In this document: one piece after another, positions 1 to 64,000 of the stretch
How the letters are laid out: every line of letters starts with the position of its first letter
Numbering within the stretch: position 1 is the first letter of the stretch
Assembly: GCA_001805965.1 (NCBI GenBank)
Contig: MHHG01000052.1
Coordinates: forward strand, 13,930-77,929
DNA length: 64,000 bases
From: Omnitrophica WOR_2 bacterium RIFOXYA2_FULL_38_17
GTDB taxonomy: Bacteria; Omnitrophota; Gorgyraeia; Zapsychrales; Zapsychraceae
Direction: 5' to 3'
The notes under the pieces: generated by a model
Databases searched by the model: none
What the model was told of the DNA's origin: nothing
The model's input: the letters and a program-made list of their open reading frames with translations, nothing else
Translations under genes and position numbers: made by a program

Positions 1-17
1 AGAAAAACACAGTTTTA

Positions 18-51
18 AGGCATGGAAAATACAAAGATGCCTGATTTTTTT
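18..51 (+). terminator. Putative intrinsic terminator of an upstream (off-window) gene: aggcat...atgcct stem followed by a T-run
   Basis: 6-bp perfect stem at 18-23/37-42, then TTTTTTT at 45-51; seen directly in the sequence. Confidence 0.4.
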
Positions 52-237
52 AAAAAAAGCAAGAAAACACCACATATAGTACAAAATAGTGCTTGACATA
101 CAAGATATTGTATGTAATAATACATTTATCACGAGGACAAATTCCCAAATATCAGTAATTTTAGATAAGATTCAGCTTTGATATCGGACCGCATTTTTTG
201 ATACATTTCTAAAAAACCTTATGAAGAAAGAGGCCAT

Positions 238-2394
238 ATGGAATACAACGAGGTATTGACAAAAATAATCAAGAGAAACAACCTGGAAGAGAACTTTGAT
301 CCTAAAAAGATCAGAAAAGCTATCCAGAAGGCCGGTGAGGCAACTGGAGAGTTTTCTGAAGCCGTAGCAAAAAAGCTTACAATTAGGGCCCTTTCACTTG
401 CACAACAGTTATTTACCGATCGTTATCCAACAGTTGAAGAGATCCAGGATATTGTTGAAGAGGTCTTGATAGCATCTCCATATAAGAAAACTGCCAGGGC
501 ATATATCGTTTATAGAGATCAACATGCTAAAATCAGGGAGATTACTTCTAAAAGCAATGTAGAGCTTGTAGATCAGTATTTGGACAGAACAGATTGGAAG
601 GTCAACGAGAATAGTAATATGGCCTTTTCTTTGCAAGGTTTGAACCAGTATATTTCATCTGAAATAAGTAAGGTTTACTGGCTTAATAAGATCTATCCGC
701 CTGAAGTCAGGCAGGCGCATCAGAATGGCGATTATCATATTCATGACTTGGGATTGATAAGTGTTTATTGTGTCGGATGGGACCTGTATGATCTTCTGGT
801 AAGCGGATTTACCGGTGCAGCAGGAAAAATGGAATCAAAGCCTGCGAAGCATTTAAGAAGCGCTTTGGGACAAGTTGTTAATTTTTTCTACACGCTACAG
901 GGAGAAGCCGCAGGTGCGCAGGCATTTTCAAATTTTGATACATTAATGGCCCCATTTATCAGATATGATAATATGGGCTATAAAGAAGTTAAACAGGCTC
1001 TTCAGGAGTTTGTTTTTAATGTGAACGTTCCTACCAGAGTTGGTTTTCAGACACCGTTTACAAATATAACCATGGACCTTCATGCGCCAAAATATTATGC
1101 AGATCAGGGTGTTCTGATAGGTGGAAAGATACAGAAGGAAACTTATAAAGAATTTCAGACAGAGATGGATATGTTCAATAAAGCGTTTCTTGAAGTTATG
1201 CTTGAAGGTGACGCAAAGGGGCGTGTTTTTACTTTTCCAATTCCTACCTATAATATTACCCAGGATTTTGATTGGGATAATGCAAATCTTGCTAACTTAT
1301 GGGAAGCCACAGCTAAGTATGGCATACCGTATTTTTCAAATTTTGTTAATTCTGACATGGACCCTGAAGATGCAAGGAGCATGTGCTGCCGTCTAAGGCT
1401 TGATAACAGAGAGCTTAGAAGCCGCGGTGGCGGGCTTTTTGGGGCTTCTCCTTTAACTGGATCTATCGGTGTCGTAACTATCAATTTGCCAAGGATAGGC
1501 TATTTAGCAACAAACGAAGAGAATTTCTTTGAAAGGCTTGCAAACAACATGGAAGTTGCTAAAGAAAGTCTGGAGATCAAAAGAAAGATATTAGAAAAAT
1601 TTACTGAAGGCGGGCTTTATCCTTACATGAAATTTTTCTTAAGGAATATCAAAAAAAGATTTGATCAATATTGGAAAAACCATTTTGCAACTATTGGCTT
1701 GGTAGGTATGAATGAAGCTTGTCTTAATTTCATGGGAAAGAACATTGCAACGCCTGAAGGTCAGGCTTTTGCGGCCAGAGTATTGGACTTCATGAGGGAA
1801 AAATTAGTTAAGACTCAGGAAGAGACCGGAAATAATTATAATTTAGAGGCTACTCCTGCAGAAGGCGTTTCTTACCGCGCAGCTAAGCTTGACAAAGAGT
1901 TGTTCCCCGACATTATCTGCGGAAACCCAAAAGGCTCAAGAGAAGACGCAGAGCCGTTTTATACAAACTCAACACATCTTCCTGTAAACTATACAGATGA
2001 TATTTTCGAAGCATTAGATCTGCAGGATGACCTTCAATCAAGATACACCGGTGGAACAGTATTGCATGGTTTTGTTGGTGAAAAAATAGAATGTATAACT
2101 GGCCTGAAGGCTTTAATAAAAACTATATGCACAAAATATAAATTGCCGTATTTTACAATAACTCCAACATTCAGCGTTTGCCCGGATTGCGGATACATTG
2201 CCGGCGAGCATCAGTTCTGCTCTAAATGTGAGAGCCAGTGTGAAGTTTATTCGCGCGTAGTTGGATATTTAAGGCCGGTACAGCAGTGGAATAAAGGTAA
2301 AAAAGAGGAATTTTTCCAGAGAACGACCTATAAGGCTGACAAAGGCGGAAGATTTTCCGAGACAAAAACGCTGAACGAAGAAAAAGTAAGTTAA
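238..2394 (+). CDS. nrdD: Anaerobic (class III) ribonucleoside-triphosphate reductase
   Basis: 718 aa. C-terminal Zn ribbon (CPDCGY...CSKCES) followed by a glycyl-radical motif (RVVGYLRP). N-terminal ATP-cone-like region. Length and architecture are typical of NrdD. Confidence 0.92.
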   Translation: MEYNEVLTKIIKRNNLEENFDPKKIRKAIQKAGEATGEFSEAVAKKLTIRALSLAQQLFTDRYPTVEEIQDIVEEVLIASPYKKTARAYIVYRDQHAKIREITSKSNVELVDQYLDRTDWKVNENSNMAFSLQGLNQYISSEISKVYWLNKIYPPEVRQAHQNGDYHIHDLGLISVYCVGWDLYDLLVSGFTGAAGKMESKPAKHLRSALGQVVNFFYTLQGEAAGAQAFSNFDTLMAPFIRYDNMGYKEVKQALQEFVFNVNVPTRVGFQTPFTNITMDLHAPKYYADQGVLIGGKIQKETYKEFQTEMDMFNKAFLEVMLEGDAKGRVFTFPIPTYNITQDFDWDNANLANLWEATAKYGIPYFSNFVNSDMDPEDARSMCCRLRLDNRELRSRGGGLFGASPLTGSIGVVTINLPRIGYLATNEENFFERLANNMEVAKESLEIKRKILEKFTEGGLYPYMKFFLRNIKKRFDQYWKNHFATIGLVGMNEACLNFMGKNIATPEGQAFAARVLDFMREKLVKTQEETGNNYNLEATPAEGVSYRAAKLDKELFPDIICGNPKGSREDAEPFYTNSTHLPVNYTDDIFEALDLQDDLQSRYTGGTVLHGFVGEKIECITGLKALIKTICTKYKLPYFTITPTFSVCPDCGYIAGEHQFCSKCESQCEVYSRVVGYLRPVQQWNKGKKEEFFQRTTYKADKGGRFSETKTLNEEKVS

Positions 2395-2441
2395 TCTAAC
2401 TTATAATAATTTTAATAGTCGTAAGTAGTAAACTGCTTCTT

Positions 2442-3095
2442 ATGTCTCAAAGCTTACTGCTTACGACTTATATTTTTGTCATGAATATCGGCGGATTACA
2501 AAAACTTACTATAATTGATTTCCCCGGCCATATTGCTGCAGTAATATTTTTACAGGGATGTAATTTCAGATGTCCTTATTGTCATAATCCTGAATTAGTT
2601 GACCCAAAACAATTCCAAGAAACAATAGATCAAAACGAGGTTTTGTCTTTTCTCGCAACAAGGAAAGAAAAGCTCACCGGTGTTGTAATTACCGGAGGAG
2701 AGCCGTGTATCCATGAAGGGCTAGTTGGTTTTATTAAGAAAATAAAGGATATGGGTTTTTTAGTTAAGCTAGACACTAACGGGAGCAGGCCCGATGTTTT
2801 GAAAAATGTGATCGATAAGAAGCTGGTTGATTTTATAGCTATGGATGTAAAAGCTCCTCTTGAAAAGTATTTTTTTGTTACCAAAGTAAAAGGGTTTGAA
2901 AATAAAGTAAAGGAAAGTATTCGTTTAGTGATGGATTCCGGTATCAGGCATGAATTCAGGACTACCGTTGCAAGAACTTTGCTTGATGAAAATGATATTG
3001 TGAAAATAAAAGAGCTTGTAGAAAATGATGATAGTTACAGGACCCAGGATTTTGTAAATGGTGATAAAATCCTGGACCCAACTATGTTAGAATAA
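2442..3095 (+). CDS. nrdG: Anaerobic ribonucleotide reductase activating protein (radical SAM)
   Basis: CNFRCPYCHN (CxxxCxxC) radical-SAM motif right after a glycine-rich N-terminus, immediately downstream of nrdD. The true start may be the internal Met at 2481. Confidence 0.85.
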   Translation: MSQSLLLTTYIFVMNIGGLQKLTIIDFPGHIAAVIFLQGCNFRCPYCHNPELVDPKQFQETIDQNEVLSFLATRKEKLTGVVITGGEPCIHEGLVGFIKKIKDMGFLVKLDTNGSRPDVLKNVIDKKLVDFIAMDVKAPLEKYFFVTKVKGFENKVKESIRLVMDSGIRHEFRTTVARTLLDENDIVKIKELVENDDSYRTQDFVNGDKILDPTMLE

Positions 3096-3124
3096 TTGAT
3101 ATTGTTCATTATGGTTAAGGTTAT

Positions 3125-3754
3125 ATGTCAAGGAAAAAGAAAAAACATCCGAGTAAAAAAAAGCATATAATAAATGTTAAAAAAGGAAAGTGGTCGGCAA
3201 GTCCCATGGATCTGCCAAGGAAAGTGGGTCTTCCGTCATGGGTTCCTTTATTTAATGCTGCATGGAAGATCGCCTTATTGTGCGTTGTTGTCTTTATTAT
3301 CGTAAAAGTTAAGACCTATGAGGAAGACAAGAACAGTAAAGTTGAAAGAGCTGCTTATGTGGAGAAGCTCTCGCCTTTTGAAATTGCGGAGTGGGAAAAC
3401 AGGTTTAATGGCGGTATTAAGCTGATTGTTTTTAATAACGGGAAGATCAAGCATACAAGCATAGATTCACTGAATGAGGAATTAAGATTTGACTGGTGGG
3501 AAGTTGCAATTAAACCAATTGCCCCTAATCAGTTTACAGGGACAGAGGCAAAAATTGAGATCGAGATACCCCATATAATGTTTGAACCTTCAGGGATAGA
3601 TGACCTGACATTAAAAGGGGAGTTCCGAAGACGGGTTGGAGTGAAGACAGTAATGACAAATCAAAAAGGTTTTGAGATAGTAGCTGAGCTTGTTGAGGAC
3701 AGAGGCAATGAGCTGATACTTATTTTTGGCTTTAATAGTGATAAAGGGCTTTAA
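3125..3754 (+). CDS. Hypothetical membrane-anchored protein (lysine-rich N-terminus, one TM segment)
   Basis: 209-aa ORF with a K-rich N-terminus and a hydrophobic helix (ALLCVVVFIIV); no recognisable catalytic motif. Confidence 0.45.
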   Translation: MSRKKKKHPSKKKHIINVKKGKWSASPMDLPRKVGLPSWVPLFNAAWKIALLCVVVFIIVKVKTYEEDKNSKVERAAYVEKLSPFEIAEWENRFNGGIKLIVFNNGKIKHTSIDSLNEELRFDWWEVAIKPIAPNQFTGTEAKIEIEIPHIMFEPSGIDDLTLKGEFRRRVGVKTVMTNQKGFEIVAELVEDRGNELILIFGFNSDKGL

Positions 3755-3759
3755 GTTAA

Positions 3760-4434
3760 ATGCAATTAACTGGTAACATATCGGATTATCTTATTGTTTT
3801 TATGGGTGGCGTGCTCGTTAGCTTTACGCCATGTGTTTACCCTGTTCTGCCCTTAACTGCAGCTTTTATTGCAGATGCAAATATAAACGGATCAAAATTG
3901 AGAGGTTTTCTTATCTCTCTTGTTTATGTTTTGGGTATGGCAATTGTGTATAGTCTGCTTGCTGTGATTGCTGCTTTGACAGGCAAAATATTTGGACAAC
4001 TGCAATCCAGCCGGTCAGCCTATTTTATTATTTCCATTCTTTTAGGACTTTTTTCTCTTGTAATGTTTGAAGTTATTAAGATGCCTTCATTGGGATTGTC
4101 TGTAAAAGTGGGGGAGAAACCGACACATATTATTGGTGTTTTTTATGCTGGAATTATCTCTGGATTTGTAGTAGGCTCATGTACTGGTCCCGCTTTGGGA
4201 GCGATATTACCGATCATAGCTTACAAACAGAGTATAGTTTATGGTGCCAGTCTGATGTTTGTTTTTTCATATGGAATGGGGCTTTCATTGATACTTGTCG
4301 GGACGTTCAGCGGTATAATACCTAGTTTGCCTAAGTCCGGAAAATGGCTTATAACGATCAAGAATATTTGTGCAATAATCCTGATGTTGGTTTCTATATA
4401 TTACTTATTAAAAGCTTTATCAATTATCTATTAG
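3760..4434 (+). CDS. ccdA: CcdA/DsbD-family thiol-disulfide transmembrane electron transporter
   Basis: Polytopic membrane protein with the two conserved cysteines in TM helices (FTPCVYPVLP and GSCTGPALG), characteristic of CcdA. Confidence 0.75.
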   Translation: MQLTGNISDYLIVFMGGVLVSFTPCVYPVLPLTAAFIADANINGSKLRGFLISLVYVLGMAIVYSLLAVIAALTGKIFGQLQSSRSAYFIISILLGLFSLVMFEVIKMPSLGLSVKVGEKPTHIIGVFYAGIISGFVVGSCTGPALGAILPIIAYKQSIVYGASLMFVFSYGMGLSLILVGTFSGIIPSLPKSGKWLITIKNICAIILMLVSIYYLLKALSIIY

Positions 4435-4436
4435 AA

Positions 4437-4946
4437 ATGACAAGTAAAATATATTTAATACTATTAATAGTATGCGTGATTTTGATCCCTTCAATTGTCG
4501 CAGCTGAGTTGATCTTTATGGATAATGCAAATGTCGCAAACCCCGCGCCTGATTTTACTTTGAAAAATCTATCTGGGGTTGACTCGAATTTAAATCAATT
4601 TAGGGATAATAAAAGAACGGTTATTTTCTTCTGGGCTACATGGTGCCCTTATTGCAGGAATGAATTGACGGGATTGACTAAAAATAAGGTGGATTTAGAC
4701 AAGAACGGAGTTAAAATACTTTTGGTAAACCTTGGTGAAACCCCGGAAGTTGTTAGTGATTTTGTCGAGAAAAACAATGTTCCTTTCGAAGTCTTGATAG
4801 ATAGCATGACCAGCTCAAAGAAGATTTATGATATTATCGGGTTGCCGACGTTGGTTTTTATTAATACGGATGGTGTTGTTACTGGTGTAAAACACAGTTT
4901 TCCCGAAAATTATATGGATCTTTTAAATAAGATATTCCCCAAGTAG
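4437..4946 (+). CDS. TlpA/ResA-like thioredoxin-fold thiol-disulfide oxidoreductase (membrane-anchored)
   Basis: WATWCPYCRNE CxxC motif plus an N-terminal signal-anchor. The start was moved to the ATG at 4437 (Met 32 of the track ORF) so it does not overlap ccdA. Confidence 0.75.
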   Translation: MTSKIYLILLIVCVILIPSIVAAELIFMDNANVANPAPDFTLKNLSGVDSNLNQFRDNKRTVIFFWATWCPYCRNELTGLTKNKVDLDKNGVKILLVNLGETPEVVSDFVEKNNVPFEVLIDSMTSSKKIYDIIGLPTLVFINTDGVVTGVKHSFPENYMDLLNKIFPK

Positions 4947-5002
4947 TATAATCCCTCATTAATGATGGCTGCTTCCAATGCTTCTCTATTGTTAGGATAT
5001 AA

Positions 5003-5872
5003 TTAGCGCACTTCTTCAAGGATTGATCTTGTCGGTTCAAGTTTATTTAAGCTGTAAAAGTGAAGGCCGGGCGCTCCTCCGGCAAGAAGTTCTTTGCATT
5101 GTTTTATTGCGAAGTTGATCCCCTCTTTTATTGTGGCATCCTTATTATCTGCGATCGGCTCAAATATGTCCTTGATCTCAGCATTTATGGTTGCGCCGCA
5201 AAGGTTGGAAAATTTAATAAGGCCTTCATAATTTGTTATTGGCAGTATGCCCGGAAGTATGCGGGAAGTTACTCCAAGTTTTCTTAATCGCTTCACATAA
5301 TTGAAATAGTGATCATTGTTGAAAAAGAATTGTGTTATTACAAAATCAGCTCCGTTATCAATTTTGATTTTCAGGAATTCAGAGTCTCTGTTCAGGTCTT
5401 TGCAAAGAAGATGCCCTTCAGGAAAACCGGCTACGCCTATTGAAAAATAGTTGTTAAAGTTTTCTTTTATGAAAGAAACAAGCTCGCAGCTGTATTTGAA
5501 ATTTTCTTCAGTAGGCTGCCAGTCAGGATCGTCCATCGGGGGATCGCCTCTTAGGGCAAGGATGTTCTTTATTTGTCGTGATGCTATGTTTTTAACGATA
5601 GTCTTAATGTCATCCTTAGAGTGCAGGACGCAGGTCAAGTGGGCCATCGAAGGGACTTTGTGAGTGTTCTGTATGTGCTCTACCAGGTCCAGTGTTTTTT
5701 CCCTGCTGCCTCCGCCGGCTCCATAGGTGCATGAAATAAAGTCAGGCTTAAGTTCGCAGAGCTGAGCTATTATCTCAATAAGGTTATCTAGACCTTTTTC
5801 AGTCTTTGGGGGGAAGATCTCCAGCGAGAATGTTTTTTCTTTTTCATTAAAAATGTCTGAGATTTTTTTCAT
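5003..5872 (-). CDS. metF: 5,10-methylenetetrahydrofolate reductase
   Basis: FSLEIFPPKTEKG N-terminal MTHFR signature; 289-aa TIM-barrel length. Confidence 0.88.
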   Translation of the reverse strand: MKKISDIFNEKEKTFSLEIFPPKTEKGLDNLIEIIAQLCELKPDFISCTYGAGGGSREKTLDLVEHIQNTHKVPSMAHLTCVLHSKDDIKTIVKNIASRQIKNILALRGDPPMDDPDWQPTEENFKYSCELVSFIKENFNNYFSIGVAGFPEGHLLCKDLNRDSEFLKIKIDNGADFVITQFFFNNDHYFNYVKRLRKLGVTSRILPGILPITNYEGLIKFSNLCGATINAEIKDIFEPIADNKDATIKEGINFAIKQCKELLAGGAPGLHFYSLNKLEPTRSILEEVR

Positions 5873-5966
5873 AATAATTAAGATTATATGATTTTGAGTT
5901 GCAAACTTAAATTATATCTCATATGATAAAGCGTAATTCAATTTAATCAAAGGAAAATTTAATAAT

Positions 5967-7025
5967 ATGAAAATAGCGGTTGTTACAGGTTCGTCAGGTC
6001 TCATAGGTTCCGAAGCGGTAAAATTCCTTGCAAAAAAGGGAATGAAAATTGTCGGTATTGATAATGATATGCGCAGATATTTTTTCGGGGATGAAGCTTC
6101 GACGGCCTGGAATACTGAAGTGCTCAAAAAAGAGATAAGCGGCTTTGAACACAATGAGATAGATATACGTGATCGCGATGCGCTTGATAAAGTTTTTAGC
6201 CAATACAATACCGATATTGACCTGATCGTTCATACTGCATCGCAGCCGTCCCATGATTGGGCGGCTAAAGAGCCGTTCACGGATTTTACTATAAATGCTA
6301 ACGGCACATTAAACCTGCTTGAGATGACGCGTAAGTATTGCCCGAATTCTGTATTTATTTTTACGAGCACAAATAAAGTTTACGGCGATCTTCCTAACCT
6401 TTTGCCATTGGTCGAGCTTGAAACACGCTGGGAAATTGAAGAGGACCATCCTTTCTTTAAGGGAATTGATGAGACAATGAGCATAGATCAGTCAAAGCAT
6501 TCATTGTTCGGCGCTTCAAAGGTGGCCGCAGATATAGTTGTTCAAGAGTATGGAAGGTATTTTGGCATGAAAACAGTTTCATTCAGAGGTGGATGCTTGA
6601 CAGGGCCAAATCACTCTGGGGCACAGCTTCACGGATTTTTGGCATATCTTATGAAATGTTGCGTGACTGGCGATCAATATACTGTTTTTGGCTACAAGGC
6701 CAAACAAGTCAGGGATAATATCCATAGCAGCGACCTTGTGGATGCCTTTTATGCTTATTATAAAGAACCGCGGATCGCTGAAGTTTATAACATTGGCGGC
6801 GGCAGGGGGAACAGCTGTTCTATGCTTGAAGCGATCAGCTTGTGCGAAGAGGTTTCCGGGAGAAAGCTTGATTATGAATATGTCGAGCAGAACAGGATAG
6901 GTGACCATATTTGGTATATAAGCGATCTGGGAAAATTCGAAAACCATTATCCTCAGTGGAGACAAAACTATTCTCTTAAAGATACGATCGTTCAGATATA
7001 TGAGAATAATGTTGATAGGTGGTAA
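5967..7025 (+). CDS. NAD-dependent sugar epimerase/dehydratase (extended SDR; CDP-paratose-2-epimerase-like)
   Basis: N-terminal Rossmann motif [11 protein letters not shown]; 352 aa; YxxxK-type SDR architecture. Confidence 0.65.
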
Positions 7026-7058
7026 TATTTAATTTTGATAGCTATTGTTAACAAAATA

Positions 7059-7087
7059 ATTGACATAAGGATTCTCAATAAGTATAC
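7059..7087 (+). promoter_or_regulatory. Sigma70-like promoter: TTGACA, 17-nt spacer, TATACT
   Basis: TTGACA at 7059-7064 and TATACT at 7082-7087, upstream of the strong RBS AAAGGAGGAG of the 7117 ORF. Confidence 0.35.
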
Positions 7088-7116
7088 TGACTTCAAACAT
7101 AAAAGGAGGAGTTAAA

Positions 7117-7617
7117 ATGTTAGCCTATTTATTAATTGTTTTAGGGGTAGTTTCAAGACTTATAGTTCATGTGCCGAATTTTACGCCAGTGATCGCGATC
7201 GCACTGTTCAGTGGTGTTTATCTAAAGAAGAAATATGCTGTTGTGCTTATGTTGGCATTGATGGCAATTACAGATGTGTTTTTAGGATTTCATAATATAA
7301 TGTTCTTTACCTGGGGCAGCTTTGCCTTGATAGCGGTTTTGGGAACAACAATGAAGGGTAAAGTGAATTTCAAGTCGATTTTTTCAGGAAGTTTGTTAGC
7401 AGCGATCTTTTTCTTTGTTGTTACTAATTTTGGTGTTTGGCTGGTATCAGGTATGTATGAAAGATCTTTTGCCGGGCTTGTCACTTGTTTTACAATGGCA
7501 ATCCCGTTCTTTAGATACACGGCAGCAAGCGCATTAATCTATTCATTTGTTTTATTTGGCGGATATGAGCTTATTGCCTCAAGGATCAAAAGTACGCGTT
7601 TAGCTACTGCTCTTTAA
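7117..7617 (+). CDS. Small polytopic membrane protein (function unknown)
   Basis: 166 aa with 4-5 hydrophobic helices and a strong RBS; no catalytic motif. Confidence 0.5.
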   Translation: MLAYLLIVLGVVSRLIVHVPNFTPVIAIALFSGVYLKKKYAVVLMLALMAITDVFLGFHNIMFFTWGSFALIAVLGTTMKGKVNFKSIFSGSLLAAIFFFVVTNFGVWLVSGMYERSFAGLVTCFTMAIPFFRYTAASALIYSFVLFGGYELIASRIKSTRLATAL

Positions 7618-7624
7618 AACTGCT

Positions 7625-7860
7625 TTCGCTGTATAGGCCCTCTTCGAGAGGATAATAAGGAAATACCTGTGATCTGTCTTAGGCAGAGAATCAGGAGCGG
7701 TCCCGCCGCTGTGATAGAGATAAAAGTCTCTTAAGCCAGAATACTGCCATACAGATAATTATCAAATACTGCGTGCGGACAGTATTAGGTGATCATATAT
7801 TTAGGAAAAAGACTCAGGGTGCACTCCTAATCGATTAAGTTCGATTAGGAGTTTTTTTTG
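7625..7860 (+). promoter_or_regulatory. Cobalamin (B12) riboswitch with terminator-type expression platform, controlling the downstream TonB-dependent receptor
   Basis: AATAAGGAAATACCTGTGA, then a B12 box GCGGTCCCGCCGCTGTGA (7697-7714), then AGCCAGAATACTGCC. These match conserved cobalamin-riboswitch (RF00174) core elements. Followed by a perfect 11-bp hairpin plus T8. Confidence 0.8.
7824..7859 (+). terminator. Intrinsic terminator (riboswitch OFF-state hairpin)
   Basis: CTCCTAATCGA / TCGATTAGGAG perfect 11-bp stem, 6-nt loop, TTTTTTTT. Confidence 0.75.
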
Positions 7861-7911
7861 TACCAGAAAGGTAAATAAATACCCTGGAGTTAAATTAAAA
7901 AGGGAGAAAAC

Positions 7912-9915
7912 GTGAAAAAGAAAATTAGTTTGTTTTTGGTTGCAGTGTTTTTAGTTGTATCGCCAGCAGTGTATGCGCAACAAACGTTTGAAGAGCAATT
8001 AGGGCGAATAATAGTTACAGCAACACGTATTGGCCAGCATGATTATAAGATAACTGGAAATGTCACTGTAATTGACAGGGATCAGATCGAGGCGTCAAAT
8101 GCGCAGAGTGTTCCTGATGTTTTGAAAGAGGCCTTAGGTGTTTCAATCTCAGATAATAGCACGACAAAGACGTCAAAGCTCGATATCAGAGGTTTTGGCG
8201 AAACTGCTGTCAGTAGTGTTTTGTTCCTTGTAAATGACAGAAAGACAAATTCGATTGATATGTCAGGCTCAGACCTTGTGCAGATACCTATTGAATCAGT
8301 TGAAAGAATAGAGATCATTAGAGGTGCTGGTTCTGTTCTTTATGGGGATAATGCTGTCGGAGGGGTTGTCAATATTATTACAAAAAAAGGCGAAGGTGCT
8401 GCTTCTGGCCAGGTTGGTGTTTCCTATGGAAGTTATGATAAAAGAGCGACTAATTTAGAGGTATCCGGAGAGAAGAAAAATATCTCTTATTATGTAAGCT
8501 CAAAATATACCGATGAAAGGGGATATCGTCAGAATAGTGATATGCTGGCTAAGGATTTCAACGGGAGATTTGGCTATAAATTTTCAGATAAAATATCCCT
8601 GGATGTTGAAACGGGCTGGCATGAAGATGATTATGGACAGCCGGGAAGTTTGACAGAGGCGCAGCTTATTTCATTAGGCAGAAGAGGTTCGCCTAATGAA
8701 GATGATACCGCGGCGACAAGGGACAGGTTCATCAATTTCTCATTTGATGTCAATCCATGGCCTGAAGATATGGACTTTGGTAAATTGATCGTTGATGTAA
8801 GCTACAGGAACAGGGATGCTTACACGGATAATGTCGCCTGGTCAAGCACGACAAAGAATCAGATAGACACAAAAGGTGTTAATGCAAAATATACTTTTGA
8901 CAGGACTATATTTGATAAAGAGGTTAATTTTGTTACAGGTATTGATTATTATGATAATGAACATGAAATATTAAGGGAAGCGGGCAGTACAACGGAACTG
9001 GTCATTTCAAAAGAGGAATTTGGTATTTATGGCTTCCTGGAATATGAATTGATCGACGATGTTTTCATTAACGGAGGGACAAGGTTCCATAAAGCGGAAT
9101 ATAATTTCAATCAAAGGAACGGGACTGCAGATGATAGCCAGGACCCTGACAAATGGGTTTCTATGGCAGGGATCAAATATGAATATGCCAAGGGATCCAA
9201 TATTTATGCTAATGTCCAGGAGACCTTCCGGTTTTTAGCAACGGATGAATGGTTCAATACTATCAGCGGGGTTTTGAACTCGGACCTTAAGCAGCAAGAA
9301 GGCATGCAGTATGAGATCGGTTTAAAGCATAATTTTAATGATAAGGTTGAGCTTAATGTTACCCCGTACGTGATCGATATCGAGAATGAGATCTATTATA
9401 ATCCTACAGGCGGTAATTTCGGTTGGGGGGCGAACGAGAATTATGATAAGACCCGCAGGATCGGGGTTGAAGTCGGAAGCAGGTTCAATATCCTGAAGTT
9501 CTTTGACTTTGATTTCTTTAATGACCTGGAATTCTTCACTAATTATACTTATCAAAATCCGCAGTTCCAAAAAGGTGATTATGATGGCGAAGATATTCCT
9601 TTGGTACCAAGGCATCAGGCAGGATTCGGGATCATTGCAAAGTTTCTTGAAAGTTACAATGTTTCATTGTTAGGCCGTTATGTCGGAACAAGATTTGTAG
9701 GCAGTGACACAGCGAATGCCTTAACCCCGCTTAAACCGCATTTTATTGTTGATGGTAAACTTGCATATACAAAAAAGAACATGGAGATCTACGCCGAGGT
9801 GAACAATATCTTTGATGAAGAGTATTCGACCTATGTGTCATCATGGAGCACGACAAAGTATTATTATCCGGCACCTGAAATGAATTTTAATTTTGGGGTT
9901 AATTTGAAGTTCTGA
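7912..9915 (+). CDS. TonB-dependent outer-membrane receptor, likely corrinoid/B12 transporter (BtuB-like)
   Basis: GTG start after an AAGGGAG RBS; signal peptide; TonB box/plug region (IIVTATR); C-terminal aromatic residue (NLKF) typical of beta-barrel OMPs; sits directly under the B12 riboswitch. Confidence 0.82.
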   Translation: MKKKISLFLVAVFLVVSPAVYAQQTFEEQLGRIIVTATRIGQHDYKITGNVTVIDRDQIEASNAQSVPDVLKEALGVSISDNSTTKTSKLDIRGFGETAVSSVLFLVNDRKTNSIDMSGSDLVQIPIESVERIEIIRGAGSVLYGDNAVGGVVNIITKKGEGAASGQVGVSYGSYDKRATNLEVSGEKKNISYYVSSKYTDERGYRQNSDMLAKDFNGRFGYKFSDKISLDVETGWHEDDYGQPGSLTEAQLISLGRRGSPNEDDTAATRDRFINFSFDVNPWPEDMDFGKLIVDVSYRNRDAYTDNVAWSSTTKNQIDTKGVNAKYTFDRTIFDKEVNFVTGIDYYDNEHEILREAGSTTELVISKEEFGIYGFLEYELIDDVFINGGTRFHKAEYNFNQRNGTADDSQDPDKWVSMAGIKYEYAKGSNIYANVQETFRFLATDEWFNTISGVLNSDLKQQEGMQYEIGLKHNFNDKVELNVTPYVIDIENEIYYNPTGGNFGWGANENYDKTRRIGVEVGSRFNILKFFDFDFFNDLEFFTNYTYQNPQFQKGDYDGEDIPLVPRHQAGFGIIAKFLESYNVSLLGRYVGTRFVGSDTANALTPLKPHFIVDGKLAYTKKNMEIYAEVNNIFDEEYSTYVSSWSTTKYYYPAPEMNFNFGVNLKF

Positions 9916-9935
9916 TAAGATTAAGAAGTAATAAA

Positions 9936-9978
9936 AAGGGGTCATTTGGTAGGGATTTGCTGAATGGCCCTTTTTGTT
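9936..9978 (+). terminator. Putative intrinsic terminator after the TonB-receptor gene
   Basis: AAGGGGTCATT...AATGGCCCTTT imperfect stem (with G-U wobbles) followed by TTTTGTTG. Confidence 0.4.
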
Positions 9979-10442
9979 GTAAATAGTGAAACAATTTGAA
10001 TGTATTAAGAAATGTGATACTATACTCATATTAGTTTACCTATGTTTATTTTTATTAAAAGAAAAGTTTAATGTTTTTTCATGCTTTCATGTTCTTTCTT
10101 TTCTTCCTGATAGTTTATCATGTTTATATTCGTGTTCATCATCGATGACAAAAGATCACGATGTTTTTGGGAGAGATAGAATAATTTGCTTGGTTATTTA
10201 TAATTTATTTATTGGAAGAAACATAGAGTTTTGCTTGCAGTGGGTCACATTGTGTTATAAGCATTTTAGATAAATAACTGAAAGAGTTCAGATTTTATTT
10301 GCTAAAGTTTTATATCCTTGTGAGATTTGATTCAGATTATTAACGTTATAGGTTTAAGTTGTATCTGCAATTCCTAGCATTAATTTTGTACCAAGTCAAT
10401 TAAGTTTACATAAATATCATTCTACAGAACAAGGAGGTTTTA

Positions 10443-12848
10443 ATGGCGCGGGGATTTTTTACCAATAATAAAAAGTTTTGTTTGTTTCTAGGATCTCTTT
10501 TATGCGTTATTGTTGTTGGTTGGTTATTGTTTTGTACAATCGGATACACTTTTATTGATAATGTGTATTATGAAAGGCTTTCCCCGCAATTAAATAGTAT
10601 AATTAGAGGCAAAAGTGCTTATCCTGTTCAACATTATTATGATCTTGCTAATAAGCTTATTGGCGGTTTTCTCTTTAATCTTCCAATTTTAGTTTGTTTT
10701 TTGCTTCTAATCTTTAGGCCAACATTCTTAAAATCTCTTCTTCCTTGGGACAAATGGTTTAAAAAACATACAGAGGATATTGACTCAATACCAGCTGCGC
10801 AGTTGGGATTATGGATTGTTTTAGCAGCAGCAGTAGGGCTATATGCGGAGTTGATGATCATTCGTATTCATTCATCGTTTTTTCAGCTTTTTGCATATTT
10901 TAAGAACATTAGTTTATTGTCATGTTTTCTCGGTTTGTGTATTGGTTTTGCACGTGGGAATAAGAAGCCTTTGCAGACTCCTGTTGTTTTGCCGATGATA
11001 ACAATGCAGATCTTGTTTTTGTTTAATTTGAGACATTCACCTATTGCAAAGCTACTTCAGAATCCTGTGTCAGAACAATTAGGAATGGGTATCAGTCAGA
11101 TAACGGGTCTTCTGACACTGTTTGTCACATATGGATTCCTTCTTTTTATTTTTGTTGTTAATATGTTTTGTTTTATTCCCTTAGGGCATTTGGTTTCACG
11201 TCTTATGTCAAAGCAGGACAAACTTGTGTCTTATAGTTGGAATCTTATTGGTAGTATTGCTGGGGTAATACTGTTTGGAGTTATCTCCTTTTTGTGGGCT
11301 CCGCCGATTCTTTGGCTTTTCATATGTGCGCTAGGGGTTATGGCGTTTCTCTATAAGGATAATAAAAGCATTGTTATTTCATTACTATGTATTTTCCTCA
11401 TTGTTTTATTCTTTTCTATCCCAACTCAACTTGATGAATACGATATCTATTCTCCATATCAAACGCTTACTTTGCGTATTGACCAAGGGGGGAGGCCTAT
11501 TAAGATCAAGACAAGTAATGTTTATCTTCAAAAGATCTTGGATCTAAGTAAGGAAGAGAAAAAAGAACATGATACAGAGGCAAGCTCTAAAGCTTATTAT
11601 GATTTTCCATATGTTTTCAAGAAAAATCCAAATAATGTTTTGATAGTTGGTAGCGGTACAGGTAATGATGTCTCAGCAGCTCTTCATAATAATGCTCAAA
11701 GAATTGACGCAGTTGAAATTGATCCTGCAATCATGGGTTTTGGAAAAGCTATTCATCCGGAGTTTCCTTACCAATCTGAAAAAGTTAATGCCATAGTTGA
11801 TGATGCGAGGGCATATTTCAGAAAAGCAAATAGCAAATATGATATTATTGTATATGCACTGTTAGATTCTCATATGTTGTTGTCAGGTCGAGCAGGCAAT
11901 ATGCGTTTGGATAGTTATGTTTATACGGTTGAGAGTTTCCAGGAGGCAAAAAATCTTCTTAAATCAGATGGTATAATTTGTTTGTCATTTTCTGTTCTTG
12001 ATGAGAATCTGGGAAAAAAGCTCTATAAAATGTTAGCTATGGCTTTTGATGGAAAGAATCCACTTGTGTTTAGAAGCAGTTACGATGGAAGCTTAACTTT
12101 TATTGCGGGAGAGGCTGTAACAGCACAACAATATTCAAGTCTTAATGAAGTTGAAAATATTACACATGAATTTTTAAATGATCAAAGTAAAGTAGACATT
12201 TCAACTGACGATTGGCCGTTTTTTTATATGCCTAAGAGAAAATATCCGAAATCATATTTTATGATTTTTTCTATATTGTTTCTCTTGTCGGGTTTTTATG
12301 TTAGAAAGTATATGTCTGTATCTGGCACAGAAGGCGGTTTCTCATGGCCTTGTTTTTTCTTAGGCGCTGGATTTATGCTTATTGAAACTAAGGGAATAAC
12401 TGAATTAGCATTGATCTATGGCAGTACATGGTTTGTTATAAGTATTGTTATATTAGCGATCCTTATTATGGCGTTCTTTGCTAATTTATTGGTCATTAAA
12501 CGGAAAGAGCCGTCTAGTTATGTAACCTATGGATTGCTTTTTGTTGCGATATTGATTGGATATTTTTTCACTTATTTGCACTCTGTGATGTCTATTTCAT
12601 TGAGCCGCATTGTTGTTCCAATGATTATTACATTACCATTATTCTTCTCTGGATTTGCATTTTCAACTGAGCTAAAAAAATCATCTTCGATAGGAGTTGC
12701 ATTATCTTCGAATTTATTGGGAGCTATGTTGGGTGGATTTCTAGAATATAATTCAATGTATTTTGGTTTTCGTTCGCTTTATATTATTGCATTGTTCACT
12801 TATGTTCTTGCTTTTGCGTCATCTGTTTTAGCATTGAAAAGGACATAA
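10443..12848 (+). CDS. Polytopic membrane protein fused to a spermidine-synthase-like (class I SAM/dcSAM-binding aminopropyltransferase fold) domain
   Basis: 801 aa with more than 12 hydrophobic helices flanking a central soluble domain carrying VLIVGSGTGNDV...DAVEIDPAI (spermidine-synthase-like GxGxG and acidic loop). Confidence 0.6.
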   Translation: MARGFFTNNKKFCLFLGSLLCVIVVGWLLFCTIGYTFIDNVYYERLSPQLNSIIRGKSAYPVQHYYDLANKLIGGFLFNLPILVCFLLLIFRPTFLKSLLPWDKWFKKHTEDIDSIPAAQLGLWIVLAAAVGLYAELMIIRIHSSFFQLFAYFKNISLLSCFLGLCIGFARGNKKPLQTPVVLPMITMQILFLFNLRHSPIAKLLQNPVSEQLGMGISQITGLLTLFVTYGFLLFIFVVNMFCFIPLGHLVSRLMSKQDKLVSYSWNLIGSIAGVILFGVISFLWAPPILWLFICALGVMAFLYKDNKSIVISLLCIFLIVLFFSIPTQLDEYDIYSPYQTLTLRIDQGGRPIKIKTSNVYLQKILDLSKEEKKEHDTEASSKAYYDFPYVFKKNPNNVLIVGSGTGNDVSAALHNNAQRIDAVEIDPAIMGFGKAIHPEFPYQSEKVNAIVDDARAYFRKANSKYDIIVYALLDSHMLLSGRAGNMRLDSYVYTVESFQEAKNLLKSDGIICLSFSVLDENLGKKLYKMLAMAFDGKNPLVFRSSYDGSLTFIAGEAVTAQQYSSLNEVENITHEFLNDQSKVDISTDDWPFFYMPKRKYPKSYFMIFSILFLLSGFYVRKYMSVSGTEGGFSWPCFFLGAGFMLIETKGITELALIYGSTWFVISIVILAILIMAFFANLLVIKRKEPSSYVTYGLLFVAILIGYFFTYLHSVMSISLSRIVVPMIITLPLFFSGFAFSTELKKSSSIGVALSSNLLGAMLGGFLEYNSMYFGFRSLYIIALFTYVLAFASSVLALKRT

Positions 12849-12903
12849 ATGATAGTAATCAAAATTGCATGAAAAAAAAGAAATAAATTGAAAGGGGCAG
12901 AAA

Positions 12904-13134
12904 GTGGATATTAAGGAACGGTTAAATAAGGTTTTCAAAGATGTTTTTGATGATGATTCTCTTGAAATTAATGAAACGATGACAGCAGAAGATGTGGATA
13001 TGTGGGATTCTCTTATGCATATTACGCTTATTGTTGCCATTGAGAGAGAATTTGGTATAAAATTTAATACTTCAGATGTTAATTCTTTAGAAAATGTTGG
13101 AAGTTTAATTGAAAAAATAAAAGAACGTTCTTAG
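12904..13134 (+). CDS. Acyl/peptidyl carrier protein (DltC/ACP-like)
   Basis: 76 aa; GTG start after an AAAGGGG RBS; DMWDSLMHITLI phosphopantetheine-attachment Ser motif in a 4-helix ACP-sized protein. Confidence 0.8.
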   Translation: MDIKERLNKVFKDVFDDDSLEINETMTAEDVDMWDSLMHITLIVAIEREFGIKFNTSDVNSLENVGSLIEKIKERS

Positions 13135-13184
13135 ATTGGTTTTAGGGGTAATAGTAACTAAGAACGGTTTATAAAAAATATTGT

Positions 13185-14930
13185 TTGGGATTTGCGGTTA
13201 TAGTGGATTTTTTAAAGTTAAAAAAGAACCTAAAAAAAGATTTTTCAAAGTTTCAGATCGTAAAAATTGCGATATTGGGAGATAATGCGACACAATTATT
13301 TGCTCAAGCTTTGAAGGGATATGGTTATGAGATTAGTATCAATTTTGACATTTTTGAAGCTGATTACAATCAGATAGACCTGCAGATATTTGATAGATCT
13401 TCTGAATTTTACAAGTTTAAACCAGAATTTGCTGTTCTCGCATGTTCCTCTCAAAAACTTCTTAAAAAATTCTATAAGCTCAATGATGTGCAGAAGGCAG
13501 TTTTTGCTAGTGAACAGATAAACAAGATTGAATCTGAGGTGAAGACCATTCTTGACAATCATCCTTGCAGGGTAATTTATTTTAATTACACAGAAAGCGA
13601 TGATAATATTTATGGAAATTATTCCAACAAGGTCAAGGAATCCTGGCTTTATCAGATTAGGAAAATTAATCTGGATTTGATGAACCTTAGTCAGGATATT
13701 TGTAATTTATTCATAAATGATATTTGCTCCTTACAGCATCAATATGGAAGAAGATTTGTTCATGATGCTAAATTTTATGTCAATGCCGATATGGTATTTA
13801 GCGTCGATTCCCTTCCGATCATCGCAAAGAATGTGACGGACATTGTTTTAGCTGTAAATGGAAAATTAAAAAAATGCTTAATATTGGACTTAGATAATCT
13901 TTTGTGGGGTGGAGTAATTGGCGATGATGGGGTCAATGGCATAGAATTGGGTGATCTAGGTATAGGAAAAGTATTTGTTGAGCTTCAAGAGTGGATAAAG
14001 CAGTTGAAAGATCGGGGTATTATTCTTGCCGTATGCAGTAAGAATGATGAGGATAATGCAAAAGAGCCTTTTGAAAAACATCCAGACATGGTTCTTAAGT
14101 TGGATGATATTGCTGTTTTTGTATCCAATTGGGAAAACAAATCCGAGAACATCAAGCATATTCAAGCTGTTCTCAATATTGGTTTTGATTCCATGGTATT
14201 TCTTGACGACAATCCTTTTGAGCGGGAGATAGTGCATTCCTTTATTCCGGACATTTCTATTCCTGACTTACCTGAAGATCCATCAGAGTATTTAGATTTT
14301 ATAAAGAGTTGTAACTTTTTTGAAACAGCTTCGCATTCTTCAAATGACAGCAATCGGACTAAGCAGTATCAACAGGAAGCAAAGAGAAAAGGAATTCAAA
14401 AAAACTTTGCAAATGAAGATGAATTTTTAGCAAGTTTAGGAATGCAATCGGATGTTAAAGAGTTTGATGAGTTTACCATTCCAAGAATTGCGCAATTAAC
14501 CCAAAGATCCAATCAGTTTAATTTGAGGACTATAAGATATTCTGAAGATGATATTCGAAGAATATCTGAGTCTAAAGATCACCATGGATTATCTTTTACT
14601 CTTGAAGATAAGTTTGGTGATTATGGTTTGATAAGCGTTGTTATCCTGGAGAATAGAGGCAAGGAATTGTTTGTTGATACCTGGATCATGAGTTGCAGGG
14701 TGCTCAAAAGAGGGGTTGAAAAATTTGTTTTTAATCAAGTTTTAAAATACGCACAGACCAATGGATGTCAGCGAATTGTTGGAGAGTATATCCCTACGGC
14801 AAAAAATAGTATTGCAAAAAATCTTTATGAAGATTTGGGTTTTTCTTGTGAGTCTGGATATTGGTATGTTGATGTAAAGGGCTCTGATATGAAGGCTAAC
14901 TTAATTAAACATAATGTGAATTGTATTTAG
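13185..14930 (+). CDS. FkbH-like HAD-superfamily (subfamily IIIC) protein with C-terminal GNAT-like domain; putative carrier-protein loading enzyme
   Basis: LDLDNLLWGGVIGDDG HAD motif I in the FkbH arrangement, followed by a C-terminal acyltransferase-like domain; 581 aa; TTG start predicted; adjacent to the ACP. Confidence 0.7.
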   Translation: MGFAVIVDFLKLKKNLKKDFSKFQIVKIAILGDNATQLFAQALKGYGYEISINFDIFEADYNQIDLQIFDRSSEFYKFKPEFAVLACSSQKLLKKFYKLNDVQKAVFASEQINKIESEVKTILDNHPCRVIYFNYTESDDNIYGNYSNKVKESWLYQIRKINLDLMNLSQDICNLFINDICSLQHQYGRRFVHDAKFYVNADMVFSVDSLPIIAKNVTDIVLAVNGKLKKCLILDLDNLLWGGVIGDDGVNGIELGDLGIGKVFVELQEWIKQLKDRGIILAVCSKNDEDNAKEPFEKHPDMVLKLDDIAVFVSNWENKSENIKHIQAVLNIGFDSMVFLDDNPFEREIVHSFIPDISIPDLPEDPSEYLDFIKSCNFFETASHSSNDSNRTKQYQQEAKRKGIQKNFANEDEFLASLGMQSDVKEFDEFTIPRIAQLTQRSNQFNLRTIRYSEDDIRRISESKDHHGLSFTLEDKFGDYGLISVVILENRGKELFVDTWIMSCRVLKRGVEKFVFNQVLKYAQTNGCQRIVGEYIPTAKNSIAKNLYEDLGFSCESGYWYVDVKGSDMKANLIKHNVNCI

Positions 14931-14958
14931 AGGGATCCTGAATATTGGAAGGAAAAAT

Positions 14959-16053
14959 TTGATGGATAATAAAAGAAATATTGTGAAGCAACTAAAGATT
15001 ATTAGCGCATTTCTTTTGTTTTCTTTTACATTGATTGTTGTCGCAGAAGTAGGCATTCGGATATTTTATCCGCAAATGTACAAAACAACTTATTTGGATG
15101 AGTTTTCTCCGGGCATTGAGGATGAGCAATTGGGGACTATTTTTGCACCAAATGCAACCTGGATCATTGAGAGACCAGAGTTTAAAGTAACACATTATAC
15201 AAATAGTCAGGGTTTGGCTGACAAAACTAATCATATTATTCCTAAACCAAAAGGATTGAAACGGATCTTAGTTTGTGGAAGTTCTAATACTTTTTCAGAA
15301 GGTGTCGAGCAAGATGAGGGATGGCCCGCTATTCTTGAAAGTGAACTTTTGCGAAAGGGTTATAATGTTGATGTTGTTAAAGCAGGGATGTTTGCTTTTG
15401 ATACGGCATCAACAGTTCTTTTTATGGAGAGAATTTTTGATAAATATCAACCCAACTATGTTGTTATCTCTGTTGATTCTGCTGTGATTCTCACCAATGC
15501 GCCAATGTCGAAATTTCAAGAAAAAAAGAAACAAAGTGATTATAATTTTAAAATTGCACATAAGCCCAAGAAGGATTTGCACCTTATCAGTCTGATTAAA
15601 AGAATTATTCGGATGAATGATATTGTCTATTCTCATTACAATATGAAGAAAGGGTGGGCCCCAATTTTTGAAGTAGACGGAGAATTTAGAAGAAATCAAA
15701 TTGAGATAACGAAGGAACTCTTATTGAGGGCTAAAGAGTTTGTCTCAAAAAAAGGTGCTTCTTTGGTAGTTTTATCAATACCAGAAAATACACAAACTCT
15801 TATAAAAGCGAATAATATTCAAATTGAGAACATTGACCCTGAAATTAATGATAAAGCATTGGCGGGATTTTCTAAGTCTCAGGATATTTTTTGGCTTTCT
15901 ACACTAACACCTTTGTCCGAGAATTATAAAAGAGAAAGAAAAAAATTGTACCATAGACTAGATGGACATTTAAACAGAAATGGACACAGAATTATTGGTG
16001 AGTTTTTGTCTGATCAGTTTGAGGGGCTTTTTAAAGATAGCAAAACAAAGTAA
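14959..16053 (+). CDS. SGNH/GDSL-fold hydrolase or acyltransferase, N-terminally membrane-anchored (DltD/AlgJ-like role)
   Basis: N-terminal TM helix; block I ILVCGSSNTF (catalytic Ser); C-terminal DGHLNRNGH (DxxH block V). Confidence 0.6.
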   Translation: MMDNKRNIVKQLKIISAFLLFSFTLIVVAEVGIRIFYPQMYKTTYLDEFSPGIEDEQLGTIFAPNATWIIERPEFKVTHYTNSQGLADKTNHIIPKPKGLKRILVCGSSNTFSEGVEQDEGWPAILESELLRKGYNVDVVKAGMFAFDTASTVLFMERIFDKYQPNYVVISVDSAVILTNAPMSKFQEKKKQSDYNFKIAHKPKKDLHLISLIKRIIRMNDIVYSHYNMKKGWAPIFEVDGEFRRNQIEITKELLLRAKEFVSKKGASLVVLSIPENTQTLIKANNIQIENIDPEINDKALAGFSKSQDIFWLSTLTPLSENYKRERKKLYHRLDGHLNRNGHRIIGEFLSDQFEGLFKDSKTK

Positions 16054-16243
16054 ATGAAGCAATAATTTCTCCCTTGTAGGAAATCAATTCATTACATTTG
16101 AAGTTTTAACAATGAGCATTTATATCTGATTGTATTTGATAGGGGATAGTTGCTGATTAAAGTGAACATGAGGCCGAAGGCCGAGTGAACTTGATCAGTA
16201 GCTATCGCCTGTTTAGTAATCAGAGGAAAAAGATAATGCTCTA

Positions 16244-17668
16244 CTATAAAACTTGATAAATAAACTGAGGGGTGTTATCTGTGAAGAAAAGAGCAGTAAT
16301 TATAATTGCTAAAAACTTAATGCTCAATGAAAGAAACGAGGAGTATAGCTTCAAATTTTCAGGTAGGAATTTTGTCAATTTTAAAAGGGGTTTCTCGATA
16401 GCGACAAGCAAAAGTTTTATGAAGGCGAGAATCATAGTGCCAACTGCGAAAGTTGCAAATAATCCTGTGAATGATAATGATCTTATAAGCCAAGAGATTC
16501 TTTGTGCGCTTAGAAAAAGGCATGATGTACTTATGAACATGTAGCTGAAAGTCAATCCAGAGGTAAAAGTGTTAAAAATAATATTATTATTTAGCTTAGA
16601 ATAGTTTTCTTTGCTCAATTTTTGGCGGCAAAGGTTGTCGTAAAGTTTGTTGAGGCTAACTCCAGTTCCTAGGAGGAGTCCATAAATAACTGATGAAAAT
16701 GTAGATCCATGCCACAAGCCCACGATGAAAAACGTAATAAAATATGCAATGATGCCAAATAGATTGAACAATTTAGGACTATTGTTCATGATTACAAATT
16801 TCTTTAATATTGGATTAAAGATAAATGTTTTAAACCAGTTTGATAGTGTGATGTGCCAACGACTCCAAAAATCTAAGAGACTTGTTGCCCGAAATGGTTG
16901 ATTGAAATTTTCAGGTAACTTAAAACCAATGATTTGTCCAATTGTAATGATGATATCCATGTATCCAGCAAAATAAATATATATGTACAAATAGTAGAAG
17001 CTGGATGCTCCAAAATATGTGTAAATATTCTGAGGATTTGAATAAAAAGATGTAGCTAAATTTTCATAAATTATATGGAAAAGTGGGGCTATCAGTAAGA
17101 TTTTAAGGTATCCATTAACGAGTCTTTTGCAGTGAATGAGGAAATCGAAGTAAATGTTTTTATTGTTGAGGTCTTTCAGCTGAGCCTTGAAGTCTTTGAA
17201 GGACTGTATGGGCCCAGATATGTAACATAAATAAAAACAAACATAATTAAAAAAGTCAAAAATTCCAATTTTTTCTTTATATTGTCGTTCATTTACATCA
17301 ATCATAAGGTGAATAACTCTAAAAAGAATGAAGGAAAAGCCAATGGATAAATAGGGTTTATTGTAAAAAGGGACGAAGAATAGAAAGGCATATTTTTTTA
17401 AATATATGAATATTCCGATTAATAGTAGTAGCAAAAATAGAAAGGCATTCTTAAAGCATTGTTTTTCAATAAGTTTTATGGCTGTAAAACAAAAAACCAG
17501 GAAAAGTCCTAGGGGTATTAATTCATAAGGACTTTTGGCCAGAAGACAAAGAAAAGTAATATTAAGAATAGCTATACCCAAAGATTTGAATGTCTTAATG
17601 GGTGTAATATGAAACGCTAAAAATGTTAAAAATATATAGATTGTAAACTGTTTTGAGGCAATATTCAT
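16244..17668 (-). CDS. MBOAT-family membrane-bound O-acyltransferase (DltB/AlgI-like)
   Basis: 474 aa, polytopic; conserved MBOAT His region FWSRWHITLSNWFKTFIFNP. Confidence 0.85.
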   Translation of the reverse strand: MNIASKQFTIYIFLTFLAFHITPIKTFKSLGIAILNITFLCLLAKSPYELIPLGLFLVFCFTAIKLIEKQCFKNAFLFLLLLLIGIFIYLKKYAFLFFVPFYNKPYLSIGFSFILFRVIHLMIDVNERQYKEKIGIFDFFNYVCFYLCYISGPIQSFKDFKAQLKDLNNKNIYFDFLIHCKRLVNGYLKILLIAPLFHIIYENLATSFYSNPQNIYTYFGASSFYYLYIYIYFAGYMDIIITIGQIIGFKLPENFNQPFRATSLLDFWSRWHITLSNWFKTFIFNPILKKFVIMNNSPKLFNLFGIIAYFITFFIVGLWHGSTFSSVIYGLLLGTGVSLNKLYDNLCRQKLSKENYSKLNNNIIFNTFTSGLTFSYMFISTSCLFLSAQRISWLIRSLSFTGLFATFAVGTMILAFIKLLLVAIEKPLLKLTKFLPENLKLYSSFLSLSIKFLAIIITALFFTDNTPQFIYQVL

Positions 17669-17760
17669 AAAATTTTTTATAATGACATTCTTGTTAATAT
17701 TTGATTTTTATGTATAATACTTTGAATATTATTTAATCTAAGATAACAAATTGAAGCTAA

Positions 17761-18708
17761 ATGTCAAAAACTCTTTCAAAAAACTTAAATGAAAAAGTTC
17801 CCAATGAATATCCTCTACTGAAAGATTGTTTGATGTATTTGAATAACAATTTTTCTCTATATTCAACAGCAAACAACTATATATTAAACAATTTTGATGA
17901 TAACTATTATTTGTCTTCAGAAGAACTTTTAAGAATCATGATGCGCATGACTGGGGGAAAAGAGGGTTTGATGAAGTCCTTAGATTCTCTGGTCCAGGTT
18001 TCAAGAGGGATGATGCTATCACAAGCGCGTTTGAAGATGAACGGAAAATATGAGTTTAGCTCCTTTGAAGAGGTAAATGCAAATTTTTATCAAAATAAGG
18101 ATGTAATTATTGGGCATATGGATGCACTGTTGATATCTCAAGTTTTTTGGCCAAATCATTACAAATTTGGCCAATTCTTTATCAATTTATCAGATTTAAC
18201 GAATTCGAGTTCAAAAGTTTTAGATATTCCGTCTGGTGATGGGATCTTTAGTTATTATTTATCAAAGTGTTTTTCTTTTAAAGAGCTTCATTGTGTTGAT
18301 ATCAGTTCTTATTGTATTGATTACACTAAAAAATTTCTTGAAGCATCTAATTTGGGCACTGATAAAATTTATTATATGGTAAAAGATGTTTTTGATTTTT
18401 CTGAAAGTGAAGTGTATGATTTTATTGTTTGTGGTGAACTTTTGGAGCATGTTGAAAATCCAGAGCGATTATTAGGAAAACTGAAAACATTGACTAATAA
18501 CGATGGCAGGATATTTTTAACTACAGCAATATTTTCTGCATCAGAAGATCATATTTATCTGTTTAATAATGTAGATGAGGTCAGGGATATGATTAATAAT
18601 CATTTTGTTATTGAGTCAGAGTTAATATTACCGTCTTCTTTAAAGGACTATGATCCGAGTATGGAAAAAGAAGCTATTAATTATGCTTGTGTAGTGAGGG
18701 TAAAGTGA
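17761..18708 (+). CDS. Class I SAM-dependent methyltransferase
   Basis: Motif I VLDIPSGDGIFSYYL and acidic motif II (VCGELLEH). Confidence 0.7.
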   Translation: MSKTLSKNLNEKVPNEYPLLKDCLMYLNNNFSLYSTANNYILNNFDDNYYLSSEELLRIMMRMTGGKEGLMKSLDSLVQVSRGMMLSQARLKMNGKYEFSSFEEVNANFYQNKDVIIGHMDALLISQVFWPNHYKFGQFFINLSDLTNSSSKVLDIPSGDGIFSYYLSKCFSFKELHCVDISSYCIDYTKKFLEASNLGTDKIYYMVKDVFDFSESEVYDFIVCGELLEHVENPERLLGKLKTLTNNDGRIFLTTAIFSASEDHIYLFNNVDEVRDMINNHFVIESELILPSSLKDYDPSMEKEAINYACVVRVK

Positions 18709-19103
18709 AAGAAGTTTATCGGCTAAATGTATTGGGGGATGATGTTGTCTTTCATCATATTGGAATTGTTACAAAATCCATGGATGAAATTATTGATCCT
18801 AAGCTAAAAATTGAAGATCCTATCCAAAAAGTAAGAGTCGCATTTGCTGATATGCATGGATTGCAGGTTGAGCTTATTGAACCATTAGGGGACGAATCTC
18901 CAGTACATAAATTTCTAAAAAAGAAACAGTATTTCTATCATTTGTGTTTCTCGGTAAAGGATGTTGAAAGAACTTTGGAAATATCCAAGGAAAATGACTT
19001 TTACTGTGTTTCTAGACCAGCTAAAGCGGTTGCCTTTGGTAATAATAAGATTGCTTGGATTTACAGTAGGGAATATGGGTTAATAGAATTGCTTGAAAGA
19101 TAG
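18687..19103 (+). CDS. VOC/glyoxalase-family protein (methylmalonyl-CoA-epimerase-like)
   Basis: VFHHIGIVTKSMDE N-terminal metal-binding His motif typical of VOC epimerases. The start may be GTG 18705, overlapping the upstream stop as GTGA. Confidence 0.6.
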   Translation: MCSEGKVKEVYRLNVLGDDVVFHHIGIVTKSMDEIIDPKLKIEDPIQKVRVAFADMHGLQVELIEPLGDESPVHKFLKKKQYFYHLCFSVKDVERTLEISKENDFYCVSRPAKAVAFGNNKIAWIYSREYGLIELLER

Positions 19104-19145
19104 CAAGTACAATATTTGTTTTAATAGAAAAAGGAGCTTGATTTA

Positions 19146-20747
19146 ATGGATGCTTTAGTTATTGGTGGCCATTATTCCGAAGATAGAATTGATACTATGC
19201 GTCATGTAGATGATTTTCGTTTGGAATATGACGGCGTTCCCATGACGACAAAAAATTTAAAAGAATTTTTTCGGAACAATAGATCTTTTAAAGATGCCGA
19301 ACGAAGACAAAGAGAAGAAATTTATCGCCCTTATCGACAAATCTATTACCCTTCGCTTCATATTTATAATTATATATCTCAAAATGGTTATAATGCCGCT
19401 TTGCTTAATTGTCATTGTCCTCAGGATGAAAAACGATTCGAAGTGTTTAAGCAGAATCCAAAAGTTGTTATTTTATCTACAACATTTATGAATATGGAGG
19501 CAGTACGTTTAGTTGCAAAAGATATAAAACAGTACTTGCCTGATACAAAAATTATTGTTGGAGGGGGATATGTTCGTCATTCTTATTTAATATGGCAGAG
19601 GATCGAAGATCCTTATTACAATATGCATGAAGTTCAGACTAGATATTTTTTTACATCAAATAATCCTGTTCAAGAAGTTGATGCTTATATTTTTGACGAA
19701 CATGGTGAAGAAACATTGTTGATGTATTTGGATGCAGTCAAGAAAGGCAAATCAATAGATTCTATTCCTAATATTGCAACTTATAATGGCAAGAATTTTG
19801 TTTTTAATAAAGAGGCTCCAGAAGAATTTAACATGAATAAATGTCGTATTCACTGGGAGAAGATTCCTAGAGAATATCTAAGCTTAGTGATGCCGTTCTC
19901 AGTAACTTATGGGTGTCCATTTAAATGTAATTTTTGCAATTTCAGGAGCGTTAGTCTTTCTAAGAAATCATTAGATACTATTTTTGCTGAATTAAGAGAG
20001 ATTTCCAATTTAGGTATTGTTCAAAAGATATGGTTTTCTGACGACAATTTTCTTTTGACGCCTAAGCAGGTTGAACAGTTTTGTGAGCGGTATATTCAAG
20101 AAGGATTTTCTTTTCGTTGGATGAGTTTTATTAGAGCGAATTCTATTACGTCCAAAACGGTTGATTTAATGAAAAAGAGCAATGCAGAGTTATTAGTTTT
20201 AGGGTTAGAATCAGGAAGTCCCACAGTTCTTGAAGCTATGAATAAGCAAGATATCTTGAAAGATGTCCATCGTGCAATGTCGCTTTTAATGAGTAACAAT
20301 ATAGATACAGAGATTTCATTCATTATAGGTCATCCAGGGGAAACTGATGATACGGTTAAGGAAACAATAGACTTTATTAACGCTATGCCTTACTCTGATG
20401 AGCAAATTCCCTATTTATATCTTTTTAAATTTTATTTGGCACCTTTGTCGAGAATATTCGAAAAGCAAATGAGAGACCAATGGGGCCTTGAGGGAGCATT
20501 TCTAGATTGGAAGCATAAAACGATGGATTCGGATTATGCAAGTGCTATGTTGAAAAAGGTGGCGCTTTCTGTCCAGAAACCTGTGTTTAATTATTTAGAT
20601 GGATATTCTTCCAAGAGCAAAAAGGAATTGGTCAAATTTATGAGGAAGCGGGATAGCCTGTCAAGAGCCGTGTTGTCTGGAAAGCCAGATAATGTTGTTG
20701 ATGCTTTGTGGGATGAGCTTGAGACTTTGACTTTTTCAAGAAGTTAG
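19146..20747 (+). CDS. B12-binding-domain radical SAM enzyme (class B)
   Basis: N-terminal Rossmann-like B12-binding region, then VTYGCPFKCNFCNF (CxxxCxxC). Confidence 0.85.
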   Translation: MDALVIGGHYSEDRIDTMRHVDDFRLEYDGVPMTTKNLKEFFRNNRSFKDAERRQREEIYRPYRQIYYPSLHIYNYISQNGYNAALLNCHCPQDEKRFEVFKQNPKVVILSTTFMNMEAVRLVAKDIKQYLPDTKIIVGGGYVRHSYLIWQRIEDPYYNMHEVQTRYFFTSNNPVQEVDAYIFDEHGEETLLMYLDAVKKGKSIDSIPNIATYNGKNFVFNKEAPEEFNMNKCRIHWEKIPREYLSLVMPFSVTYGCPFKCNFCNFRSVSLSKKSLDTIFAELREISNLGIVQKIWFSDDNFLLTPKQVEQFCERYIQEGFSFRWMSFIRANSITSKTVDLMKKSNAELLVLGLESGSPTVLEAMNKQDILKDVHRAMSLLMSNNIDTEISFIIGHPGETDDTVKETIDFINAMPYSDEQIPYLYLFKFYLAPLSRIFEKQMRDQWGLEGAFLDWKHKTMDSDYASAMLKKVALSVQKPVFNYLDGYSSKSKKELVKFMRKRDSLSRAVLSGKPDNVVDALWDELETLTFSRS

Positions 20748-20803
20748 ATATGTTTTTGTCTTGAAAATGTTCAAAAATATCTGTTATCATTAAAAAGTTA
20801 GAC

Positions 20804-21460
20804 ATGATAAAACTTTATTCTATTGAGAAAGAAAGAAGCCAAAGATTAATTGCAAGGAATAAAAATGTGACAGTAGATGAGCAGGCATTTAATCGATATG
20901 TCTCGGAATTCCCAGTAATTCCAGATAGGAAGCAAATTTTTGCTGCATATGAATTTGCAAAGCAAATTGAATATATTCATCCAGGGTTATCCAGCGCTGA
21001 TTATCTTGTTCATCCTGTTAGAGTTGCATGTCTTGCTTTACAGATTGACCCACCAGTTGACGTCGATACTATTGTCATTGCTTTATTGCATAATGTACTT
21101 GAAGTGTCGGTTCTTACATTTGAGGACATGCGAGAAAAATTTAATAGTAGGGTAGCAGGTTCAATGAAAGCTCTTACTGTTGACCGTTCTCGCCAATATA
21201 ATCGTGAGTATAAGGCTTCCTATTATCAAAAAATCAATGAGTTATTTCTTGGAGGACGTATTGTAAAAATATTAGATAAGTTAGATAATTTGTTCTTGCT
21301 GTGTTTTAATAGTGATGATGAGATTAGAAGAATATATTTGCAGGAGATCGAAGATTATATAATTCCAATGGTTGATCGAGATTTAAAAGAGCTCTCAAAA
21401 TATATGCGAGAGCTTGTTGAGGATTGTCGTAAGATTGGATACATGACGAAAAAGAGATAA
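20804..21460 (+). CDS. HD-domain phosphohydrolase (SpoT/RelA-hydrolase-like)
   Basis: HPVRVA...LLHNVLEVS arrangement resembling the H...HD metal-binding motif of HD hydrolases. Confidence 0.5.
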   Translation: MIKLYSIEKERSQRLIARNKNVTVDEQAFNRYVSEFPVIPDRKQIFAAYEFAKQIEYIHPGLSSADYLVHPVRVACLALQIDPPVDVDTIVIALLHNVLEVSVLTFEDMREKFNSRVAGSMKALTVDRSRQYNREYKASYYQKINELFLGGRIVKILDKLDNLFLLCFNSDDEIRRIYLQEIEDYIIPMVDRDLKELSKYMRELVEDCRKIGYMTKKR

Positions 21461-21464
21461 AAAA

Positions 21465-22538
21465 ATGAAATTATTTCAACCAGATATTTTTTCTGTTCCG
21501 TTTCCAGCCTTTGTGACTGTAACAGATGATGTTTTTAGCAAGATAGGGGAATTATTGGAACAGCAGTATGATATTAAAACTAATGCTATAAGAAAAATTG
21601 AGCAGGTGAAGGGAAATGAAATAAATTCAAACAATTTTAAAGTAGAAACTGATTCAATGTTTTTGTTTGTAAAAAGGAATGTCCTGCACGACAATATATA
21701 TGAATTAACAAGAATGCTTGATCTGACAAATTGGCTTCAAGAAAGAATGAAAGCTTTTTTTAAAATTATTCCGTGTAATAATGGAAGTTTGGTGTCACAG
21801 CAGGGTAGGGCTCTATGGTCTGTTTCTGAATTTATTCCAGGAAGATATTTTTCTGGTGAAAGTATTGATGAGCTGAAAGCTGTAGGCCATTCTATTGGTG
21901 GGATGCATGATGTTTTGAGGGATATCCCTTCTCACTTGTGTCCGAAAAAAAAAATAAAGCTTTTTCCGATTGATTCTGAAAAAATAATTGATGAAACTTT
22001 TTCTAGACGGGAAGAATGGGTAGATGTTTTTGGAGAGGATCTTGCTCCCATAATAGAAGATAATACAGATTTAATGCTCTCTACTTGTGCGTTGATAAAT
22101 TCAAATAAAGAGACTATCTTCAGAAGACAAACGCAGACTTGCCATATTGATCTTCATCCTCATAATATTTTTGTCAATGATGGCGTTATTCATTTTATTG
22201 ATCTGGATTCTTTGGTTTTAACCAAGCCTTGTGTAGCCATTGGGTTCTCAATTTATAAGCTCATGAAGCAATATTCTATAAGGCAAAAATTAGTTGATAA
22301 TCCTAGCAAAATTGCTGAAGATGCAAGGGGCTTCTTGTTTTCTTTGCAAGAGAAGTTCGCTTTTTCAGATGAAGAAATAAGAGTACTTTATTTATCGGCA
22401 ATTGCTGAAATATTTAGAAGGATACTTATCATACTTCGTCTTAGTTTATATGAAAATAATAAGTGCTGGAATTTTGTTCTTCCTATTCATTTGTCTGGGA
22501 TAAAAGAGACAGAAATAATTTTTAGTGCTATTAAGTGA
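21465..22538 (+). CDS. APH/choline-kinase-family small-molecule kinase (phosphotransferase)
   Basis: HIDLHPHNIFVNDGVIHFIDLDS (HxDxxxxN catalytic loop plus DxD Mg-binding), typical of aminoglycoside/hydroxyl phosphotransferases. Confidence 0.6.
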   Translation: MKLFQPDIFSVPFPAFVTVTDDVFSKIGELLEQQYDIKTNAIRKIEQVKGNEINSNNFKVETDSMFLFVKRNVLHDNIYELTRMLDLTNWLQERMKAFFKIIPCNNGSLVSQQGRALWSVSEFIPGRYFSGESIDELKAVGHSIGGMHDVLRDIPSHLCPKKKIKLFPIDSEKIIDETFSRREEWVDVFGEDLAPIIEDNTDLMLSTCALINSNKETIFRRQTQTCHIDLHPHNIFVNDGVIHFIDLDSLVLTKPCVAIGFSIYKLMKQYSIRQKLVDNPSKIAEDARGFLFSLQEKFAFSDEEIRVLYLSAIAEIFRRILIILRLSLYENNKCWNFVLPIHLSGIKETEIIFSAIK

Positions 22539-22574
22539 TTGTGAATACTAATTAAAACAGAAAGAGGCCCGAAA

Positions 22575-23147
22575 ATGATAAAAGAACTTGTGAAGAAGGC
22601 GCGAAGTTATAGGAGATTCTATCAAAATGAACAAATTAGTGAGAAAATTCTAAGAGAATTAATTGATTTGGCTAGGTTGGGAGGTTCCGCCATCAATAAA
22701 CAGCCATTGAAATATATGATTGTTAATACGCCAGAAACAAATGCAAGGATTTTTGATACTCTTGGATGGGCGGGGCTTTTGCCTGATTGGTCAGGGCCAG
22801 AAGAGGGTGAGCGGCCATCTGCATATATAATTTGTTTTCTTGATACAAGTATAAGCGAGAGGGCTGAGGTAGACTTGGGAATTGCTACCCAAAATATATT
22901 ATTAGGTGCTGTTGATAGAGAATTAGGCGGGTGTAGAATTGGTAATTTTACTACAGAAATTAACAATATTATCAAAATACCAGAGAATTTAAAAGTTATG
23001 TTAGTTATTGCGTTAGGTAAACCAAAAGAAAAGGTTATCGTTGAGTCAATGCCTTCAAATGGAGATTTTAAATATTGGAGGGATGAAGAAGGGATTCATT
23101 ATGTTCCAAAAAGGTCTCTTGAAGAAGTATTAGTTAAGAAGTTATAA
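22575..23147 (+). CDS. Nitroreductase-family flavoprotein
   Basis: 190 aa; N-terminal RRSYRRF motif, the conserved FMN-contacting start of the nitroreductase fold. Confidence 0.7.
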   Translation: MIKELVKKARSYRRFYQNEQISEKILRELIDLARLGGSAINKQPLKYMIVNTPETNARIFDTLGWAGLLPDWSGPEEGERPSAYIICFLDTSISERAEVDLGIATQNILLGAVDRELGGCRIGNFTTEINNIIKIPENLKVMLVIALGKPKEKVIVESMPSNGDFKYWRDEEGIHYVPKRSLEEVLVKKL

Positions 23148-23870
23148 CCTTCCAAGGTCTCTCAATATTTTAAACTTGCTCTCCGCAATTTGCCAATCTT
23201 CTTCGTTGTCAATGTCTTGTGCTTCAATCTCAGGGATAATTATTGGTACGGTTTTATCAGAGAAAATTTTCCTCTCTTTTATGAACTGTTTGACGTCAAG
23301 CCAATAGAATTGTCCTGTATCATGGTAAGTTGGATCGAAGTCTTGAGAGCGTTTTTCGTTGTTTTCAGGGTATAACATCTTGAGTAGATTGTTTTCAATT
23401 TTTAAAGCTCTTTGAACAGGGTAACTGTACTTCGTGACAGGAAAAGTCGAGTAAGCGTTATGTTTAATAAGAGTATCCATTCCATTTTTGAGATTTTGAG
23501 CTGTAATGAATGGGGCCGCTGGAAAAATGCAGCAGCATAGTTCAAAAATTTTCCCCATTTCTTTATGTTTTGCAAGTACTTCGCAAAGAGTAGAATTGAT
23601 TGTAGCAAAATCGTTTGAATTGGCTTCAGATCTATAAAAAGGGACTGAAGCTCCTAAGCTTTTTGCAATATTTGCAATATCTTTGCAATCAGTAGATACC
23701 ATAATTTCATCGAAACATTTTGATTTAATTGCAGCATCAATTGAATATTTGATAATGGGGTGTCCCAGGAAAAGTTTAAGGTTTTTGTTGGGGATACGTT
23801 TGCTTCCGCCTCTAGCTGTAATAATTGCAATTTTATTTTTTTTATTCATGCTTGCCTTGTAAAAATACAT
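23142..23870 (-). CDS. CMP-sugar (acylneuraminate-type) cytidylyltransferase
   Basis: IAIITARGGSKRIPNKNL N-terminal cytidylyltransferase signature. Confidence 0.8.
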   Translation of the reverse strand: MYFYKASMNKKNKIAIITARGGSKRIPNKNLKLFLGHPIIKYSIDAAIKSKCFDEIMVSTDCKDIANIAKSLGASVPFYRSEANSNDFATINSTLCEVLAKHKEMGKIFELCCCIFPAAPFITAQNLKNGMDTLIKHNAYSTFPVTKYSYPVQRALKIENNLLKMLYPENNEKRSQDFDPTYHDTGQFYWLDVKQFIKERKIFSDKTVPIIIPEIEAQDIDNEEDWQIAESKFKILRDLGRL

Positions 23871-24086
23871 TTGCTCAATTGGATTTTAATATTAACATTT
23901 AAGTTGAATGCAGTCAAGGAATGCTGTATAAGATTGGGAATTGTTAAGTTTGTTGAAGATTACGATAAGGATAAAGATGTTTTGAGAGAGATAGTTAATG
24001 ATATTTGCACGTAGAGATTATTGAATTATTTTGGATGTTTCGAGTCTATTGAAGGGAAGTGTAGCGTATGGATTTCTGTAGTTATT

Positions 24087-24111
24087 CAATTGTTCATTTA
24101 TTGAACAATTG
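24087..24111. promoter_or_regulatory. Perfect 10-bp inverted repeat CAATTGTTCA-n5-TGAACAATTG (candidate operator)
   Basis: Seen directly in the intergenic region upstream of the acetamidino-sugar operon. Confidence 0.4.
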
Positions 24112-24181
24112 TGTTTATGTAAGGACGTAAAATATTCTATTGCAATAATTTACGAAAAAGTATTTAAGTGCGTTTTTTTAT

Positions 24182-24209
24182 TTGACTTTATTTGCACAAA
24201 TTATATAAT
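24182..24209 (+). promoter_or_regulatory. Sigma70-like promoter TTGACT, 16-nt spacer, TATAAT upstream of the PseA-like operon
   Basis: TTGACT at 24182-24187 and TATAAT at 24204-24209. Confidence 0.35.
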
Positions 24210-24215
24210 AACTAC

Positions 24216-24230
24216 GTTCAATAATTGAAC
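24216..24230. promoter_or_regulatory. Palindrome GTTCAAT-A-ATTGAAC just downstream of the -10 (operator-like position)
   Basis: Perfect 7-bp arms; shares the TTGAAC/GTTCAA half-site with the 24087-24111 repeat. Confidence 0.4.
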
Positions 24231-24295
24231 AAAGATTTTTGGGATTGTTTTATGTCCAAATAATCTAAGAGTAAAATCAGACTATAGAGGTTTTT

Positions 24296-25441
24296 ATGAA
24301 ATATTGTAAGAAGTGTATAATTCCAATAACTCGACCAGAACAAGTTTTTAATGAAGAGGGAGTGTGTGATGCATGTAGCTCAGCAGAGTCAAAACATACG
24401 GGAATTGATTGGGATGCAAGAAGATCTGAGTTTGAGAAAATTTTGGAAAGATATAGGGGGGATGGTAGCATATATGATTGTATAATTCCTGTTAGTGGAG
24501 GGAAAGACAGTGTTTCTCAGGCACTTACGATGCGAGATGAGTTTAATATGAGTCCTTTGTGTGTTAATCATTTGCCTTGTGATTTAACTGAAGTGGGTTG
24601 GAAAAACTTAATATTTTTAAGAGATTTAGGATTTGATGTGATTCATGTTGGGGCGAATAGAAAAGCTTATCGAGAAATGACAAGAATTGGATTTTTTAAA
24701 CTTGGTGATTGCTGTTGGCAGGAACATATAGGAATATTTACTGCTCCAGTAAGAGTAGCCGTTCAGTATAGAATTCCCTTGTTAATTTGGGGAGAGAATT
24801 CTCAGTTTGAATACGGAGGACCTGCTTCTAAAAGAGAAAATAATTATTTGGATAGAAACTGGTTGGAACAATTCCAGATGTTAGGTTATAGGATATCAGA
24901 TGTTGTGCTAGATGGGATAAATTTAAATGATGTAAAAACCTTTCATTATCCAACAGATGAGGAAATGAAGGATGTGGGGGTGACAGGCCTGTTTTTAGGA
25001 TATTATACGAAATGGGATTCAAAGAAAAATGCAAATCGTGCTATTTCTTTAGGATGGAATAGAAATCCTGATGGACCAGTTGAGGGAGCATATAATGATA
25101 TAGAAAATCTTGATTGCAAATGGATTGGGGGTTTGCATGATTATATGAAATTTATTAAGTTTGGCTTTGGAAGAGCAACAGATCAATTATGTATTGAGAT
25201 ACGGGCAGGTAGGATGTCTAGAGAAGAAGCAATTGAGAATTTAAAAAACAGTTCTGAGGGAGAAGTTCCCTGGAAATTTGTTCCGGATTTTTTAGAATAT
25301 CTGAATATATCCAAAGAAGAGTTTGAGGCAAATCTTGATAAATTTACAAACAGGCGTTTGTTCTTTTGTGATGATTCAGGACGATTAATAAAGGATTCAC
25401 AAGGGAATTTAAAAAGGCGTTATCCATTATGGGAACTGTAG
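24296..25441 (+). CDS. N-acetyl-sugar amidotransferase (PseA/WbuX-like, PP-loop ATPase) for acetamidino-group formation
   Basis: N-terminal Cys-rich MKYCKKCIIPITRPE...GVCDAC and SGGKDS PP-loop; followed by HisH/HisF homologs as in WbuXYZ/PseA systems. Confidence 0.78.
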   Translation: MKYCKKCIIPITRPEQVFNEEGVCDACSSAESKHTGIDWDARRSEFEKILERYRGDGSIYDCIIPVSGGKDSVSQALTMRDEFNMSPLCVNHLPCDLTEVGWKNLIFLRDLGFDVIHVGANRKAYREMTRIGFFKLGDCCWQEHIGIFTAPVRVAVQYRIPLLIWGENSQFEYGGPASKRENNYLDRNWLEQFQMLGYRISDVVLDGINLNDVKTFHYPTDEEMKDVGVTGLFLGYYTKWDSKKNANRAISLGWNRNPDGPVEGAYNDIENLDCKWIGGLHDYMKFIKFGFGRATDQLCIEIRAGRMSREEAIENLKNSSEGEVPWKFVPDFLEYLNISKEEFEANLDKFTNRRLFFCDDSGRLIKDSQGNLKRRYPLWEL

Positions 25442-26049
25442 CTGGAATAATAGATATTGGTTTGGGAAATATCGATAGTGTAAGAAGAGCACTAACTTTT
25501 ATGGGTTTTGCAAATCAACTCTGCGCTAAAATTGATGATCTTGAAAACGTGGATAGAATTATTTTCCCAGGTGTGGGGAATTTTTATAAGGCATCAGAGG
25601 TTTTAAAAGAAACCAGATTTAATATCGCAATTAAAGAACATGTCTTACATTTAAACAAGCCTATTTTGGGAATTTGTTTAGGCATGCAACTGTTGTGCGA
25701 TAGAGGATATGAGGGAGGCGAGGCGGAGGGCCTTAAACTTATTTCAGGAGAGGTTGTTAAGCTGGAAAAAGGGAATTCTTCTGAGCGTGTTCCTCACATG
25801 GGGTGGAACGAAGTGCATTTTAAAAACAAATCTATTTTATTCAAAGATATTCCAGATAGAATGGATTTTTATTTTAATCATAGCTATCATTTTAGCAAAG
25901 TTGAGCAGAATAAGGTTGTTTCAGTGACTCCCTATGCAAATGGTTTTGTGTCTACGGTTGAGGATAAGAATGTTTTTGGAGTTCAATTCCACCCGGAAAA
26001 GAGTCAAGAGTTGGGACTTCAATTATTAAAAAATTTTATGGAATTGTAA
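25429..26049 (+). CDS. Glutamine amidotransferase, imidazole-glycerol-phosphate-synthase HisH-like (WbuY-like)
   Basis: GICLGMQLL catalytic Cys motif, C-terminal HPE; 206 aa. Confidence 0.85.
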   Translation: MGTVAGIIDIGLGNIDSVRRALTFMGFANQLCAKIDDLENVDRIIFPGVGNFYKASEVLKETRFNIAIKEHVLHLNKPILGICLGMQLLCDRGYEGGEAEGLKLISGEVVKLEKGNSSERVPHMGWNEVHFKNKSILFKDIPDRMDFYFNHSYHFSKVEQNKVVSVTPYANGFVSTVEDKNVFGVQFHPEKSQELGLQLLKNFMEL

Positions 26050-26053
26050 TGAT

Positions 26054-26824
26054 ATGTTAAAAGTGAGGGTCATTCCAATTGTAATGCTTGATGGGTATTC
26101 AGTTGTTAAGACAATTAAATTTTCAACGCGAAGAAATCTTGGAAACCCGATTACAGTCGCTCAGATTTATAATACAAGAAATGTTGATGAGTTAATATTG
26201 TTAGACATAGATGCCTCAAAGCATGAGGAAAAGATAGATCAATTTATAATTTCTGAAATTTCTTCAAAATGTTTTATGCCATTGACAGTTGGAGGGGGCA
26301 TTAGGAGTGTTGATGATGTTAGGCTTCTTCTTAAAGCAGGTGCTGACAAGGTAGTAATTAATTCAGAGGGGTATCGTAATCCTCAATTAATAAAAGAGTG
26401 TTCTGACGAATTTGGATCTCAATGCATTGTTGGAAGTGTAGATGTTAAGAAAGAATCTGATGGATCATATAAATGCTATAGCAACGGAGGGGTTCAGGCC
26501 ACAGGAAAAGATCCTATGCAGTGGATTGAAAGTCTTGAAGATTTTGGGGTTGGAGAGATTATTATTAATTCGATAGATAGAGATGGCACAATGGCGGGTT
26601 ACGATATAGAGTTAATTGAGAAAATATCCCAACATGTTGGTGTTCCCTTGATTGTTGCAGGAGGAGCTAAGGATGAAATGGATTGTGTTAAAGCTATGAA
26701 GGCTGGAGCAAATGCTATATCAGCTGCTAGCATTTTTCATTTTACAGACATTACACCTGAACAAGTAAAAAATGAATTAAAAGAAAATGGATATCCTGTA
26801 AGGAAAATATTTAGTAGAAATTAA
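26054..26824 (+). CDS. HisF-like cyclase subunit (WbuZ-like) paired with the HisH-like amidotransferase
   Basis: 256-aa (beta/alpha)8 protein with TVGGGIRS and VAGGAKDEMD phosphate-binding motifs. Confidence 0.85.
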   Translation: MLKVRVIPIVMLDGYSVVKTIKFSTRRNLGNPITVAQIYNTRNVDELILLDIDASKHEEKIDQFIISEISSKCFMPLTVGGGIRSVDDVRLLLKAGADKVVINSEGYRNPQLIKECSDEFGSQCIVGSVDVKKESDGSYKCYSNGGVQATGKDPMQWIESLEDFGVGEIIINSIDRDGTMAGYDIELIEKISQHVGVPLIVAGGAKDEMDCVKAMKAGANAISAASIFHFTDITPEQVKNELKENGYPVRKIFSRN

Positions 26825-26906
26825 TTTGAGTTTTGGTGTAGTGCGATAATATCTGTTAATACAATATTTTGACCAAGGGTGTTTTGGTAATTATGCAGAG
26901 AGAAGA

Positions 26907-27482
26907 ATGACAAAAGATAATTTAGACGAAAGAGAATTTGAACTTATTAATATTATTGGTCCTGAGTTAGGATTAAATCAAAGGGATCTTTCTAAGCATA
27001 TGAATATTTCTTTGGGAATGATCAATATGCTTATAAGAAGATTGATTGCAAAGGGTTTTATTCGTATTCAACAATTGGATAAACGAAAAGTGGAGTATTT
27101 GTTAACACCAAAGGGTTTTGCAGAAAAAATGCAGAAATCAGTAAAATATACTTTGAAAACGATGAATTCAATTGGATTGATAAAAAATGGACTAAAGGCA
27201 GTATTAATTAAGCTGGTTGAACAGGGTGAAAAGAGATTTATTATGTTAGGTGAATCTGACTTTTCTGTTCTTGTTGAAATGGTTTTAAAAGAGATTTGTC
27301 CACAGGAGCATACTCTTACTTATGTTGACCATGTTCCTAAAGAAGGTTTTTACGGAGTCTTGTTGGTTTGCAAAGAGATGGATTATTCGGGGATTGATTT
27401 AAATGCAACAAATTATGTTGATTTAGTTCATGAATTAGCGAAGGATGAAGAATTGTTAAACAATATTACTAAAAAGGCTTAA
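26907..27482 (+). CDS. Winged-helix (MarR-like) transcriptional regulator
   Basis: N-terminal LNQRDLSKHMNISLGMINMLIRRLIAKGFI HTH-like segment; C-terminal domain unknown. Confidence 0.45.
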   Translation: MTKDNLDEREFELINIIGPELGLNQRDLSKHMNISLGMINMLIRRLIAKGFIRIQQLDKRKVEYLLTPKGFAEKMQKSVKYTLKTMNSIGLIKNGLKAVLIKLVEQGEKRFIMLGESDFSVLVEMVLKEICPQEHTLTYVDHVPKEGFYGVLLVCKEMDYSGIDLNATNYVDLVHELAKDEELLNNITKKA

Positions 27483-27499
27483 AAAAAGAGATTATTGTT

Positions 27500-29266
27500 A
27501 TGAGAACAATAATGTTTATAACGGAAATGTTCAAGAAATTTCCTTTTTTGATGACAGTAAATTTGCTATTATTAATGGTTGTTAATTTTTTCAATATTGG
27601 CTCTCTTTTTGCTATTGGTCCCCTTGTAGATTTTGTTATCCACCCAGATCTTCAAAATATCAGTCCGCTTACAGAAAAAATGATTTCTGTGATTGAGTCT
27701 TTTGCTTTTCCTGTTTCTTTGAGTAGTTTCTTGCTGTTTTTTGTTTCTTTTGTTTTTTTTGGTAGTTTGTTTCAAGCTGTTTCAGAGTATGTTGTTCAGA
27801 AGACAAGATTTAAAATTGTAGAGGCATTATTTTCGGATTGTCTGAATAGTTTTTTAAGCGCTAAATGGCAATTTTTTGTTGGCCAGAAGCAAGGTGAGTT
27901 TATAAATTTATTTTCTAGGGAATTGATTATGATTGCCAGCGCCTTGGGCCAGGTTTCTCAGTTTACTGTTGGTGTAGTGCAAATATTTTTCTTTTTAAGT
28001 GTGCCTTTTTATATTTCTTGGCAAGTAACTTTGCTTTGCATAATAGGTATTGTTCTTTTATCAATCCCATTTATTTTGTTCGGTAGGTATGGGTATGTTT
28101 TTGGAAAAAAAGGAACAGATTATTCAAAAGAATTTATTTCGCTTCTCAATGAAAATTTTAATTTACTAAAAATTGTTTTAGGTTTTGCTAACCAAAAGAA
28201 ATGTCACACTGATTTAGTTAAGGCATATGTTAGATATGCAAATACAACAATTCAATGGTTGACGCTGGGTAACGCTTTGTTTTTATTGTTTAGGCCAGTT
28301 GCTGTCTTAATTGTTGCGATTGCTTTGTTTTTTTCTCGAAAATTCAATGTCCCTGTATCAGAGATGTCAGTATTGCTTTTGGGATTTTTTCAAATTGCAA
28401 AATCTGCAGGTGCTTGTGTGAATATGAATACCGCTATTGGGAACTTTTTTCCAAGTTATGAACTGATGAAGTCATTGAAGGAGAAAGCAGATTTGGAAAA
28501 ACAATTTACAGGCATGAAAATATTTAAAACATTAGAAGATAGAATTTGTTTAAAAAACTTGTCGTTTTCTTATCAAGAGAATGAATGGGCACTTAAAAGT
28601 ATAAATATAATCATTGAAAAAAGCAAGATGATCGCTTTAGTTGGTAAATCAGGATCAGGAAAATCAACTTTAATAGATATGATAATGGGTTTTAATGAGC
28701 CGCAAGTAGGATGTATTGAATGTGATGGTGTTGATATTCATAAAATAGATATTGATTCATATCGAAGTAGAATAGGCTATGTGCCTCAGGATAGTGTTTT
28801 ATTTAATACATCGATAAAAGAAAACTTTTTATGGGCAAAACCGGATGCTTCAGAAAAGGATATTAAAGAAGCATGCTTTTTAGCTCACGCAGATGAGTTT
28901 ATTGATAATTTTCCTGAAAAATACGACACTATCGTTGGAGATCGAGGAGTCCGTTTGTCAGGCGGACAGTTGCAAAGAGTTGCTTTAGCCAGAGCCTTTT
29001 TAAAAAAACCGGATTTGTTGATTTTAGATGAAGCAACAAGCTCGTTGGATTCTCATTCTGAAAAATTAATTCAAGATGCAATTGATAAATTTGCAATTAA
29101 GACAACGGTTGTCATTATTGCTCATAGGTTGTCTACGGTTAGAAAAGCAGACCATATTTATGTTTTGGATCAAGGGAAAATTGTTGAAGAAGGAAAATAT
29201 AATGATTTAATTTCCAAAAGGGGACGTTTTAGTTCTATGGTTGATATGCAGGAATTAACTAAATAG
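27500..29266 (+). CDS. ABC exporter, fused permease-ATPase (MsbA/PglK-like lipid-linked glycan flippase candidate)
   Basis: Six N-terminal TM helices; Walker A GKSGSGKST; signature LSGGQLQRVALARAF; Walker B LILDEATS. Confidence 0.85.
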   Translation: MRTIMFITEMFKKFPFLMTVNLLLLMVVNFFNIGSLFAIGPLVDFVIHPDLQNISPLTEKMISVIESFAFPVSLSSFLLFFVSFVFFGSLFQAVSEYVVQKTRFKIVEALFSDCLNSFLSAKWQFFVGQKQGEFINLFSRELIMIASALGQVSQFTVGVVQIFFFLSVPFYISWQVTLLCIIGIVLLSIPFILFGRYGYVFGKKGTDYSKEFISLLNENFNLLKIVLGFANQKKCHTDLVKAYVRYANTTIQWLTLGNALFLLFRPVAVLIVAIALFFSRKFNVPVSEMSVLLLGFFQIAKSAGACVNMNTAIGNFFPSYELMKSLKEKADLEKQFTGMKIFKTLEDRICLKNLSFSYQENEWALKSINIIIEKSKMIALVGKSGSGKSTLIDMIMGFNEPQVGCIECDGVDIHKIDIDSYRSRIGYVPQDSVLFNTSIKENFLWAKPDASEKDIKEACFLAHADEFIDNFPEKYDTIVGDRGVRLSGGQLQRVALARAFLKKPDLLILDEATSSLDSHSEKLIQDAIDKFAIKTTVVIIAHRLSTVRKADHIYVLDQGKIVEEGKYNDLISKRGRFSSMVDMQELTK

Positions 29267-29355
29267 GGTTAGTGATAGGTCTTGCCACATGCTAGTTCTT
29301 TAAATGGTAAGAGATTAAATAACTGTAATTTCTCAGTAATAGGAGGGAGTATTTA

Positions 29356-30339
29356 ATGGATTTGTCAAATAAAGTAGTTTTAATAACAGGAGGAACAGGG
29401 TCGTTTGGGAAAAAATTCACAGAGATTGTTCTAAATAAATTTAAAGTTAAGAAATTAATTATTTTAAGCCGTGATGAATTTAAACAATATGAAATGTCAA
29501 ATATTTTCCCGGAGTCTAAATATCCTATACGTTATTTTTTGGGAGATGTTCGTGATAAAGCACGTCTTTGCAGGGCTTTTGAAAATGTAGATTATGTGGT
29601 TCATGCAGCCGCATTAAAACAAGTTCCTGCATTGGAATATAATCCGATAGAAGCTGTTAAAACAAATATTATGGGAGCAGATAATATTGTTGATGCAGCT
29701 ATAGATTGTGGTGTGAAGCAGGTTATTGCTCTTTCTACAGATAAAGCTGTTAATCCTGTGAATCTTTATGGGGCGACTAAATTAGCCGCAGAAAAAATAT
29801 TTATAGCAGCAAATGCATATAGTGGGGGAAAAGTTAAGTTTTCTGTTGTTAGGTACGGTAATGTTGTTGGTTCGAGGGGTAGTGTTATTCCAATTTTTGT
29901 TAATTTTAAAAAAGAAAACCAGAAAGAATTTCCTGTCACAGATGAGCGTATGACGCGTTTTTGGATTACATTAGAACAATCTGTTGAATTAGTATTAAAA
30001 GCATTTAAACATTCTCAAGGAGGTGAAGTTTTTATCCCGATTATCCCGTCTATGAAAATTACTGATTTGGCAAGAGCTATTTCTCCTGATTGTAGTTTTA
30101 AGGTTATTGGTATTCGGCCTGGAGAAAAACTCCATGAGACATTAATTTCAGAAGACGAGTCATATAAAGTGAAGAAAATTGATGGAATGTACGTAGTGTT
30201 GCCGAGTTTTCATTCTTCTGATGGTTTAGATGCCAAATATAAAAATGCCGAATCAATGAAGGAACGATTTTGTTATCGTAGTGATACAAATGATAATTGG
30301 GTATCAGAAAAAGAAGTGCAATCGCTTATTGAGGGTTAA
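29356..30339 (+). CDS. pseB: UDP-N-acetylglucosamine 4,6-dehydratase (inverting), first step of the pseudaminic acid pathway
   Basis: MDLSNKVVLITGGTGSFGKKF start (PseB/FlaA1 hallmark), 327 aa, SDR YxxxK. Confidence 0.88.
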   Translation: MDLSNKVVLITGGTGSFGKKFTEIVLNKFKVKKLIILSRDEFKQYEMSNIFPESKYPIRYFLGDVRDKARLCRAFENVDYVVHAAALKQVPALEYNPIEAVKTNIMGADNIVDAAIDCGVKQVIALSTDKAVNPVNLYGATKLAAEKIFIAANAYSGGKVKFSVVRYGNVVGSRGSVIPIFVNFKKENQKEFPVTDERMTRFWITLEQSVELVLKAFKHSQGGEVFIPIIPSMKITDLARAISPDCSFKVIGIRPGEKLHETLISEDESYKVKKIDGMYVVLPSFHSSDGLDAKYKNAESMKERFCYRSDTNDNWVSEKEVQSLIEG

Positions 30340-30342
30340 AAT

Positions 30343-31497
30343 ATGAGCAAGTATATTCCATATGGGCGACAATCAATAACTGACTCAGATATTCAATCTG
30401 TGGTAAAGGTGTTGAAATGCGATTTTATAACGCAAGGACCACAGGTCAGAAAATTTGAGAAGGCTCTTTGTATTTCTACACAAGCAAAATATGCTGTTGC
30501 TGTTTCAAATGGTACAGCGGCTCTTCATCTTGCTTGTCTTGCAGCAGGAATTGGAAAAGGTGATGAAGTTATAACATCACCGTTGACCTTTCTTGCATCC
30601 AGCAATTGTGTGCTTTATTGTGGCGGAAAAGTTGTTTTTGCGGACATTGATTCGCAGACAGCAAATATTGTATCTAGTGAGGTAGAAAAAAATATTACTA
30701 AGAAAACAAAAGCAATAATCCCAGTTCATTTTGCAGGACAGCCTTGTGAGGTAGATCAGATTCGGGATATTGGGAAAAAATATAATTTGATCATCATTGA
30801 AGATGCAGCGCATGCCCTTGGGGCCAAATATAAAGGCTCCCACATTGGATCTTGTAAATATTCGGACATGACAACGCTAAGCTTTCATCCATTAAAACAT
30901 ATTACTACCGGAGAAGGTGGCGCAATACTGACAAACCGAAAAGATTTTTATGAAAAACTTTTAATGTTGAGAAGTCATGGTGCGACAAAAGATAATTTTG
31001 TTAATAAATCAGAGGGGGATTGGTATTATGAGATGCAAATGCTGGGTTTCAACTATCGAATTACTGATATTCAATGTGCTTTGGGAGTATCTCAAATGAA
31101 AAAGCTGGGTAAATTTGTTCAAAGAAGGCGGAGAATTGTCGAGCTTTATAACAAGGCTTTTTTGGATAATCCATATTTTGATATCCCAATAGAGAAAGAT
31201 CATAGCTTTTCTTCATATCATCTTTATCCTATTAGGGTGAAAACTAACTATGTGCATAGTAGAAAAGATATATTTGCAGACTTAAGAAAGAATGGTTTGG
31301 GTGTTCAGGTACATTATTTCCCTGTTTACCTTCAGCCTTACTATCGGGAGCTTGGTTATCGTAAAGGGTTGTGTCCGATTGCCGAGCAATACTATAGCAA
31401 AACAATATCATTGCCTCTTTATCCAAAGATGCTTAATTCAGATGTAATCAAAGTAATTCAAGTTTGCATGAAAGTGTTTGATAAATATAGGAATTGA
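30343..31497 (+). CDS. pseC: UDP-4-amino-4,6-dideoxy-N-acetyl-beta-L-altrosamine transaminase (DegT/DnrJ/EryC1 family)
   Basis: IPYGRQSITDSDIQ N-terminus, PLP-lysine region (SFHPLKHITTGEGG), directly after pseB. Confidence 0.85.
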   Translation: MSKYIPYGRQSITDSDIQSVVKVLKCDFITQGPQVRKFEKALCISTQAKYAVAVSNGTAALHLACLAAGIGKGDEVITSPLTFLASSNCVLYCGGKVVFADIDSQTANIVSSEVEKNITKKTKAIIPVHFAGQPCEVDQIRDIGKKYNLIIIEDAAHALGAKYKGSHIGSCKYSDMTTLSFHPLKHITTGEGGAILTNRKDFYEKLLMLRSHGATKDNFVNKSEGDWYYEMQMLGFNYRITDIQCALGVSQMKKLGKFVQRRRRIVELYNKAFLDNPYFDIPIEKDHSFSSYHLYPIRVKTNYVHSRKDIFADLRKNGLGVQVHYFPVYLQPYYRELGYRKGLCPIAEQYYSKTISLPLYPKMLNSDVIKVIQVCMKVFDKYRN

Positions 31498-32978
31498 TGA
31501 AAGTATTTATAATTACAGAAGGCGGAAAGGGAATAGGTCTTGGTCATATAACAAGATGCTTATCGATATATGAGGCTTTTGAAGATAGAGGGATAACACC
31601 TCTCTTTATTGTGATTGCTGATAGAAGTGTTAAAGCACTGCTTGGGGATAAAAATTATATTGCATTTAATTGGTTGAAGAATGAGAAAAAGTTACGTGAT
31701 TTATTAATAGATGTAGATATTGTAATTGTTGATTCTTATTTAGCAGATATTGTATTTTATAACAAAATATCAAAGAACATAAAAGTACCAGTTTTTATTG
31801 ATGATAACAATAGATTAAAATATCCTGAAGCCACTATAGTTAACGGTTCTATATGTGCTAAGGATCTTAATTATCCTAAAGGAAAGAATATTAAATATTT
31901 ATTAGGATCTGAATATGCTCCTATAAGAAAAGGATTTTGGGATGTCAAGAAGAGGAAAATTCGAGCAAAGATCAAGAATGTTATGATAACTTTAGGTGGG
32001 TGTGATTTGAAAGATACTTCAAGTAAATTGTTAGCAATGCTTGTAGATAATTATCCTGACTTAAATAAATATGTTGTTATTGCTAAAGGTTTTAGTGCCA
32101 GTAGTATTAATAGAATTAAAAAGAAGAAGGATAATCGCACACAGCTATTTTATTGCTTGGATTCTTCCGCAATGAAAAATTTAATGCAGAAATCTGATAT
32201 ATCTATCAGTGCTGGGGGACAGACTCTATATGAGCTTGCTCGAATGGGTTTGCCGACTATAGCAATTTGTGTTGCCGATAATCAGGTTAAGAATTGTAAT
32301 GGGTGGTTAAAAAAAAGATTTATTGAGTATGCGGGAGATGTTCAGGATAAGGATTTAGCAAAAAAAGTAAGAATAAGTATAAGAAGGATGGAACATAAGG
32401 ATTTTCGCGAAAAAAGCTCTCTTGCTGGTCAGGAAAAAGTAGACGGAAAAGGTGCGAAGCGAGTTGTTTATTATTGTTTAAATGAAGCTTTTAAAAATAC
32501 GATACAGCTAAGAAAAGCAAAGAAAACAGATGTGAATTTGGTCTATAAGCTTTCTAACTCAAAGGCAGTAAGAGAAGTTTCTTTCAATCCCGGAAAAATA
32601 TTATTAAAAGATCATGTTGAGTGGTTTAGCCAAAAAATTAAAGATAAAAAATGCTTGTTTCTTATTGCAGAGATTAAGGGTAAGTTTTTAGGCCAAATTA
32701 GATATGATGAAAATGGGGTAAGTGCGTTAATAAGTATTAGCTTGGATGAGAAATATAGAAGTAGCGGTGTGGGAAGTATTGTTTTACGGGGATCAATTCA
32801 AGAACTAAAACAGCTTAAGCCAAAACTAAAGTTGATAAATGCTTTTGTTAAAGAATCAAATGTCGTATCAATCAAGTTTTTTGAAAAGAATAATTTTGTT
32901 TACAAGGGAAGCAAATTGTTTGATGGTGTAAAAGCTTGTGAATATGTTTATTCTCTTAGAAGGAATTCATTAGTATGA
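31494..32978 (+). CDS. Fusion of PseG-like UDP-sugar hydrolase (N-terminus) and PseH-like GNAT N-acetyltransferase (C-terminus)
   Basis: N-terminus GGKGIGLGHITRCLSI (PseG/MurG-like); C-terminal ~170 aa GNAT fold (QIRYDENGVSALISISLDEKYRSSGVGS); 494 aa equals the sum of the two. Confidence 0.68.
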   Translation: MMKVFIITEGGKGIGLGHITRCLSIYEAFEDRGITPLFIVIADRSVKALLGDKNYIAFNWLKNEKKLRDLLIDVDIVIVDSYLADIVFYNKISKNIKVPVFIDDNNRLKYPEATIVNGSICAKDLNYPKGKNIKYLLGSEYAPIRKGFWDVKKRKIRAKIKNVMITLGGCDLKDTSSKLLAMLVDNYPDLNKYVVIAKGFSASSINRIKKKKDNRTQLFYCLDSSAMKNLMQKSDISISAGGQTLYELARMGLPTIAICVADNQVKNCNGWLKKRFIEYAGDVQDKDLAKKVRISIRRMEHKDFREKSSLAGQEKVDGKGAKRVVYYCLNEAFKNTIQLRKAKKTDVNLVYKLSNSKAVREVSFNPGKILLKDHVEWFSQKIKDKKCLFLIAEIKGKFLGQIRYDENGVSALISISLDEKYRSSGVGSIVLRGSIQELKQLKPKLKLINAFVKESNVVSIKFFEKNNFVYKGSKLFDGVKACEYVYSLRRNSLV

Positions 32979-34018
32979 TAAAGATCGGGAAGAAAAGTAT
33001 AGGAGAGAATAATTCAGTTTTTATAATTGCTGAGTTATCGGCCAATCATAATAAAGATTATCAAATTGCTAAAAAGACAATCAAGGCGGCAAAGTTAGCA
33101 GGCGCAGATGCTGTTAAGTTTCAGACATATACCCCTGATACAATCACTATAGATTCTAGTAATAAGTGTTTTCTGATCGATCAAGGAACTTTATGGGATG
33201 GAAAAACATTATATGAACTTTACCAAGAAGCTTATATGCCTTGGGAATGGCAACCAAAATTAAAAAAGTATGCAGAACAATTAGGTCTCGCATGCTTTTC
33301 ATCACCATTTGATAAGACGTCTGTTGAATTTCTAACCAAGATGAATGTTCCTGCGTACAAGATCGCATCTTTTGAAATTACGGATATTCCTCTTATTGAA
33401 TATGTTGCATCAAAAAATAAGCCTGTAATAATTTCGACGGGCATTGCGTCTAAGGATGAAATATTAGAGGCTGTGAGGGCATGTCGAAGAATGAAAAATT
33501 CCCAGATTGCTTTATTAAAATGTACTTCAGGTTATCCTGCGTCTTTTGAAAGTATGAATTTGAAAACAATTGCTGATATGAACAAGAGGTTTGGAGCAGT
33601 TGTTGGTTTATCAGATCATACATTGGGTATATCTGTTCCGGTAACAGCGGTAGCTATGGGAGCTAAAATAATTGAAAAGCATCTTACTCTAGACAGAAAT
33701 ATGGGTGGGCCTGATGAAGCATTTTCACTGGAACCTGAGGAGTTCAAATTAATGGTGGATTCTGTTAGGCAAGCAGAGAAGGCGCTAGGTAAGGTTACAT
33801 ATGTATTGAGTGAGGCAGTTAAGAGAAATAGAAAGTTTGCACGGTCTTTGTTTGTTGTAGAGGATATGACAAAAGGAGACAATTTTACCCACATAAATGT
33901 ACGTTCTATAAGGCCAGGTAATGGTATGAATCCTTATGATCTGAAAAAAGTTTTAAAAAAAAAGGCAAAAAGGAATATTAAAAAAGGAACCCCTTTGAAG
34001 TGGAGCTTAATTGAGTAA
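32975..34018 (+). CDS. pseI: Pseudaminic acid synthase (NeuB family, with C-terminal SAF domain)
   Basis: IIAELSANHN motif; 347 aa including the SAF/antifreeze-like C-terminal domain. Confidence 0.85.
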   Translation: MIKIGKKSIGENNSVFIIAELSANHNKDYQIAKKTIKAAKLAGADAVKFQTYTPDTITIDSSNKCFLIDQGTLWDGKTLYELYQEAYMPWEWQPKLKKYAEQLGLACFSSPFDKTSVEFLTKMNVPAYKIASFEITDIPLIEYVASKNKPVIISTGIASKDEILEAVRACRRMKNSQIALLKCTSGYPASFESMNLKTIADMNKRFGAVVGLSDHTLGISVPVTAVAMGAKIIEKHLTLDRNMGGPDEAFSLEPEEFKLMVDSVRQAEKALGKVTYVLSEAVKRNRKFARSLFVVEDMTKGDNFTHINVRSIRPGNGMNPYDLKKVLKKKAKRNIKKGTPLKWSLIE

Positions 34019-35924
34019 TGATATGAAAAAAAATATTGAGTCAAAGGAAAAAAAGAACAATGAAAGAGTTGTTGCTCTTGGATTAAATAAATTTGATCAG
34101 ATCGCCGCACTTTTTTACTGTTTCTTGAAGAATTACGATGCAGATGTTTATTCCTATGGAACATTTTCTTCGGGAATCCCTAATGGTGTTTTGTCAACAA
34201 TGAAAAAAGTGCCATTTTGGCAAAAATATTGGGAAAGTTCTGTTCATGAGAGATTTGGGAGGATTGGGGATAGCAAAGGATTTTTGTTTGAAGCCTACAA
34301 GGATGTTATTGATCTGACAATAATTTATTATAAAGAGCATTTTAGTGAAAAAAATTTGTTTGGAAAATATTGCGATAGGATATTTAAAACTAATAAGATG
34401 GAAGCTTTTATAAAAGATGAAATAGCTAAACAAATGATATCTTTTCTTGTTAATTTGAAACTGATAAGCTTTGATAATATTCAATTAAAAAAAAAATTAG
34501 TTATTATCATTAGTCCTATAAACAAGGTTGCGATCGATTATTTTGAAAAGAAGTATGGTGTGACGTTTGATATTGAAGAGGTTCGCTCATATAGTCCAGT
34601 ATTAGCTTGTTTTCAATATGCTATTTGGTTGATAAAAGAATGCTTTCTAAGGGGCCTGACTAAGGGGCAGAAAAGGAGAACATATAAACTTGCTAAAGCG
34701 GTAGTTTTTGGTTGTGAGCAGAAAACATTGAGTGATGATCTTCTGATAGATAATGATAAATTCCTTAAAGATGATATTTTATTCTTAAATTTTGAAAAGG
34801 AAAATAGTGCTTTTAATGATATGGGAGAAAAATTGAAGGAAAAAGGGTATTCTGTTGAGAATGTTAGTGATTTTAAGATAAGGATTGATTCTTTGCCAAA
34901 ACATTTACTTAATTATGTGTTTAGGCCTTTGAAAAGTTTGTTTTTTCTTCTGATTGAAGGAAAGTATTATTTTGTTTCAAATATTTGCCAGTTTTATAAG
35001 CATTGTTTTTTGTTGAGTATGATTTTTGAGAAAGTTAGTTTTAAAGTATTTTTGTCTCATAAGGATTGGGGTAATGTGGAAGAGACGATAGCATTGAATA
35101 TACATGGTTCACAGTGTGTAATTTTTCATTGGAGTGCTTTGAGGTTTTATAAAATATCGTCTCATGCCTTTGTTGCACATAATGTATATTATTTTTGGGG
35201 TCCTGCACATTCAGAATTTCAATATTCTAATGCTTTGATTGATAAAAGAGTTAATGTTGGCTGTATTTACAAGAAGGAATTCTCTGATTCTTTGAAGTCC
35301 GTGGAAGAGATTATATCAGAGATTAATGGTTTTGATAGCAGACGTCAATCAGTGCTTTTTTGTGATACATCATTTTCATCTAATTGTGAACAAACAGAGA
35401 TGAATTTTCTAGAGTTTATAAGAATTATGACAAGGTTTTGTGAGAGTCATGATGGTGTTAATGTTCTCTTTAAGCCTAAGAAATTAGATGGTGCGATAGA
35501 GTTAGCTTTGGGAGATAAGGCTGAAGAGTATAGGCAGTTAGTTAAGTGTTTAAGTAAGCGTGAGAATTATTTTCATTTTGATGGCGAAAAAGTTAGTTTT
35601 GTTAAGTTATTGTCTATTTCTGACCTTTGTGTAAGCATGGGTATGAACTCAACTTCGGTAGTCTCTTTGATTTGTAGAAAAGATGCACTGTTTTACGATA
35701 AGACAGGGAATAAGGAGCATCCATGGGCTAAAGAATATTTTAATATTTTGGTTTTTGATGATGAAGAAAAAATACTAAGACAGATAGATAGAATATTAAA
35801 AGGCGAATTTTCAAGTATTGATGTTTTAAGTGAACAAGAAATTAGAGAAATTGATGCGTTTGATGATGATCTCGCTATTGATAGGATTAGAGAAGATATT
35901 TCCATCTTGTGTGCTCTTAGTTGA
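34011..35924 (+). CDS. Large uncharacterized protein, possibly a nonulosonate-transferase-like glycosyltransferase (unknown family)
   Basis: 637 aa, no canonical motif recognised. Organisation resembles the other two ~600-aa unknowns at 43972 and 58856. Confidence 0.35.
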   Translation: MSNDMKKNIESKEKKNNERVVALGLNKFDQIAALFYCFLKNYDADVYSYGTFSSGIPNGVLSTMKKVPFWQKYWESSVHERFGRIGDSKGFLFEAYKDVIDLTIIYYKEHFSEKNLFGKYCDRIFKTNKMEAFIKDEIAKQMISFLVNLKLISFDNIQLKKKLVIIISPINKVAIDYFEKKYGVTFDIEEVRSYSPVLACFQYAIWLIKECFLRGLTKGQKRRTYKLAKAVVFGCEQKTLSDDLLIDNDKFLKDDILFLNFEKENSAFNDMGEKLKEKGYSVENVSDFKIRIDSLPKHLLNYVFRPLKSLFFLLIEGKYYFVSNICQFYKHCFLLSMIFEKVSFKVFLSHKDWGNVEETIALNIHGSQCVIFHWSALRFYKISSHAFVAHNVYYFWGPAHSEFQYSNALIDKRVNVGCIYKKEFSDSLKSVEEIISEINGFDSRRQSVLFCDTSFSSNCEQTEMNFLEFIRIMTRFCESHDGVNVLFKPKKLDGAIELALGDKAEEYRQLVKCLSKRENYFHFDGEKVSFVKLLSISDLCVSMGMNSTSVVSLICRKDALFYDKTGNKEHPWAKEYFNILVFDDEEKILRQIDRILKGEFSSIDVLSEQEIREIDAFDDDLAIDRIREDISILCALS

Positions 35925-36018
35925 AAGTCAGATTAATATGTTTTTAATAATATAAGAAATTTAGATTGTTTTAGGGTATTGGAAAATTTAATATTGTAAA
36001 AAAGGGGAGGGAAGTACA

Positions 36019-36867
36019 ATGTCAATATTTGTAATTGCAGAAATAGGTATTAATCATAATGGGGACTTGGGTATAGCGAAACAGCTGATTGATGTTGCGA
36101 AGGTGGCTGGTGTTGATGCGGTGAAGTTCCAAAAAAGAACGATTGATTTGGTTTATACAAAGGAATTCTTAGACTCACCGCGTGAAAGTCCATGGGGAAC
36201 AACGCAACGAGCTCAAAAGGAAGGTCTTGAATTTGGATTGAAGGAGTATAAAGAAATCGATGCCTATTGCAAAGAAAAAGGCATTGAGTGGTTTATGTCT
36301 GCGTGGGATATTGAAAGTCAAAAATTTTCGCGACAGTTTAATTGTAAATACAATAAAGTAGCCTCAGCAATGATTGTTTATGAAAATTTGCTTAAGGAAA
36401 TTGCTTCAGAAAAAAAGCATACATTCATTTCGACTGGGATGTCGGAAGAGTCTCAGATTGACAGAGCTGTAGAAATATTTAAAGAATATGATTGTCCGTT
36501 TGAGCTTATGCATTGTGTTTCGACTTATCCTATGAACGATGAGGATGCAAATTTGAATCGTATTAAAGTTCTTCGTGATAAGTATAAGTGTGACGTGGGT
36601 TATAGTGGGCATGAAGTTGGTCTTGCAGTATCTTATGGTGCTGCTTCACTTGGAATTTCATCCCTTGAAAGACATATTACAACTGATCGTGCAATGTATG
36701 GTTCGGATCAAGCTGCTTCAGTTGAGCCAATGGGATTAATTCAATTGGTTGGTGCAGTTCGAAAAATTGAAAAAGCAATGGGCGATGGTAATATTGCAAT
36801 GAATGAAAAGGAAGTAGGTGTAGCAAAAAAATTAAGAGCTCATATTCCTTTTGAGGCTAAGAAATAG
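36019..36867 (+). CDS. NeuB-family sugar-acid synthase lacking the SAF domain (second synthase)
   Basis: VIAEIGINHNGDLGIAKQLI N-terminal NeuB TIM-barrel signature, but only 282 aa (no C-terminal SAF domain). Confidence 0.7.
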   Translation: MSIFVIAEIGINHNGDLGIAKQLIDVAKVAGVDAVKFQKRTIDLVYTKEFLDSPRESPWGTTQRAQKEGLEFGLKEYKEIDAYCKEKGIEWFMSAWDIESQKFSRQFNCKYNKVASAMIVYENLLKEIASEKKHTFISTGMSEESQIDRAVEIFKEYDCPFELMHCVSTYPMNDEDANLNRIKVLRDKYKCDVGYSGHEVGLAVSYGAASLGISSLERHITTDRAMYGSDQAASVEPMGLIQLVGAVRKIEKAMGDGNIAMNEKEVGVAKKLRAHIPFEAKK

Positions 36868-36879
36868 AGGTTTATTATT

Positions 36880-37623
36880 ATGGCAGACGTTGTAGCAATA
36901 ATTCCTGCTCGTTCAGGATCTAAGGGAGTCGTTGATAAAAATATTAAATTGTTATCAGGCTATCCCTTAATTGCATATAGTATTGCTGTTGCAAAACTTG
37001 CAAGAGGTGTTGATCGAGTTATTGTTTCAACAAATTCTAAGGAATATGCCAACATAGCGTGTGAGTATGGTGCAGAAGTTCCTTTTTTACGTCCGGAAGA
37101 AATATCGAGTGATTATAGTACAGATTATGATTGCATGAAGCATGCATTAGATTGGATAAAGAACGAAGAGGGCGCTATTCCTAGTTATTTAGTTCACTTA
37201 CGGCCGACAACACCATTTAGAGATCCTGGGCTTATTGAAAAAGCTATTATGTGTTTAAAACAAGATAAAGAAGCTACTGCATTGAGGTCCGTGCATGAAA
37301 TGTCAGAATCAGCGTATAAGTCATTTGAAGTAGACGGAGATTATTTAAAAACAATTGGATCAAATTCTTTTGATTTGGATGAAGCTAATAAACCAAGACA
37401 AAGTTTTAATAAAACCTATCAGGCTAATGGTTATGTTGATATTTTAAAAACATTATACATTATTGACAATCATAAACTGCATGGAAATCGAGTAGCAGCG
37501 TTTGTTACACCATATGTAGTTGAGGTAGATGTTTTGGAGGATTTTGACCATTTGGAGTATCAAGCATCAAAAAATCCAGATATTGTTAAAAAATTGTTTT
37601 TAAAAAAGGAAATGAACTTATGA
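36880..37623 (+). CDS. CMP-sugar cytidylyltransferase (second paralog)
   Basis: VAIIPARSGSKGVVDKNIKLL signature. Confidence 0.8.
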   Translation: MADVVAIIPARSGSKGVVDKNIKLLSGYPLIAYSIAVAKLARGVDRVIVSTNSKEYANIACEYGAEVPFLRPEEISSDYSTDYDCMKHALDWIKNEEGAIPSYLVHLRPTTPFRDPGLIEKAIMCLKQDKEATALRSVHEMSESAYKSFEVDGDYLKTIGSNSFDLDEANKPRQSFNKTYQANGYVDILKTLYIIDNHKLHGNRVAAFVTPYVVEVDVLEDFDHLEYQASKNPDIVKKLFLKKEMNL

Positions 37624-38999
37624 GTTATCGATTTTCACAAATACCTGTTGATGTTCCGTTTGTTTCAACAAAGCATCGCACTATAAAGACTGCAATTCCA
37701 GCGTCAGAGACATTGAGTGTTTTATTGGAACAAGAAAAGTATGAATCTCACTCTATGCATGGACAGCTGCCTGTGGTTTGGGACAAGGCAGAGGATTTTC
37801 AAGTTTACGATAAGTGTGGTAATTGTTGGATAGATTTTACATCTACAATTTTTGTTGCAAATGCTGGGCACTCAAATCCTCGAATAGTAGATGCTTTAAG
37901 AAAAGCGATTGATAAAAAGTTACTGCATACATATACATATGCTCATGAGGCTCGATCTTTGTTTCTGAAGAAATTAATAGAATCAACACCTTCCCAATTT
38001 GAAAAGGCTTTTTTATTGTCAGCTGGAACAGAAGCGACGGAATGTGCAGTAAAGTTAATGAGAATGCATGGTCAAGAGATACATCCTTCTAAGGTTGGCA
38101 TTGTTTCTTTTGAAGGTGCGATGCATGGGAGGACTATGGCAGCTGAAATGCTTAAAGGGAAGCAAGGAAAATTGACTTGGGTTGGACATGATGATCCTAA
38201 TATTTATCACCTTCCATTTCCTTATCCTTGGGATGAAAAAGGATTATCTAGGAGTGAATGTGATTGGGAACAATGTTTTGAAGATAATATTGATAAATTG
38301 AAATCTAGTGGTTTGGATTTTGAAAATATTGCAGGTTTTATTATTGAATCCTATTTAGGTTGGGGGGCAATTTTTTATCCAAAAGACTATATTAAAGCTA
38401 TTGCCAAATTTGCCAAAAAGCATAATTGTTTAGTTACTTTTGATGAGATTCAAGGAGGATTTGGAAGAAGTGGGAAGTTGTTTGTTTATGAACATTATAA
38501 TGTTGAGCCAGATATGCTTTGTCTTGGAAAATCATTGAGTGGAAGTTTACCATTATCAGCAGTTATTGGTAGTAAAAAAATTATGGATTTGCCGGGGATT
38601 GGTTCTATGAGCAGTACTCATTCTGCGAACCCACTTTGTTGTGTTGCTGGATTAGCAAATCTAGAAGCTATTGAGTCTGAAAATTTAGTTGAAGAATCTG
38701 CTAGAAAGGGCGTGATATTGCATAAACGTCTTAACGAATTAAAAAATAAATATTCAAATAGAATCTCATGGGTCCTTGGGAAAGGCCTGGTTGCTGGTTT
38801 GCTTTTTAAAGATCCTGCGACAGGAAAGCCTGATGTATTATTTCCAAGTCGAGTTTGTGAAAAAGCTATGCAAAAGGGATTGCTTCTTGTTCATACTGGA
38901 AGAGAGTCAATAAAGATAGGACCACCGTTAACGATTTCAGACGAGGCCCTAGTAGAAGGGCTTGATGTACTTGAGGAATCAATCGAAGAACTTAGTTGA
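37620..38999 (+). CDS. Class III PLP-dependent aminotransferase (GSA-aminomutase-like)
   Basis: LSAGTEATECAVKLMR and TFDEIQGGFGRSGKLF (DEIQ.GFGRTG class III motif). Confidence 0.8.
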   Translation: MSYRFSQIPVDVPFVSTKHRTIKTAIPASETLSVLLEQEKYESHSMHGQLPVVWDKAEDFQVYDKCGNCWIDFTSTIFVANAGHSNPRIVDALRKAIDKKLLHTYTYAHEARSLFLKKLIESTPSQFEKAFLLSAGTEATECAVKLMRMHGQEIHPSKVGIVSFEGAMHGRTMAAEMLKGKQGKLTWVGHDDPNIYHLPFPYPWDEKGLSRSECDWEQCFEDNIDKLKSSGLDFENIAGFIIESYLGWGAIFYPKDYIKAIAKFAKKHNCLVTFDEIQGGFGRSGKLFVYEHYNVEPDMLCLGKSLSGSLPLSAVIGSKKIMDLPGIGSMSSTHSANPLCCVAGLANLEAIESENLVEESARKGVILHKRLNELKNKYSNRISWVLGKGLVAGLLFKDPATGKPDVLFPSRVCEKAMQKGLLLVHTGRESIKIGPPLTISDEALVEGLDVLEESIEELS

Positions 39000-39661
39000 C
39001 GCAGGAAGGATTTTCTATGTTTCATGAAGCTTTAAATGAAAAATGTCTCGAAATTTATATTGATCGTGTAAAAAACATTGATCTTATATGGGTCGAGCAA
39101 TTTTTAGATATTATTTCTGAGAGAATTTGTTCTGATAGTTATTTTCGATTAAACGATATAGGGTGCAATCTTGGTCAATTTTGGAAGGGATTGAAGAAGC
39201 GTGAATGGGGAAAGAATATAAATTATTTTGGATATGATTGTGACGATCTTTATCTTGAAGAAGCAAAGAAAGTATTTTCTGAAATATCTGATAATTTATT
39301 CAAGTTTGATGTTACTCAGGAAAAGCCTCCCGAGTGCGATATTACTGTTTGTTCTGCTACTCTAGAGCATCTAGAGAATCTTCAACCAGGTCTTGATAAT
39401 ATGTTACAATCTACCAAAAAATTATTTTTATTGAGAACATTCTTAGGGGAAGAAACTTTATGTTCAAAGAGAATGATAGAAGATGCAAAAGTGCCTTATA
39501 ACGTTCATCAGTTTTCATTTAGAGAATTATTTTTAGCACTTGAAAAGAATGGTTTTTCTTCAAAGGTGATTCGTGATAAATATACGGATTCCATGCCTGT
39601 TTATCTTGATGATGGTATGATTCGTACAATATTTATAGTAGCTGGGAGCAAAGTGCAATGA
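38996..39661 (+). CDS. Methyltransferase-fold protein (divergent class I SAM MTase-like)
   Basis: Degenerate motif I (LNDIGCNLGQF) and post-I acidic residue; weak. Confidence 0.4.
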   Translation: MTQEGFSMFHEALNEKCLEIYIDRVKNIDLIWVEQFLDIISERICSDSYFRLNDIGCNLGQFWKGLKKREWGKNINYFGYDCDDLYLEEAKKVFSEISDNLFKFDVTQEKPPECDITVCSATLEHLENLQPGLDNMLQSTKKLFLLRTFLGEETLCSKRMIEDAKVPYNVHQFSFRELFLALEKNGFSSKVIRDKYTDSMPVYLDDGMIRTIFIVAGSKVQ

Positions 39662-40086
39662 TAAAAGATATTCGACATACAGGTATAGTTGTTGCGGATT
39701 TGGAGGCATCACTAAAATTTTATCAAGATATTCTTGGCTTTAGCATTGTTAAGAAAATGGATGAAACAGGAGATTTTATTGATAATATTCTATTACTGGA
39801 GAATGTAAAGGTTACAACTGTAAAGATGGCGTCTTCATCAGGGCAAATGATAGAGCTGTTGAAATATCAATCTCATCCTGCAGATCAAAAAAAACATGAT
39901 ATTAATGATGTTGGAATTTCTCATATTGCATTTACCGTTGATGATTTGGACGTGGTGTATAAAAGGTTAATGGATAATAAAATTCAATTTAATTCATCTC
40001 CACAAATTTCTCCGGATGGTTATGCAAAAGTTGTTTTTTGTCGGGCTCCAGAAGGGACAATGATTGAACTAGTAGAGGTTTTATAA
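39658..40086 (+). CDS. VOC/glyoxalase-family protein
   Basis: IRHTGIVVADLE N-terminal and HIAFTVDDLD paired beta-alpha-beta-beta-beta module motifs. Confidence 0.65.
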   Translation: MIKDIRHTGIVVADLEASLKFYQDILGFSIVKKMDETGDFIDNILLLENVKVTTVKMASSSGQMIELLKYQSHPADQKKHDINDVGISHIAFTVDDLDVVYKRLMDNKIQFNSSPQISPDGYAKVVFCRAPEGTMIELVEVL

Positions 40087-40802
40087 TGGCATCAAATTCA
40101 AATAATATGCAAAAAGATTATGTTGCTGTAACTTATAACGAAAAAGATAGACCTTTTACGCAGTATCCTGAGAAGTTATCGAGTTATTTGTTTTCAAGAT
40201 ACAATTTGAAAAAGGGAAGTAAACTTTTGGATTTAGGATGTGGCCGAGGGGAATTCTTGAAGGGATTTATACAATGTGGTCTTGAAGGGTGTGGAGTTGA
40301 TCAGTCAGTTATATCAAAGTCTGTTTGTCCTGAGGCTGAAATAGTTCAGTCGGATTTAGAGAATAAACCTTTGCCATATGAGAACAATGCTTTTGATATT
40401 GTTTTTTCAAAATCTGTCATTGAGCATTTTTATTATCCTGAGAAATTAGTTAAAGAAATATACCGTGTTGTTAGGCCTGGTGGATTGATAATCACAATGG
40501 TTCCAGAATGGAAATCAGTTTATAAAATATTTTATGACGACTATACGCATAGAACACCTTTTACAATAAACTCTCTTAGAGAAATATTGTTTATGCATAA
40601 TTTTGAAGATATAAATGTTGAAAGATTTATGCAGCTTCCGTTTTTATGGTCATCGCCTTGGTTGAAGCCTTTTTGTTCTATTGTAGCTATGACAGCACCT
40701 TGTGTATTGAAGCCATATAGTAAACTAGTGAGGTTTTCAAAAGAAATTATGCTTCTTTCAACTGCTGTTAAACCCAAGAGTGTTGTGGAGAGTAAGAAAT
40801 GA
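40086..40802 (+). CDS. Class I SAM-dependent methyltransferase
   Basis: LLDLGCGRGEF motif I, FDIVFSKSVIEH motif II/III. Confidence 0.75.
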   Translation: MASNSNNMQKDYVAVTYNEKDRPFTQYPEKLSSYLFSRYNLKKGSKLLDLGCGRGEFLKGFIQCGLEGCGVDQSVISKSVCPEAEIVQSDLENKPLPYENNAFDIVFSKSVIEHFYYPEKLVKEIYRVVRPGGLIITMVPEWKSVYKIFYDDYTHRTPFTINSLREILFMHNFEDINVERFMQLPFLWSSPWLKPFCSIVAMTAPCVLKPYSKLVRFSKEIMLLSTAVKPKSVVESKK

Positions 40803-41599
40803 GTAAATGCTTAAATGGATTATATTGTATTCATCTTGAATTAACTAGTAGGTGTAATAAGAATTGTTGGATGTGTGGTCGTCGTAAAATTGATAGAGAG
40901 TACCCTGAAATTGCTGCTAATTATGGTGAAATGGACTTTGAGTTGGTTAAGAAAATTTCTGAACAGGTGCCGGAGGACATAGTTGTTCAGTTTCATAATA
41001 ATGGTGAACCGCTTTTATATCCAAAGTTTGGAGAGGTAGTAAAGTTATTTGAAAATCAAATAAAATGTATGGATACAAATGCCAAGCTTATTATTGAACG
41101 GGCTGATGAAATAATTGATAGCATTGATACTATTACCATTTCAATATTTGAAAATGATCCTGAAGGGGATGAGCAATTTGAACTAGTCAAGGAATTTATA
41201 AAAATTAAAGGTGATAGAAAGCCAAATATTGTATTTAGATGTATGGGTGATGTTGGCGTGGAAAAATGGAAAGAATTAGGAGGTATTATCGCAACGAGAA
41301 CATTGCATAATCCTTTGGGAAGTTTTGAGTATAGAAAGTCTCCAACGGTTCCTGAAATAGGAATATGTTTAGAAATTTTGAACCATATGGCTATTGATAG
41401 GTTTGGGAAAGTTTCAATATGTGTTCGGTTTGACCCTCAGCGTGTGGGAGTTATTGGAGATGCGAATATTGATTCGCTATATGATATTTGGAATGGTGAA
41501 AAGAGAAAAGAGTGGGTTGAGTATCATAAGCAAGGAAAGAGGGACAAAATACCTCTGTGTAGTAAATGTGATTTTTGGGGAGTAGCTACTAGTTCTTGA
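40799..41599 (+). CDS. Radical SAM enzyme with C-terminal Cys-rich (SPASM/twitch-like) region
   Basis: ELTSRCNKNCWMCGRR (CxxxCxxC) plus C-terminal CVRF...CSKCDFWG cysteines. Confidence 0.7.
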   Translation: MSKCLNGLYCIHLELTSRCNKNCWMCGRRKIDREYPEIAANYGEMDFELVKKISEQVPEDIVVQFHNNGEPLLYPKFGEVVKLFENQIKCMDTNAKLIIERADEIIDSIDTITISIFENDPEGDEQFELVKEFIKIKGDRKPNIVFRCMGDVGVEKWKELGGIIATRTLHNPLGSFEYRKSPTVPEIGICLEILNHMAIDRFGKVSICVRFDPQRVGVIGDANIDSLYDIWNGEKRKEWVEYHKQGKRDKIPLCSKCDFWGVATSS

Positions 41600-41620
41600 A
41601 ATTGAATCTAAATAATATTA

Positions 41621-42508
41621 TTGGTGTTAAAAGTGACAAATCAAATGAAGTGTTATTTATGTGAGGGAACAAAGCTCGTTGAGAGAGAAGGTAGTGTTCG
41701 AGATATGTCAGGATTGGGAATTCTTGAGTGTGCATCTTGTGGATTAGTTTTCTTGTCGTCGTTTGATCATATCAACGAAGGATTTTATGAAGAGTCAGGG
41801 ATGCATGGTGACGATGATCTAGATATTCAATCTTGGCTAAATGAGACAGAGTGGGATGATGAGCGTCGTTTTCAGTATTTTAAAGCGGAATTGCAAAATC
41901 GAAAGTTATTAGATTTTGGGTGTGGGGCAGGAGGTTTTCTTCTAAAAGCTCGGGATTTATCTGAACAGGCATATGGTGTTGAATCTGAAAGCCGATTAAA
42001 AAGTCACTTTCAGAATAATGGTTTGAGTGTTTTTCAAGAATTATCTGAAATTCCAAAAGATGTTCAAGATGATGGGTTTGATATTATAACTATGTTTCAT
42101 GTTTTAGAACATATACCAAAACCGAAATCACTGTTGATTGAGTTGAGCAAATTATTAAAAGACGATAGTCAGATTATTGTTGAGGTTCCAAATGCGAGCG
42201 ATGCATTATTGACCTTGTTTAAAAATAAGCCATTTTCAAATTTTACTTATTGGAGCTGCCATTTGTTTTTATATACCACTGAAACATTACAAATGTTATT
42301 TGATCAAGTAAACTTTAAAGTGAATTATATTAAACAAATTCAAAGGTATCCACTGTCAAATCATTTATATTGGTTGGCAAAGGGAAAGCCTGGTGGACAT
42401 CAGAAGTGGAAGTTTCTCGATTCTCCGGAACTTAATGCTATTTACGAAAAGCAACTTGGGTCTTTTGGTGGGTGTGATACGATTTTGGCGAGTATTACTA
42501 GAAATTAA
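41621..42508 (+). CDS. Class I SAM methyltransferase with N-terminal Zn-ribbon
   Basis: CYLCEG...CASCG ribbon, then LLDFGCGAGGF motif I. Confidence 0.75.
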   Translation: MVLKVTNQMKCYLCEGTKLVEREGSVRDMSGLGILECASCGLVFLSSFDHINEGFYEESGMHGDDDLDIQSWLNETEWDDERRFQYFKAELQNRKLLDFGCGAGGFLLKARDLSEQAYGVESESRLKSHFQNNGLSVFQELSEIPKDVQDDGFDIITMFHVLEHIPKPKSLLIELSKLLKDDSQIIVEVPNASDALLTLFKNKPFSNFTYWSCHLFLYTTETLQMLFDQVNFKVNYIKQIQRYPLSNHLYWLAKGKPGGHQKWKFLDSPELNAIYEKQLGSFGGCDTILASITRN

Positions 42509-42565
42509 GAGTATTAAGAAGAAATTGAAAGTATTCTATTGTAATGATTGTCTGGAGAGTATTAA

Positions 42566-43957
42566 ATGAAAATTTTATTTGTCGTGTATGATAATGGATC
42601 TTATATTCATAGTTTTCCTATTGGGATTGCATATCTTGCATCGGCTCTTCGAAAAAATAATCATGAAGTTGTCATTTATAATCAAGATATTCATCATTAT
42701 AAAGATGAGGGTTTAACTAGGTATTTAGATGAAAATGATTTTGATGTTGTTGGTATAGGTGTTATTGCAGGATACTATCAGTATAGAAAACTTCTAAAAA
42801 TTTCTGAAGCAATCAATACTTCTTCTAATCGGCCTAAACATTATGTTTTGGGAGGCCATGGTCCGACGCCTGATCCAGAATATTTTCTTAATATAACAGG
42901 TGCAGATATTGTTGTTATGGGTGAAGGTGAAGTTGCTTTTCTGAATTTGCTAAAAGCTATTGAGTGTAAGGAAGCTTTGAACAATGTGTTGGGCATAGCT
43001 TTTAAGGAAGAAGATAAGATAATTATTAATCCTAGACAGCCTCTTATTGAAGATATTGATACTATTGAGTGGCCAGCATATGATATGTTTGCTATTGATC
43101 ATTATAGGTTGACTCGTTCGCCAAATTCAACAAATGAAGATTTTTCTATGCCGATTCTTTCTGCGCGAGGTTGTACTTTTAAATGTAATTTTTGTTATCG
43201 TATGGATGAAGGCTATCGGACAAGAAAGCCTGAAGCAATTATTGAGGAAATTCAATATCTTCGAGAGAATTATGGGATTAACTATATAGAATTTATGGAT
43301 GAGCTTCTTATGTCTTCTAAACAACGCATCATTGAAGTTTGTGAAGCGATTATAAAATCGAAGTTAAAATTTAAATGGTATTGCAATGGGAGATTAAATT
43401 ATGCTAAAGCTGAAGAGTTGAAGCTAATGAAAAAGGCTGGATGCGTTTTTATCAATTATGGTATTGAAGCTTTTGATGATGATGTTTTGAGGAAAATGAA
43501 CAAATCTTTATCTACGACTCAGATAGAAGAAGGGATTGTGGCTACTTTGAAAGAACGAATCAGCCCAGGTTTTAATATAATTTTCGGACATATTGGAGAT
43601 ACCAAAGAGACGTTAAACAAAGGTGTGGAGTTTTTATTAAAATATGACGATGGTGCCCAAATGAGAACAATTAGGCCTGTAACACCATATCCAGGATCAC
43701 CACTATACTATCATGCCATTGAGAAAGGGTTGCTTAAGGATTGTGAAGATTTTTATGAGAATAAGCATTCTAATTCTGATTTATTGGCAGTTAATTTTAC
43801 AGATATGACAGACAATGAATTTCATGAAAGCCTTTTTGAGGCGAATAGCCGTTTGCTAGAAAATTATTTTCGAAACAAGAAGAAAAGTGTTATTCAACAA
43901 GCAAGGGAATTGTATCTTGATCATAATGTTAATTTTAGAGGATTTAGGCAGACTTAA
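42566..43957 (+). CDS. B12-binding-domain radical SAM enzyme (class B)
   Basis: N-terminal B12-binding Rossmann-like region, ILSARGCTFKCNFCY. Confidence 0.85.
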   Translation: MKILFVVYDNGSYIHSFPIGIAYLASALRKNNHEVVIYNQDIHHYKDEGLTRYLDENDFDVVGIGVIAGYYQYRKLLKISEAINTSSNRPKHYVLGGHGPTPDPEYFLNITGADIVVMGEGEVAFLNLLKAIECKEALNNVLGIAFKEEDKIIINPRQPLIEDIDTIEWPAYDMFAIDHYRLTRSPNSTNEDFSMPILSARGCTFKCNFCYRMDEGYRTRKPEAIIEEIQYLRENYGINYIEFMDELLMSSKQRIIEVCEAIIKSKLKFKWYCNGRLNYAKAEELKLMKKAGCVFINYGIEAFDDDVLRKMNKSLSTTQIEEGIVATLKERISPGFNIIFGHIGDTKETLNKGVEFLLKYDDGAQMRTIRPVTPYPGSPLYYHAIEKGLLKDCEDFYENKHSNSDLLAVNFTDMTDNEFHESLFEANSRLLENYFRNKKKSVIQQARELYLDHNVNFRGFRQT

Positions 43958-43971
43958 GGATGGTATTTTAA

Positions 43972-45861
43972 ATGAATTTGATTTTAATAGAAAATGACCA
44001 AAGCATAGATAAAGTCATATCTCATCCAGAATATGTTCAAGGAAGAGACGTGATTTTATGTTTTTGTTATCTTTCATATTGGTATTTAAAGAATCAGAGC
44101 GACAAACATATTTGCGTATTTAATGATGACCTTTTTTTTAAAGAGGATTATGATTGTATGCATTCTGAGACAGAAAGATTTGCTTCGACTTGGTTCTACC
44201 AAGATGGTGCGGATGTAACATTGTTTAATAATGTCTCTTTTGGCGATTTGATAAAACCAGCTATTGGAAGAACATATATGTCTCATATTTTAGTTAAATA
44301 TGGTGAAGCTATTCGTAAATCTGTAGAAAAGTGGGGCAAAATCAATTGTATTTATTATGATTTTACAAATAAAAGTAATTACTTTAACTATCTTCAAAAC
44401 GATGGTGGTAGATTTTTCAATAAAAAAAGACTTGTTGAATGTGTTGCTAAACAATTAAATATAAAGACTTCAGAAATTATAACAGATAAGGTGTTGCCGA
44501 CTCCATATCTTCATGAGAAAGTTTGCATAGATTTTAACGGGAAGCTCCAAGAAAACAAAAAAGATCTACGTGGCACGATATGTTATTTTGCAAAATTGAT
44601 TCATAATGCTATAAGCCGTTTTCTATCTTTGTTTAATGGTACATTTAATGCAGGGAAAGTTTACTTTTTTAACTATTACAACATTAATAGTTTTGTACAA
44701 CATCACGCCAAAGATCTTGTGATCCCAAATTTTGGATTAAAGGATCATTTGAAAACGCTTTTCTCAGGATTGACATTTGCAGACATTGATGATGAGAAAT
44801 ATGAATTAGATAAGCCTGAGAATAGTTATCTGAAATTTATTCGGGATAGATTGTTGGATGAGGGTGTTGTTCGATCTGATTGTGACTTTGTATTCAATGG
44901 TATTGATTATTCTTCGATTTATGAGCCTGCTTTAAAGAACTTTGTCGAATGTCTTATTCCTTTTTATTTAGCGCATATGGTTAAGGTTAGGAATTTTCTC
45001 AAGAGGATGAGAGTTGCAAAGTTAGTTGTGAATGATATCACAGACGAGAAAAATGGTGTTATTATTGCAGCATGTCGACAATCCAATGTAAAAGTTTATT
45101 TTGTTGATCATGGAATCAAAGCATGGAGATCGGCGTATCCTTTACCATTTGTTGCTCCTGATGTTTATTTTGAAGCAAGTACTAGACCCTTTTACGAAAT
45201 GCCATTATTGCCCGAACCGCTTGGAACGCCTATTATGGATCAGCATGCTGAAAGACCAAGAAAGAAGGTTTCTAGGATAAAAAAAATTCTTTTTTTGACT
45301 TTTGCTGATAGTCATTATGCAAGATTAGATAGGTTAGCTTATAGGGGTAAATATTATGCAGAAATATTTTCTGTATTCAAAGGCTTGTCAGAGATGGGTA
45401 TGGAACTTTATTATAGGACTCATAGTGAAAATCAAGCTTATCATGATTATATGTTTGATCTTTTTGATGTAGATAGGACAACTTTTAAATTAAAGCATGG
45501 AGGTAGATTTTGTGATGTTATACGAGAGATGGATTTAATGGTGTGTAATTTTACTACATGTTTTTTTGAAGCTCAAGCTTCAGGTATTCCTACGATATTT
45601 CTTGAGCCGCATGTTATTATGGATGCTCTTCAGATGCCTTTGAGTGGAGAGCATATGAAAGATGTTATTCGTGTGTCAACTGGCAAAGATTTGATGAATA
45701 TTGTTAAACGTAATAAGGATAATCCTGCTGAATTAAATAAGTTTCTGGATGCTTTCATTGAAACAAATGGTGTCCCTTATATTGGAAATCTAGATGGAAA
45801 GGCAAGTGAGAGAATTTCTGATTATATATTTAATGATAAAGTAAGGAATCTTTCTGAATAA
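43972..45861 (+). CDS. Large uncharacterized protein with GT-B/TagF-like C-terminal half (putative glycosyl- or glycerophospho-transferase)
   Basis: 629 aa; C-terminal KKILFLTFADSHY...YYRTHSEN...ASGIPTIFLEPH resembles the donor-binding half of TagF/KpsS-like GT-B enzymes (HP motif). Confidence 0.4.
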   Translation: MNLILIENDQSIDKVISHPEYVQGRDVILCFCYLSYWYLKNQSDKHICVFNDDLFFKEDYDCMHSETERFASTWFYQDGADVTLFNNVSFGDLIKPAIGRTYMSHILVKYGEAIRKSVEKWGKINCIYYDFTNKSNYFNYLQNDGGRFFNKKRLVECVAKQLNIKTSEIITDKVLPTPYLHEKVCIDFNGKLQENKKDLRGTICYFAKLIHNAISRFLSLFNGTFNAGKVYFFNYYNINSFVQHHAKDLVIPNFGLKDHLKTLFSGLTFADIDDEKYELDKPENSYLKFIRDRLLDEGVVRSDCDFVFNGIDYSSIYEPALKNFVECLIPFYLAHMVKVRNFLKRMRVAKLVVNDITDEKNGVIIAACRQSNVKVYFVDHGIKAWRSAYPLPFVAPDVYFEASTRPFYEMPLLPEPLGTPIMDQHAERPRKKVSRIKKILFLTFADSHYARLDRLAYRGKYYAEIFSVFKGLSEMGMELYYRTHSENQAYHDYMFDLFDVDRTTFKLKHGGRFCDVIREMDLMVCNFTTCFFEAQASGIPTIFLEPHVIMDALQMPLSGEHMKDVIRVSTGKDLMNIVKRNKDNPAELNKFLDAFIETNGVPYIGNLDGKASERISDYIFNDKVRNLSE

Positions 45862-45903
45862 AATCTAATATTGAATTTTGTATCAAACAAGAAATAACTT
45901 ATT

Positions 45904-46899
45904 ATGGAAAACAAAAAAACAGTTTTTGAAGAAAAAAGATCAAAAAGAACATTTGCGGATTGGTCAAATTTAAAGCCTCCTTTTCCAAAAGAAGTATTTA
46001 TGGATGTTACAAGTTATTGTAATTATGAATGCATTTTTTGTAGCAATAAAAAATTATCAGATAAATGTCATCTAGATAAAGAGTTAGCATTTAGGATAAT
46101 TGATGAGTGTTCAGAGAATGGTACGGAAGATATGGCAATGTATGCGACAGGAGAACCTTTTATGCGTAATGATTTGCATGAATTTGTTGCATATGCCAAA
46201 AGTAAGAATATTAAGTATGTTTTTTTAGGAACAAATGGGTCTTTAGCAACGGCTCAAAGGGCTAAGGCGGTACTTGATGCTGGTTTGGATAGCATAAAGT
46301 TTTCTATTAATGCAGGCACGAGAGAATCTTATCACAAAGTTCATGGTCGTGATGATTTTGAAAAAGTGATTGAAAATGTGAAATGGATTCACAACTACAG
46401 AAAAGAATCAGGATTAAAATTTGGAATGTATGTGAGCATGGTGCCTACCCATTTAACCGAAGGAGAAATTCCTGTTTTAGAAAAAGTAATTGGTCCTTAT
46501 GTTGACTTAATAAATAATAGAGGATGTTCAAATCAAGGTGGCAATATGTATGAGAACAATTTCAATGCCAAGGTAGATAAGGATAATTTGTTGGGGAGCT
46601 TAACTACAGAAAAACACTGCGGGAAATGTCCCGATTTATTTCAGCGAACGGTTGTTACCCCACAGGGATATTTGTCTGCTTGTGTAGTTGATTATAGAAA
46701 TTATTTATGTGTTGCCGACTTGCATGAAGTTACGATTAAAGAGGCTTGGCATGATGATGTTTATGTTGATTTGCGAAGAAAGCATGTTGAAGGGAAACTG
46801 TCTAGATTGATGTGTAACAATTGCCTCAATAATGTTAATGAGCAAGCGGAGCCGCTTGTGGAAAAATATTCCTTGTCTTATAAAAACGAAAAGAAATAA
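45904..46899 (+). CDS. Radical SAM/SPASM-domain enzyme
   Basis: MDVTSYCNYECIFCSN CxxxCxxC; C-terminal CGKCP...CVVD...CNNC auxiliary-cluster cysteines. Confidence 0.75.
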   Translation: MENKKTVFEEKRSKRTFADWSNLKPPFPKEVFMDVTSYCNYECIFCSNKKLSDKCHLDKELAFRIIDECSENGTEDMAMYATGEPFMRNDLHEFVAYAKSKNIKYVFLGTNGSLATAQRAKAVLDAGLDSIKFSINAGTRESYHKVHGRDDFEKVIENVKWIHNYRKESGLKFGMYVSMVPTHLTEGEIPVLEKVIGPYVDLINNRGCSNQGGNMYENNFNAKVDKDNLLGSLTTEKHCGKCPDLFQRTVVTPQGYLSACVVDYRNYLCVADLHEVTIKEAWHDDVYVDLRRKHVEGKLSRLMCNNCLNNVNEQAEPLVEKYSLSYKNEKK

Positions 46900-46900
46900 C

Positions 46901-47992
46901 ATGAATAAACAATTTAAAAAGAATTTACTTGAGTTAAAGCGTTATCGGACTTCAACTGGTCGAGATATTGAAGGAGGTCTCTGTCTTGACAGAAATGAAA
47001 GAGTTTCTAAATTTGCAAAGAAAATTATGGATGAAGCCCTCGATAGCATTACAAGCTCTGTATTGAGTTGTTATCCAGACCCAGGTGAATTATACAAAGC
47101 CTTGTCGTCTTTTTTGTCTGTTTCCCAAAATTGTATATATCTTACAAATGGAATTACAGAAGGAATCCGGGTAGCTTTTGAGACTCTGACAAGCCCGGGA
47201 GATGAGGTTATTATTGTTGAGCCTACGTATCCTATGTATAGGGTTTATTCAGATATTTATCAAACAAAATTTATTCCGATCAAATTTACACAAGAGTTGC
47301 ACCTAGAATATGAAAAAATTGAATCTATGATCACGAAGAAGACAGCTTTTGTTTGCATTCCTAATCCTAATTTACCTATTGAGAGCTACTTATCATTAAA
47401 GATCATTAAGGATATTGCCAAGAAATGTCAAAAGCATGATGTAATGTTTTTTGTTGATGAAGCTTATGCGTTTCTAGGTGGGGAAAGTGCGATTTCATTG
47501 ATTGATGATTTTGAAAATTTGGTTGTTTTTCAAACCATGTCAAAGGCGTTTGGCTTAGCTGGTGTGCGTCTGGGATGGATGGTCTCAAACCAAAAGAATA
47601 TTGATTATTTTTCTAAAACACGAGCATTGGTTGAATCTAATGGTGTGACCTTGGTAGTGGCCAAATATATGATAGAAAATATCGATATTTTGAAAGAATA
47701 TGTTTCTGATCTCAAACAAGGATTGACATATTTACGCCGAGAGTTAACTACGCTAGGAATTAAATCTTTTGGTGGAGATTATACTAATTCTACACTTTTA
47801 TTTATGGATAATGAAGATGATGCGAATAGTGCTTTGGAGTATTTGCGAGAAAGAAAAATCTATGTTCGTGCCTCTTTCAAGGAGCCTTTTAATAATTGTT
47901 TGAGAATTACTTTAGGTCCAAGGGACAGTATGAAGAAGTTTTTGAAATATTTTAATGAGTGGTTGCAAAATAATAGGATGGAGACTGAATGA
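46901..47992 (+). CDS. Class I/II PLP aminotransferase (HisC/CobD-like)
   Basis: FQTMSKAFGLAGVRLGWMV (SKxxGxxGxRxG PLP-Lys motif). Start set to the ATG at 46901 to remove overlap with the upstream gene. Confidence 0.75.
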   Translation: MNKQFKKNLLELKRYRTSTGRDIEGGLCLDRNERVSKFAKKIMDEALDSITSSVLSCYPDPGELYKALSSFLSVSQNCIYLTNGITEGIRVAFETLTSPGDEVIIVEPTYPMYRVYSDIYQTKFIPIKFTQELHLEYEKIESMITKKTAFVCIPNPNLPIESYLSLKIIKDIAKKCQKHDVMFFVDEAYAFLGGESAISLIDDFENLVVFQTMSKAFGLAGVRLGWMVSNQKNIDYFSKTRALVESNGVTLVVAKYMIENIDILKEYVSDLKQGLTYLRRELTTLGIKSFGGDYTNSTLLFMDNEDDANSALEYLRERKIYVRASFKEPFNNCLRITLGPRDSMKKFLKYFNEWLQNNRMETE

Positions 47993-48984
47993 ATAAATTG
48001 ACATGTCCAAGTTGTAAATCTGCTGATTGTCGTTTTCTTGATGATTATCGATATTTTAAGTCTGAAGACCGCAAATATCTTGGGGATATGAAAGTTTATC
48101 AGTGTCAGAGTTGTAGTCTTGGGTTCAACAGCCCGATGCCCGATAAGGCGGCATTAGATCTTTATTTTAAAATTGTTTATCGTCAATCGAATCGACCGCA
48201 TTTTAAAAAAGATCCACGAAAAGCAGAAATTTTGTTATGGCAGAAAGCTCAGTATGCCTACATGTCTCAATTTTGTGATTTTGATAAACTTCAATCGATT
48301 GCAGATTATGGCGCAGGATACGGCATGTTATTGCGAGAAATAAAACTTCACCATCCTGATATTAAAATGTCAGCATATGATCCTGATGTGCAAAGTCTTG
48401 AGTATTTGAAGTCTTTTGATATTGAAACATATGATCTTTTTAAGTGTTTGGATTCTGCAGAGAGTAAGAATAAATATGATTTAATTATTGCTTCGGGCAG
48501 TATTATGTATGATTCTAATCCACACTGCTTCTTTGATTTTGCAAATAAAAATTTATCAGAAAAGGGAAAGGTTTTTTTAGAAGTGCCCAATCATGTGTTT
48601 TCTGATGATTCGTATACAAAAAGACCATATGATGGTCCAGTAATGTTTTATTTTTCGATAGATTCGTTAAAAAAACTTGTGGATGTTAATAATTTGGAAT
48701 TGGAACACATAACAACTGCAAGCACGGAACTTGATGATGCATTACAATATAGATTGAATCAGTATAATGCTTTTAATCAAAAAGAAGAATCCTTTATTGC
48801 TAAGATTATGAAAGGTTTTAAATCAAAATTGAAGATGATGATACCTAAACGCATTAAAAAAGCAATAAAAGCTTTACTTTATGATGAAGACTTGGATATT
48901 GCTAAGAAATTGGCACCATTTGAGTATGGTGGGAAGCGATGGACAATACGATGTATTATTACAAGGAATTTGAAAAGTGAATAA
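47989..48984 (+). CDS. Class I SAM methyltransferase with N-terminal Zn-ribbon (paralog of the 41621 gene)
   Basis: CPSCKS...CQSCSLGF ribbon; DYGAGYGMLL motif I. Confidence 0.65.
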   Translation: MNKLTCPSCKSADCRFLDDYRYFKSEDRKYLGDMKVYQCQSCSLGFNSPMPDKAALDLYFKIVYRQSNRPHFKKDPRKAEILLWQKAQYAYMSQFCDFDKLQSIADYGAGYGMLLREIKLHHPDIKMSAYDPDVQSLEYLKSFDIETYDLFKCLDSAESKNKYDLIIASGSIMYDSNPHCFFDFANKNLSEKGKVFLEVPNHVFSDDSYTKRPYDGPVMFYFSIDSLKKLVDVNNLELEHITTASTELDDALQYRLNQYNAFNQKEESFIAKIMKGFKSKLKMMIPKRIKKAIKALLYDEDLDIAKKLAPFEYGGKRWTIRCIITRNLKSE

Positions 48985-51166
48985 AGATATAAAAAAAGAA
49001 ATACTGTGTACGATTGGGCCTGCATCAAGGAATGAAAAGGTTATTAAGCGTCTTGAAGATTTGGGAGTTACATTGTTTAGAATAAATTTGTCTCACACTA
49101 GTATTGATGATTTGGCCGAAGTTATTGAATTTATTCAAAAGCTTACAACAGTCCCAATCTGTTTGGACACAGAGGGTGCTCAAGTACGAACAGGCAAATT
49201 AAAAGAAACCTCTCTTAATGTTAACATAGGACAGTTGATACAGATTCCGTTTGAGCAGATTGTTGGTGATGAAACAAAATTTAATTTTTATCCAGCTGAT
49301 ATAGCAAAGAAATGTCAGGTAGGTGATATTATTAGTATTGATTTTAACTCTGTATTAATTCAGGTTATTGAACAAGGAGAGAAGGCGTTAACTGCGCGTG
49401 TTATAACAGGTGGAAAGCTTGGACAAAATAAGGCTGTTAGTATTGACCGTGAAATTGCTATGACAGCATTAACAGAAAAGGATCTAAACAGTATAGAAAT
49501 TGGTTTAAAGATGGGGATTAATCATTTTGCCCTTTCTTTTGCAAATAAGGGTGAAGATGTGAAGTTGATTAGATCTCTTGTTGGGAAGAATAAGTTTATA
49601 ATTTCAAAGATTGAATCCTGTCAAGGGGTAAACAATTTGGAGGCGATAGCGAAGCAATCGGATGCGATCCTTATAGACCGGGGGGATTTATCCCGTCAAA
49701 TTCCTATTGAACAGGTGCCAAGAGTTCAGAAGGAGATAGGACAAAGGATAAAGCATTTTGAAACAAAATTTTATATTGCTACGAATTTGCTTGAAACTAT
49801 GATTGAATCTTCTGTTCCAACTCGGGCAGAAGTAAATGATGTTTTTAATTCTTTAGTTGATGGGGTTGACGGTCTTGTTTTAGCAGCAGAGACTGCTATC
49901 GGAAAATATCCAATTGAAAGTGCAGTTATGATTTCGAAGATGATTGCTGAGTATGGAGAATTTAAGAAGGGACGTAGCTTTAGTTCAGAGGAATTACACC
50001 GAAAAGGATCTTTGTTTTTGGTTGAACCTCATGGTGGAGTTTTGGTTGAGCGCTTTTCTAAAGATAACTTAGGCAAAATTCAGGAGATGCGTAAATTAAT
50101 CGTTAGCCATGAAGATATTATAAATGCAGAGCAAATTGCAGTAGGATCATTTTCCCCTTTGGAGGGTTTTATGGGTAAGGAGGAGCTGGAAAGTGTTTTA
50201 AAGGATATGCGCCTTCCTGGTGGATTAGTATGGCCGCTACCGATTCTACTTCAAATTAAAGATGAAAAAGCAAAAGATTTAAAAGTAGGTAAAAGTTTTG
50301 CTTTATGTGTAGAGGGTGAAGAAGATGTTTATGCGGTTTTGCATTTGGATGAAATATTTAATTATGATTTAGATAAAATCGCAACTGAAGTATTTCATAC
50401 GACTGAGGAAGCTCACCCTGGGGTTAGAAAGTTAATGCACAATGGGAATTGTTTTTTAGGTGGGAAAATTGATTTGGTAAAAAGATTTCCTTCTTCTTTA
50501 AAATATTTTGAGTTGACCCCTAAGCAGACTAGGTTGATTTTTGAGAATAAGGGTTGGAGTCGGATCGTTGGATTTCATACGCGAAATGTTGTACATAGGG
50601 CTCATGAATTTATTCAATTGGAGGCGTTTGAAAGGTTACATTGTGATGGCCTTTTTATTCATCCTTTGGTGGGGCCTAAAAAGAGTGGTGATTTTAATCC
50701 AGATATTATTTGTAAGTGTTATGACTTAATGGTTAGCCAGTTTTATCCAAAAGGAAAAGTTCTTTTGGGTGCATTTCAAAATTATCCTCGTTATTCTGGG
50801 CCAAGGGAAGCTGTTTTTACAGCTATTTGCCGAAAGAATTTTGGATGTTCTCATTTTATTGTTGGGCGGGATCATTCTGGCGTAGGTAATTATTATCAAA
50901 AAGATGGCGCGCATAAATTGTTCGATGAGCTTGGTTACATAGGTATTAAGCCTATATATTTTAATGAGGTTCATTATTGTTTGAAGTGTGATCAATATGT
51001 TGAGAGTTGTTCTCATTCAGAAAGTAATATTCTTCAAATAAGTGGTACCCAATGTCGGGAAATGTTTAAAAAAAGTAAAATTCCTCCAGCATGGTTTATG
51101 AGGGAAGAAATCTCTAGAATGATTATAAGTGATATTAATGATGGTAAGGAAGTATTTGTGGAATGA
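48977..51166 (+). CDS. Fusion protein: N-terminal pyruvate-kinase barrel domain joined to C-terminal sulfate adenylyltransferase (ATP sulfurylase)
   Basis: N-terminal ~340 aa carries PK signatures (ILCTIGPAS, LFRINLSH, ICLDTEGAQVRTG, IISKIESCQGVNNLEAI, ILIDRGDLS, LVLAAETAIGKYP). The C-terminus carries ATP-sulfurylase signatures (GFHTRNVVHRAHEFIQ, HPLVGPKKSGD, GRDHSGVG). GTG start. Confidence 0.8.
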   Translation: MNKDIKKEILCTIGPASRNEKVIKRLEDLGVTLFRINLSHTSIDDLAEVIEFIQKLTTVPICLDTEGAQVRTGKLKETSLNVNIGQLIQIPFEQIVGDETKFNFYPADIAKKCQVGDIISIDFNSVLIQVIEQGEKALTARVITGGKLGQNKAVSIDREIAMTALTEKDLNSIEIGLKMGINHFALSFANKGEDVKLIRSLVGKNKFIISKIESCQGVNNLEAIAKQSDAILIDRGDLSRQIPIEQVPRVQKEIGQRIKHFETKFYIATNLLETMIESSVPTRAEVNDVFNSLVDGVDGLVLAAETAIGKYPIESAVMISKMIAEYGEFKKGRSFSSEELHRKGSLFLVEPHGGVLVERFSKDNLGKIQEMRKLIVSHEDIINAEQIAVGSFSPLEGFMGKEELESVLKDMRLPGGLVWPLPILLQIKDEKAKDLKVGKSFALCVEGEEDVYAVLHLDEIFNYDLDKIATEVFHTTEEAHPGVRKLMHNGNCFLGGKIDLVKRFPSSLKYFELTPKQTRLIFENKGWSRIVGFHTRNVVHRAHEFIQLEAFERLHCDGLFIHPLVGPKKSGDFNPDIICKCYDLMVSQFYPKGKVLLGAFQNYPRYSGPREAVFTAICRKNFGCSHFIVGRDHSGVGNYYQKDGAHKLFDELGYIGIKPIYFNEVHYCLKCDQYVESCSHSESNILQISGTQCREMFKKSKIPPAWFMREEISRMIISDINDGKEVFVE

Positions 51167-51702
51167 AAAGCGCGTTGATATTTTGGTTTAGTGGATTGTC
51201 TGGTTCGGGAAAAACAACAATAGCCCAAACAGTAAAAGTATTACTTGAGAAAGAAGGGCGTTCAGTTTTAATTTTAGATGGCGATGATGTAAGGGAGAGA
51301 TTCCATAAAAATTTGGGGTTTAACGTAGAAGATATAAAAGAGAATAATCGTTTGATCTCTGAGCTGTGTCACGAAAATAAGGATTTGTTTGATATAATTT
51401 TGGTTCCGATCATTTCTCCTTATAAAGAATCCAGGGAAAAGGCAAGAGAGTTATTAAATAATAAATTTTATGAAGTTTATGTTTCGGCGTCGCTTAAAAC
51501 AGTTATTGCTCGTGATACTAAAGGATTATATGCAAAAGCAGCTTCTGGATTGATAGATAATTTGATTGGTTACTCGAAGAATACAATATATGAAGAACCT
51601 AAGGATGCTGATCTTGTTATTAATTCAAATTATCAGAGTGTTGAGCAGTCAGTTAAAATGCTATACGAATTTGTTATTAAACAATTAAAGATTTTAAGTT
51701 GA
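51163..51702 (+). CDS. cysC: Adenylyl-sulfate (APS) kinase
   Basis: IFWFSGLSGSGKTTIA P-loop in the APS-kinase context, 179 aa, translationally coupled to the sulfurylase. Confidence 0.88.
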   Translation: MKSALIFWFSGLSGSGKTTIAQTVKVLLEKEGRSVLILDGDDVRERFHKNLGFNVEDIKENNRLISELCHENKDLFDIILVPIISPYKESREKARELLNNKFYEVYVSASLKTVIARDTKGLYAKAASGLIDNLIGYSKNTIYEEPKDADLVINSNYQSVEQSVKMLYEFVIKQLKILS

Positions 51703-52883
51703 AAACACTCGGTATATTTATGAAAGACTATAAAAAGTTAATGGATGTTTTGCTGCAGTTGCCAGCTTGTTCCCTCATTACAACAGGTAGAACTGGTTCT
51801 GATTTCTTACAAAGTTTATTTGATTCCCATGAACAAGTGCTTACTTATAATGGGGACTTTTTGTTTCATCAGTTTTGGAAAGAATCACTTTGTGTATCAT
51901 CTGGAAAATTTGATTTGAATGATCTTATTGCAGAATTTATTGGCAAGCATATTGAAACGCTTAAATCAAAATATGATTTGTTTGAACGAAAACATGAACT
52001 GGGAGAAGAAGGTGATCAAAGTATTGATATTGATTTAGAATTGTTTAGAGTACACATTGTTGGTTTGATTAGTGATAGAGAAGTTAATTCAAAGAATATT
52101 TTATTAGCGGTTAATGGTGCATATGCTTTGTGTTTAGGACAGGATTTACTTAATAAAAAGTTATTCTTACATCATAATCATCATTCTTCTAGCCTAAAAA
52201 GTTATTTAGTTGATTTTCCTGATAGCAAGATTATTTGTATGACGCGAGATCCTAGGGCTAATTTTGTGTCAGGTATTACACATTGGGCAAAGCATGACAA
52301 AGATAGTGATAGAGGAGCACATCTTTATTTTTATATTGAGAGGATATTGCTTGATGCACAATTTTTAAATGAATTTAAGAATGATTCAAGGGTGATCAAA
52401 ATCGAAGAGCTTGGAGAGAAAATAGTTTTGGAGAAATTATGTGATTGGTTAGGCGTTGAGTATAGTGAAACTCTTGAAGAATCAACTTGGGGAGGAATGC
52501 TTTGGAAGGGAGATAAGCTCTCAACGAGAAAGAAGGAAGGGCGAGGGTTTTCTGCAAATATTTTAAAAAATAATTGGAATGAAAAATTAAGTTTTATTGA
52601 TAAGTATATTTTTAATTTTATTACGAATAAAAGGTTAAAATATTATGGATATCAAGTGCGTCCTATTAGAAAAATAGATTATTTTTTGGTTCCAATTCTT
52701 ATATTCTTGCCGTTAAGGTTTGAATTGAGATATTTTAAACTGTCATATTTGTTAAATAATAGGACTCTTTTTCTTAGTAATTTATATTATTTTGTGAAGA
52801 GGATTGGCCTTTTCTTGAAATATTACATTCGAGAAATTAAATCTCACGATTACTTAAGTAAAAAATTAAGATTAAATAATTGA
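51699..52883 (+). CDS. Putative PAPS-dependent sulfotransferase
   Basis: N-terminal ITTGRTGSDFLQSLF resembles the 5'-phosphosulfate-binding loop of sulfotransferases; genomic context (sat-cysC immediately upstream). Confidence 0.45.
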   Translation: MKTLGIFMKDYKKLMDVLLQLPACSLITTGRTGSDFLQSLFDSHEQVLTYNGDFLFHQFWKESLCVSSGKFDLNDLIAEFIGKHIETLKSKYDLFERKHELGEEGDQSIDIDLELFRVHIVGLISDREVNSKNILLAVNGAYALCLGQDLLNKKLFLHHNHHSSSLKSYLVDFPDSKIICMTRDPRANFVSGITHWAKHDKDSDRGAHLYFYIERILLDAQFLNEFKNDSRVIKIEELGEKIVLEKLCDWLGVEYSETLEESTWGGMLWKGDKLSTRKKEGRGFSANILKNNWNEKLSFIDKYIFNFITNKRLKYYGYQVRPIRKIDYFLVPILIFLPLRFELRYFKLSYLLNNRTLFLSNLYYFVKRIGLFLKYYIREIKSHDYLSKKLRLNN

Positions 52884-52907
52884 AGTCTTTCTAGGAGGGA
52901 ATAGAGC

Positions 52908-53819
52908 GTGAAAGAAGTTTTTATATCTACATCAACTTTTGCCAAGTATTCAAAAGAACCTATCGATTTGTTAGAAAGAGAGGGTTATAAAGTTAGTCTC
53001 AACCCTACCGGACAAAAAATGACGACTGATGATATTATGAAATACGGCAAGGATGCAGTGGGCCTGATCGCTGGAACAGAAAAATTAAATGCGGATGTGT
53101 TAAAAGCGCTTCCTAATCTTAAAGTTATTTCAAGATGTGGTGTTGGTTTGGATAATGTTGATTTGAATGCTGCTGAAGACTTAAATATTTGGGTTGTTAA
53201 TACACCTGACGGGCCAACACTTGCTGTTGCGGAATTGACTATAGGATTAATATTAAGCCTTATAAGAAATGTTGTGTGGATGGATAAAGACATTCGAAAG
53301 GGAATTTGGAAAAAGAGAATGGGTAACTTGCTTTTTAATAAGCGAGTTGGGGTGATTGGGTGTGGAAGAATTGGTCGAAAGGTTGTTGAATTATTGAAAG
53401 TGTTTAACTGTGAGATTTCTTATTCTGATCCTTATGTCGATTGTGAAATCCTTGGGCTGAAGAAAATGGATTTAGAAGAATTATTGAAATGGTCAGATCT
53501 TGTAACAATACATTCCTCTGGAAGCAGTGTCTTAATTAATGAGAAGCAACTGGATTTAATGAAAAAAGGAGCATGGATCGTAAGTGTGGCACGTGGTGGT
53601 GTTGTCGATCAAAGAGCCCTTTATGAATCATTGCGAAGCGGATACTTGGGTGGTGCGGCTTTAGATGTTTTTGATGAAGAACCATATAGTGGTATGTTGA
53701 AGCACTTAGATAATGTTATCTTGACGCCTCATGTTGGGTCTTATGCAAAAGAGGCGAGAGTAAAAATGGAAATAGAATCAGCAGTAAATTTAATTAATAA
53801 GCTTAAAGACTGTTTATAA
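52908..53819 (+). CDS. D-isomer-specific 2-hydroxyacid dehydrogenase (glycerate/phosphoglycerate-dehydrogenase-like)
   Basis: GVIGCGRIGRKV NAD-binding motif, catalytic R/E/H region (SVARGGVVD...TPHVGS). Confidence 0.8.
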   Translation: MKEVFISTSTFAKYSKEPIDLLEREGYKVSLNPTGQKMTTDDIMKYGKDAVGLIAGTEKLNADVLKALPNLKVISRCGVGLDNVDLNAAEDLNIWVVNTPDGPTLAVAELTIGLILSLIRNVVWMDKDIRKGIWKKRMGNLLFNKRVGVIGCGRIGRKVVELLKVFNCEISYSDPYVDCEILGLKKMDLEELLKWSDLVTIHSSGSSVLINEKQLDLMKKGAWIVSVARGGVVDQRALYESLRSGYLGGAALDVFDEEPYSGMLKHLDNVILTPHVGSYAKEARVKMEIESAVNLINKLKDCL

Positions 53820-53834
53820 TAGGAGGTCAAATAT

Positions 53835-54275
53835 ATGACTGATAATAAAATCAGTGATAAAGATGTAAGTCATGTATTAAAAGATGATGGAGTTCATACG
53901 GTTTTGATAGGAGAAGAGTATGAAAATATTTCATGTACGGATCTTGAAACAATTAAAAAAAGATGTGGCACACCACCATGGGCTGTAAGGATTGTTTATA
54001 ATGAATTATTTGGCGGAGTTTTAATATGTCAAAAGCCAGGAGAAGGAAATAGGCTTCATTATCATCCTGATGCGGATGAATGTTGGGTTATTATGGAAGG
54101 CCAATGGGAATGGTATATTGAGGGTGAAGGAACAAAAAAAGTTAAGGAAAAAGATATTGTTGTTGTAAAAAAAGGCACGGATCATAAGATTACTTGTATA
54201 GGAGATGTTCCGGGGATACGCTTTGCTGTAACCGCTCCTGATGTAAATCATGTTTATAGTTCAAAAGGAGAATAG
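53835..54275 (+). CDS. Cupin-domain protein
   Basis: 146-aa ORF with a His-containing conserved-barrel-like motif (HYHPDADECWVIMEG). Confidence 0.5.
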   Translation: MTDNKISDKDVSHVLKDDGVHTVLIGEEYENISCTDLETIKKRCGTPPWAVRIVYNELFGGVLICQKPGEGNRLHYHPDADECWVIMEGQWEWYIEGEGTKKVKEKDIVVVKKGTDHKITCIGDVPGIRFAVTAPDVNHVYSSKGE

Positions 54276-54279
54276 AAAA

Positions 54280-54999
54280 ATGAATATTGATTTTTCTGGA
54301 AAAGTAGCACTTATTGTTGGAGGTACAAGTGGTATAGGGCTTGACTTAGCAAAGCAATTAAGTTCTAGTGGTGCGAAAACTTTTGTTGCTTCTCGCAATG
54401 ACCATGGATCACTGGATAGTATTGGGTTTATTAAGTGTGATGTGAGAGACGAAAAACAGGTTAAAGGCCTTGTTGGTGAAATTATTTCAAAAGAAACCCA
54501 TATCGATATTTTAGTTAATTCAATGGCCATAAATCAATGCAAGCCAATTGAAGAGATATCGCTGGATGATTGGAAAGATGTTGTTGATACTAATATAACT
54601 GGGATATTCTTGCTTTGTAAAGAAGTTATTCCACACATGAAAAAAAGAAAGTACGGAAAGATTGTTAATATTTCTTCTATTGCAGGAAGGCACAGAAGTC
54701 CAGTGAGTGGAGTTCATTATGTAGCTACTAAGGCTGCGATAATTGGGTTTACAAGGCAGTTGGCTTTTGAGGCAGCTCCTTTTGGCATTAATGTTAATGT
54801 GCATTGTCCAAGCCAAACATTGACTCCAATGTTAAAAAGTTCCATGAACAAGGAACAAATAGAGGCTTTGGAGGCAATAATACCTTTGAAGCGGTTGGCT
54901 ACGGTTGAAGAACAAGCTTATGCGGTATTATTTTTGTGTTCAGATATGTCATCATATATGAGTGGTGCTGTTTTGGATGTTAATGGAGGGCAAATATAA
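54280..54999 (+). CDS. SDR-family oxidoreductase (FabG-like)
   Basis: GKVALIVGGTSGIGL and YVATKAAIIGFTRQLA (YxxxK). Start set to the ATG at 54280, preceded by an AAAAGGAGA RBS. Confidence 0.8.
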   Translation: MNIDFSGKVALIVGGTSGIGLDLAKQLSSSGAKTFVASRNDHGSLDSIGFIKCDVRDEKQVKGLVGEIISKETHIDILVNSMAINQCKPIEEISLDDWKDVVDTNITGIFLLCKEVIPHMKKRKYGKIVNISSIAGRHRSPVSGVHYVATKAAIIGFTRQLAFEAAPFGINVNVHCPSQTLTPMLKSSMNKEQIEALEAIIPLKRLATVEEQAYAVLFLCSDMSSYMSGAVLDVNGGQI

Positions 55000-55763
55000 T
55001 GGGTAATAATAAATTTGCTCCACCAGTCGCTTTGTTGATGGGGAGGAAAGGGAGTCAAGGTCTACCGGGAAAAAATTGTATGATATTGTTGGGTAAAAAG
55101 ATAATGCATTATCCTTTGATGGCAGCTAAAACATCAAAATATGTAAAAAACATATTTGTTTCTACTGATGATGACGAAATAGCTGAAGAATCAAAAATTT
55201 TTGGAGCAGAACATATTTTGAGGCCACCTGAATTATGCACAAATAAAGCTCTTTTTGAAGATGCATTGTTACACGGTTTTCATGAAGTGACCAAAAGATT
55301 AGGAAAGATCCCGGAATTTTTAGTTGCTTTAATGTGTAATGCTCCAACGGTCAATGCTCAATTAATTGATGAAGCAATTGAGAAATTAAGAGCAGATGAT
55401 GAAGCTGACTCAGCAGTAACAGTATCAGTGTTCAATATGTGGTCACCAATGAGGGCGAGAAAATTGAATGATCAAGGATATTTGGATCCTTTTATTCCAC
55501 TGGAATTTTGGGGTGATTCATCAAAAGTTAATTGTGATAGAGATTCTCAAGGGAATGTTTATTATGCTGATATGAGTCATTCAGTATGTAAGCCAAGGTG
55601 TTTTGATGATGATATGAAAGATGGTCTTCTTCCACAAAAATGGATGGGGAAGAAAATTCTTCCTGTGAGAAATCCATTTGGTTGTGATATTGATTATGAT
55701 TGGCAAATACCGATGGTTGAATTTTGGCTTGAAAAGTATAGTGATTTTGAAAAAAACAAATAA
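54999..55763 (+). CDS. CMP-sugar cytidylyltransferase-family protein (third paralog)
   Basis: VALLMGRKGSQGLPGKNCMIL N-terminal signature. Confidence 0.7.
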   Translation: MGNNKFAPPVALLMGRKGSQGLPGKNCMILLGKKIMHYPLMAAKTSKYVKNIFVSTDDDEIAEESKIFGAEHILRPPELCTNKALFEDALLHGFHEVTKRLGKIPEFLVALMCNAPTVNAQLIDEAIEKLRADDEADSAVTVSVFNMWSPMRARKLNDQGYLDPFIPLEFWGDSSKVNCDRDSQGNVYYADMSHSVCKPRCFDDDMKDGLLPQKWMGKKILPVRNPFGCDIDYDWQIPMVEFWLEKYSDFEKNK

Positions 55764-55779
55764 TAGAGAGGGATGTTTT

Positions 55780-56424
55780 TTGATTAAAGCAATAATATTT
55801 GATTTTGATGGAGTTATTTGTGAGTCTGCGAATATTAAAACGGAAGCTTTTGGTGAATTGTTTTCTCAATGGCCGGATGTTTCTAATAAAGCGCTTGAAT
55901 ATCATCTTGTAAATACTGGTGTTACTCGATTTCAAAAGTTTCGTTATCTTTATGAAGAATTGTTAAGGCTGGAATATACTGATGAGATTGGAGAGAAATT
56001 AAGTGATGATTTTAGTGCAATTTGTTTTGAAAGAGTTAAGCAAGCGCCGTTTGTAAAAGGAGCACAAGAGTTTTTAGAAGAATATTTTGAGCAATACAAA
56101 TTATTTGTTGCATCTGCTTCACCTCTAGGCGAATTGAAAGAAACTATTAGAGTGAAGAATTTAGAGAAGTATTTTGGCGATATTTATGGGCATCCTAGTT
56201 TAAAAAAAGATGTGGTTAAAGGTATTATGCAGAGTCGCGGGTATAAAAAGTCGGAAGTTGTTTTTGTAGGAGACGGAGAGAGTGATTTAAAAGCAGCAAA
56301 ATGCAATGATGTTTTTTTTGTCTTGAGAAAAACATCAGAAAATGATTATTTGTTTGAGCGATCTAAATACAAAATTGATGACTTAAGTGCATTGAGTGAT
56401 TTAATTTTAAAATTGCCAAATTAA
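55780..56424 (+). CDS. HAD-superfamily hydrolase (phosphatase / beta-PGM-like)
   Basis: AIIFDFDGVI motif I (DxDG), motif IV GDGESD. TTG start at 55780 after an AGAGAGGGA RBS, which removes the overlap with the upstream gene. Confidence 0.7.
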   Translation: MIKAIIFDFDGVICESANIKTEAFGELFSQWPDVSNKALEYHLVNTGVTRFQKFRYLYEELLRLEYTDEIGEKLSDDFSAICFERVKQAPFVKGAQEFLEEYFEQYKLFVASASPLGELKETIRVKNLEKYFGDIYGHPSLKKDVVKGIMQSRGYKKSEVVFVGDGESDLKAAKCNDVFFVLRKTSENDYLFERSKYKIDDLSALSDLILKLPN

Positions 56425-56441
56425 GAAGATCTGGAGGAAAT

Positions 56442-57341
56442 ATGTCAAAAAAAGTTATGGTTTTTGGTGGCTCAGGATTTTTGGGAAGCCATGTAGCTGA
56501 TTGTTTAGTAGAGAAAGGTTATGATGTGTCGATCTATGATATTAAAAAATCTTCTTATTTGACTGAAGGTCAAAAGATGATAGTTGGCGATGTAACAGAT
56601 TATGATAAAGTGATCGAGGTGCTTAAGGGGTTTGATATTGTTTATAATTTTTCTGGAATAGCAGATATTCAGGAGGCTAGTGAAAACCCACTGAATGTTG
56701 TTAAGTTAAATATTTTGGGGAATACGAATATTCTTGAAGCTTGTCGTATTAACAAAGTCAAACGGTTTATTTTTGCAAGTAGCCTTTATGTTTATGGCAA
56801 TCTGGGGTCATTTTATAGAAGCAGCAAGCAGGCTTGTGAATTAATAATTGAGGATTATCAAAAGAAATTTGGATTAGATTTTATTATCTTGCGATATGGT
56901 TCTTTGTATGGTGACAGGGCGACGGGTTTTAATCCATTAAGAGATTTTATTGAACAAGCAATTAAAAAGGGAAAGATTATAAGAAAAGGTAATGGAGAAG
57001 AGATTAGGGAATATATTAATGTTGTCGATGCTGCAAGAAGTAGTGTTGAAGTAATAGAACGGGGTTTTAAAAATGAATATATGATGATATCAGGTAATCA
57101 ATCTATGAAAATTAAAGATATGTTGGAAATGATTAAAGAAATGATGAAGGGTAAAATAAAGATTGAATATAATACACCTGCCCTGGCTGACGAACACTAT
57201 GGAATAACTCCGTATTATTTTCAGCCTAAAGTGGCAAAAAAATATGTGTTGGATAGTTATTATGACCTAGGAGAAGGAATCCTGAGCCTTATTTATAAAA
57301 CACATGAAGAGTTGTTGAATGAAAGAGAGAATGGATATTAA
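56442..57341 (+). CDS. NAD-dependent sugar epimerase/dehydratase
   Basis: VMVFGGSGFLGSHV Rossmann motif; YxxxK (YRSSKQACE). Confidence 0.78.
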   Translation: MSKKVMVFGGSGFLGSHVADCLVEKGYDVSIYDIKKSSYLTEGQKMIVGDVTDYDKVIEVLKGFDIVYNFSGIADIQEASENPLNVVKLNILGNTNILEACRINKVKRFIFASSLYVYGNLGSFYRSSKQACELIIEDYQKKFGLDFIILRYGSLYGDRATGFNPLRDFIEQAIKKGKIIRKGNGEEIREYINVVDAARSSVEVIERGFKNEYMMISGNQSMKIKDMLEMIKEMMKGKIKIEYNTPALADEHYGITPYYFQPKVAKKYVLDSYYDLGEGILSLIYKTHEELLNERENGY

Positions 57342-58849
57342 TGAGAATACTGCTTGTATATTCCTCTTTGTATAAAGTTACCGGTTTGCCGCTTGGTGTT
57401 GCATCTTTAAATGCAATTCTTAAAAATAATGGACATGAAGTTTCAATATTTGAAACCACATTTTATTGTATAGATGAGTCTTCGGTAGAGATTCGTGACA
57501 GAGAAAATCGGTTGATGGCAAAAAAAGTCAGTAATGAAGATGAGCATTTAGGTACGGACCACTCGAGTAATATATTTGATGATTTAAAATTACGTTTATC
57601 AGAATTCAAACCTGATATGATGGGGATTTCTATTTTTGAATCGACTTATTTGCTGAGTAAAAAATTATTTGCTGTAGCAAAAGAAAATATTCCGTCAATA
57701 ATTACTATTGCTGGAGGGACATTCCCGATGTTGGCACCAGAAGTGGTTGTTGATGATAAAAATGTCGATATAGTCTGTGTCGGGGAAGGAGAAAATTCGC
57801 TGTTAGAATTATGTGATGCTATTGACGGTAACCTGGATTTTAGTCATATCCAAGGGATGTGGATTAAATCAAATGGTTCAATTATTAAAAATAGTATTGC
57901 TTCAATTCCTGATATAAACAAGCTGCCACCACCTGATTATACAGGTTTTGACTCTCGTTTATTTTATAAACCAATGCAAGGTAAGTATTATAAGATGGTC
58001 AATATTGAGACTTCACGTGGCTGTCCCTACAATTGTTCATACTGTGCATCACCCGCATTTAAATCAAAATATAAGAAGATAGACGGGTGTTCATATTTTC
58101 GTACTCTGAATATTGACAAAATTATGTCTCAGATATATTGCCAAATTGATATTCATAATCCTGAATTTGTTTATTTTTCAAGCGAAACGTTTTTAGCAAT
58201 GCCAGAAAGTGATTTTGAAGTTTTTATTAAAGAATATAAGAAAGTTAACCTGCCATTTTGGTTTCAGACTCGGTTTGAAACAATAACCGAAGAAAAAATA
58301 AAAAAGTTGCAGGAGGTAGGATTGTATTGGATGACACTTGGTGTTGAACATGGAAATGAAGAGTTTAGAAAAAAAGTTCTCAACCGCCATTATAAAAACC
58401 AAATAGTAGAAGCTGGTATGCATGTATTGAATAATTGTGGAGTGGGAACAACATTAAACAATATGGCTGGATTTCCGTTTGAAACCCGGGAATTAGTTTT
58501 TGATACCATTAATCTGAACAAGAAGTTGCTATCTATAAATCCACTAATTGAAACAAATTTATATATATTCGCTCCTTTTCGAGGGTGTGCACTATATGAT
58601 TTATGTGTTTCGGAAGGTTTTCTCGATAAAACGGACTTTATTAACAGTACTGATCTAAGCGATGAATCATTATTGAAATTTTCGGATGAATTTAAACAAG
58701 ATTTGAAGGGATTACTCAAAACTTTTAACCTGTACGTACGTTTAAATGAAGAATATTACCCGCGTATCAGGATTGCTGAAAAGGATGATGAAGAAGGTAA
58801 GCAAGCGCATAACGAACTTATGCAAATTGTAATGCAGCAGTCTAGGTAA
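57341..58849 (+). CDS. B12-binding-domain radical SAM enzyme (class B)
   Basis: IETSRGCPYNCSYCASP plus an N-terminal B12-binding-like Rossmann segment. Confidence 0.85.
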   Translation: MRILLVYSSLYKVTGLPLGVASLNAILKNNGHEVSIFETTFYCIDESSVEIRDRENRLMAKKVSNEDEHLGTDHSSNIFDDLKLRLSEFKPDMMGISIFESTYLLSKKLFAVAKENIPSIITIAGGTFPMLAPEVVVDDKNVDIVCVGEGENSLLELCDAIDGNLDFSHIQGMWIKSNGSIIKNSIASIPDINKLPPPDYTGFDSRLFYKPMQGKYYKMVNIETSRGCPYNCSYCASPAFKSKYKKIDGCSYFRTLNIDKIMSQIYCQIDIHNPEFVYFSSETFLAMPESDFEVFIKEYKKVNLPFWFQTRFETITEEKIKKLQEVGLYWMTLGVEHGNEEFRKKVLNRHYKNQIVEAGMHVLNNCGVGTTLNNMAGFPFETRELVFDTINLNKKLLSINPLIETNLYIFAPFRGCALYDLCVSEGFLDKTDFINSTDLSDESLLKFSDEFKQDLKGLLKTFNLYVRLNEEYYPRIRIAEKDDEEGKQAHNELMQIVMQQSR

Positions 58850-58855
58850 AATTTT

Positions 58856-60616
58856 ATGATTGTAATAGATTATCTTTTTTTGGTTAATAAGTCTTCTAAG
58901 GAGTCATTGTATCAAAAAAAATGGTTTTATTTGGGGACCGATTATAAGAAGATCAAAGTGTTGCAAAATAGTTTTTTGAAAGCTGATGGTTATGTGGATG
59001 TATTCCATGAGTTAAAATCAATACAAGAGGAGTATAAGCAAGAATTCATTGATTTTATAGGTTCTTTATCAGTCAAATATGATTCCTTTCAATGGTGGGC
59101 TTCTTCTGTGTCTGAAAAAGGGATGTTTGAAGGCCAGCCGTTGTTTATGGAGTTTTGCTATTTTAAACTTATCAAGCAGTACATGAATCAAGATGTGTTG
59201 ATAGTTCTAGATAATTTAACATTATTGGAAGCAGTTCAGCAGAATTATAATGTAAAAACGTATATTTATCAGAAAAGCAGTTATATTGCTGAAATCATTG
59301 GATATTTTAAAAGTAGAGCAAAGTTTTTTATAATGCACTTTTTCAGAAAGAAAGCCCCAGATTGTTATATTTCAGGAAAAAAATATATTGGCTTGATTTC
59401 TTGGGTTGATGATCGAAATACTGAATCTGGTGATTTTGAAGATAGTTATTTTGGAAAATTGTTTTCAAGTAAAAAAAACAATGATGAATTTTTGTATTTA
59501 CCCAATTTCATATTTAGAAAATATAAAGATGAAGCATTCGCAGCCTTAAGAAAGGAATCCATTAATTATTTTAGTTTATTCGATAATTTTACAAAGCTGG
59601 ATGTCCTTAAAGCGCTTTTTTTATCAATGGGTTTTAATTTTGACAAAAATGAAAAGTTTATTTTTGATGGCGAAAATGTAAGTTTATTTATAAAGCAAAA
59701 ATTAAAAGATGATTGGTTGGCTAATAGGTTATCGAAATATTATTTGTTGTATTTTGCAGTAAAATGCTTAAAACAAAAAGGTGTTTTTCTTGATAAAGTA
59801 GTTTATTTGTTTGAAAATCAGCCGTGGGAAAAAATACTTTGTTATTCTTTTAAAGAATTCTATCCCGAAGTTGAATTGATTGGATTTATGCATTCTGTTA
59901 CATTGCCATATTTGCTCAGTTTGTATCCTTCTCAGAACGAAAGAGAAATAATGCCTCAGCCTGATAAAATATTTACAACAGGTCAATTGTTTTCAGAAGA
60001 GTTGAGAAAATATTATGACAAAACAAAAATTGAAGATGCGTGTGCTTTTAGATACGAATATTGTTTTGAGAATAAAGTTATAAGTAAGAATAAAAAAAAT
60101 GTAATATTAGTCGCGTTGGCGTCTGATGTTGAAAAAAAAGCTGAGATGATTGATAAAATTTATTATGCATATAAAGATAAGAAAGAATACCGTGTTTTAA
60201 TAAAGGACCATCCGGCGAATCCTGCAAATCTTGAATCAATATTTAATAATGAATTGCCCGATAATTTTGAAATAGTTAATCAGCCGATATCTGAATTGTT
60301 GAGCAGTTCATCGCTTGTAATCAATGCAGATTCTACAGTGGGGTTTGAAGCCTTGAAATTTCGAGTACCTGTTATTGAAATATTGTTTAATGTAAACTCA
60401 AATATGAGTCCAATAGATTATTTTCAAGGAAAAAAATATAAATGTCTTACGCCTAATGAAATTTTAGATACAACAAACACAATTCTAAACATGCCTCATG
60501 ACGAAAAAAATAAATACTTCCTGGAAGTTGATAGTTTTCTTGAGAGTTGTTTTAATCCAATCAAGGATGAATATATAGCGAAGATTTGTAATAAAAGGCA
60601 AAAGGAGTATTTTTAA
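58856..60616 (+). CDS. Large uncharacterized protein with GT-B-like C-terminal half (third member of the ~600-aa unknown trio)
   Basis: 586 aa; C-terminal NVILVALASD...LIKDHPANP...INADSTVGFEAL resembles a TagF/KpsS-like nucleotide-sugar-binding half. Confidence 0.4.
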   Translation: MIVIDYLFLVNKSSKESLYQKKWFYLGTDYKKIKVLQNSFLKADGYVDVFHELKSIQEEYKQEFIDFIGSLSVKYDSFQWWASSVSEKGMFEGQPLFMEFCYFKLIKQYMNQDVLIVLDNLTLLEAVQQNYNVKTYIYQKSSYIAEIIGYFKSRAKFFIMHFFRKKAPDCYISGKKYIGLISWVDDRNTESGDFEDSYFGKLFSSKKNNDEFLYLPNFIFRKYKDEAFAALRKESINYFSLFDNFTKLDVLKALFLSMGFNFDKNEKFIFDGENVSLFIKQKLKDDWLANRLSKYYLLYFAVKCLKQKGVFLDKVVYLFENQPWEKILCYSFKEFYPEVELIGFMHSVTLPYLLSLYPSQNEREIMPQPDKIFTTGQLFSEELRKYYDKTKIEDACAFRYEYCFENKVISKNKKNVILVALASDVEKKAEMIDKIYYAYKDKKEYRVLIKDHPANPANLESIFNNELPDNFEIVNQPISELLSSSSLVINADSTVGFEALKFRVPVIEILFNVNSNMSPIDYFQGKKYKCLTPNEILDTTNTILNMPHDEKNKYFLEVDSFLESCFNPIKDEYIAKICNKRQKEYF

Positions 60617-60622
60617 TCAATT

Positions 60623-62185
60623 ATGAAAAAAGAAAATAATTTTAAAGTGCTGCTTGTATACCCAAATTTAAGTTTAATGAAAATACCTTCTTTAGCGATT
60701 GCTTTATTTACAGCTATTCTACGAAAAGAAAAGTACCAGGTAGATTTGTTTGATGCCTCAAATTATATAAGCCTTAAAGATGAAGATCATGATGATAGAA
60801 GAATGGGGAGTTTTCAATATCGTAAGCTTGATAAGAAATTGATTAATTGGAATGTGAAAACTAACCTAACGGAAGATTTTGTTGAAAAAGTAAAGGAATT
60901 TTACCCAGACATTATAATTATGTCTGTTGTTGAAGATACGTTTCAGCAAGGCATTGAGTTGCTTTGTCTTATTGAAGAGTTTAAAATACCAAATATTATA
61001 GGAGGAGTATTTCCTACAATGGCACCGGAAGAAGCTATCAAGCCTGAATGTGTAAACATGGTTAGCATTGGTGAAGGTGAAATTACAATAAAAAAAGTTT
61101 GTGAACATATTAGAAAGGGAGAATCATGTGAGGGAATCCCCAATGTTTGGTTTAAGCGCGAGGATGGAACTGTTGCAAAAAGCAAACTAGAAAAATTAGT
61201 TGATATTAATGATACATTGCCTGATTATTCATTATTTGAGGAAGATAAATTTTTAAGGCCATGGGGAGGTAAAATTTATAAAACGATCGCTATAGAATCT
61301 GTAAGAGGATGTCCTTACGAGTGTACTTTTTGCAATTCGCCTATGCATAATAAGCTTGCTGTTGATGCTGGTGAAAAAACGTTTGTGCGTAATAAAAAGA
61401 TATCTGTATTGGAAAACGAAATTAAAATACTGTCAAAAAATGTTCAACCAGAATTTTTTATGTTTGTTGATGATACGTTTTTAACAAGACCTGAAAAAGA
61501 ATTTTACAAATGGTGTGAAATGTACAATAAATACAAAATACCATTTTGGATGAACACTAGAGTTGAATCAGTTACAAAAAAAAAATTAGAAGCATTAAAA
61601 AATGCAGGGTGTCAGCGGATTAGCTTTAGTCTTGAGCAAGGAAATGAAGAGTATAGGAAAAAACATCTCAAAAAACAGTTTTCAAACAAAATGTTTTTAG
61701 AAAAAGCTATTATTGCTTCACAATGCAAAATCCCTTTTTCAATAGATGTTTTGATTGGTCTGCCGCATGAAACAAGAGATTTAGTTTTTGATACTATAGA
61801 AGTAGTTCGGCAGGTACCTAGCTATGATGCTTTGACAGTTAATATCTTCACGCCATACAGAGGTACTGAGCTTAGAGATGTAGTTGTTAACAATGGTTGG
61901 TTAGATAAAAATATTTTTCCATCTGGAATTTCCGGATCGTCATTATTGAAAATGCCTAAGCCTTATCTTCAGCCTACAGAAATTGATGGGTTGTTCAGAA
62001 CTTTTTCATTTTATGCCTTTTTCCCTAAAGCATGTTGGGAAAATATTCGTCTGGCGGAACAGTTTACAGAAGAAGGTAATGCGCAGTTTAATAAGATTGG
62101 AAAAGAATATTATACTAAGAAATTTGGGGATGAGGTAACAACATTTCATAATAAACAGTATCTAAAAAAATGTACTGATAGTTAA
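60623..62185 (+). CDS. B12-binding-domain radical SAM enzyme (class B)
   Basis: IESVRGCPYECTFCNSP plus an N-terminal B12-binding-like segment; paralogous to the 57341 gene. Confidence 0.85.
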   Translation: MKKENNFKVLLVYPNLSLMKIPSLAIALFTAILRKEKYQVDLFDASNYISLKDEDHDDRRMGSFQYRKLDKKLINWNVKTNLTEDFVEKVKEFYPDIIIMSVVEDTFQQGIELLCLIEEFKIPNIIGGVFPTMAPEEAIKPECVNMVSIGEGEITIKKVCEHIRKGESCEGIPNVWFKREDGTVAKSKLEKLVDINDTLPDYSLFEEDKFLRPWGGKIYKTIAIESVRGCPYECTFCNSPMHNKLAVDAGEKTFVRNKKISVLENEIKILSKNVQPEFFMFVDDTFLTRPEKEFYKWCEMYNKYKIPFWMNTRVESVTKKKLEALKNAGCQRISFSLEQGNEEYRKKHLKKQFSNKMFLEKAIIASQCKIPFSIDVLIGLPHETRDLVFDTIEVVRQVPSYDALTVNIFTPYRGTELRDVVVNNGWLDKNIFPSGISGSSLLKMPKPYLQPTEIDGLFRTFSFYAFFPKACWENIRLAEQFTEEGNAQFNKIGKEYYTKKFGDEVTTFHNKQYLKKCTDS

Positions 62186-62199
62186 TAAGGAATACTAAA

Positions 62200-63189
62200 A
62201 TGATAATATCAAAAACACCTTTAAGAATGAGTTTTGTGGGTGGAGGATCAGATCTTTCCGATTATTATGGCCATGCAGAAAGCTCTTTTGGGTCTGTGGT
62301 TAGCACAGCCATTAACAAATATGTTTATATTCTAGTGAATAAAAGATTTGGTGATGAATTAAAAATTAGCTACTCGATTGTTGAGTATGCAAATAGTATA
62401 GAAGAAATCCAACATAATTTAGTTAGAGAATGTTTGAAGTATTTGAATATTCGAGAAACTATAGATATTACATATATGTCAGACTTTTTACCAGGAAAAG
62501 TTGGTTCAGGTATAGCTGGGTCAAGTGCTATTGTGGTTGGAACTTTAAATGCATTACATGCCTTTCGCGGAGAGCATGTTTCTTCTCATCAACTTGCAAA
62601 AGAAGCCTGTGAAATTGAAGTAGATATTCTTAAACATCCTATTGGGAAACAGGATCAATTCGCAGTTTCATATGGAGGTTTTAATCACATACAATTTAAT
62701 GCGGATGAGAGTGTATTTGTTAACCCCGTAATTTTTAACAGGGATATTCGGAAGAAACTAAATAGAAATTTGATTATGTTTTATACAGGGATAACTGCCA
62801 GGTCAGATACGATCTTAACGGAGCAAAAGGAAAAAACAAAAATAAATTTAAAATTTCTAGATAAAATGGTGGAGATGTCAATTGAATTAAAAAAATCTCT
62901 GGAAGAAAATGATCTAACCAAATTTGGAGATTTGTTACATGCAAACTGGGAGCTTAAAAAGAAATTGTCTAGTAATGTTTCAAATGAATTGATCAATAAG
63001 TATTATGAAAAGGCTAGAGTTGCAGGTGCTATTGGTGGTAAAGTTTTAGGATCTGGAGGTGGAGGCTTTTTATTGTTTTATTGTGAAGAAGAAAAACAGG
63101 ATAATGTCAGAAAGGCTCTTTGTGATTTAAAAGAAGCACCTTTTAGATTTGAGCAACAAGGAAGTCGGATAATTTATGTGAGTGATTAA
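62200..63189 (+). CDS. GHMP-family sugar kinase (D-glycero-D-manno-heptose-7-phosphate-kinase-like, HddA-like)
   Basis: LPGKVGSGIAGSSAIVVG GHMP motif II and GSGGGGF motif III. Confidence 0.78.
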   Translation: MIISKTPLRMSFVGGGSDLSDYYGHAESSFGSVVSTAINKYVYILVNKRFGDELKISYSIVEYANSIEEIQHNLVRECLKYLNIRETIDITYMSDFLPGKVGSGIAGSSAIVVGTLNALHAFRGEHVSSHQLAKEACEIEVDILKHPIGKQDQFAVSYGGFNHIQFNADESVFVNPVIFNRDIRKKLNRNLIMFYTGITARSDTILTEQKEKTKINLKFLDKMVEMSIELKKSLEENDLTKFGDLLHANWELKKKLSSNVSNELINKYYEKARVAGAIGGKVLGSGGGGFLLFYCEEEKQDNVRKALCDLKEAPFRFEQQGSRIIYVSD

Positions 63190-63210
63190 GAAGGATTTTG
63201 GGAGATTAAA

Positions 63211-63771
63211 ATGGATTTTATTAAAAATTATTTAAAAGATTTAAAAAACAAGTTAGATGAATTGCCGATCGATAAAATTGAAGAGTTAGCAGCAATTCTC
63301 GAGAATGCTCGAAAGAAAGGCAAAAAGATTTTCATTTCAGGAAATGGAGGTAGTGCATCAACAGCCTCCCATTTTGCTTGTGATTTGGGAAAAGGAACAG
63401 TAAAAGATCATCATGATATTAAAGAAACTAGGTTTCAAGTTATTTCTTTATTGGATAATATGGCTACTTATACTGCATATAGTAATGATTTTGGTCATGA
63501 TCACGTTTTTTCACAACAACTTTGTAATTTGGTACAGCCCGGAGACATAGTTATAGTAATAACTGGTAGTGGAAATTCGAAAAATATTATAAAGGCTGTT
63601 GAAACTGCTATAGAAAGAAAGGCAATAACAATAGGTTTCGTTGGTTTTGATGGGGGCATATTAAAACCGATGCTTGATCACTACATCCATGTATATTCTG
63701 ATCACTATGGAATAGTTGAGGATGTTCATTTAATATTAGCACACATGATTAGTTACTATCTTATGAAGTGA
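63211..63771 (+). CDS. gmhA: Sedoheptulose-7-phosphate isomerase (SIS domain)
   Basis: ISGNGGSASTASHFACDL SIS/GmhA signature; 186 aa. Confidence 0.85.
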   Translation: MDFIKNYLKDLKNKLDELPIDKIEELAAILENARKKGKKIFISGNGGSASTASHFACDLGKGTVKDHHDIKETRFQVISLLDNMATYTAYSNDFGHDHVFSQQLCNLVQPGDIVIVITGSGNSKNIIKAVETAIERKAITIGFVGFDGGILKPMLDHYIHVYSDHYGIVEDVHLILAHMISYYLMK

Positions 63772-63856
63772 TTATTTTTTTTAGAGAATAATTGAAGAGA
63801 ATTTATTTTTAAATCTTATAGCACGATACTATTTTAGTATGATAGAGGAGATCATA

Positions 63857-64000
63857 AATGAAAGAAAAAATTCTAATAACAGGTATTACAGGTTTTGCAG
63901 GATCTCATTTGGCTGATTTATTACTAGAAAAGGGAGATTCCGAAGTTTATGGTATAAAACAATGGAATCTTACTAGGTTAAGGAATGCAAGACACCTATT
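63857..64000 (+). CDS. 5' fragment of an NDP-sugar 4,6-dehydratase/epimerase (GDP-mannose/heptose dehydratase-like), truncated by the window end
   Basis: MKEKILITGITGFAGSHLADLLLEKG Rossmann start; continues past the window edge. Confidence 0.6.

Follow-up and report, generated by a model that had tools for sequence, protein, structure and literature searches.

How can a carrier protein be loaded, and which acyl group does it bring to the cell surface, when a Dlt-like set of genes has no adenylating ligase? Acyl decorations of envelope polymers control recognition by phages, antibodies, lysozyme and antimicrobial peptides, and in the current model bacterial MBOAT/SGNH systems are of two kinds: Dlt, which is carrier-fed and has a separate DltX, and the rest, which are fed by acyl-CoA and have a fused shuttle and no carrier. 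The question is raised by a stretch of 64,000 nt (hereafter the window) from Omnitrophica WOR_2 bacterium RIFOXYA2_FULL_38_17 (GTDB lineage Bacteria; Omnitrophota; Gorgyraeia; Zapsychrales; Zapsychraceae; assembly GCA_001805965.1, contig MHHG01000052.1, positions 13,930-77,929, forward strand), in which a first-pass annotation had seen a four-component Dlt-like relay with an FkbH-type protein as the loader. All four genes were recovered where it had placed them, and its family assignments hold: a PP-binding carrier, an FkbH-type protein, a membrane-anchored SGNH-fold protein and an MBOAT acyltransferase. The absence of a DltA-like adenylation enzyme was also borne out, as the AMP-binding family PF00501 was undetected in Pfam scans of the window ORFs of at least 150 aa, 53 of the 54 being scanned at reporting thresholds from 1e-6 to 0.01 and the last one (38996-39661) at 1e-6 only. 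According to the Pfam scans, Pse/Leg-type sugar genes are abundant in the surrounding island.

The arrangement of the genes has to be revised in part. The MBOAT gene is indeed on the minus strand, but it is convergent with the carrier, FkbH and SGNH genes and not divergent from them as annotated; it is divergent only from the methyltransferase gene downstream. Similarly, the core genes do lie within 12904-17668, but the functional unit seems to be larger, and is probably a cassette of seven genes at 12904-20747 that comprises the carrier, FkbH, SGNH, MBOAT, methyltransferase, VOC and B12-binding radical SAM (B12-rSAM) genes. It was extended to 20747 because the last three have homologues lying within this kind of cassette at other loci. 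None of the seven ORFs is disrupted. A promoter and terminator scan of 12500-19500 gave 31 promoter-like sites against 32.7 in shuffled sequence, that is, no excess, and therefore no operon structure is claimed from it. An 801-aa multi-TM spermidine-synthase-like protein encoded upstream was excluded from the cassette, since none of the related loci has a homologue of it.

The carrier protein and its loader

The cassette begins with an acyl carrier protein of 76 aa (12904-13134, plus strand), which scores 30.3 bits against PF00550 (cutoff 20.8) and stays under the cutoffs of the AcpP and DltC equivalog models, and therefore belongs to neither. The serine acceptor context of a carrier is present: the phosphopantetheine acceptor Ser36 lies in a WDSL motif (W34-D35-S36-L37) and is 97% conserved among 77 cassette carriers. 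An identical carrier gene is called on independent contigs, and in the window it ends 50 nt upstream of the FkbH gene.

The FkbH-type loader (13185-14930, plus strand, with the true start likely at about 13200) consists of three domains, namely an SGNH-like FkbH_N domain (about residues 27-221), a HAD-IIIC phosphatase domain (about 229-352) and a GNAT-like C domain with Cys504. Its assignment to FkbH and HAD-IIIC is confirmed by 319.8 bits against TIGR01686, far over the curated cutoff of 146.65 and covering profile positions 3-322 of 323, and by 68 bits against TIGR01681 (cutoff 35.75). The catalytic residues are kept as well: D235, D237, S285, K319, D341 and D342 of the HAD domain and the cysteine motif S503-C504-R505-V506 are invariant in 52 relatives, and also in comparison with three FkbH-domain proteins of polyketide/NRPS loci. 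These are a homologue from a Streptomyces operon with FK520-type gene order (3-hydroxyacyl-CoA dehydrogenase, carrier, acyl-CoA dehydrogenase, FkbH), an NRPS-linked homologue of B. thuringiensis, and the FkbH domain of a PKS of Burkholderia FERM BP-3421. The identity of the window protein to them is 28-30%, and the 575-aa FkbH-like family has the N-terminal SGNH-like domain (PF21211; PDB 3SLR) which is missing from the FkbH proteins of about 340-370 aa in polyketide/NRPS loci. In this domain the window protein has GDN where the family has GDS.

The published FkbH chemistry leads from 1,3-bisphosphoglycerate to glyceryl-ACP (PMC7489565). The FkbH/FkbJ-type modules that make methoxymalonyl-ACP, tetronates and lactate starter units resemble the cassette in their HAD-IIIC and Cys-bearing C-terminal domains with identical catalytic residues (PMC7489565), in their dedicated stand-alone carrier, and in offering precedents for the tailoring of a carrier-bound group by a methyltransferase or by a dehydratase with a reductase. 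They differ from it in that the cassette FkbH has the extra N-terminal domain, the product would go to a membrane acyltransferase and not to a PKS or FabH-like enzyme, and the context is a glycan locus instead of a natural-product cluster.

The membrane side of the cassette

The MBOAT acyltransferase (16244-17668, minus strand, 474 aa) scores 58 bits against PF03062 (cutoff 27), and its nearest solved relative is DltB (6bug, E 9e-26), to which His320 (in WHG) and His272 (in RWH), both 100% conserved in 120 homologues, can be aligned. Against the DltB equivalog model TIGR04091 it reaches 156.4 bits, under the cutoff of 375. The protein carries two extra C-terminal TM-like segments (residues 397-431 and 439-464 by hydropathy) and ends with FIYQVL (codons at 16247-16264, minus strand), a fused acyl-shuttle motif of the FxYxxF type in which Tyr471 is the presumed acyl acceptor. 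About 116 of the 120 homologues have a C-terminus of the [F/I/L]xYxxF type, with 99% conservation at the position of Tyr471 and, at the final position, F in 97% (L in the window). Another deviation is found at the near-invariant N232, which is Y in the window. The identical MBOAT protein occurs on 23 contigs from different samples. For a separate DltX-like microprotein, no small ORF with an FxYxxF motif was found between 9 and 24 kb of the window.

The FxYxxF motif has been defined as an acyl shuttle, with an acyl-tyrosine mechanism established for Dlt and PatA/PatB (PMC12148441), and the MBOATs with a fused shuttle are described as acyl-CoA users without carrier proteins, which counts against a carrier-fed relay (PMC12148441). 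The relay of the first-pass annotation, with an MBOAT/SGNH pair fed by a carrier, is supported, with the correction that the MBOAT is not of DltB-like design, having a fused motif like that of PatA and AlgI and no DltX, and the membrane side of the relay is nearer to PatA/AlgI than to Dlt. Membership in the Dlt system itself was ruled out, as the MBOAT is below the DltB cutoff and neither DltA nor DltX accompanies it. Nor is the MBOAT an AlgI found with AlgJ/AlgF and unrelated to the carrier, and it is carrier-linked in relatives; the alginate AlgI/J/F/X system was ruled out because its partners are missing, no AlgJ/AlgX, AlgF or alginate synthesis family being found among the window ORFs by Pfam scans.

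The SGNH-fold protein (14959-16053, plus strand) is anchored by an N-terminal helix (residues 8-38) and has a putative triad of Ser109, in GSS, with Asp335 and His337, in DGH. Its relatives were collected by exhaustive HMMER search (a word-indexed homology search gave 3 proteins), and among 107 of them S109 and H337 are 100% and D335 95% conserved. The window protein departs from the family with GSS for GDS, DGH for DxxH, G113 changed to S and R87 to A, and the block III Asn of the oxyanion hole (GxND) is missing, with SAV aligned to the family's NDL, where the D is 93% conserved. In related cassettes the MBOAT is followed by a protein of 290-370 aa with an N-terminal hydrophobic stretch, G-x-S and DxxH, which is homologous to the window SGNH protein (hhalign 97%, E 1e-10).

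Recurrence across genomes and putative tailoring genes

The search of gene neighbourhoods showed that the trio of carrier, FkbH and MBOAT recurs in other genomes. A metagenome scan using alignment yielded 80 FkbH loci (5 by a single-protein contig scan with exact patterns), with a carrier in 69/80 and an MBOAT in 40/80; among the 26 flanked by 4 kb or more on each side, the carrier is present in all 26 and the MBOAT in 18. About 30% of the well-flanked FkbH-carrier loci have no MBOAT and instead have AT3, GNAT or NAT acyltransferases, and hence MBOATs are not the only partners of the carrier module. In 22 of 39 related loci the MBOAT gene is immediately preceded by the carrier gene, at a distance of -34 to +26 nt, even where FkbH is on the other strand. 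Moreover, 10 of 11 sampled relatives of the window MBOAT have an FkbH_N-domain protein and a small carrier-sized gene within 5-7 kb, and nearly all MBOATs of the related loci have the FxYxxF C-terminus. The hosts include Bacteroidota, Proteobacteria (among them Sinorhizobium meliloti, on pSymB) and Omnitrophota, and close FkbH homologues are found in further phyla. In S. meliloti the MBOAT and carrier genes are separated by a 409-aa gene that had no match to the SGNH profiles. In the related contig L004, the FkbH, SGNH and rSAM genes are split. Our literature search on FkbH together with MBOAT or polysaccharide acylation found no description of such a system. As the combination recurs in many bacterial phyla, the cassette probably marks an undescribed route for glycerate-derived esters on cell-surface sugars.

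Downstream of the MBOAT gene, three genes on the plus strand may tailor the carrier-bound acyl group. The SAM-dependent methyltransferase (17761-18708, Methyltransf_23 by Pfam) is 27-38% identical to 8 methyltransferases of related loci, 6 of them in cassettes including an MBOAT and several between FkbH and carrier. The VOC/glyoxalase-fold protein (18687-19103, PF13669), whose start is likely at 18705, overlapping the methyltransferase stop codon, is methylmalonyl-CoA-epimerase-like, with 52.7 bits against TIGR03081, below the cutoff; its homologues occur in at least 14 related loci, and 10 of them group together within cassettes of FkbH, carrier and MBOAT. The B12-binding radical SAM enzyme (19146-20747, class B methyltransferase type by Pfam and NCBIfam) is a probable cassette member, and it is closer to the FkbH-adjacent rSAMs of L010, L091, L092 and L096-L098 (E 1e-33 to 1e-49, coverage 66-85%) than to the other three B12-rSAMs of the window. 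The presence of three more conserved genes for tailoring makes it probable that glycerate is transferred in modified form and not as plain glyceryl. The tailoring sets are diverse across related loci and could predict the ester in each: glyceroyl where there are no such genes, lactyl with a MaoC dehydratase and an SDR, and a methylated group with a methyltransferase, VOC or B12-rSAM.

The proposed relay and its rivals

It seems rather probable that the cassette serves to attach a small glycerate-derived acyl group, as an ester, to a glycan outside the cytoplasm. From comparative and structural support we infer what is loaded, which way it is transferred, how it is tailored and what accepts it, as follows. 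The HAD domain would take 1,3-bisphosphoglycerate, and the glycerate would be held as a thioester on Cys504 of FkbH before moving to the carrier, onto the phosphopantetheine arm of Ser36. There it may be modified by the methyltransferase, the epimerase-like VOC protein and the B12-rSAM through O- or C-methylation and possibly C2 epimerisation. The MBOAT would then take the acyl group from the carrier at the cytoplasmic face, like DltB from DltC, and pass it through its His272/His320 channel to Tyr471 of its own FIYQVL, as acetyl is passed in PatA. Finally Ser109 of the SGNH protein would receive the group and esterify with it a hydroxyl group of a polysaccharide at the surface, which is probably the product of the surrounding nonulosonic-acid/glycan island.

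Besides the published view of fused shuttles and the FkbH-carrier loci without an MBOAT, two points count against this relay, namely that the window MBOAT is on the opposite strand and not co-transcribed with the carrier, and that near-invariant positions deviate in the SGNH protein, the MBOAT and FkbH_N. The strand would also suit two independent systems, with the MBOAT/SGNH pair as an acetyl-CoA-dependent O-acetyltransferase of the PatA/PatB or AlgI/AlgJ type and the FkbH/carrier pair serving a cytoplasmic acylation by supplying glyceryl or lactyl, to be N-linked, for example, to a nonulosonic-acid precursor that the island makes. The literature on fused shuttles (PMC12148441), the wealth of Pse/Leg-type genes, and the FkbH-carrier modules that have a soluble GNAT or NAT acyltransferase beside them and no MBOAT point the same way. 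Nevertheless we regard such a separation as unlikely, as it is contradicted by the carrier-MBOAT abutment, by the FkbH and carrier-sized neighbours of nearly all sampled MBOAT relatives, and by the lack of a soluble N-acyltransferase conserved within the cassette.

The deviating positions, 90-98% conserved in the family, would be explained if the cassette were decaying or non-functional in this genome and functional elsewhere, and the split genes of contig L004 agree with this. However, decay is very unlikely given the seven intact ORFs, the retained core residues (S109, H337 and D335; H272, H320 and Y471; D235, D237 and C504; Ser36) and the 23 contigs with an identical MBOAT. It is also conceivable that the relay works as proposed and the 575-aa family loads something other than glycerate, such as another acyl phosphate or a phospho-sugar acid, with the participation of its SGNH-like N domain. 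That domain, the low identity to the polyketide/NRPS-locus proteins and the diverse tailoring sets would fit such a substrate, which we hold to be quite unlikely, for all the catalytic residues shared with those proteins are invariant and the TIGR01686 score is high. Moreover, the set of MaoC and SDR mirrors the glycerate-to-lactate logic of FkbH-containing PKS loading modules.

Compared with known systems, the proposed relay with a glycerate-loaded carrier combines features which are otherwise separate. Like Dlt of Gram-positive bacteria (DltA/DltC/DltB/DltX/DltD), it has a small carrier presenting a thioester to an MBOAT, an acyl-tyrosine motif (PMC12148441) and an SGNH-fold protein anchored outside the membrane to finish the transfer; unlike Dlt, its loader is an FkbH-type HAD/GNAT enzyme and not the adenylating DltA, its shuttle is fused on two extra helices, its acyl group is presumably glycerate-derived and not D-alanine, putative tailoring enzymes act on its carrier-bound group, and it occurs in diderm or uncultured phyla, which lack teichoic acids. 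The O-acetylation systems PatA/PatB, AlgI/AlgJ/AlgF/AlgX and WssH/WssI share with it the fused C-terminal motif on two additional TM helices, the periplasmic SGNH-fold partner and the extracytoplasmic polymer target, but they depend on acetyl-CoA without a carrier (PMC12148441), whereas here carrier and loader are conserved neighbours; AlgI differs further by its AlgF- and AlgX-type partners. In AlmEFG, which adds glycine to lipid A in Vibrio cholerae, a Dlt-like carrier supplies the acyl group for a Gram-negative envelope decoration, as is proposed here, but AlmE is an adenylating ligase and AlmG an LpxL-type acyltransferase at the inner leaflet. AlmEFG is not known to involve an MBOAT, SGNH or FkbH component.

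The cassette joins carrier feed and fused shuttle to a loader known from polyketide biochemistry. The chances are about even that the FkbH-carrier-MBOAT-SGNH combination is a large cross-phylum family of carrier-dependent envelope acylation, transferring glycerate-derived esters whose type is set by the tailoring genes, and the first carrier-dependent MBOAT pathway outside Dlt. If functional, it would mean that MBOATs of PatA/AlgI design can accept carrier-bound donors and that a central glycolytic intermediate is channelled straight into surface-glycan esters, and it would give a predicted role to thousands of loci annotated only as 'HAD-IIIC phosphatase / ACP / MBOAT'. If true, such a family would moreover yield polysaccharide modifications that are largely overlooked by current structural surveys owing to the lability of the esters. 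The pSymB cassette of S. meliloti, a genetically tractable host, adjoins K-antigen export genes.

Carrier, putative loader and membrane components

The first-pass annotation had taken the ORFs at 12904 and 13185 (both + strand) for a carrier and an FkbH-type protein, and both assignments hold in our profile searches: the carrier, of 76 aa, passes PF00550 and bears its acceptor Ser36 within a W-D-S-L context that is 97% conserved among 77 carriers of related loci, and the 13185 protein, of 581 aa, matches the FkbH profile TIGR01686 with 319.8 bits against a cutoff of 146.65, as well as HAD-IIIC. Moreover, the latter has a match to FkbH_N (PF21211, E 5e-70), and its residues 1-387 align with BF1531 of Bacteroides fragilis, solved as crystal structure 3SLR (E 7e-131). 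The FkbH catalytic residues are kept, D235, D237, S285, K319 and D341-D342 being invariant among 52 relatives, and so is the motif W500..M502-S503-C504-R505-V506. All these residues, the Cys among them, are also invariant against three FkbH-domain sequences of polyketide/NRPS settings taken from annotated plasmids, despite 28-30% identity. These came from a Streptomyces canus operon in which a 3-hydroxyacyl-CoA dehydrogenase, a carrier, an acyl-CoA dehydrogenase and FkbH form the methoxymalonyl-ACP arrangement, from an NRPS-linked homologue of B. thuringiensis, and from the FkbH domain of a PKS of Burkholderia FERM BP-3421. Since FkbH homologues of such settings are only ~340-370 aa long, the N-terminal SGNH-like domain is an addition in the window's FkbH family; the GD(S/T) motif of FkbH_N reads GDN in the 13185 protein. 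The published activity of the family is the conversion of 1,3-bisphosphoglycerate to glyceryl-ACP (PMC7489565). As for an adenylation enzyme, held from the beginning to be missing alongside the four ORFs, Pfam scans of the window ORFs of at least 150 aa indeed reported no AMP-binding domain.

On the minus strand (16244-17668) lies the MBOAT as described, a 474-aa protein matching PF03062 with DltB as the closest solved relative, whose His272 and His320 are 100% conserved among the homologues. A C-terminal hexapeptide of FxYxxF type (e.g. FVYRAF, FVYKAF) is found in about 116 of 120 MBOAT homologues; in the window it reads FIYQVL, with Tyr471 retained and the last F changed to L, and sits C-terminal of two extra hydrophobic segments (397-431 and 439-464). 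This "acyl shuttle" is known for DltX, the microprotein of the D-alanylation (Dlt) system; PatA, AlgI and related proteins carry it as a fusion (PMC12148441). A separate DltX-like ORF, looked for around the cassette, is absent.

The SGNH protein at 14959 (+ strand) is membrane-anchored as proposed, by one N-terminal hydrophobic helix (residues 8-38). An exhaustive search with it gave 162 cluster representatives at E<1e-30. Conservation among 107 relatives of full length is 100% for G107, S109 and H337 and 95% for D335. The window protein itself departs at near-invariant sites, where GDS becomes GSS, G113 becomes S and R87 becomes A, and it misses the block III Asn-Asp; the SGNH model was built on a very shallow alignment. 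Unusual substitutions are borne by the window's own copies of the cassette proteins.

Recurrence and extent of the cassette

The grouping of ACP, FkbH and MBOAT recurs in other genomes, as revealed by sampling outward from the MBOAT and from FkbH. Among 11 sampled MBOAT relatives (31-47% identity to the window MBOAT), 10 encode an FkbH_N-domain protein no more than 5-7 kb away, and all ten have an adjoining carrier-sized gene (82-108 aa); most of these genes were confirmed as carriers by a PP-binding match or by our own carrier profile; a protein of 330-365 aa directly follows the MBOAT in most of the relatives. Dechloromonas and Rhodoferax are among the hosts, and their cassettes are embedded in Wzx/GT/Bac_transf exopolysaccharide loci. 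In some cassettes (L106:3839-7528, L107:2523-4998) two SGNH-like paralogues stand beside the MBOAT, recalling the AlgJ/AlgX pair; the window has one.

The FkbH-led sample consists of 80 loci from an alignment-based metagenome scan, chosen as the best matches to the window FkbH and thus not random, and annotated by home-made ORF calls and our own HMMs. A carrier is present in 69 and an MBOAT in 40 of them, and where both flanks extend for 4 kb or more (26 loci) the counts are 26 and 18. Most complete MBOATs of these loci bear an FIYFQF-type C-terminal motif. In 22 of 39 cases the carrier gene immediately precedes the MBOAT gene (gap -34 to +26 nt), an adjacency that persists even with FkbH on the opposite strand. 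The protein after the MBOAT belongs in 18 of 23 loci to a single family having an N-terminal hydrophobic stretch, a G-x-S motif and a DxxH-LN-GA motif; this family is homologous to the window SGNH protein (hhalign 97%, E 1e-10), and among PDB sequences the OatA SGNH domain matches it best. In FkbH-carrier loci lacking an MBOAT, the carrier is followed by another acyltransferase, namely an AT3 membrane acyltransferase (PF01757; L026:9960-11006), a GNAT (L089:8218-8841), or an aminoglycoside-NAT-like protein together with a polysialyltransferase-like protein (L075:9795-11675). This suggests that FkbH and carrier constitute a general acyl-supply module, which may feed several acyltransferase classes.

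FkbH-like matches also occur in 40 Sinorhizobium plasmid records, of which one, S. meliloti pSymB (CP140955.1), was examined closely and has the cassette. The locus taken from it (L101:5642-10677) encodes, in this order, an MBOAT ending in FLYQGF, a 409-aa protein, a carrier and a 628-aa FkbH-like protein, ~4 kb from capsule biosynthesis/export genes (rkpR, ABC transporter, KpsF). The 409-aa protein gave no match to our SGNH profiles; its annotation as "TonB-dependent receptor" seems doubtful.

Nearer to the window, "Omnitrophica WOR_2 bacterium RIFOXYA12_FULL_38_10" has a protein with 100% identity to the window MBOAT, and independent metagenome contigs carry the same gene order. In one related locus (L004, ENA ERZ28564302 contig) the MBOAT is identical, and the genes for FkbH, the SGNH protein, the B12-rSAM, a HisF-like protein and a cytidylyltransferase are split or truncated, owing either to assembly error or to pseudogenisation in that population.

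Tailoring genes recur in the cassettes as three sets: a MaoC dehydratase with an SDR, a Methyltransf_23 methyltransferase with a Glyoxalase_4 (VOC) protein, or a MaoC dehydratase with a B12-rSAM. In the window, a methyltransferase (17761) and a VOC protein (18687) beside the MBOAT are both homologous to the versions in other cassettes, and the B12-rSAM at 19146 is closer to the FkbH-adjacent rSAMs of other cassettes than to the window's other three. Therefore, although the four ORFs of the initially proposed unit (12904-17668) stand, its limit does not, and the unit reaches 20747.

A putative acyl relay and its relation to known systems

The best-supported reading is a four-step relay, in which the FkbH-type protein would load the carrier, the carrier-bound group would be tailored, the MBOAT would transfer it to its own Tyr471, and the SGNH protein would hand it to a glycan hydroxyl. 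Loading is proposed because of the established FkbH chemistry and the residue conservation, and the MBOAT and SGNH steps because of the Dlt and PatA/PatB mechanisms and the motif conservation, while that the carrier feeds the MBOAT is suggested solely by gene linkage. We infer the tailoring chemistry, as we do all functions of the cassette proteins. O-methylation of a carrier-bound group has a precedent in methoxymalonyl-ACP synthesis, and the MaoC and SDR set matches the glycerate to lactate conversion known from some loading modules of PKSs. For the VOC protein, a C2 epimerisation of the thioester is suggested by its resemblance to methylmalonyl-CoA epimerase, whose model it matches with 52.7 bits, under the cutoff. 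The position of the SGNH domain outside the membrane implies that the acceptor is a polymer already exported, not a precursor in the cytoplasm.

The relay was at first described as Dlt-like, and this is retained for the use of a carrier, common to both systems; membership of Dlt is rejected, as the MBOAT falls below the DltB cutoff and DltA and DltX are absent. The membrane side would rather work like PatA/PatB, and the loading step would derive from polyketide biochemistry. The cassette likewise fails the membership test for the alginate acetylation system, which speaks against a canonical AlgI. Non-Dlt MBOAT/SGNH pathways are stated to be without a carrier protein in a 2025 mechanistic paper (PMC12148441). 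We found no paper on an FkbH-MBOAT system in the literature searched, mostly outside subscription journals, and an earlier description may exist elsewhere.

The surrounding glycan island

Profile scans of Pfam/NCBIfam type of the window ORFs place the cassette within a large glycan island, which comprises PseB/PseC-type enzymes, two NeuB-type synthases, four cytidylyltransferases, aminotransferases, many methyltransferases, four B12-radical-SAM enzymes, an ABC exporter and a sulfate-activation and sulfotransferase module. The B12-binding radical SAM enzymes (19146-20747, 42566-43957, 57341-58849, 60623-62185), two SPASM radical SAM enzymes (40799-41599, 45904-46899) and at least six SAM methyltransferases in one island imply that sugars or acyl groups are heavily methylated. 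The gene immediately 5' of the carrier gene (10443-12848) encodes a protein of 801 aa that has about nine hydrophobic segments and, in its central part, a spermidine-synthase-like domain; none of the related cassette loci examined contains a homologue of it. The genes 3' of the cassette (20804-23870), for an HD-domain protein, an APH-type kinase, a nitroreductase-like protein and a minus-strand cytidylyltransferase, have no homologues beside other cassettes except one cytidylyltransferase in the related locus L069, and are probably a separate module.

Three ORFs of 637, 629 and 586 aa (34011-35924, 43972-45861, 58856-60616) matched no Pfam family at a threshold as loose as E 1e-4 and may encode novel glycosyltransferases or polymerases; they are surrounded by nonulosonic-acid genes. 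The stretch 48977-52883 resembles a module for PAPS synthesis and sulfation. It begins with a 729-aa protein in which a pyruvate-kinase barrel, a PUA-like domain and ATP sulfurylase are fused, followed by an APS kinase (51163-51702) and then by a sulfotransferase-like protein (51699-52883). Such a fusion with pyruvate kinase is unusual. The window has a G+C content of ~33%, and 51 of its 54 ORFs of at least 150 aa lie on the + strand; GC skew is positive in all 2-kb bins of 1-64000 (0.13 to 0.39).

Follow-up and report, generated by a model that had tools for sequence, protein, structure and literature searches.

The window, i.e. the whole 64-kb stretch of DNA that was analysed, originates from the metagenome-assembled genome of an uncultivated Omnitrophota bacterium. 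It holds a giant, tightly packed and co-directional cell-surface glycan locus, in which three large proteins, here termed A, B and C, are encoded (Table 1). Their coordinates, sizes and neighbours agree with the first-pass annotation of this DNA (ORF calls, gene context). The gene for A overlaps pseI by 8 nt and is translationally coupled to it. B lies 14 nt downstream of a gene for a B12-binding radical SAM enzyme (B12-rSAM) and 42 nt upstream of an rSAM/SPASM gene, and C is enclosed by a B12-rSAM gene on either side with a gap of 6 nt each.

Table 1. Genes, cores and conserved motifs in the window
Feature	Position (nt)	Strand	Remarks
pseF, CMP-pseudaminic acid synthetase	23142..23870	-	CTP_transf_3; first of three CMP-sugar synthetases
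Fused ABC exporter (HepA/MsbA/PglK-like)	27500..29266	+	NF045513 HepA family, E 5e-111
Pse pathway: pseB, pseC, pseG-pseH fusion, pseI	29356..34018	+	NCBIfam models
Protein A	34011..35924	+	637 aa; TTG start, GGAG upstream of start
Core of A	35013..35912	+	aa 335-634; homologous to B-superfamily GT-B core
F372-H-W-S375 of A	35124-35135	+	Invariant; A-family alignment
K488-P-K490 of A	35472-35480	+	At HP-strand His position
Short NeuB-like synthase and second CTP_transf_3 cytidylyltransferase	36019..37623	+	
Protein B	43972..45861	+	629 aa
Core of B	44872..45822	+	aa 301-617; common to C and A (hhalign)
V378-D-H-G381 of B	45103-45114	+	B-family invariant columns
R482-T-H484 of B	45415-45423	+	B-family invariant columns
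E533-AQASGI-P540 of B	45568-45591	+	B-family invariant columns
2-hydroxyacid dehydrogenase, cupin, SDR, third CTP_transf_3, HAD, NAD-epimerase/dehydratase	52908..57341	+	Upstream of C
Protein C	58856..60616	+	586 aa
Core of C	59642..60592	+	aa 263-579; homologous to B-superfamily core (hhalign)
F319-ENQPWE-K326 of C	59810-59833	+	
H346 of C	within 59888-59896	+	
K450-D-H-P453 of C	60203-60214	+	
S493-TVGF-E498 of C	within core of C	+	

Gene neighbourhood

PseB (489 bits), PseC (520 bits) and PseI (496 bits) each exceed the equivalog cutoff of their NCBIfam models, the 494-aa PseG-PseH fusion reaches 150.3 bits against a PseG cutoff of 153.55, and its match to PseH is weak. This pathway probably supplies the donor of A, B or C. 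The pseF product scores 277.7 bits with TIGR03584 PseF (cutoff 205.7). The short NeuB-like synthase (282 aa) is devoid of the SAF domain and stays under both cutoffs (NeuB 231 bits, PseI 174 bits), as does its accompanying cytidylyltransferase with PseF (135 bits, cutoff 205.7); this pair probably makes a second CMP-ulosonic acid. The module upstream of C is largely syntenic with C-family genes across many phyla. All three cytidylyltransferases of the window are of the CTP_transf_3 type, and none is of the TagD/TarI/IspD type. CTP_transf_3 enzymes (KdsB/NeuA/PseF type) make CMP-ulosonic acids. That there are three such synthetases for three transferases could be a chance agreement.

The fused ABC transporter is matched by MsbA and PglK models as well as by HepA, every match being under cutoff, and is a candidate exporter or flippase for a lipid-linked product. 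No Pfam glycosyltransferase domain was detected among about 60 scanned ORFs of the window; the nearest one, a GT2, is located about 7 kb past its end.

Common core and variable N-terminal halves

The three proteins had been described as similar in organization, each with a variable N-terminal half and a GT-B-like C-terminal half. Pairwise BLAST gave no convincing similarity among them (best E 0.09), so that this likeness is seen at profile level only. Profile-profile comparison revealed a common core of about 280-305 residues. The B superfamily aligns with the C family over the C-terminal core (98.7%, E 2.8e-16), with the C superfamily, i.e. a deeper C alignment, over 305 columns (99.5%, E 4.7e-23, hhalign), and with the A family over 273 columns (96.2%, E 2.7e-9, hhalign). 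The link between A and C is weak (E 0.003). Since the N-terminal 260-330 residues show no detectable similarity among the three proteins, the notion of a variable N-terminal half holds; in A, this family-specific part comprises aa 1-334. The whole superfamily counts at least 500 representatives at 50% identity and is spread over Omnitrophota, Planctomycetia, Dehalococcoidales, Elusimicrobia, Leptospira, SAR11 and Methanoperedens.

Structure prediction had been proposed as a check, together with the pairwise and remote-homology comparisons. The AlphaFold2 model of B (pLDDT 78.8, pTM 0.79) predicts a GT-B fold composed of two Rossmann-like domains; no transmembrane segment was found in this protein. 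Foldseek search of the PDB with the model returned 198 matches at E<=1e-3, and the best 50 of these 198 are GT-B enzymes, among them 2-epimerases, MurG, CalG, UGTs and BshA, with TM (target) up to 0.62. UDP-GlcNAc 2-epimerases, MurG and CalG were matched with E 1e-9 to 1e-6 and probability 1.0, the 2-epimerases being at the top (E 1e-9). C appears to share the fold, as its homology to B extends across both Rossmann halves of the B model. The model of A, built from an alignment of 4 sequences, is poor (pLDDT 54), and its top matches are GT-B C-domains only (E 1e-3 to 1e-2), namely WecB (1e-3), TagF, OtsA and TarM.

Several residues of the core are conserved. A strand in its N-terminal Rossmann half ends with a histidine-containing motif, which reads VDHG in B, YMHS in C and FHWS in A. 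In the C-terminal Rossmann half of B and C, the strand histidine of a [KR]-x-H(P) motif is followed by an S-T-x-x-x-E-A...G-x-P helix. The corresponding region of TagF/TarL, KpsC/KpsS and bacterial sialyltransferases binds the CMP or CDP phosphate of the donor. The first-pass annotation placed an "HP" region in each protein, which applies fully to C (H452-P453) and by half to B, where H484 is invariant and followed by Ser instead of Pro (two of the seven homologues in the B-family alignment read KPHP). It does not apply to A: all four aligned A-family sequences have K490 in place of the histidine, and the sole invariant HP of A (570-571) is situated away from this position. Invariant polar residues of the A core are H373, H390, N391, D452, K488, K490, D538 and H570. 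E320, W324, E325, R399 and H452 of C are invariant in 51 C-superfamily sequences.

Family assignment

Pfam scan (E<=10) assigned neither A nor B to a family and gave C no relevant match, in line with the earlier statement that assignable signatures are lacking. NCBIfam models, on the contrary, gave weak matches for two of the proteins. A is matched by TIGR04417 at residues 108-569 (E 9e-10, 38.1 bits), and precomputed Pfam data assign PF27878 (E<=1e-5) to A and all its homologues; by these matches, A is probably a PFTS/PF27878 protein. C is matched by TIGR04326 (E 3e-17, 62.1 bits against a cutoff of 250), its residues 313-541, i.e. only the C-terminal 230 aa or so, being aligned with model positions 337-575 of 602. 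Because the same model matches each of the 51 sequences in the wider C alignment (best 4e-116), C is related to this family, as had been guessed. On sequence grounds it is a divergent member of the FENQPWE-motif family, an outlying branch under the curated cutoff.

The B family is rare (8 clusters among 5.8 billion proteins) and has no curated model. The curated family that appears closest to the B superfamily is BFO_1060 (NF046086), which groups nonulosonic acid (NulO) transferases; it is matched by 29 of 78 B-superfamily members (best 1e-30) and by 6 of 51 C-superfamily members. B itself remains under the cutoff of this model (14.5 bits against 200, E 0.014) and A and C do not match it; the relation exists only via intermediate sequences. 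Proteins annotated as PF27859 (LIC12162) match the B-superfamily profile too. Among PDB sequences, this profile best matches TarL 8va1 (E 1.8e-7, 230 residues including K-x-HP and S-x-x-x-E), followed by 2-epimerase 3beo (E 4.6e-6, about 290 residues); KpsC 6mgb is matched with E 7.7e-6. For the C-superfamily profile, KpsC 6mgb is the best match (E 2.5e-4), covering the K-x-HP strand and the next helix.

Loci of homologues

CTP_transf_3, NeuB and DegT genes were found in loci of A, B and C homologues alike. Homologues accompany CMP-sugar genes, whereas B12 radical SAM genes are not consistently present. Among 40 C-family loci with a length of at least 12 kb, 30 contain epimerase-like genes (22 of them within 2.5 kb); HAD genes occur in 18 (14 within 2.5 kb), CTP_transf_3 in 21 and 2-hydroxyacid dehydrogenase genes in 20; DegT genes are found within 2.5 kb in 12. 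Only 5 of the 40 have NeuB within 10 kb, and the donor of C may therefore not be a classical nonulosonic acid. Instead of NeuB, some C-family loci carry an HpcH/HpaI pyruvate aldolase. B12-rSAM genes are encoded within 10 kb in 14 of the 40 C-family loci and in none of six other B-family loci.

In two other A-family loci, the gene directly upstream of A encodes a B-superfamily protein of about 600-630 aa; one is of the PF27859 LIC12162 type (E 2e-34 with the B-superfamily profile) and the other is unannotated (1e-17). Experiments on members of these three families are not known; in a literature search with five related family and locus identifiers, only LIC12162 came up, mentioned once in one paper.

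Proposed function

We consider it rather likely that A, B and C are very divergent glycosyltransferases of one GT-B superfamily, which attach CMP-activated ulosonic acids made by the locus. The first-pass annotation had suggested GT-B-like transferases for pseudaminic-type sugars, and every computational test run agrees with that (fold of B, homology of the core, family links and gene context). Each protein would be soluble and cytoplasmic, consisting of a catalytic core (about 300 residues) that all three have in common and a family-specific N-terminal half (about 260-330 residues) that may confer acceptor or sugar specificity or serve for docking to membrane or partners. Each would use one CMP-activated 2-ulosonic acid, the donors being CMP-pseudaminic acid (produced by PseBCGHI and PseF) and whatever the other two CTP_transf_3 synthetases make. 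Further modifications of these sugars may be introduced by the amidotransferase, methyltransferases, B12-rSAM enzymes and PAPS/sulfotransferase set. With inverting or retaining chemistry, the sugar would be added to a surface glycan growing on a lipid or protein carrier, and the HepA/MsbA/PglK-like ABC exporter would then carry this glycan outward. In the likeliest pairing, the Pse branch would supply the donor of A, and the module upstream of C that of C.

As a more tentative extension, which we regard as possible, A, B and C may each stand for a new family at CAZy level, all three within one widespread GT-B superfamily that is specialised in CMP-ulosonic acids. C and its TIGR04326 relatives would then transfer an undescribed CMP-sugar acid made by the conserved 2-hydroxyacid dehydrogenase/SDR/CTP_transf_3/HAD/epimerase module, joined in some loci by the pyruvate aldolase, and the three enzymes would jointly build a surface glycan with abundant C-methylated, amidinated and sulfated nonulosonic acids.

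A GT-B-like fold and a K-x-HP motif also occur in TagF/TarL-type phosphotransferases. If A, B and C belonged there, they would use CDP-linked alditol-, glycerate- or sugar-phosphate donors and form phosphodiester, teichoic-acid-like polymers. TarL is the best PDB sequence match of the B-superfamily profile, TagF is among the fold matches of A, one B-superfamily member matches TarB, and the module beside C includes a PGDH-like 2-hydroxyacid dehydrogenase and a HAD phosphatase. We nevertheless hold this unlikely, as Glyphos_transf (Pfam) matches none of the three proteins up to E 10, the cytidylyltransferases of the window are exclusively CTP_transf_3, and the closest curated family is that of BFO_1060 NulO transferases.

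The GT-B fold is not confined to transferases. A, B and C might accordingly be nucleotide-sugar processing enzymes of the adjoining pathways, such as hydrolysing 2-epimerases or NeuC/LegG/PseG-type hydrolases. Their genes do sit among biosynthetic genes, the 2-epimerases are the top structural matches of B and come second in the B-superfamily profile search, and a few superfamily members match WecB or PseG models. However, WecB is matched by 3 of 78 B-superfamily members as compared to 29 of 78 for BFO_1060, and a PseG domain is already present in the 494-aa fusion. Compared with epimerases, A, B and C moreover have about 250 additional residues and N-terminal halves specific to each family, and the scanned ORFs of the window would have no glycosyltransferase domain apart from them. 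A processing role is thus improbable.

A further reading concerns A alone: B and C would be active, and A would be a catalytically divergent or non-catalytic paralogue, for example a subunit that determines specificity or chain length in conjunction with another member of the superfamily. Loss of the HP-strand histidine and the B-superfamily proteins encoded directly before A in two other loci are in accord with it. On the other hand, the many invariant polar core residues retained in A argue for an active site, lysine is able to stand in for histidine as phosphate ligand, and no B-superfamily partner is encoded directly upstream of A in this window. We find this quite unlikely and keep to a probable transferase function for all three proteins. 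The first-pass idea of a new family working with rSAM enzymes, in which A, B and C would be accessory or scaffold partners of the adjoining B12-binding or SPASM enzymes, is highly improbable: rSAM genes flank B and C here with gaps of 6-42 nt, and a B12-rSAM lies within two genes of two close C homologues, but six other B-family loci have no B12-rSAM gene within 10 kb, only 5 of the 40 C-family loci have one at 2.5 kb or less (more rarely than epimerase, HAD or DegT genes), and the proteins own a complete nucleotide-sugar-enzyme fold.

Few transferases of pseudaminic, legionaminic and related acids have been characterised, and they are hard to spot from sequence. Recently characterised KpsS1 (GT118) and KrkA (GT140) each founded a new CAZy family (PMC12887879). 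Here, one GT-B superfamily with a common core unites three uncharacterised families, two of which (TIGR04326 and PFTS) are curated but have no assigned function, and also takes in PF27859 (LIC12162) proteins and the BFO_1060 family of Tannerella. Candidate catalytic residues and donor pairings are now testable. If the proposed function is true, attaching enzymes could be assigned in many large nonulosonic acid loci (uncultivated phyla, Leptospira, SAR11), and new enzymes would be available for glyco-engineering with bacterial sialic-acid analogues.

Comparison with known systems

Maf/DUF115 (MptE-like) proteins, whose genes also lie in Pse/Leg loci, are likewise candidates for NulO transferases. 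They belong to another fold class, and the guess that A, B and C are related to them was rejected, with no MptE-like Pfam match in any of the three at E<=10.

TagF/TarL share with the B superfamily a GT-B-like fold and an alignable K-x-HP strand and S-x-x-x-E helix. TagF His variants in the PDB (H444N, H548A) are 104 residues apart, a spacing equal to that of H380 and H484 in B when compared by number, not by alignment. The difference lies in the Glyphos_transf match, absent from A, B and C, and in the TagD/TarI-type cytidylyltransferase, absent from the locus.

KpsC/KpsS (GT107), WbbB (GT99), KpsS1 (GT118, a Pse transferase) and KrkA (GT140) are retaining enzymes with CMP-ulosonic acid donors. 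Their families have negligible mutual sequence similarity, yet each transfers an ulosonic acid, and they possess a strongly modified GT-B fold with reduced N-terminal domain (PMC12887879). The B model, in contrast, best matches canonical GT-B enzymes, KpsC being outside the best 50 of 198 matches. KpsC aligns with the B and C superfamilies in the HP-strand region only, and its Pfam family Capsule_synth has no match in A, B or C (Pfam scan).

Bacterial sialyltransferases contain D/E-D/E-G and HP motifs (PMC5420450). The likeness of GT38, GT52 and GT80 enzymes to our proteins is positional only: an acidic or His motif at a strand end of the N-terminal half (VDHG in B, FENQPWE in C) and an HP-type histidine in the C-terminal half. 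Sialyltransferase structures gave no sequence or profile match for A, B or C.

TIGR04326 (O_ant_LIC13510, "surface carbohydrate biosynthesis protein"), an accession without mention in the literature searched, resembles C in length class, FENQPWE motif and K-x-HP. A is under the NCBIfam cutoff of TIGR04417/PF27878, "polysaccharide biosynthesis PFTS motif protein" (38.1 against 100 bits), and the putative counterpart of the name-giving motif in A is D-T-S-F-S-S.

The BFO_1060 family comprises Tannerella forsythia Tanf_01245 / TFUB4_00887, transferases of Pse or Leg derivatives in the S-layer O-glycan. These enzymes have about 445 aa, whereas A, B and C have 586-637 aa and unrelated N-terminal halves. 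The C-terminal nucleotide-binding Rossmann half with its HP-type motif appears homologous, and in Tannerella, too, the genes adjoin those of CMP-NulO biosynthesis. Their function is backed by knock-outs, in which the terminal Pse/Leg derivative is gone from the O-glycan (PMC5420450).

Three large proteins in the glycan locus

One glycan locus extends from about 13 kb to past the window end. Within one long co-directional block it encodes three large uncharacterized proteins, here termed A, B and C. ORF calls bear out their positions and their neighbours as listed by the first-pass annotation. The A gene overlaps by 8 nt the preceding gene, which encodes PseI (496 bits against an NCBIfam equivalog cutoff of 340). 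The B gene is flanked by a gene for a B12-binding radical SAM protein (B12-rSAM) and an rSAM/SPASM gene, the C gene by B12-rSAM genes on both sides; gaps to neighbours of these two genes are 6-42 nt. A Shine-Dalgarno-like sequence lies upstream of each of the three. No hydrophobic segment suited to a transmembrane helix was found in A, B or C, which rules out reading them as membrane proteins. Several groundwater MAGs, one of them Omnitrophica WOR_2 bacterium GWF2_38_59, have contigs that encode identical proteins.

The three genes have a G+C content of 29-32%. Overall G+C is 38% in the first 10 kb (1-10000), a housekeeping part with anaerobic ribonucleotide reductase, MTHFR and TonB receptor genes, and 33% in the rest of the window (10001-64000). 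This drop across the glycan locus would fit a surface-glycan island that has been exchanged horizontally.

Features of the window discussed in the text
Feature	Position	Strand	Remarks
801-aa protein	10443-12848		central spermine/spermidine-synthase-like domain; just upstream of glycan locus
FkbH-like protein, unannotated 364-aa ORF, MBOAT acyltransferase	13185-17668	MBOAT: -	locus start; FkbH-like protein of glyceryl-carrier loading type, 320 bits
B12-rSAM	19146-20747
WbuX-type N-acetyl sugar amidotransferase, HisH-like glutaminase, HisF-like cyclase	24296-26824		amidotransferase 345 bits, above cutoff
A	34011-35924	+	637 aa, TTG start
rSAM/SPASM	40799-41599
B12-rSAM	42566-43957
B	43972-45861	+	629 aa
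rSAM/SPASM	45904-46899
Pyruvate-kinase/ATP-sulfurylase fusion, then APS kinase, then sulfotransferase-like protein	48977-52883		fusion 729 aa
Third CTP_transf_3 in 2-hydroxyacid (PGDH-like) dehydrogenase/cupin/SDR/HAD/epimerase module	52908-57341		directly upstream of C
Third cytidylyltransferase ORF	54999-55763		mechanical call
HAD phosphatase ORF	55678-56424		mechanical call; 86-nt overlap with preceding ORF
B12-rSAM	57341-58849
C	58856-60616	+	586 aa
B12-rSAM	60623-62185

A common C-terminal core

Pairwise BLASTP among A, B and C gave no significant match (best E 0.09), and a Pfam-A scan returned no family for A or B and noise only for C. All three are rare: among 5.8 billion proteins there are 5 clusters for A, 8 for B and 12 for C. 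Searching exhaustively with an HMM of the B family retrieved a wider B superfamily (502 representatives at E<=1e-3); of the best 150, most are 560-660 aa long. In profile-profile comparison, an alignment of 116 B-superfamily sequences matched the C family at 98.7% (E 2.8e-16, 283 columns, B 301-592 on C 263-555) and the A family at 96.2% (E 2.7e-9, 273 columns, B 339-622 on A 335-634). With 51 C sequences gathered from genome loci as the counterpart alignment, the match rose to 99.5% (E 4.7e-23, 305 columns). A is linked only via this deeper B-superfamily alignment: small-family profiles gave no match between B and A and a weak one between C and A, the direct C-A link (E 0.003-0.007) covering a topologically equivalent region. 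The N-terminal halves (B 1-300, C 1-262, A 1-334) showed no similarity by hhalign, a comparison that yielded no evidence of a shared N-terminal domain. Since these halves are unrelated and the core is homologous at profile level, the earlier description, in which the N-terminal half varies and the C-terminal half is common to all three, is correct; only profiles reveal it.

The AlphaFold2 model of B (pLDDT 78.8, pTM 0.79) is usable. Foldseek against PDB gave 198 matches at E<=1e-3, and the best 50 of these are GT-B enzymes (probability 1.0, TM (target) <=0.62), including UDP-GlcNAc 2-epimerases, MurG, CalG-type and UGT glycosyltransferases and BshA; the model of B is a GT-B fold. The model of A is poor (pLDDT 54, from 4 sequences only), and its best fold matches, GT-B C-terminal domains of WecB, trehalose-6-phosphate synthases, TagF, TarM and KpsC (E 1e-3 to 5e-2), are only suggestive. 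The predicted GT-B nature of C rests on its 99.5% homology to the B core.

Three positions are prominent in the aligned core. A strand of the N-terminal Rossmann half ends with a conserved histidine: F-V-D379-H380-G381 in B, invariant in its family and aligned with the H-V-E-A-G segment of Bacillus 2-epimerase 3beo, Y-M-H346-S in C and F372-H373-W-S375 in A. One strand earlier, C carries the near-invariant F319-E-N-Q-P-W-E-K326, with E320, W324 and E325 invariant in 51/51 sequences; B has an acidic N-D-I-T-D-E-K in place of FENQPWE. In the C-terminal half, the "HP" region that had been ascribed to each protein is present in C (K450-D-H452-P453; H452 invariant and P453 at least 90% in 51 sequences). 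B retains the histidine without proline (R482-T-H484; KPHP in 2/7 homologues, alignment A1), and A lacks the histidine altogether (K488-P-K490). The K-x-H(P) strand is followed by [ST]-x-x-x-E-A...G-x-P, represented by E533...G538-I-P540 in B and S493-T-V-G-F-E498 in C.

Family assignments

A is listed under PF27878 (PFTS_polysacc) in precomputed Pfam and matches TIGR04417 below cutoff (E 9e-10, 38 bits, cutoff 100); it is probably a PFTS_polysacc protein. C scores 62 bits against TIGR04326 (O_ant_LIC13510), below the cutoff of 250, yet all 51 wider relatives match this family (best 4e-116). The suspected relation holds for C, which is an outlying TIGR04326 protein. B belongs to no curated family. 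In an NCBIfam scan of 78 B-superfamily sequences, 29 matched the BFO_1060 glycosyltransferase family (NF046086; best 1e-30), 24 TIGR04396, 4 TIGR04326, 3 WecB, 2 KpsS, and one each PseG and TarB. In strain 92A2, BFO_1060 is the orthologue of Tannerella forsythia Tanf_01245/TFUB4_00887, deletion of which leads to loss of the terminal derivative of pseudaminic acid (Pse) or of legionaminic acid (Leg) from the S-layer O-glycan (PMC5420450).

Against PDB, the B-superfamily profile matched TarL (1.8e-7), UDP-GlcNAc 2-epimerase (4.6e-6) and KpsC (7.7e-6), and the best match of the C-superfamily profile was KpsC (2.5e-4); small A and B profiles gave none. Maf/DUF115 identity is ruled out, as the Pfam scan detected no such domain in the three proteins. 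Searches of one literature library found no paper on the TIGR04326 accession and nothing on the PFTS motif, LIC13510, TIGR04417, TIGR04396 or nonulosonic acid in Omnitrophota; LIC12162 is mentioned once, in a single paper. By available thresholds, A, B and C lie outside every characterised GT family.

Contents of the glycan locus

PseB, PseC, PseI and PseF (the last encoded on the minus strand) all score above equivalog cutoffs, and the locus also encodes a PseG-PseH fusion. Together, the WbuX-type and HisH/HisF-like genes make up the set usually found for an acetamidino group on nonulosonic acid. A short NeuB-like synthase gene adjoins the second CTP_transf_3 gene. In the module with the third one, the HAD gene is called with a later start on sibling contigs (214-235 aa), and for this reason its true start is probably downstream of the mechanical ORF start. 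The locus further comprises several methyltransferases and aminotransferases, a heptose pathway and a HepA/MsbA/PglK-like ABC exporter. The sulfurylase fusion, APS kinase and sulfotransferase-like protein imply a sulfated glycan; in sibling MAGs GCA_001806045.1 and GCA_001805995.1, the gene called is the 384-aa sulfurylase part only. The FkbH-like, 364-aa and MBOAT genes could supply O- or N-acyl (e.g. glyceroyl) decorations. All six rSAM genes score far below any equivalog cutoff. The B12-rSAM at 19146 resembles PhpK-type P-methyltransferases most (272 bits) and has HD-domain, APH-like kinase and nitroreductase-like genes next to it.

A scan of about 60 window ORFs detected no Pfam glycosyltransferase domain; the nearest is a GT2 about 7 kb beyond the window end. 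The window thus contains, besides three CMP-sugar synthetases, three GT-B-like proteins; among the scanned ORFs, no other candidate for attaching CMP-sugars was detected. By elimination, we infer that A, B and C are the attaching enzymes. The best alternative on sequence is TagF/TarL-like phosphotransfer, which does not fit the window cytidylyltransferases, exclusively of CTP_transf_3 type. On structure, the best alternative is a nucleotide-sugar epimerase or hydrolase. This would leave the locus without any detected transferase, and the corresponding signal is in the minority (three WecB and one PseG versus 29 BFO_1060 among the 78 B-superfamily members).

Genomic context of homologues

The six B-family loci found elsewhere contain DegT aminotransferase (5/6), CTP_transf_3 (4/6) and NeuB (2/6) genes, and B12-rSAM genes in none. 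One locus (L012) encodes a B-type and a C-type protein together. Search with the FENQPWE motif gave 53 C-family loci in phyla including Omnitrophota, Planctomycetia, Dehalococcoidales, Elusimicrobia, Lindowbacteria and Thermodesulfobacteriota, as well as in Alphaproteobacteria including Pelagibacter, in Leptospira vanthielii and in the archaeon Methanoperedens. Neighbours were counted in the 40 loci that span 12 kb or more.

Genes neighbouring C-family genes (number of loci, n=40)
Gene	Within 10 kb	Within 2.5 kb
Epimerase-like (56442 type)	30	22
DegT	23	12
CTP_transf_3	21	3
2-hydroxyacid dehydrogenase	20	9
HAD	18	14
B12-rSAM	14	5
NeuB	5	0

The 2-hydroxyacid dehydrogenase/SDR/CTP_transf_3/HAD/NAD-epimerase module precedes TIGR04326-type genes in many phyla (L024, L025, L029, L031, L035, L043, L044, L059, L060, L066 and other loci). 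An HpcH/HpaI pyruvate aldolase gene stands in it directly before the cytidylyltransferase gene (Planctomycetia example; L024), and in the Planctomycetia example a Wzy_C/O-antigen-ligase-like gene follows the C homologue. The scarcity of NeuB and the position of the aldolase gene in L024 suggest that the module makes an undescribed CMP-activated 3-deoxy-2-ulosonic acid without NeuB.

In both other A-family loci examined (L015, L016), PseB/PseC-like genes follow the A-type gene, and the vicinity includes NeuB, sulfotransferase and B12-rSAM genes. A B-superfamily protein of about 600-630 aa is encoded immediately before the PFTS-type gene (L015 8089-9987, unannotated, E 1e-17; L016 8209-10020, PF27859 LIC12162 type, E 2e-34), which suggests that the two proteins act as a pair. 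This pairing and the loss of the HP-strand histidine indicate that A may be catalytically atypical.

The idea of a new family working with rSAM enzymes is contradicted by the B- and C-family neighbour counts and was rejected. The contexts elsewhere thus make CMP-sugar biosynthesis, rather than radical SAM chemistry, the conserved partner of A/B/C-type proteins. The best reading of the rSAM neighbours in the window is that they tailor sugars in the same pathways.

Proposed mechanism and comparison with known enzymes

In the mechanism that we propose, A, B and C are soluble GT-B enzymes. A CMP-ulosonic acid would have its cytidine monophosphate bound by the C-terminal Rossmann half, where the HP-strand histidine (lysine in A) and the helix after it would lie at the phosphate. 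From the N-terminal Rossmann half would come His/acidic residues for activating the acceptor hydroxyl or for action at the anomeric centre. Acceptor selection, or docking to membrane or partners, would fall to the 260-330 N-terminal residues specific to each family. Going by gene adjacency alone, A would pair with Pse, and C with what its upstream module makes.

Such a transferase prediction is plausible and not surprising. It links a function to two curated families, for which no literature was found, and to one uncurated family, names testable residues and donors, and brings to light a CMP-sugar module beside C-family genes that is widespread and apparently undescribed.

A, B and C most probably work like HP-motif CMP/CDP-donor GT-B enzymes. 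The third motif region of the core aligns with K-M-H-P ... S-S-L-I-Y-E of TarL and with K-V-H-P-E ... S-S-Q-M-G-F-E of KpsC. HP and D/E-D/E-G motifs are typical of bacterial sialyltransferases, where they are important for catalysis and CMP-Neu5Ac binding (PMC5420450). Ulosonic-acid transferases have repeatedly founded new CAZy families that share negligible sequence similarity with one another (GT99, GT107, GT118, GT140; PMC12887879), and for A, B and C to do likewise would be no surprise.

Follow-up and report, generated by a model that had tools for sequence, protein, structure and literature searches.

Nonulosonic and related acidic sugars cap the surface glycans of bacteria and archaea and shape phage, host and particle interactions. 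The stretch of Omnitrophica WOR_2 DNA analysed here (64 kb, hereafter the window) encodes two NeuB-family synthases: PseI of the pseudaminic acid (Pse) pathway and, 2 kb downstream in one co-directional gene array, a markedly shorter protein encoded by the ORF at 36019. The question raised by this locus is what the shorter synthase makes. Judging from the sequences, we favour on balance the explanation that a phosphosugar-using NeuB enzyme initiates a second CMP-ulosonic acid pathway, which would include amination and methylation and would run in parallel to Pse synthesis. The ORFs at 36019, 36880 and 37620 on which this proposal centres have exactly the coordinates given in an earlier note on this DNA.

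The 36019 ORF (36019–36867, forward strand) encodes a 282-residue synthase in which Pfam identifies the NeuB domain only (PF03102, E 7.8e-66, residues 23–257, 239 of 241 profile positions). No Pfam match to a SAF domain was found in this protein, and the chain stops 25 residues past the barrel. Its AF2 model adopts the TIM barrel fold (pLDDT 82) and was placed by Foldseek at TM 0.83 to 6NCS, 8H2C and 1XUU, the best PDB fold match being 6NCS. The protein scores below the equivalog cut-offs of both TIGR03569 for N-acetylneuraminate synthase (230.6 versus 399.65) and TIGR03586 for pseudaminic acid synthase (174.3 versus 340.25). PseI itself (32975–34018, forward strand) contains NeuB and SAF domains and exceeds the latter cut-off with a score of 495.7, in agreement with its earlier description as a full family member.

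The short length of the 36019 synthase is natural and does not reflect a frameshift, a possibility that the earlier note had wanted examined around positions 36868–36880. This conclusion is drawn from four observations. The TAG stop codon at 36865–36867 is followed 12 nt on by the start of a cytidylyltransferase gene with a complete N-terminus (IPARSGSKG). A SAF profile, built from six sequences and thus shallow enough for very divergent SAF domains to escape it, matched only PseI in all six frames of the window, leaving no SAF-like continuation of 36019 in any frame. More than 100 homologue clusters are likewise 282 residues long at 82–86% identity, and most of the 150 nearest representatives in the 50% clustering are 270–300 residues long. 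The claim of a NeuB barrel without a SAF domain therefore stands. Within the reach of this shallow profile, the same six-frame search also gave no small ORF that might supply the SAF domain in trans. As a class, SAF-less NeuB proteins are already documented by the solved structure 6NCS and by a survey that found no such domain in about 30% of the nonulosonic acid synthases in UniProt (PMC8208679); that survey was the only result of our literature search for a characterised SAF-less bacterial NeuB or for the present gene combination.

The active site composition of the 36019 protein is consistent with a working enzyme. Residues H198, H219, E8, E217, K36, K113, S116, S138 and S196 correspond to H215, H236, E25, E234, K53, K129, S132, S154 and S213 of NmNeuB. 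The metal-binding histidine pair, the catalytic glutamates and the PEP-binding lysines and serines are thus all retained, which answers the earlier note's question about substrate-binding residues. Among 73 SAF-less relatives, the equivalents of NmNeuB E25, K53, Q55, K129, S132, S154, Y186, S213, H215, E234, H236 and D247 are invariant. Weighing against our proposal, at the position of NmNeuB E134 the protein carries Met118 and no acidic residue; this position is a methionine in 26 of 28 close relatives and a serine or alanine in a Chloroflexi group. Because the SAF domain is absent, the protein has no equivalent of NmNeuB Arg314 or Phe288. Arg314, which SAF brings into the active site of the partner subunit and which is mutated to alanine and lysine in PDB entries 4IPI and 4IPJ, is reportedly essential for NmNeuB catalysis. 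In our favoured explanation, 36019 would encode a working NeuB-family enzyme that naturally lacks SAF and falls into the phosphosugar-using branch of the family.

The closest characterised enzyme is the SAF-less Kdn-9-phosphate synthetase of Prymnesium parvum (CAMPEP_0191217894; 36% identity, E 4e-46), which takes mannose-6-phosphate and not mannose (PMC6200933) and is sister to the clade of the 36019 protein in a neighbour-joining tree. Identity to the presumed Bacteroides BT1714 orthologue is 29%, and at 29–36% identity the substrate of these synthases is not transferable to 36019. The 36019 protein and 72 of the 73 relatives carry a basic β2-α2 loop motif, KR...(W/Y/F)GxT...(K/R)xxLE(F/L), also present in the P. 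parvum enzyme and the presumed BT1714 orthologue; by sequence comparison it is absent from PseI, NmNeuB and 6NCS. The human enzyme has also been credited with such a basic loop (PMC8208679). We suggest that the motif may mark phosphosugar use through phosphate binding, a tie drawn from one characterised enzyme, one presumed orthologue and one literature remark on the human enzyme. Loss of the SAF domain is not itself tied to phosphosugar use, the presumed BT1714 orthologue being a 346-residue protein with a SAF domain.

Gene fusions in the relatives point in the same direction as the loop. The synthase is fused to a HAD domain in P0156 and P0268, to a cytidylyltransferase in P0172 and P0182, and to both in P0152 (cytidylyltransferase, HAD and NeuB), and cytidylyltransferase-HAD and HAD-SIS fusions adjoin it in related loci. 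The HAD neighbours match the Kdn-9-phosphate phosphatase model best and are 30–41% identical to BT1713. KdsC-type phosphatases are encoded no more than 6 kb from the synthase in 11 of 27 close loci and in 29 of 40 distant ones; none was found in the window (tblastn E above 1), which counts against our reading. Together, the KdsC-type phosphatase fusions in relatives and the loop motif common to Kdn-9-phosphate synthases indicate that the substrate of 36019 would be a phosphorylated rather than a free aldose.

The adjacent gene (36880–37623, forward strand) encodes a 247-residue protein with a CTP_transf_3 domain (6.1e-21) and the IPARxGSKG N-terminal motif of cytidylyltransferases, predicted to be a CMP-ulosonic acid cytidylyltransferase dedicated to the short synthase. 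Its nearest solved structures are NeuA and CMP-Neu5Ac synthetases, and it shares only 27–30% identity with the window's PseF, with the window's third cytidylyltransferase and with the CMP-Kdn synthetase of P. parvum. Against the PseF model it scores 135.3, below the cut-off of 205.7. The window contains a bona fide PseF on the reverse strand (23142–23870, TIGR03584 score 277.7 against the same cut-off), which rules out 36880 for this role, as well as PseB, PseC, PseG/H and PseI. Because the full Pse pathway has its own PseF, the 36880 enzyme is an extra one that Pse synthesis does not need. Synthase and cytidylyltransferase are adjacent in 21 of 27 close loci, besides the three fusions, which bears out the view that the short synthase has its own cytidylyltransferase.

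The start of the next gene (37620–38999, forward strand) overlaps the 36880 stop by 4 nt. Its 459-residue product is a class III (omega-type) PLP aminotransferase (Aminotran_3, E 7.7e-90) in which we read a DEIQ...LGKS motif off the sequence. The earlier label of “GSA-aminomutase-like” did not hold: HemL is missing from the 25 best matches, GABA aminotransferases and class III racemases come closest in the PDB, and acetylornithine aminotransferases also rank among the top NCBIfam and PDB matches. In 16 of 27 close loci a homologue is encoded no further than 6 kb from the synthase. A point against our reading is that the closest solved relatives of 37620 act on amino acids and not on sugars. 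The aminotransferase could instead make a side-chain.

Six further forward-strand genes follow, and 4-nt start/stop overlaps extend across 37620–40802. A SAM-dependent methyltransferase (38996–39661, Methyltransf_12), which overlaps the gene upstream by 4 nt, has a homologue in a Scalindua locus (L005). The VOC/glyoxalase-fold protein (39658–40086, Pfam Glyoxalase 2.2e-19), found in 12 of 27 close loci and directly after the aminotransferase in the conserved order, has weak matches in the PDB (glyoxalase I, methylmalonyl-CoA epimerase). It is followed by a second SAM-dependent methyltransferase (40086–40802, Methyltransf_11, cluster c18; homologues of 44–70% identity in L002–L004, L007, L010, L016 and L024) and by a small radical SAM/SPASM enzyme (40799–41599, Radical_SAM and SPASM, cluster c30; homologues of 52–80% identity in L002–L005, L008 and L010). 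The PDB matches of the latter are NifB and BtrN only, the BtrN similarity being weak (E 8e-9). Loci with this enzyme, a candidate anaerobic dehydrogenase, are without SDR, TIM-barrel and HAD genes. A third SAM-dependent methyltransferase (41621–42508, Methyltransf_23, cluster c12) has homologues of 54–57% identity in L004, L007 and L009, and a B12-binding radical SAM enzyme (42566–43957, B12-binding and Radical_SAM, c27), probably a C- or other methyltransferase, has a 65% identical homologue in L005 and weaker ones in L004, L007 and L010. A promoter and terminator scan of 33900–44100 gave the same counts as shuffled sequence and was uninformative; Rfam identified a cobalamin riboswitch alone, far upstream. 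BLAST showed no paralogy among the large Pfam-less proteins 34011, 43972 and 58856.

The order synthase, cytidylyltransferase, aminotransferase, VOC protein, methyltransferase and radical SAM/SPASM enzyme recurs in many bacterial phyla and in Methanoregula; the relatives include Planctomycetota, Desulfuromonadales, Elusimicrobiota, Scalindua, SAR86 and Pelagibacteraceae. In a cultured case, a plasmid of Azospirillum thermophilum, the cassette adjoins a complete Leg cluster with its own full-length NeuB and cytidylyltransferase. One Pelagibacteraceae locus (L021) carries in tandem a P. parvum-type paralogue (53% identical to the Kdn-9-phosphate synthetase) and a 36019-type paralogue (67% identical to 36019), which argues for different products of the two synthase types.

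Our proposal for the pathway builds on what the sequences show: the domains present, an intact active site, a natural chain length, a Pse pathway that is separate, and conserved gene order and fusions. On that basis we infer what the substrate is, in which order the steps run, where amination takes place and what the radical SAM and VOC proteins do. The 36019 enzyme would join PEP to the aldehyde group of an aldose phosphate, forming a 3-deoxy-2-ulosonic acid phosphate; as the aldose we consider a hexose 6-phosphate or a heptose 7-phosphate of manno configuration most likely. A phosphatase would strip the phosphate; in relatives this is probably the KdsC-type enzyme encoded beside, or fused with, the synthase or cytidylyltransferase, for which the window offers no counterpart. 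The 36880 cytidylyltransferase would then form the CMP-sugar, and the translationally coupled downstream genes would tailor it. In the scheme we envisage, a hydroxyl is oxidised by the radical SAM/SPASM enzyme (a step that an SDR or GFO dehydrogenase may take in other lineages), and the carbonyl so formed is turned into an amine by aminotransferase 37620. Methyl groups would come from the methyltransferases and the B12 radical SAM enzyme, and the VOC protein would carry out the isomerisation or epimerisation of an intermediate. The result would be a second ulosonic acid in CMP-activated form, serving the same surface glycan locus and made alongside Pse. The earlier suggestion of a second, different ulosonic acid thus remains the best reading, given the intact synthase, its own cytidylyltransferase and the conserved class III aminotransferase partner. 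Where the earlier note proposed PEP condensation with an aldose and later amination, the relatives point to a phosphorylated rather than a free aldose. Nothing leads specifically toward an octulosonic acid.

Several other explanations have to be weighed. That 36019 is a functionless NeuB paralogue, truncated or decaying through a frameshift or sequencing error, would fit a chain about 65 residues shorter than PseI and NeuB, but is exceedingly improbable given the same-length clusters, the invariant catalytic residues, the conserved K-L-R motif in the C-terminal tail, the lack of SAF-coding sequence in any frame besides that of PseI and the existence of 6NCS. We also regard it as very unlikely that 36019 is a redundant or alternative PseI/LegI-type enzyme converting PEP and a free 2,4-diacetamido-2,4,6-trideoxy-hexose supplied by the neighbouring Pse genes to a Pse or Leg stereoisomer. 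The proximity to pseI, and to Leg or Pse genes in A. thermophilum, L004, L006 and L011, would favour this; the scores far under the PseI and NeuB cut-offs, the missing SAF domain that supplies Arg314 in NmNeuB, the fusions of relatives to sugar-acid phosphate phosphatases and the lack of Pse or Leg genes within 8 kb at many related loci speak against it.

Another reading takes 36019 as a plain Kdn-9-phosphate synthase, yielding ordinary CMP-Kdn with 36880, while the remaining enzymes of the cassette (aminotransferase, VOC protein, methyltransferases, radical SAM enzymes) modify a different part of the glycan, for instance an N-acyl side-chain or another sugar. Its signature residues shared with the P. 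parvum enzyme, the phosphatase matches of the HAD neighbours and an aminotransferase resembling amino-acid enzymes all accord with this; we nevertheless hold it unlikely in view of the L021 tandem, of the fixed order of cytidylyltransferase, aminotransferase and VOC genes beside the synthase across phyla, and of GmhA-like isomerase and transketolase/transaldolase genes that would be needless for mannose-6-phosphate supply. These genes invite a more specific possibility, which we rate as rather improbable: condensation of PEP with D-glycero-D-manno-heptose 7-phosphate, made by a GmhA-like isomerase from sedoheptulose 7-phosphate, to a 3-deoxy-2-ulosonic acid 10-phosphate of ten carbons, which would next lose its phosphate, receive CMP and be aminated and methylated. 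Hints are GmhA homologues (E 1e-43 to 2XBL), which in 13 of 28 close loci adjoin or are fused with the KdsC-type phosphatase immediately preceding the synthase, transketolase and transaldolase genes immediately upstream in Methanoregula, and transketolase subunits in a Methylomagnum plasmid cluster. Against it, no GmhA-like gene adjoins the synthase in the window, and such an isomerase could equally convert fructose-6-phosphate to mannose-6-phosphate. The one GmhA-like gene in the window lies 26 kb off, next to a GHMP kinase gene, and may serve GDP-heptose synthesis. An analogy of the SIS gene to PtmF was dropped, a P. shigelloides table giving PtmF as a 326-residue oxidoreductase; the analogy may rather hold for the GFO and SDR pair.

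If true, the ten-carbon product would be the missing member of the series DAH7P (C7), Kdo8P (C8) and Kdn9P (C9). Alpha-keto acid sugars that are CMP-linked and have a longer carbon backbone were recently detected in Magnetospirillum by mass spectrometry, their genes unassigned (bioRxiv 10.64898/2026.04.20.719630), and this route could provide a genetic basis for such sugars. Returning to the second CMP-ulosonic acid pathway that we favour, the cassette is unusually conserved and very widespread, reaching SAR11, SAR86, anammox bacteria, candidate phyla, sulfate reducers and methanogens. Our analysis suggests a substrate class (aldose phosphate), a motif possibly marking phosphosugar use and a defined nine-gene set, so that what was annotated as “N-acetylneuraminate synthase family protein” becomes a pathway open to testing. 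It could yield a new ulosonic acid that bears amino and methyl groups and may have more than nine carbons.

Comparison with known systems places this proposal. SAF-containing NeuB, LegI and PseI enzymes (NmNeuB 1XUZ, C. jejuni PseI 8H2C) share the fold and the metal, PEP and catalytic residues of 36019, which differs from them in lacking SAF, in the E134 to Met and F112 to Trp replacements and in the extra basic loop. The Leptospira borgpetersenii “sialic acid synthetase” 6NCS, from structural genomics, is also SAF-less and is the best PDB match in sequence as well as fold (E 1e-42, TM 0.83); since it is only 33% identical, has no basic loop and retains an acidic residue at the E134 position, it represents an independent SAF-less lineage. 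The Kdn-9-phosphate synthases of P. parvum and of Bacteroides thetaiotaomicron (BT1714) have the same barrel and PEP-dependent condensation, the former being likewise SAF-less. The 36019 residues R40, G60, T62, K/R67 and E71 recur in the P. parvum enzyme and the presumed BT1714 orthologue, as does the K-L-basic tail; W96 is shared with the P. parvum enzyme, which likewise has no acidic residue where NmNeuB has E134. The phosphatase-synthase-cytidylyltransferase logic of the Kdn system (BT1713, CMP-Kdn synthetase) is seen in relatives of 36019, whereas the 36019 cassette adds the class III aminotransferase, VOC, methyltransferase and radical SAM genes in a window without the phosphatase; the 36019 type is a subfamily apart from the P. 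parvum type. The Kdo route proceeds through KdsD, KdsA, KdsC and KdsB, and Kdo8N is made by KdnB and KdnA. Relatives of 36019 mirror the Kdo logic of SIS isomerase, condensation of PEP with an aldose phosphate, KdsC-family phosphatase and CMP-transferase, with a NeuB-type instead of a KdsA-type condensing enzyme and a GmhA-like isomerase instead of KdsD. The later oxidation and transamination proposed here would resemble Kdo8N formation, although the aminotransferase is of class III and not DegT-like as KdnA is, and the candidate oxidant is a radical SAM/SPASM enzyme.

The ORF listing and Pfam placed three co-directional ORFs on the plus strand exactly where the earlier note had them: a short NeuB-family synthase (36019–36867, 282 residues; hereafter the query), a cytidylyltransferase (36880–37623, 247 residues, Pfam CTP_transf_3) and a class III aminotransferase (37620–38999, 459 residues, Pfam Aminotran_3). 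The short synthase matches Pfam NeuB only (E 7.8e-66, over almost the entire profile), whereas PseI, encoded upstream at 32975–34018, is composed of NeuB and SAF domains and scores above the PseI equivalog cut-off. In profile scoring, the short synthase reached neither the NeuB nor the PseI equivalog cut-off. An identical protein is recorded for the MAG Omnitrophica WOR_2 bacterium GWF2_38_59. From 37620 through 40802, genes of the window are translationally coupled by 4-nt overlaps.

The absence of SAF could have reflected an artefact. This was ruled out as the cause of the 282-residue length by three observations. The complete N-terminus of the cytidylyltransferase follows 12 nt after the TAG stop codon; a six-frame translation of the window searched with a SAF profile built from full-length relatives returned PseI as the sole match; and more than 100 homologue clusters, 82–86% identical to the short synthase, are exactly 282 residues long. 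The earlier reading of a barrel that ends without a SAF domain thus held, with no hidden continuation and a length that is natural. Among 1.8 billion representatives we identified 1421 matches at E ≤1e-30, and the best 150 of these are mostly 270–300 residues long. 6NCS, from Leptospira borgpetersenii and the best relative with a solved structure, likewise has no SAF domain. In a published survey of 13,941 nonulosonic acid synthases, ~30% were without SAF; almost all of these came from environmental organisms, and no function was assigned to them (PMC8208679). Based on the homologue lengths, 6NCS and this survey, SAF-less NeuB proteins are an already known class and not an artefact.

The short synthase belongs to a pathway distinct from that of pseudaminic acid, for which the window encodes PseB (29356), PseC (30343), a PseG/H fusion (31494), PseI and, on the minus strand, PseF (23142–23870; score 277.7 vs the PseF cut-off of 205.7). 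These genes are accompanied by WbuX, HisH and HisF amidotransferase genes. The cytidylyltransferase at 36880 scored only 135 on the same PseF model and shares 30% identity with the true PseF of the window. Among the scanned window ORFs we found no NeuC/LegG-type hydrolysing 2-epimerase, and therefore the short synthase is without a Neu- or Leg-type precursor supply here.

We aligned the short synthase with N. meningitidis NeuB (NmNeuB, 2WQP/1XUU numbering), C. jejuni PseI, 6NCS and 73 SAF-less relatives. Invariant across the SAF-less relatives are both metal ligands, H198 and H219 (H215 and H236 in NmNeuB), together with E8 and E217 (E25 and E234 in NmNeuB) and residues K36, Q38, K113, S116, S138, Y170, S196 and D230; the conserved metal-ligand and active-site set of NeuB and PseI is thus retained. 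The position of NmNeuB E134 is occupied by a methionine (serine or alanine in the Chloroflexi branch) and that of F112 by a tryptophan, and the NmNeuB SAF residues F288 and R314 are without counterpart. The query family has near-invariant basic residues of its own, R40, R55 and K/R67, localised to a longer beta2-alpha2 loop, and its short C-terminal tail carries a K-L-R motif. The AlphaFold model (pLDDT 82) adopts a TIM barrel with the final ten residues disordered. Judged from these residues, the short synthase looks active yet altered at its sugar site.

The most likely substrate of the query would be an aldose phosphate, as suggested by HAD/KdsC-type neighbours, domain fusions, likeness to a Prymnesium parvum enzyme and a common loop motif. 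In many relatives the synthase gene adjoins that of a small HAD phosphatase, whose best NCBIfam matches are Kdn-9-P phosphatase and the KdsC family; these neighbours are 30–41% identical to BT1713, the characterised Kdn-9-P phosphatase of Bacteroides thetaiotaomicron. A HAD domain is fused to the cytidylyltransferase in Chloroflexi and to a GmhA-like SIS domain immediately upstream of the synthase at two loci (L007 and L028). Fused relative proteins combine cytidylyltransferase, HAD and NeuB (P0152), HAD and NeuB (P0156, P0268) or NeuB and cytidylyltransferase (P0172, P0182). The Kdn-9-P synthetase of P. parvum, which converts Man-6-P but not free Man (sequence in the supplement of PMC6200933), is a SAF-less protein of 312 residues that shares 36% identity with the query (E 4e-46). 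The motif KR...(W/Y/F)GxT...(K/R)xxLE(F/L) is common to the query family, the P. parvum enzyme and a 346-residue NeuB encoded on a Bacteroides contig beside a 99%-identical copy of BT1713, which we infer to be the orthologue of the Kdn-9-P synthase BT1714; by sequence comparison, this motif was not found in PseI, NmNeuB or 6NCS. The human enzyme has an alpha2-beta2 loop favouring phosphorylated substrate (PMC8208679). The presumed BT1714 orthologue retains SAF, and therefore loss of this domain is not the defining mark of phosphosugar use. No KdsC-type gene was identified in the 64-kb window, and at this locus its absence leaves the largest hole in the model.

Likeness to the P. parvum enzyme could indicate that the query makes Kdn-9-P itself. 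In a Pelagibacteraceae single-cell genome, however, two SAF-less NeuB paralogues are encoded in tandem (locus L021, 7109–8840), one sharing 53% identity with the P. parvum enzyme and its neighbour 67% with the query; because both occur side by side, the query type would not simply be the Kdn-9-P synthase type. Often encoded in relatives are a homologue of GmhA that scores under the gmhA cut-off (E 1e-43 to 2XBL), a xylose-isomerase-like TIM barrel with weak likeness to L-ribulose-5-P 3-epimerase, and two SDRs with a GFO-type oxidoreductase. On a Methylomagnum plasmid, transketolase subunits, aminotransferase, SDR, synthase and HAD phosphatase genes are clustered, and in Methanoregula split transketolase and transaldolase genes lie directly upstream. 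The candidate aldose phosphate fits either a hexose 6-phosphate of manno configuration or a heptose 7-phosphate, the latter of which would lead to a C10 acid.

The earlier note had labelled the aminotransferase at 37620 as GSA-aminomutase-like. This label did not survive profile and PDB searches: the enzyme has the class III PLP motifs, and its nearest matches are GABA and acetylornithine aminotransferases and class III racemases. Class III PLP enzymes usually convert terminal aldehydes or ketones to amines and back. The target may be the sugar phosphate, ahead of condensation, the acid that condensation yields, in free or CMP-linked form, or else a side-chain. A small radical SAM/SPASM gene (40799–41599) is present in the window and in five related loci (L002, L003, L004, L008 and L010), and within 8 kb the TIM-barrel, SDR and HAD genes are absent from these five; all ten loci with the TIM-barrel gene are without the radical SAM gene. 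In the PDB, the encoded protein matches only NifB and BtrN, of which the latter is the radical SAM dehydrogenase from the butirosin pathway. An attractive but weakly supported role would be that of an oxygen-independent dehydrogenase supplying the substrate of the aminotransferase.

The surrounding glycan locus has further features. A cobalamin riboswitch (7617–7765, Rfam RF00174, 48.6 bits) directly precedes a TonB-dependent receptor (7912–9915), a pair that fits the presence of four B12-binding radical SAM genes (19146, 42566, 57341 and 60623). The combination of methyltransferase, methylmalonyl-CoA-epimerase-like VOC protein and B12 radical SAM occurs twice (17761–20747 and 38996–43957). 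The start of the locus is flanked by an FkbH-domain protein (13185) and a DltB-like MBOAT (16244–17668, minus strand), which suggests acyl or glyceryl decoration. The region 48977–52883 resembles a module for PAPS supply and sulfation: APS kinase and sulfotransferase genes come after that of a 729-residue protein in which a pyruvate kinase barrel, unusually, is fused to a PUA-like domain and ATP sulfurylase. The adjacent module (52908–56424) encodes a 2-hydroxyacid dehydrogenase, a cupin, an SDR, a third CTP_transf_3 protein and a HAD protein. At many Chloroflexi loci a similar group, made up of cytidylyltransferase, 2-hydroxyacid dehydrogenase, SDR and MptE-like (Maf-type) genes, lies just 3' of the SAF-less NeuB gene; the loci noted alongside the window module are L046, L062, L063, L067 and L070. 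The HAD ORF (55678–56424) probably starts later than its listed TTG, since this start creates an 86-nt overlap with the preceding cytidylyltransferase ORF and the HAD domain begins only at residue 36. Three proteins of ~600 residues without a Pfam domain (34011–35924, 43972–45861 and 58856–60616) may be unusual glycosyltransferases; two weakly match the Leptospira-type "PFTS motif" and TIGR04326 surface carbohydrate families, and BLAST among the three detected no paralogy. At its end (62200–63771) the window encodes a GHMP kinase and a GmhA-like SIS isomerase, apparently the first genes of a GDP-heptose-type pathway that continues beyond it.

A scan with one genome per species found 572 relatives, from which 80 loci were retained. 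Among 27 close loci with a called short synthase (54–84% identity), partners were counted within 6 kb: a homologue of the 36880 cytidylyltransferase was present in 21, the class III aminotransferase in 16 and the VOC protein (39658–40086 in the window) in 12. Synthase, cytidylyltransferase, aminotransferase, VOC and methyltransferase genes follow one another in this sequence in Planctomycetota, Desulfuromonadales, Desulfobacula, Elusimicrobiota, Scalindua, Thiotrichales, SAR86 and Methanoregula; in Pelagibacteraceae the same genes are clustered in a different order. Two Methanoregula loci (L022 and L023, 4442–8831) encode, in this order, the N and C subunits of transketolase, transaldolase/FSA, GmhA-like isomerase, KdsC-like phosphatase and SAF-less NeuB. 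The 63% identity of this synthase to the bacterial query suggests that the cassette has moved between domains.

The proposal of a second ulosonic acid made in parallel with pseudaminic acid stands in its core, namely a SAF-less NeuB accompanied by a cytidylyltransferase of its own and by conserved tailoring genes, with the aminomutase label dropped and the substrate recast as an aldose phosphate. The short synthase probably opens the route to a second CMP-ulosonic acid. The breadth and conservation of the cassette make it worth an enzyme assay, and there is a possible connection to the reported ulosonic acids with longer carbon backbones. The query would represent a new, uncharacterised subfamily inside the known phosphosugar-type NeuB group, and the composition of the cassette pathway is unlike any characterised route. 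The pairing of the window's Pse cluster with this cassette is mirrored in the cultured Azospirillum thermophilum, where the cassette adjoins a complete Leg cluster with its own 358-residue NeuB and its own cytidylyltransferase.
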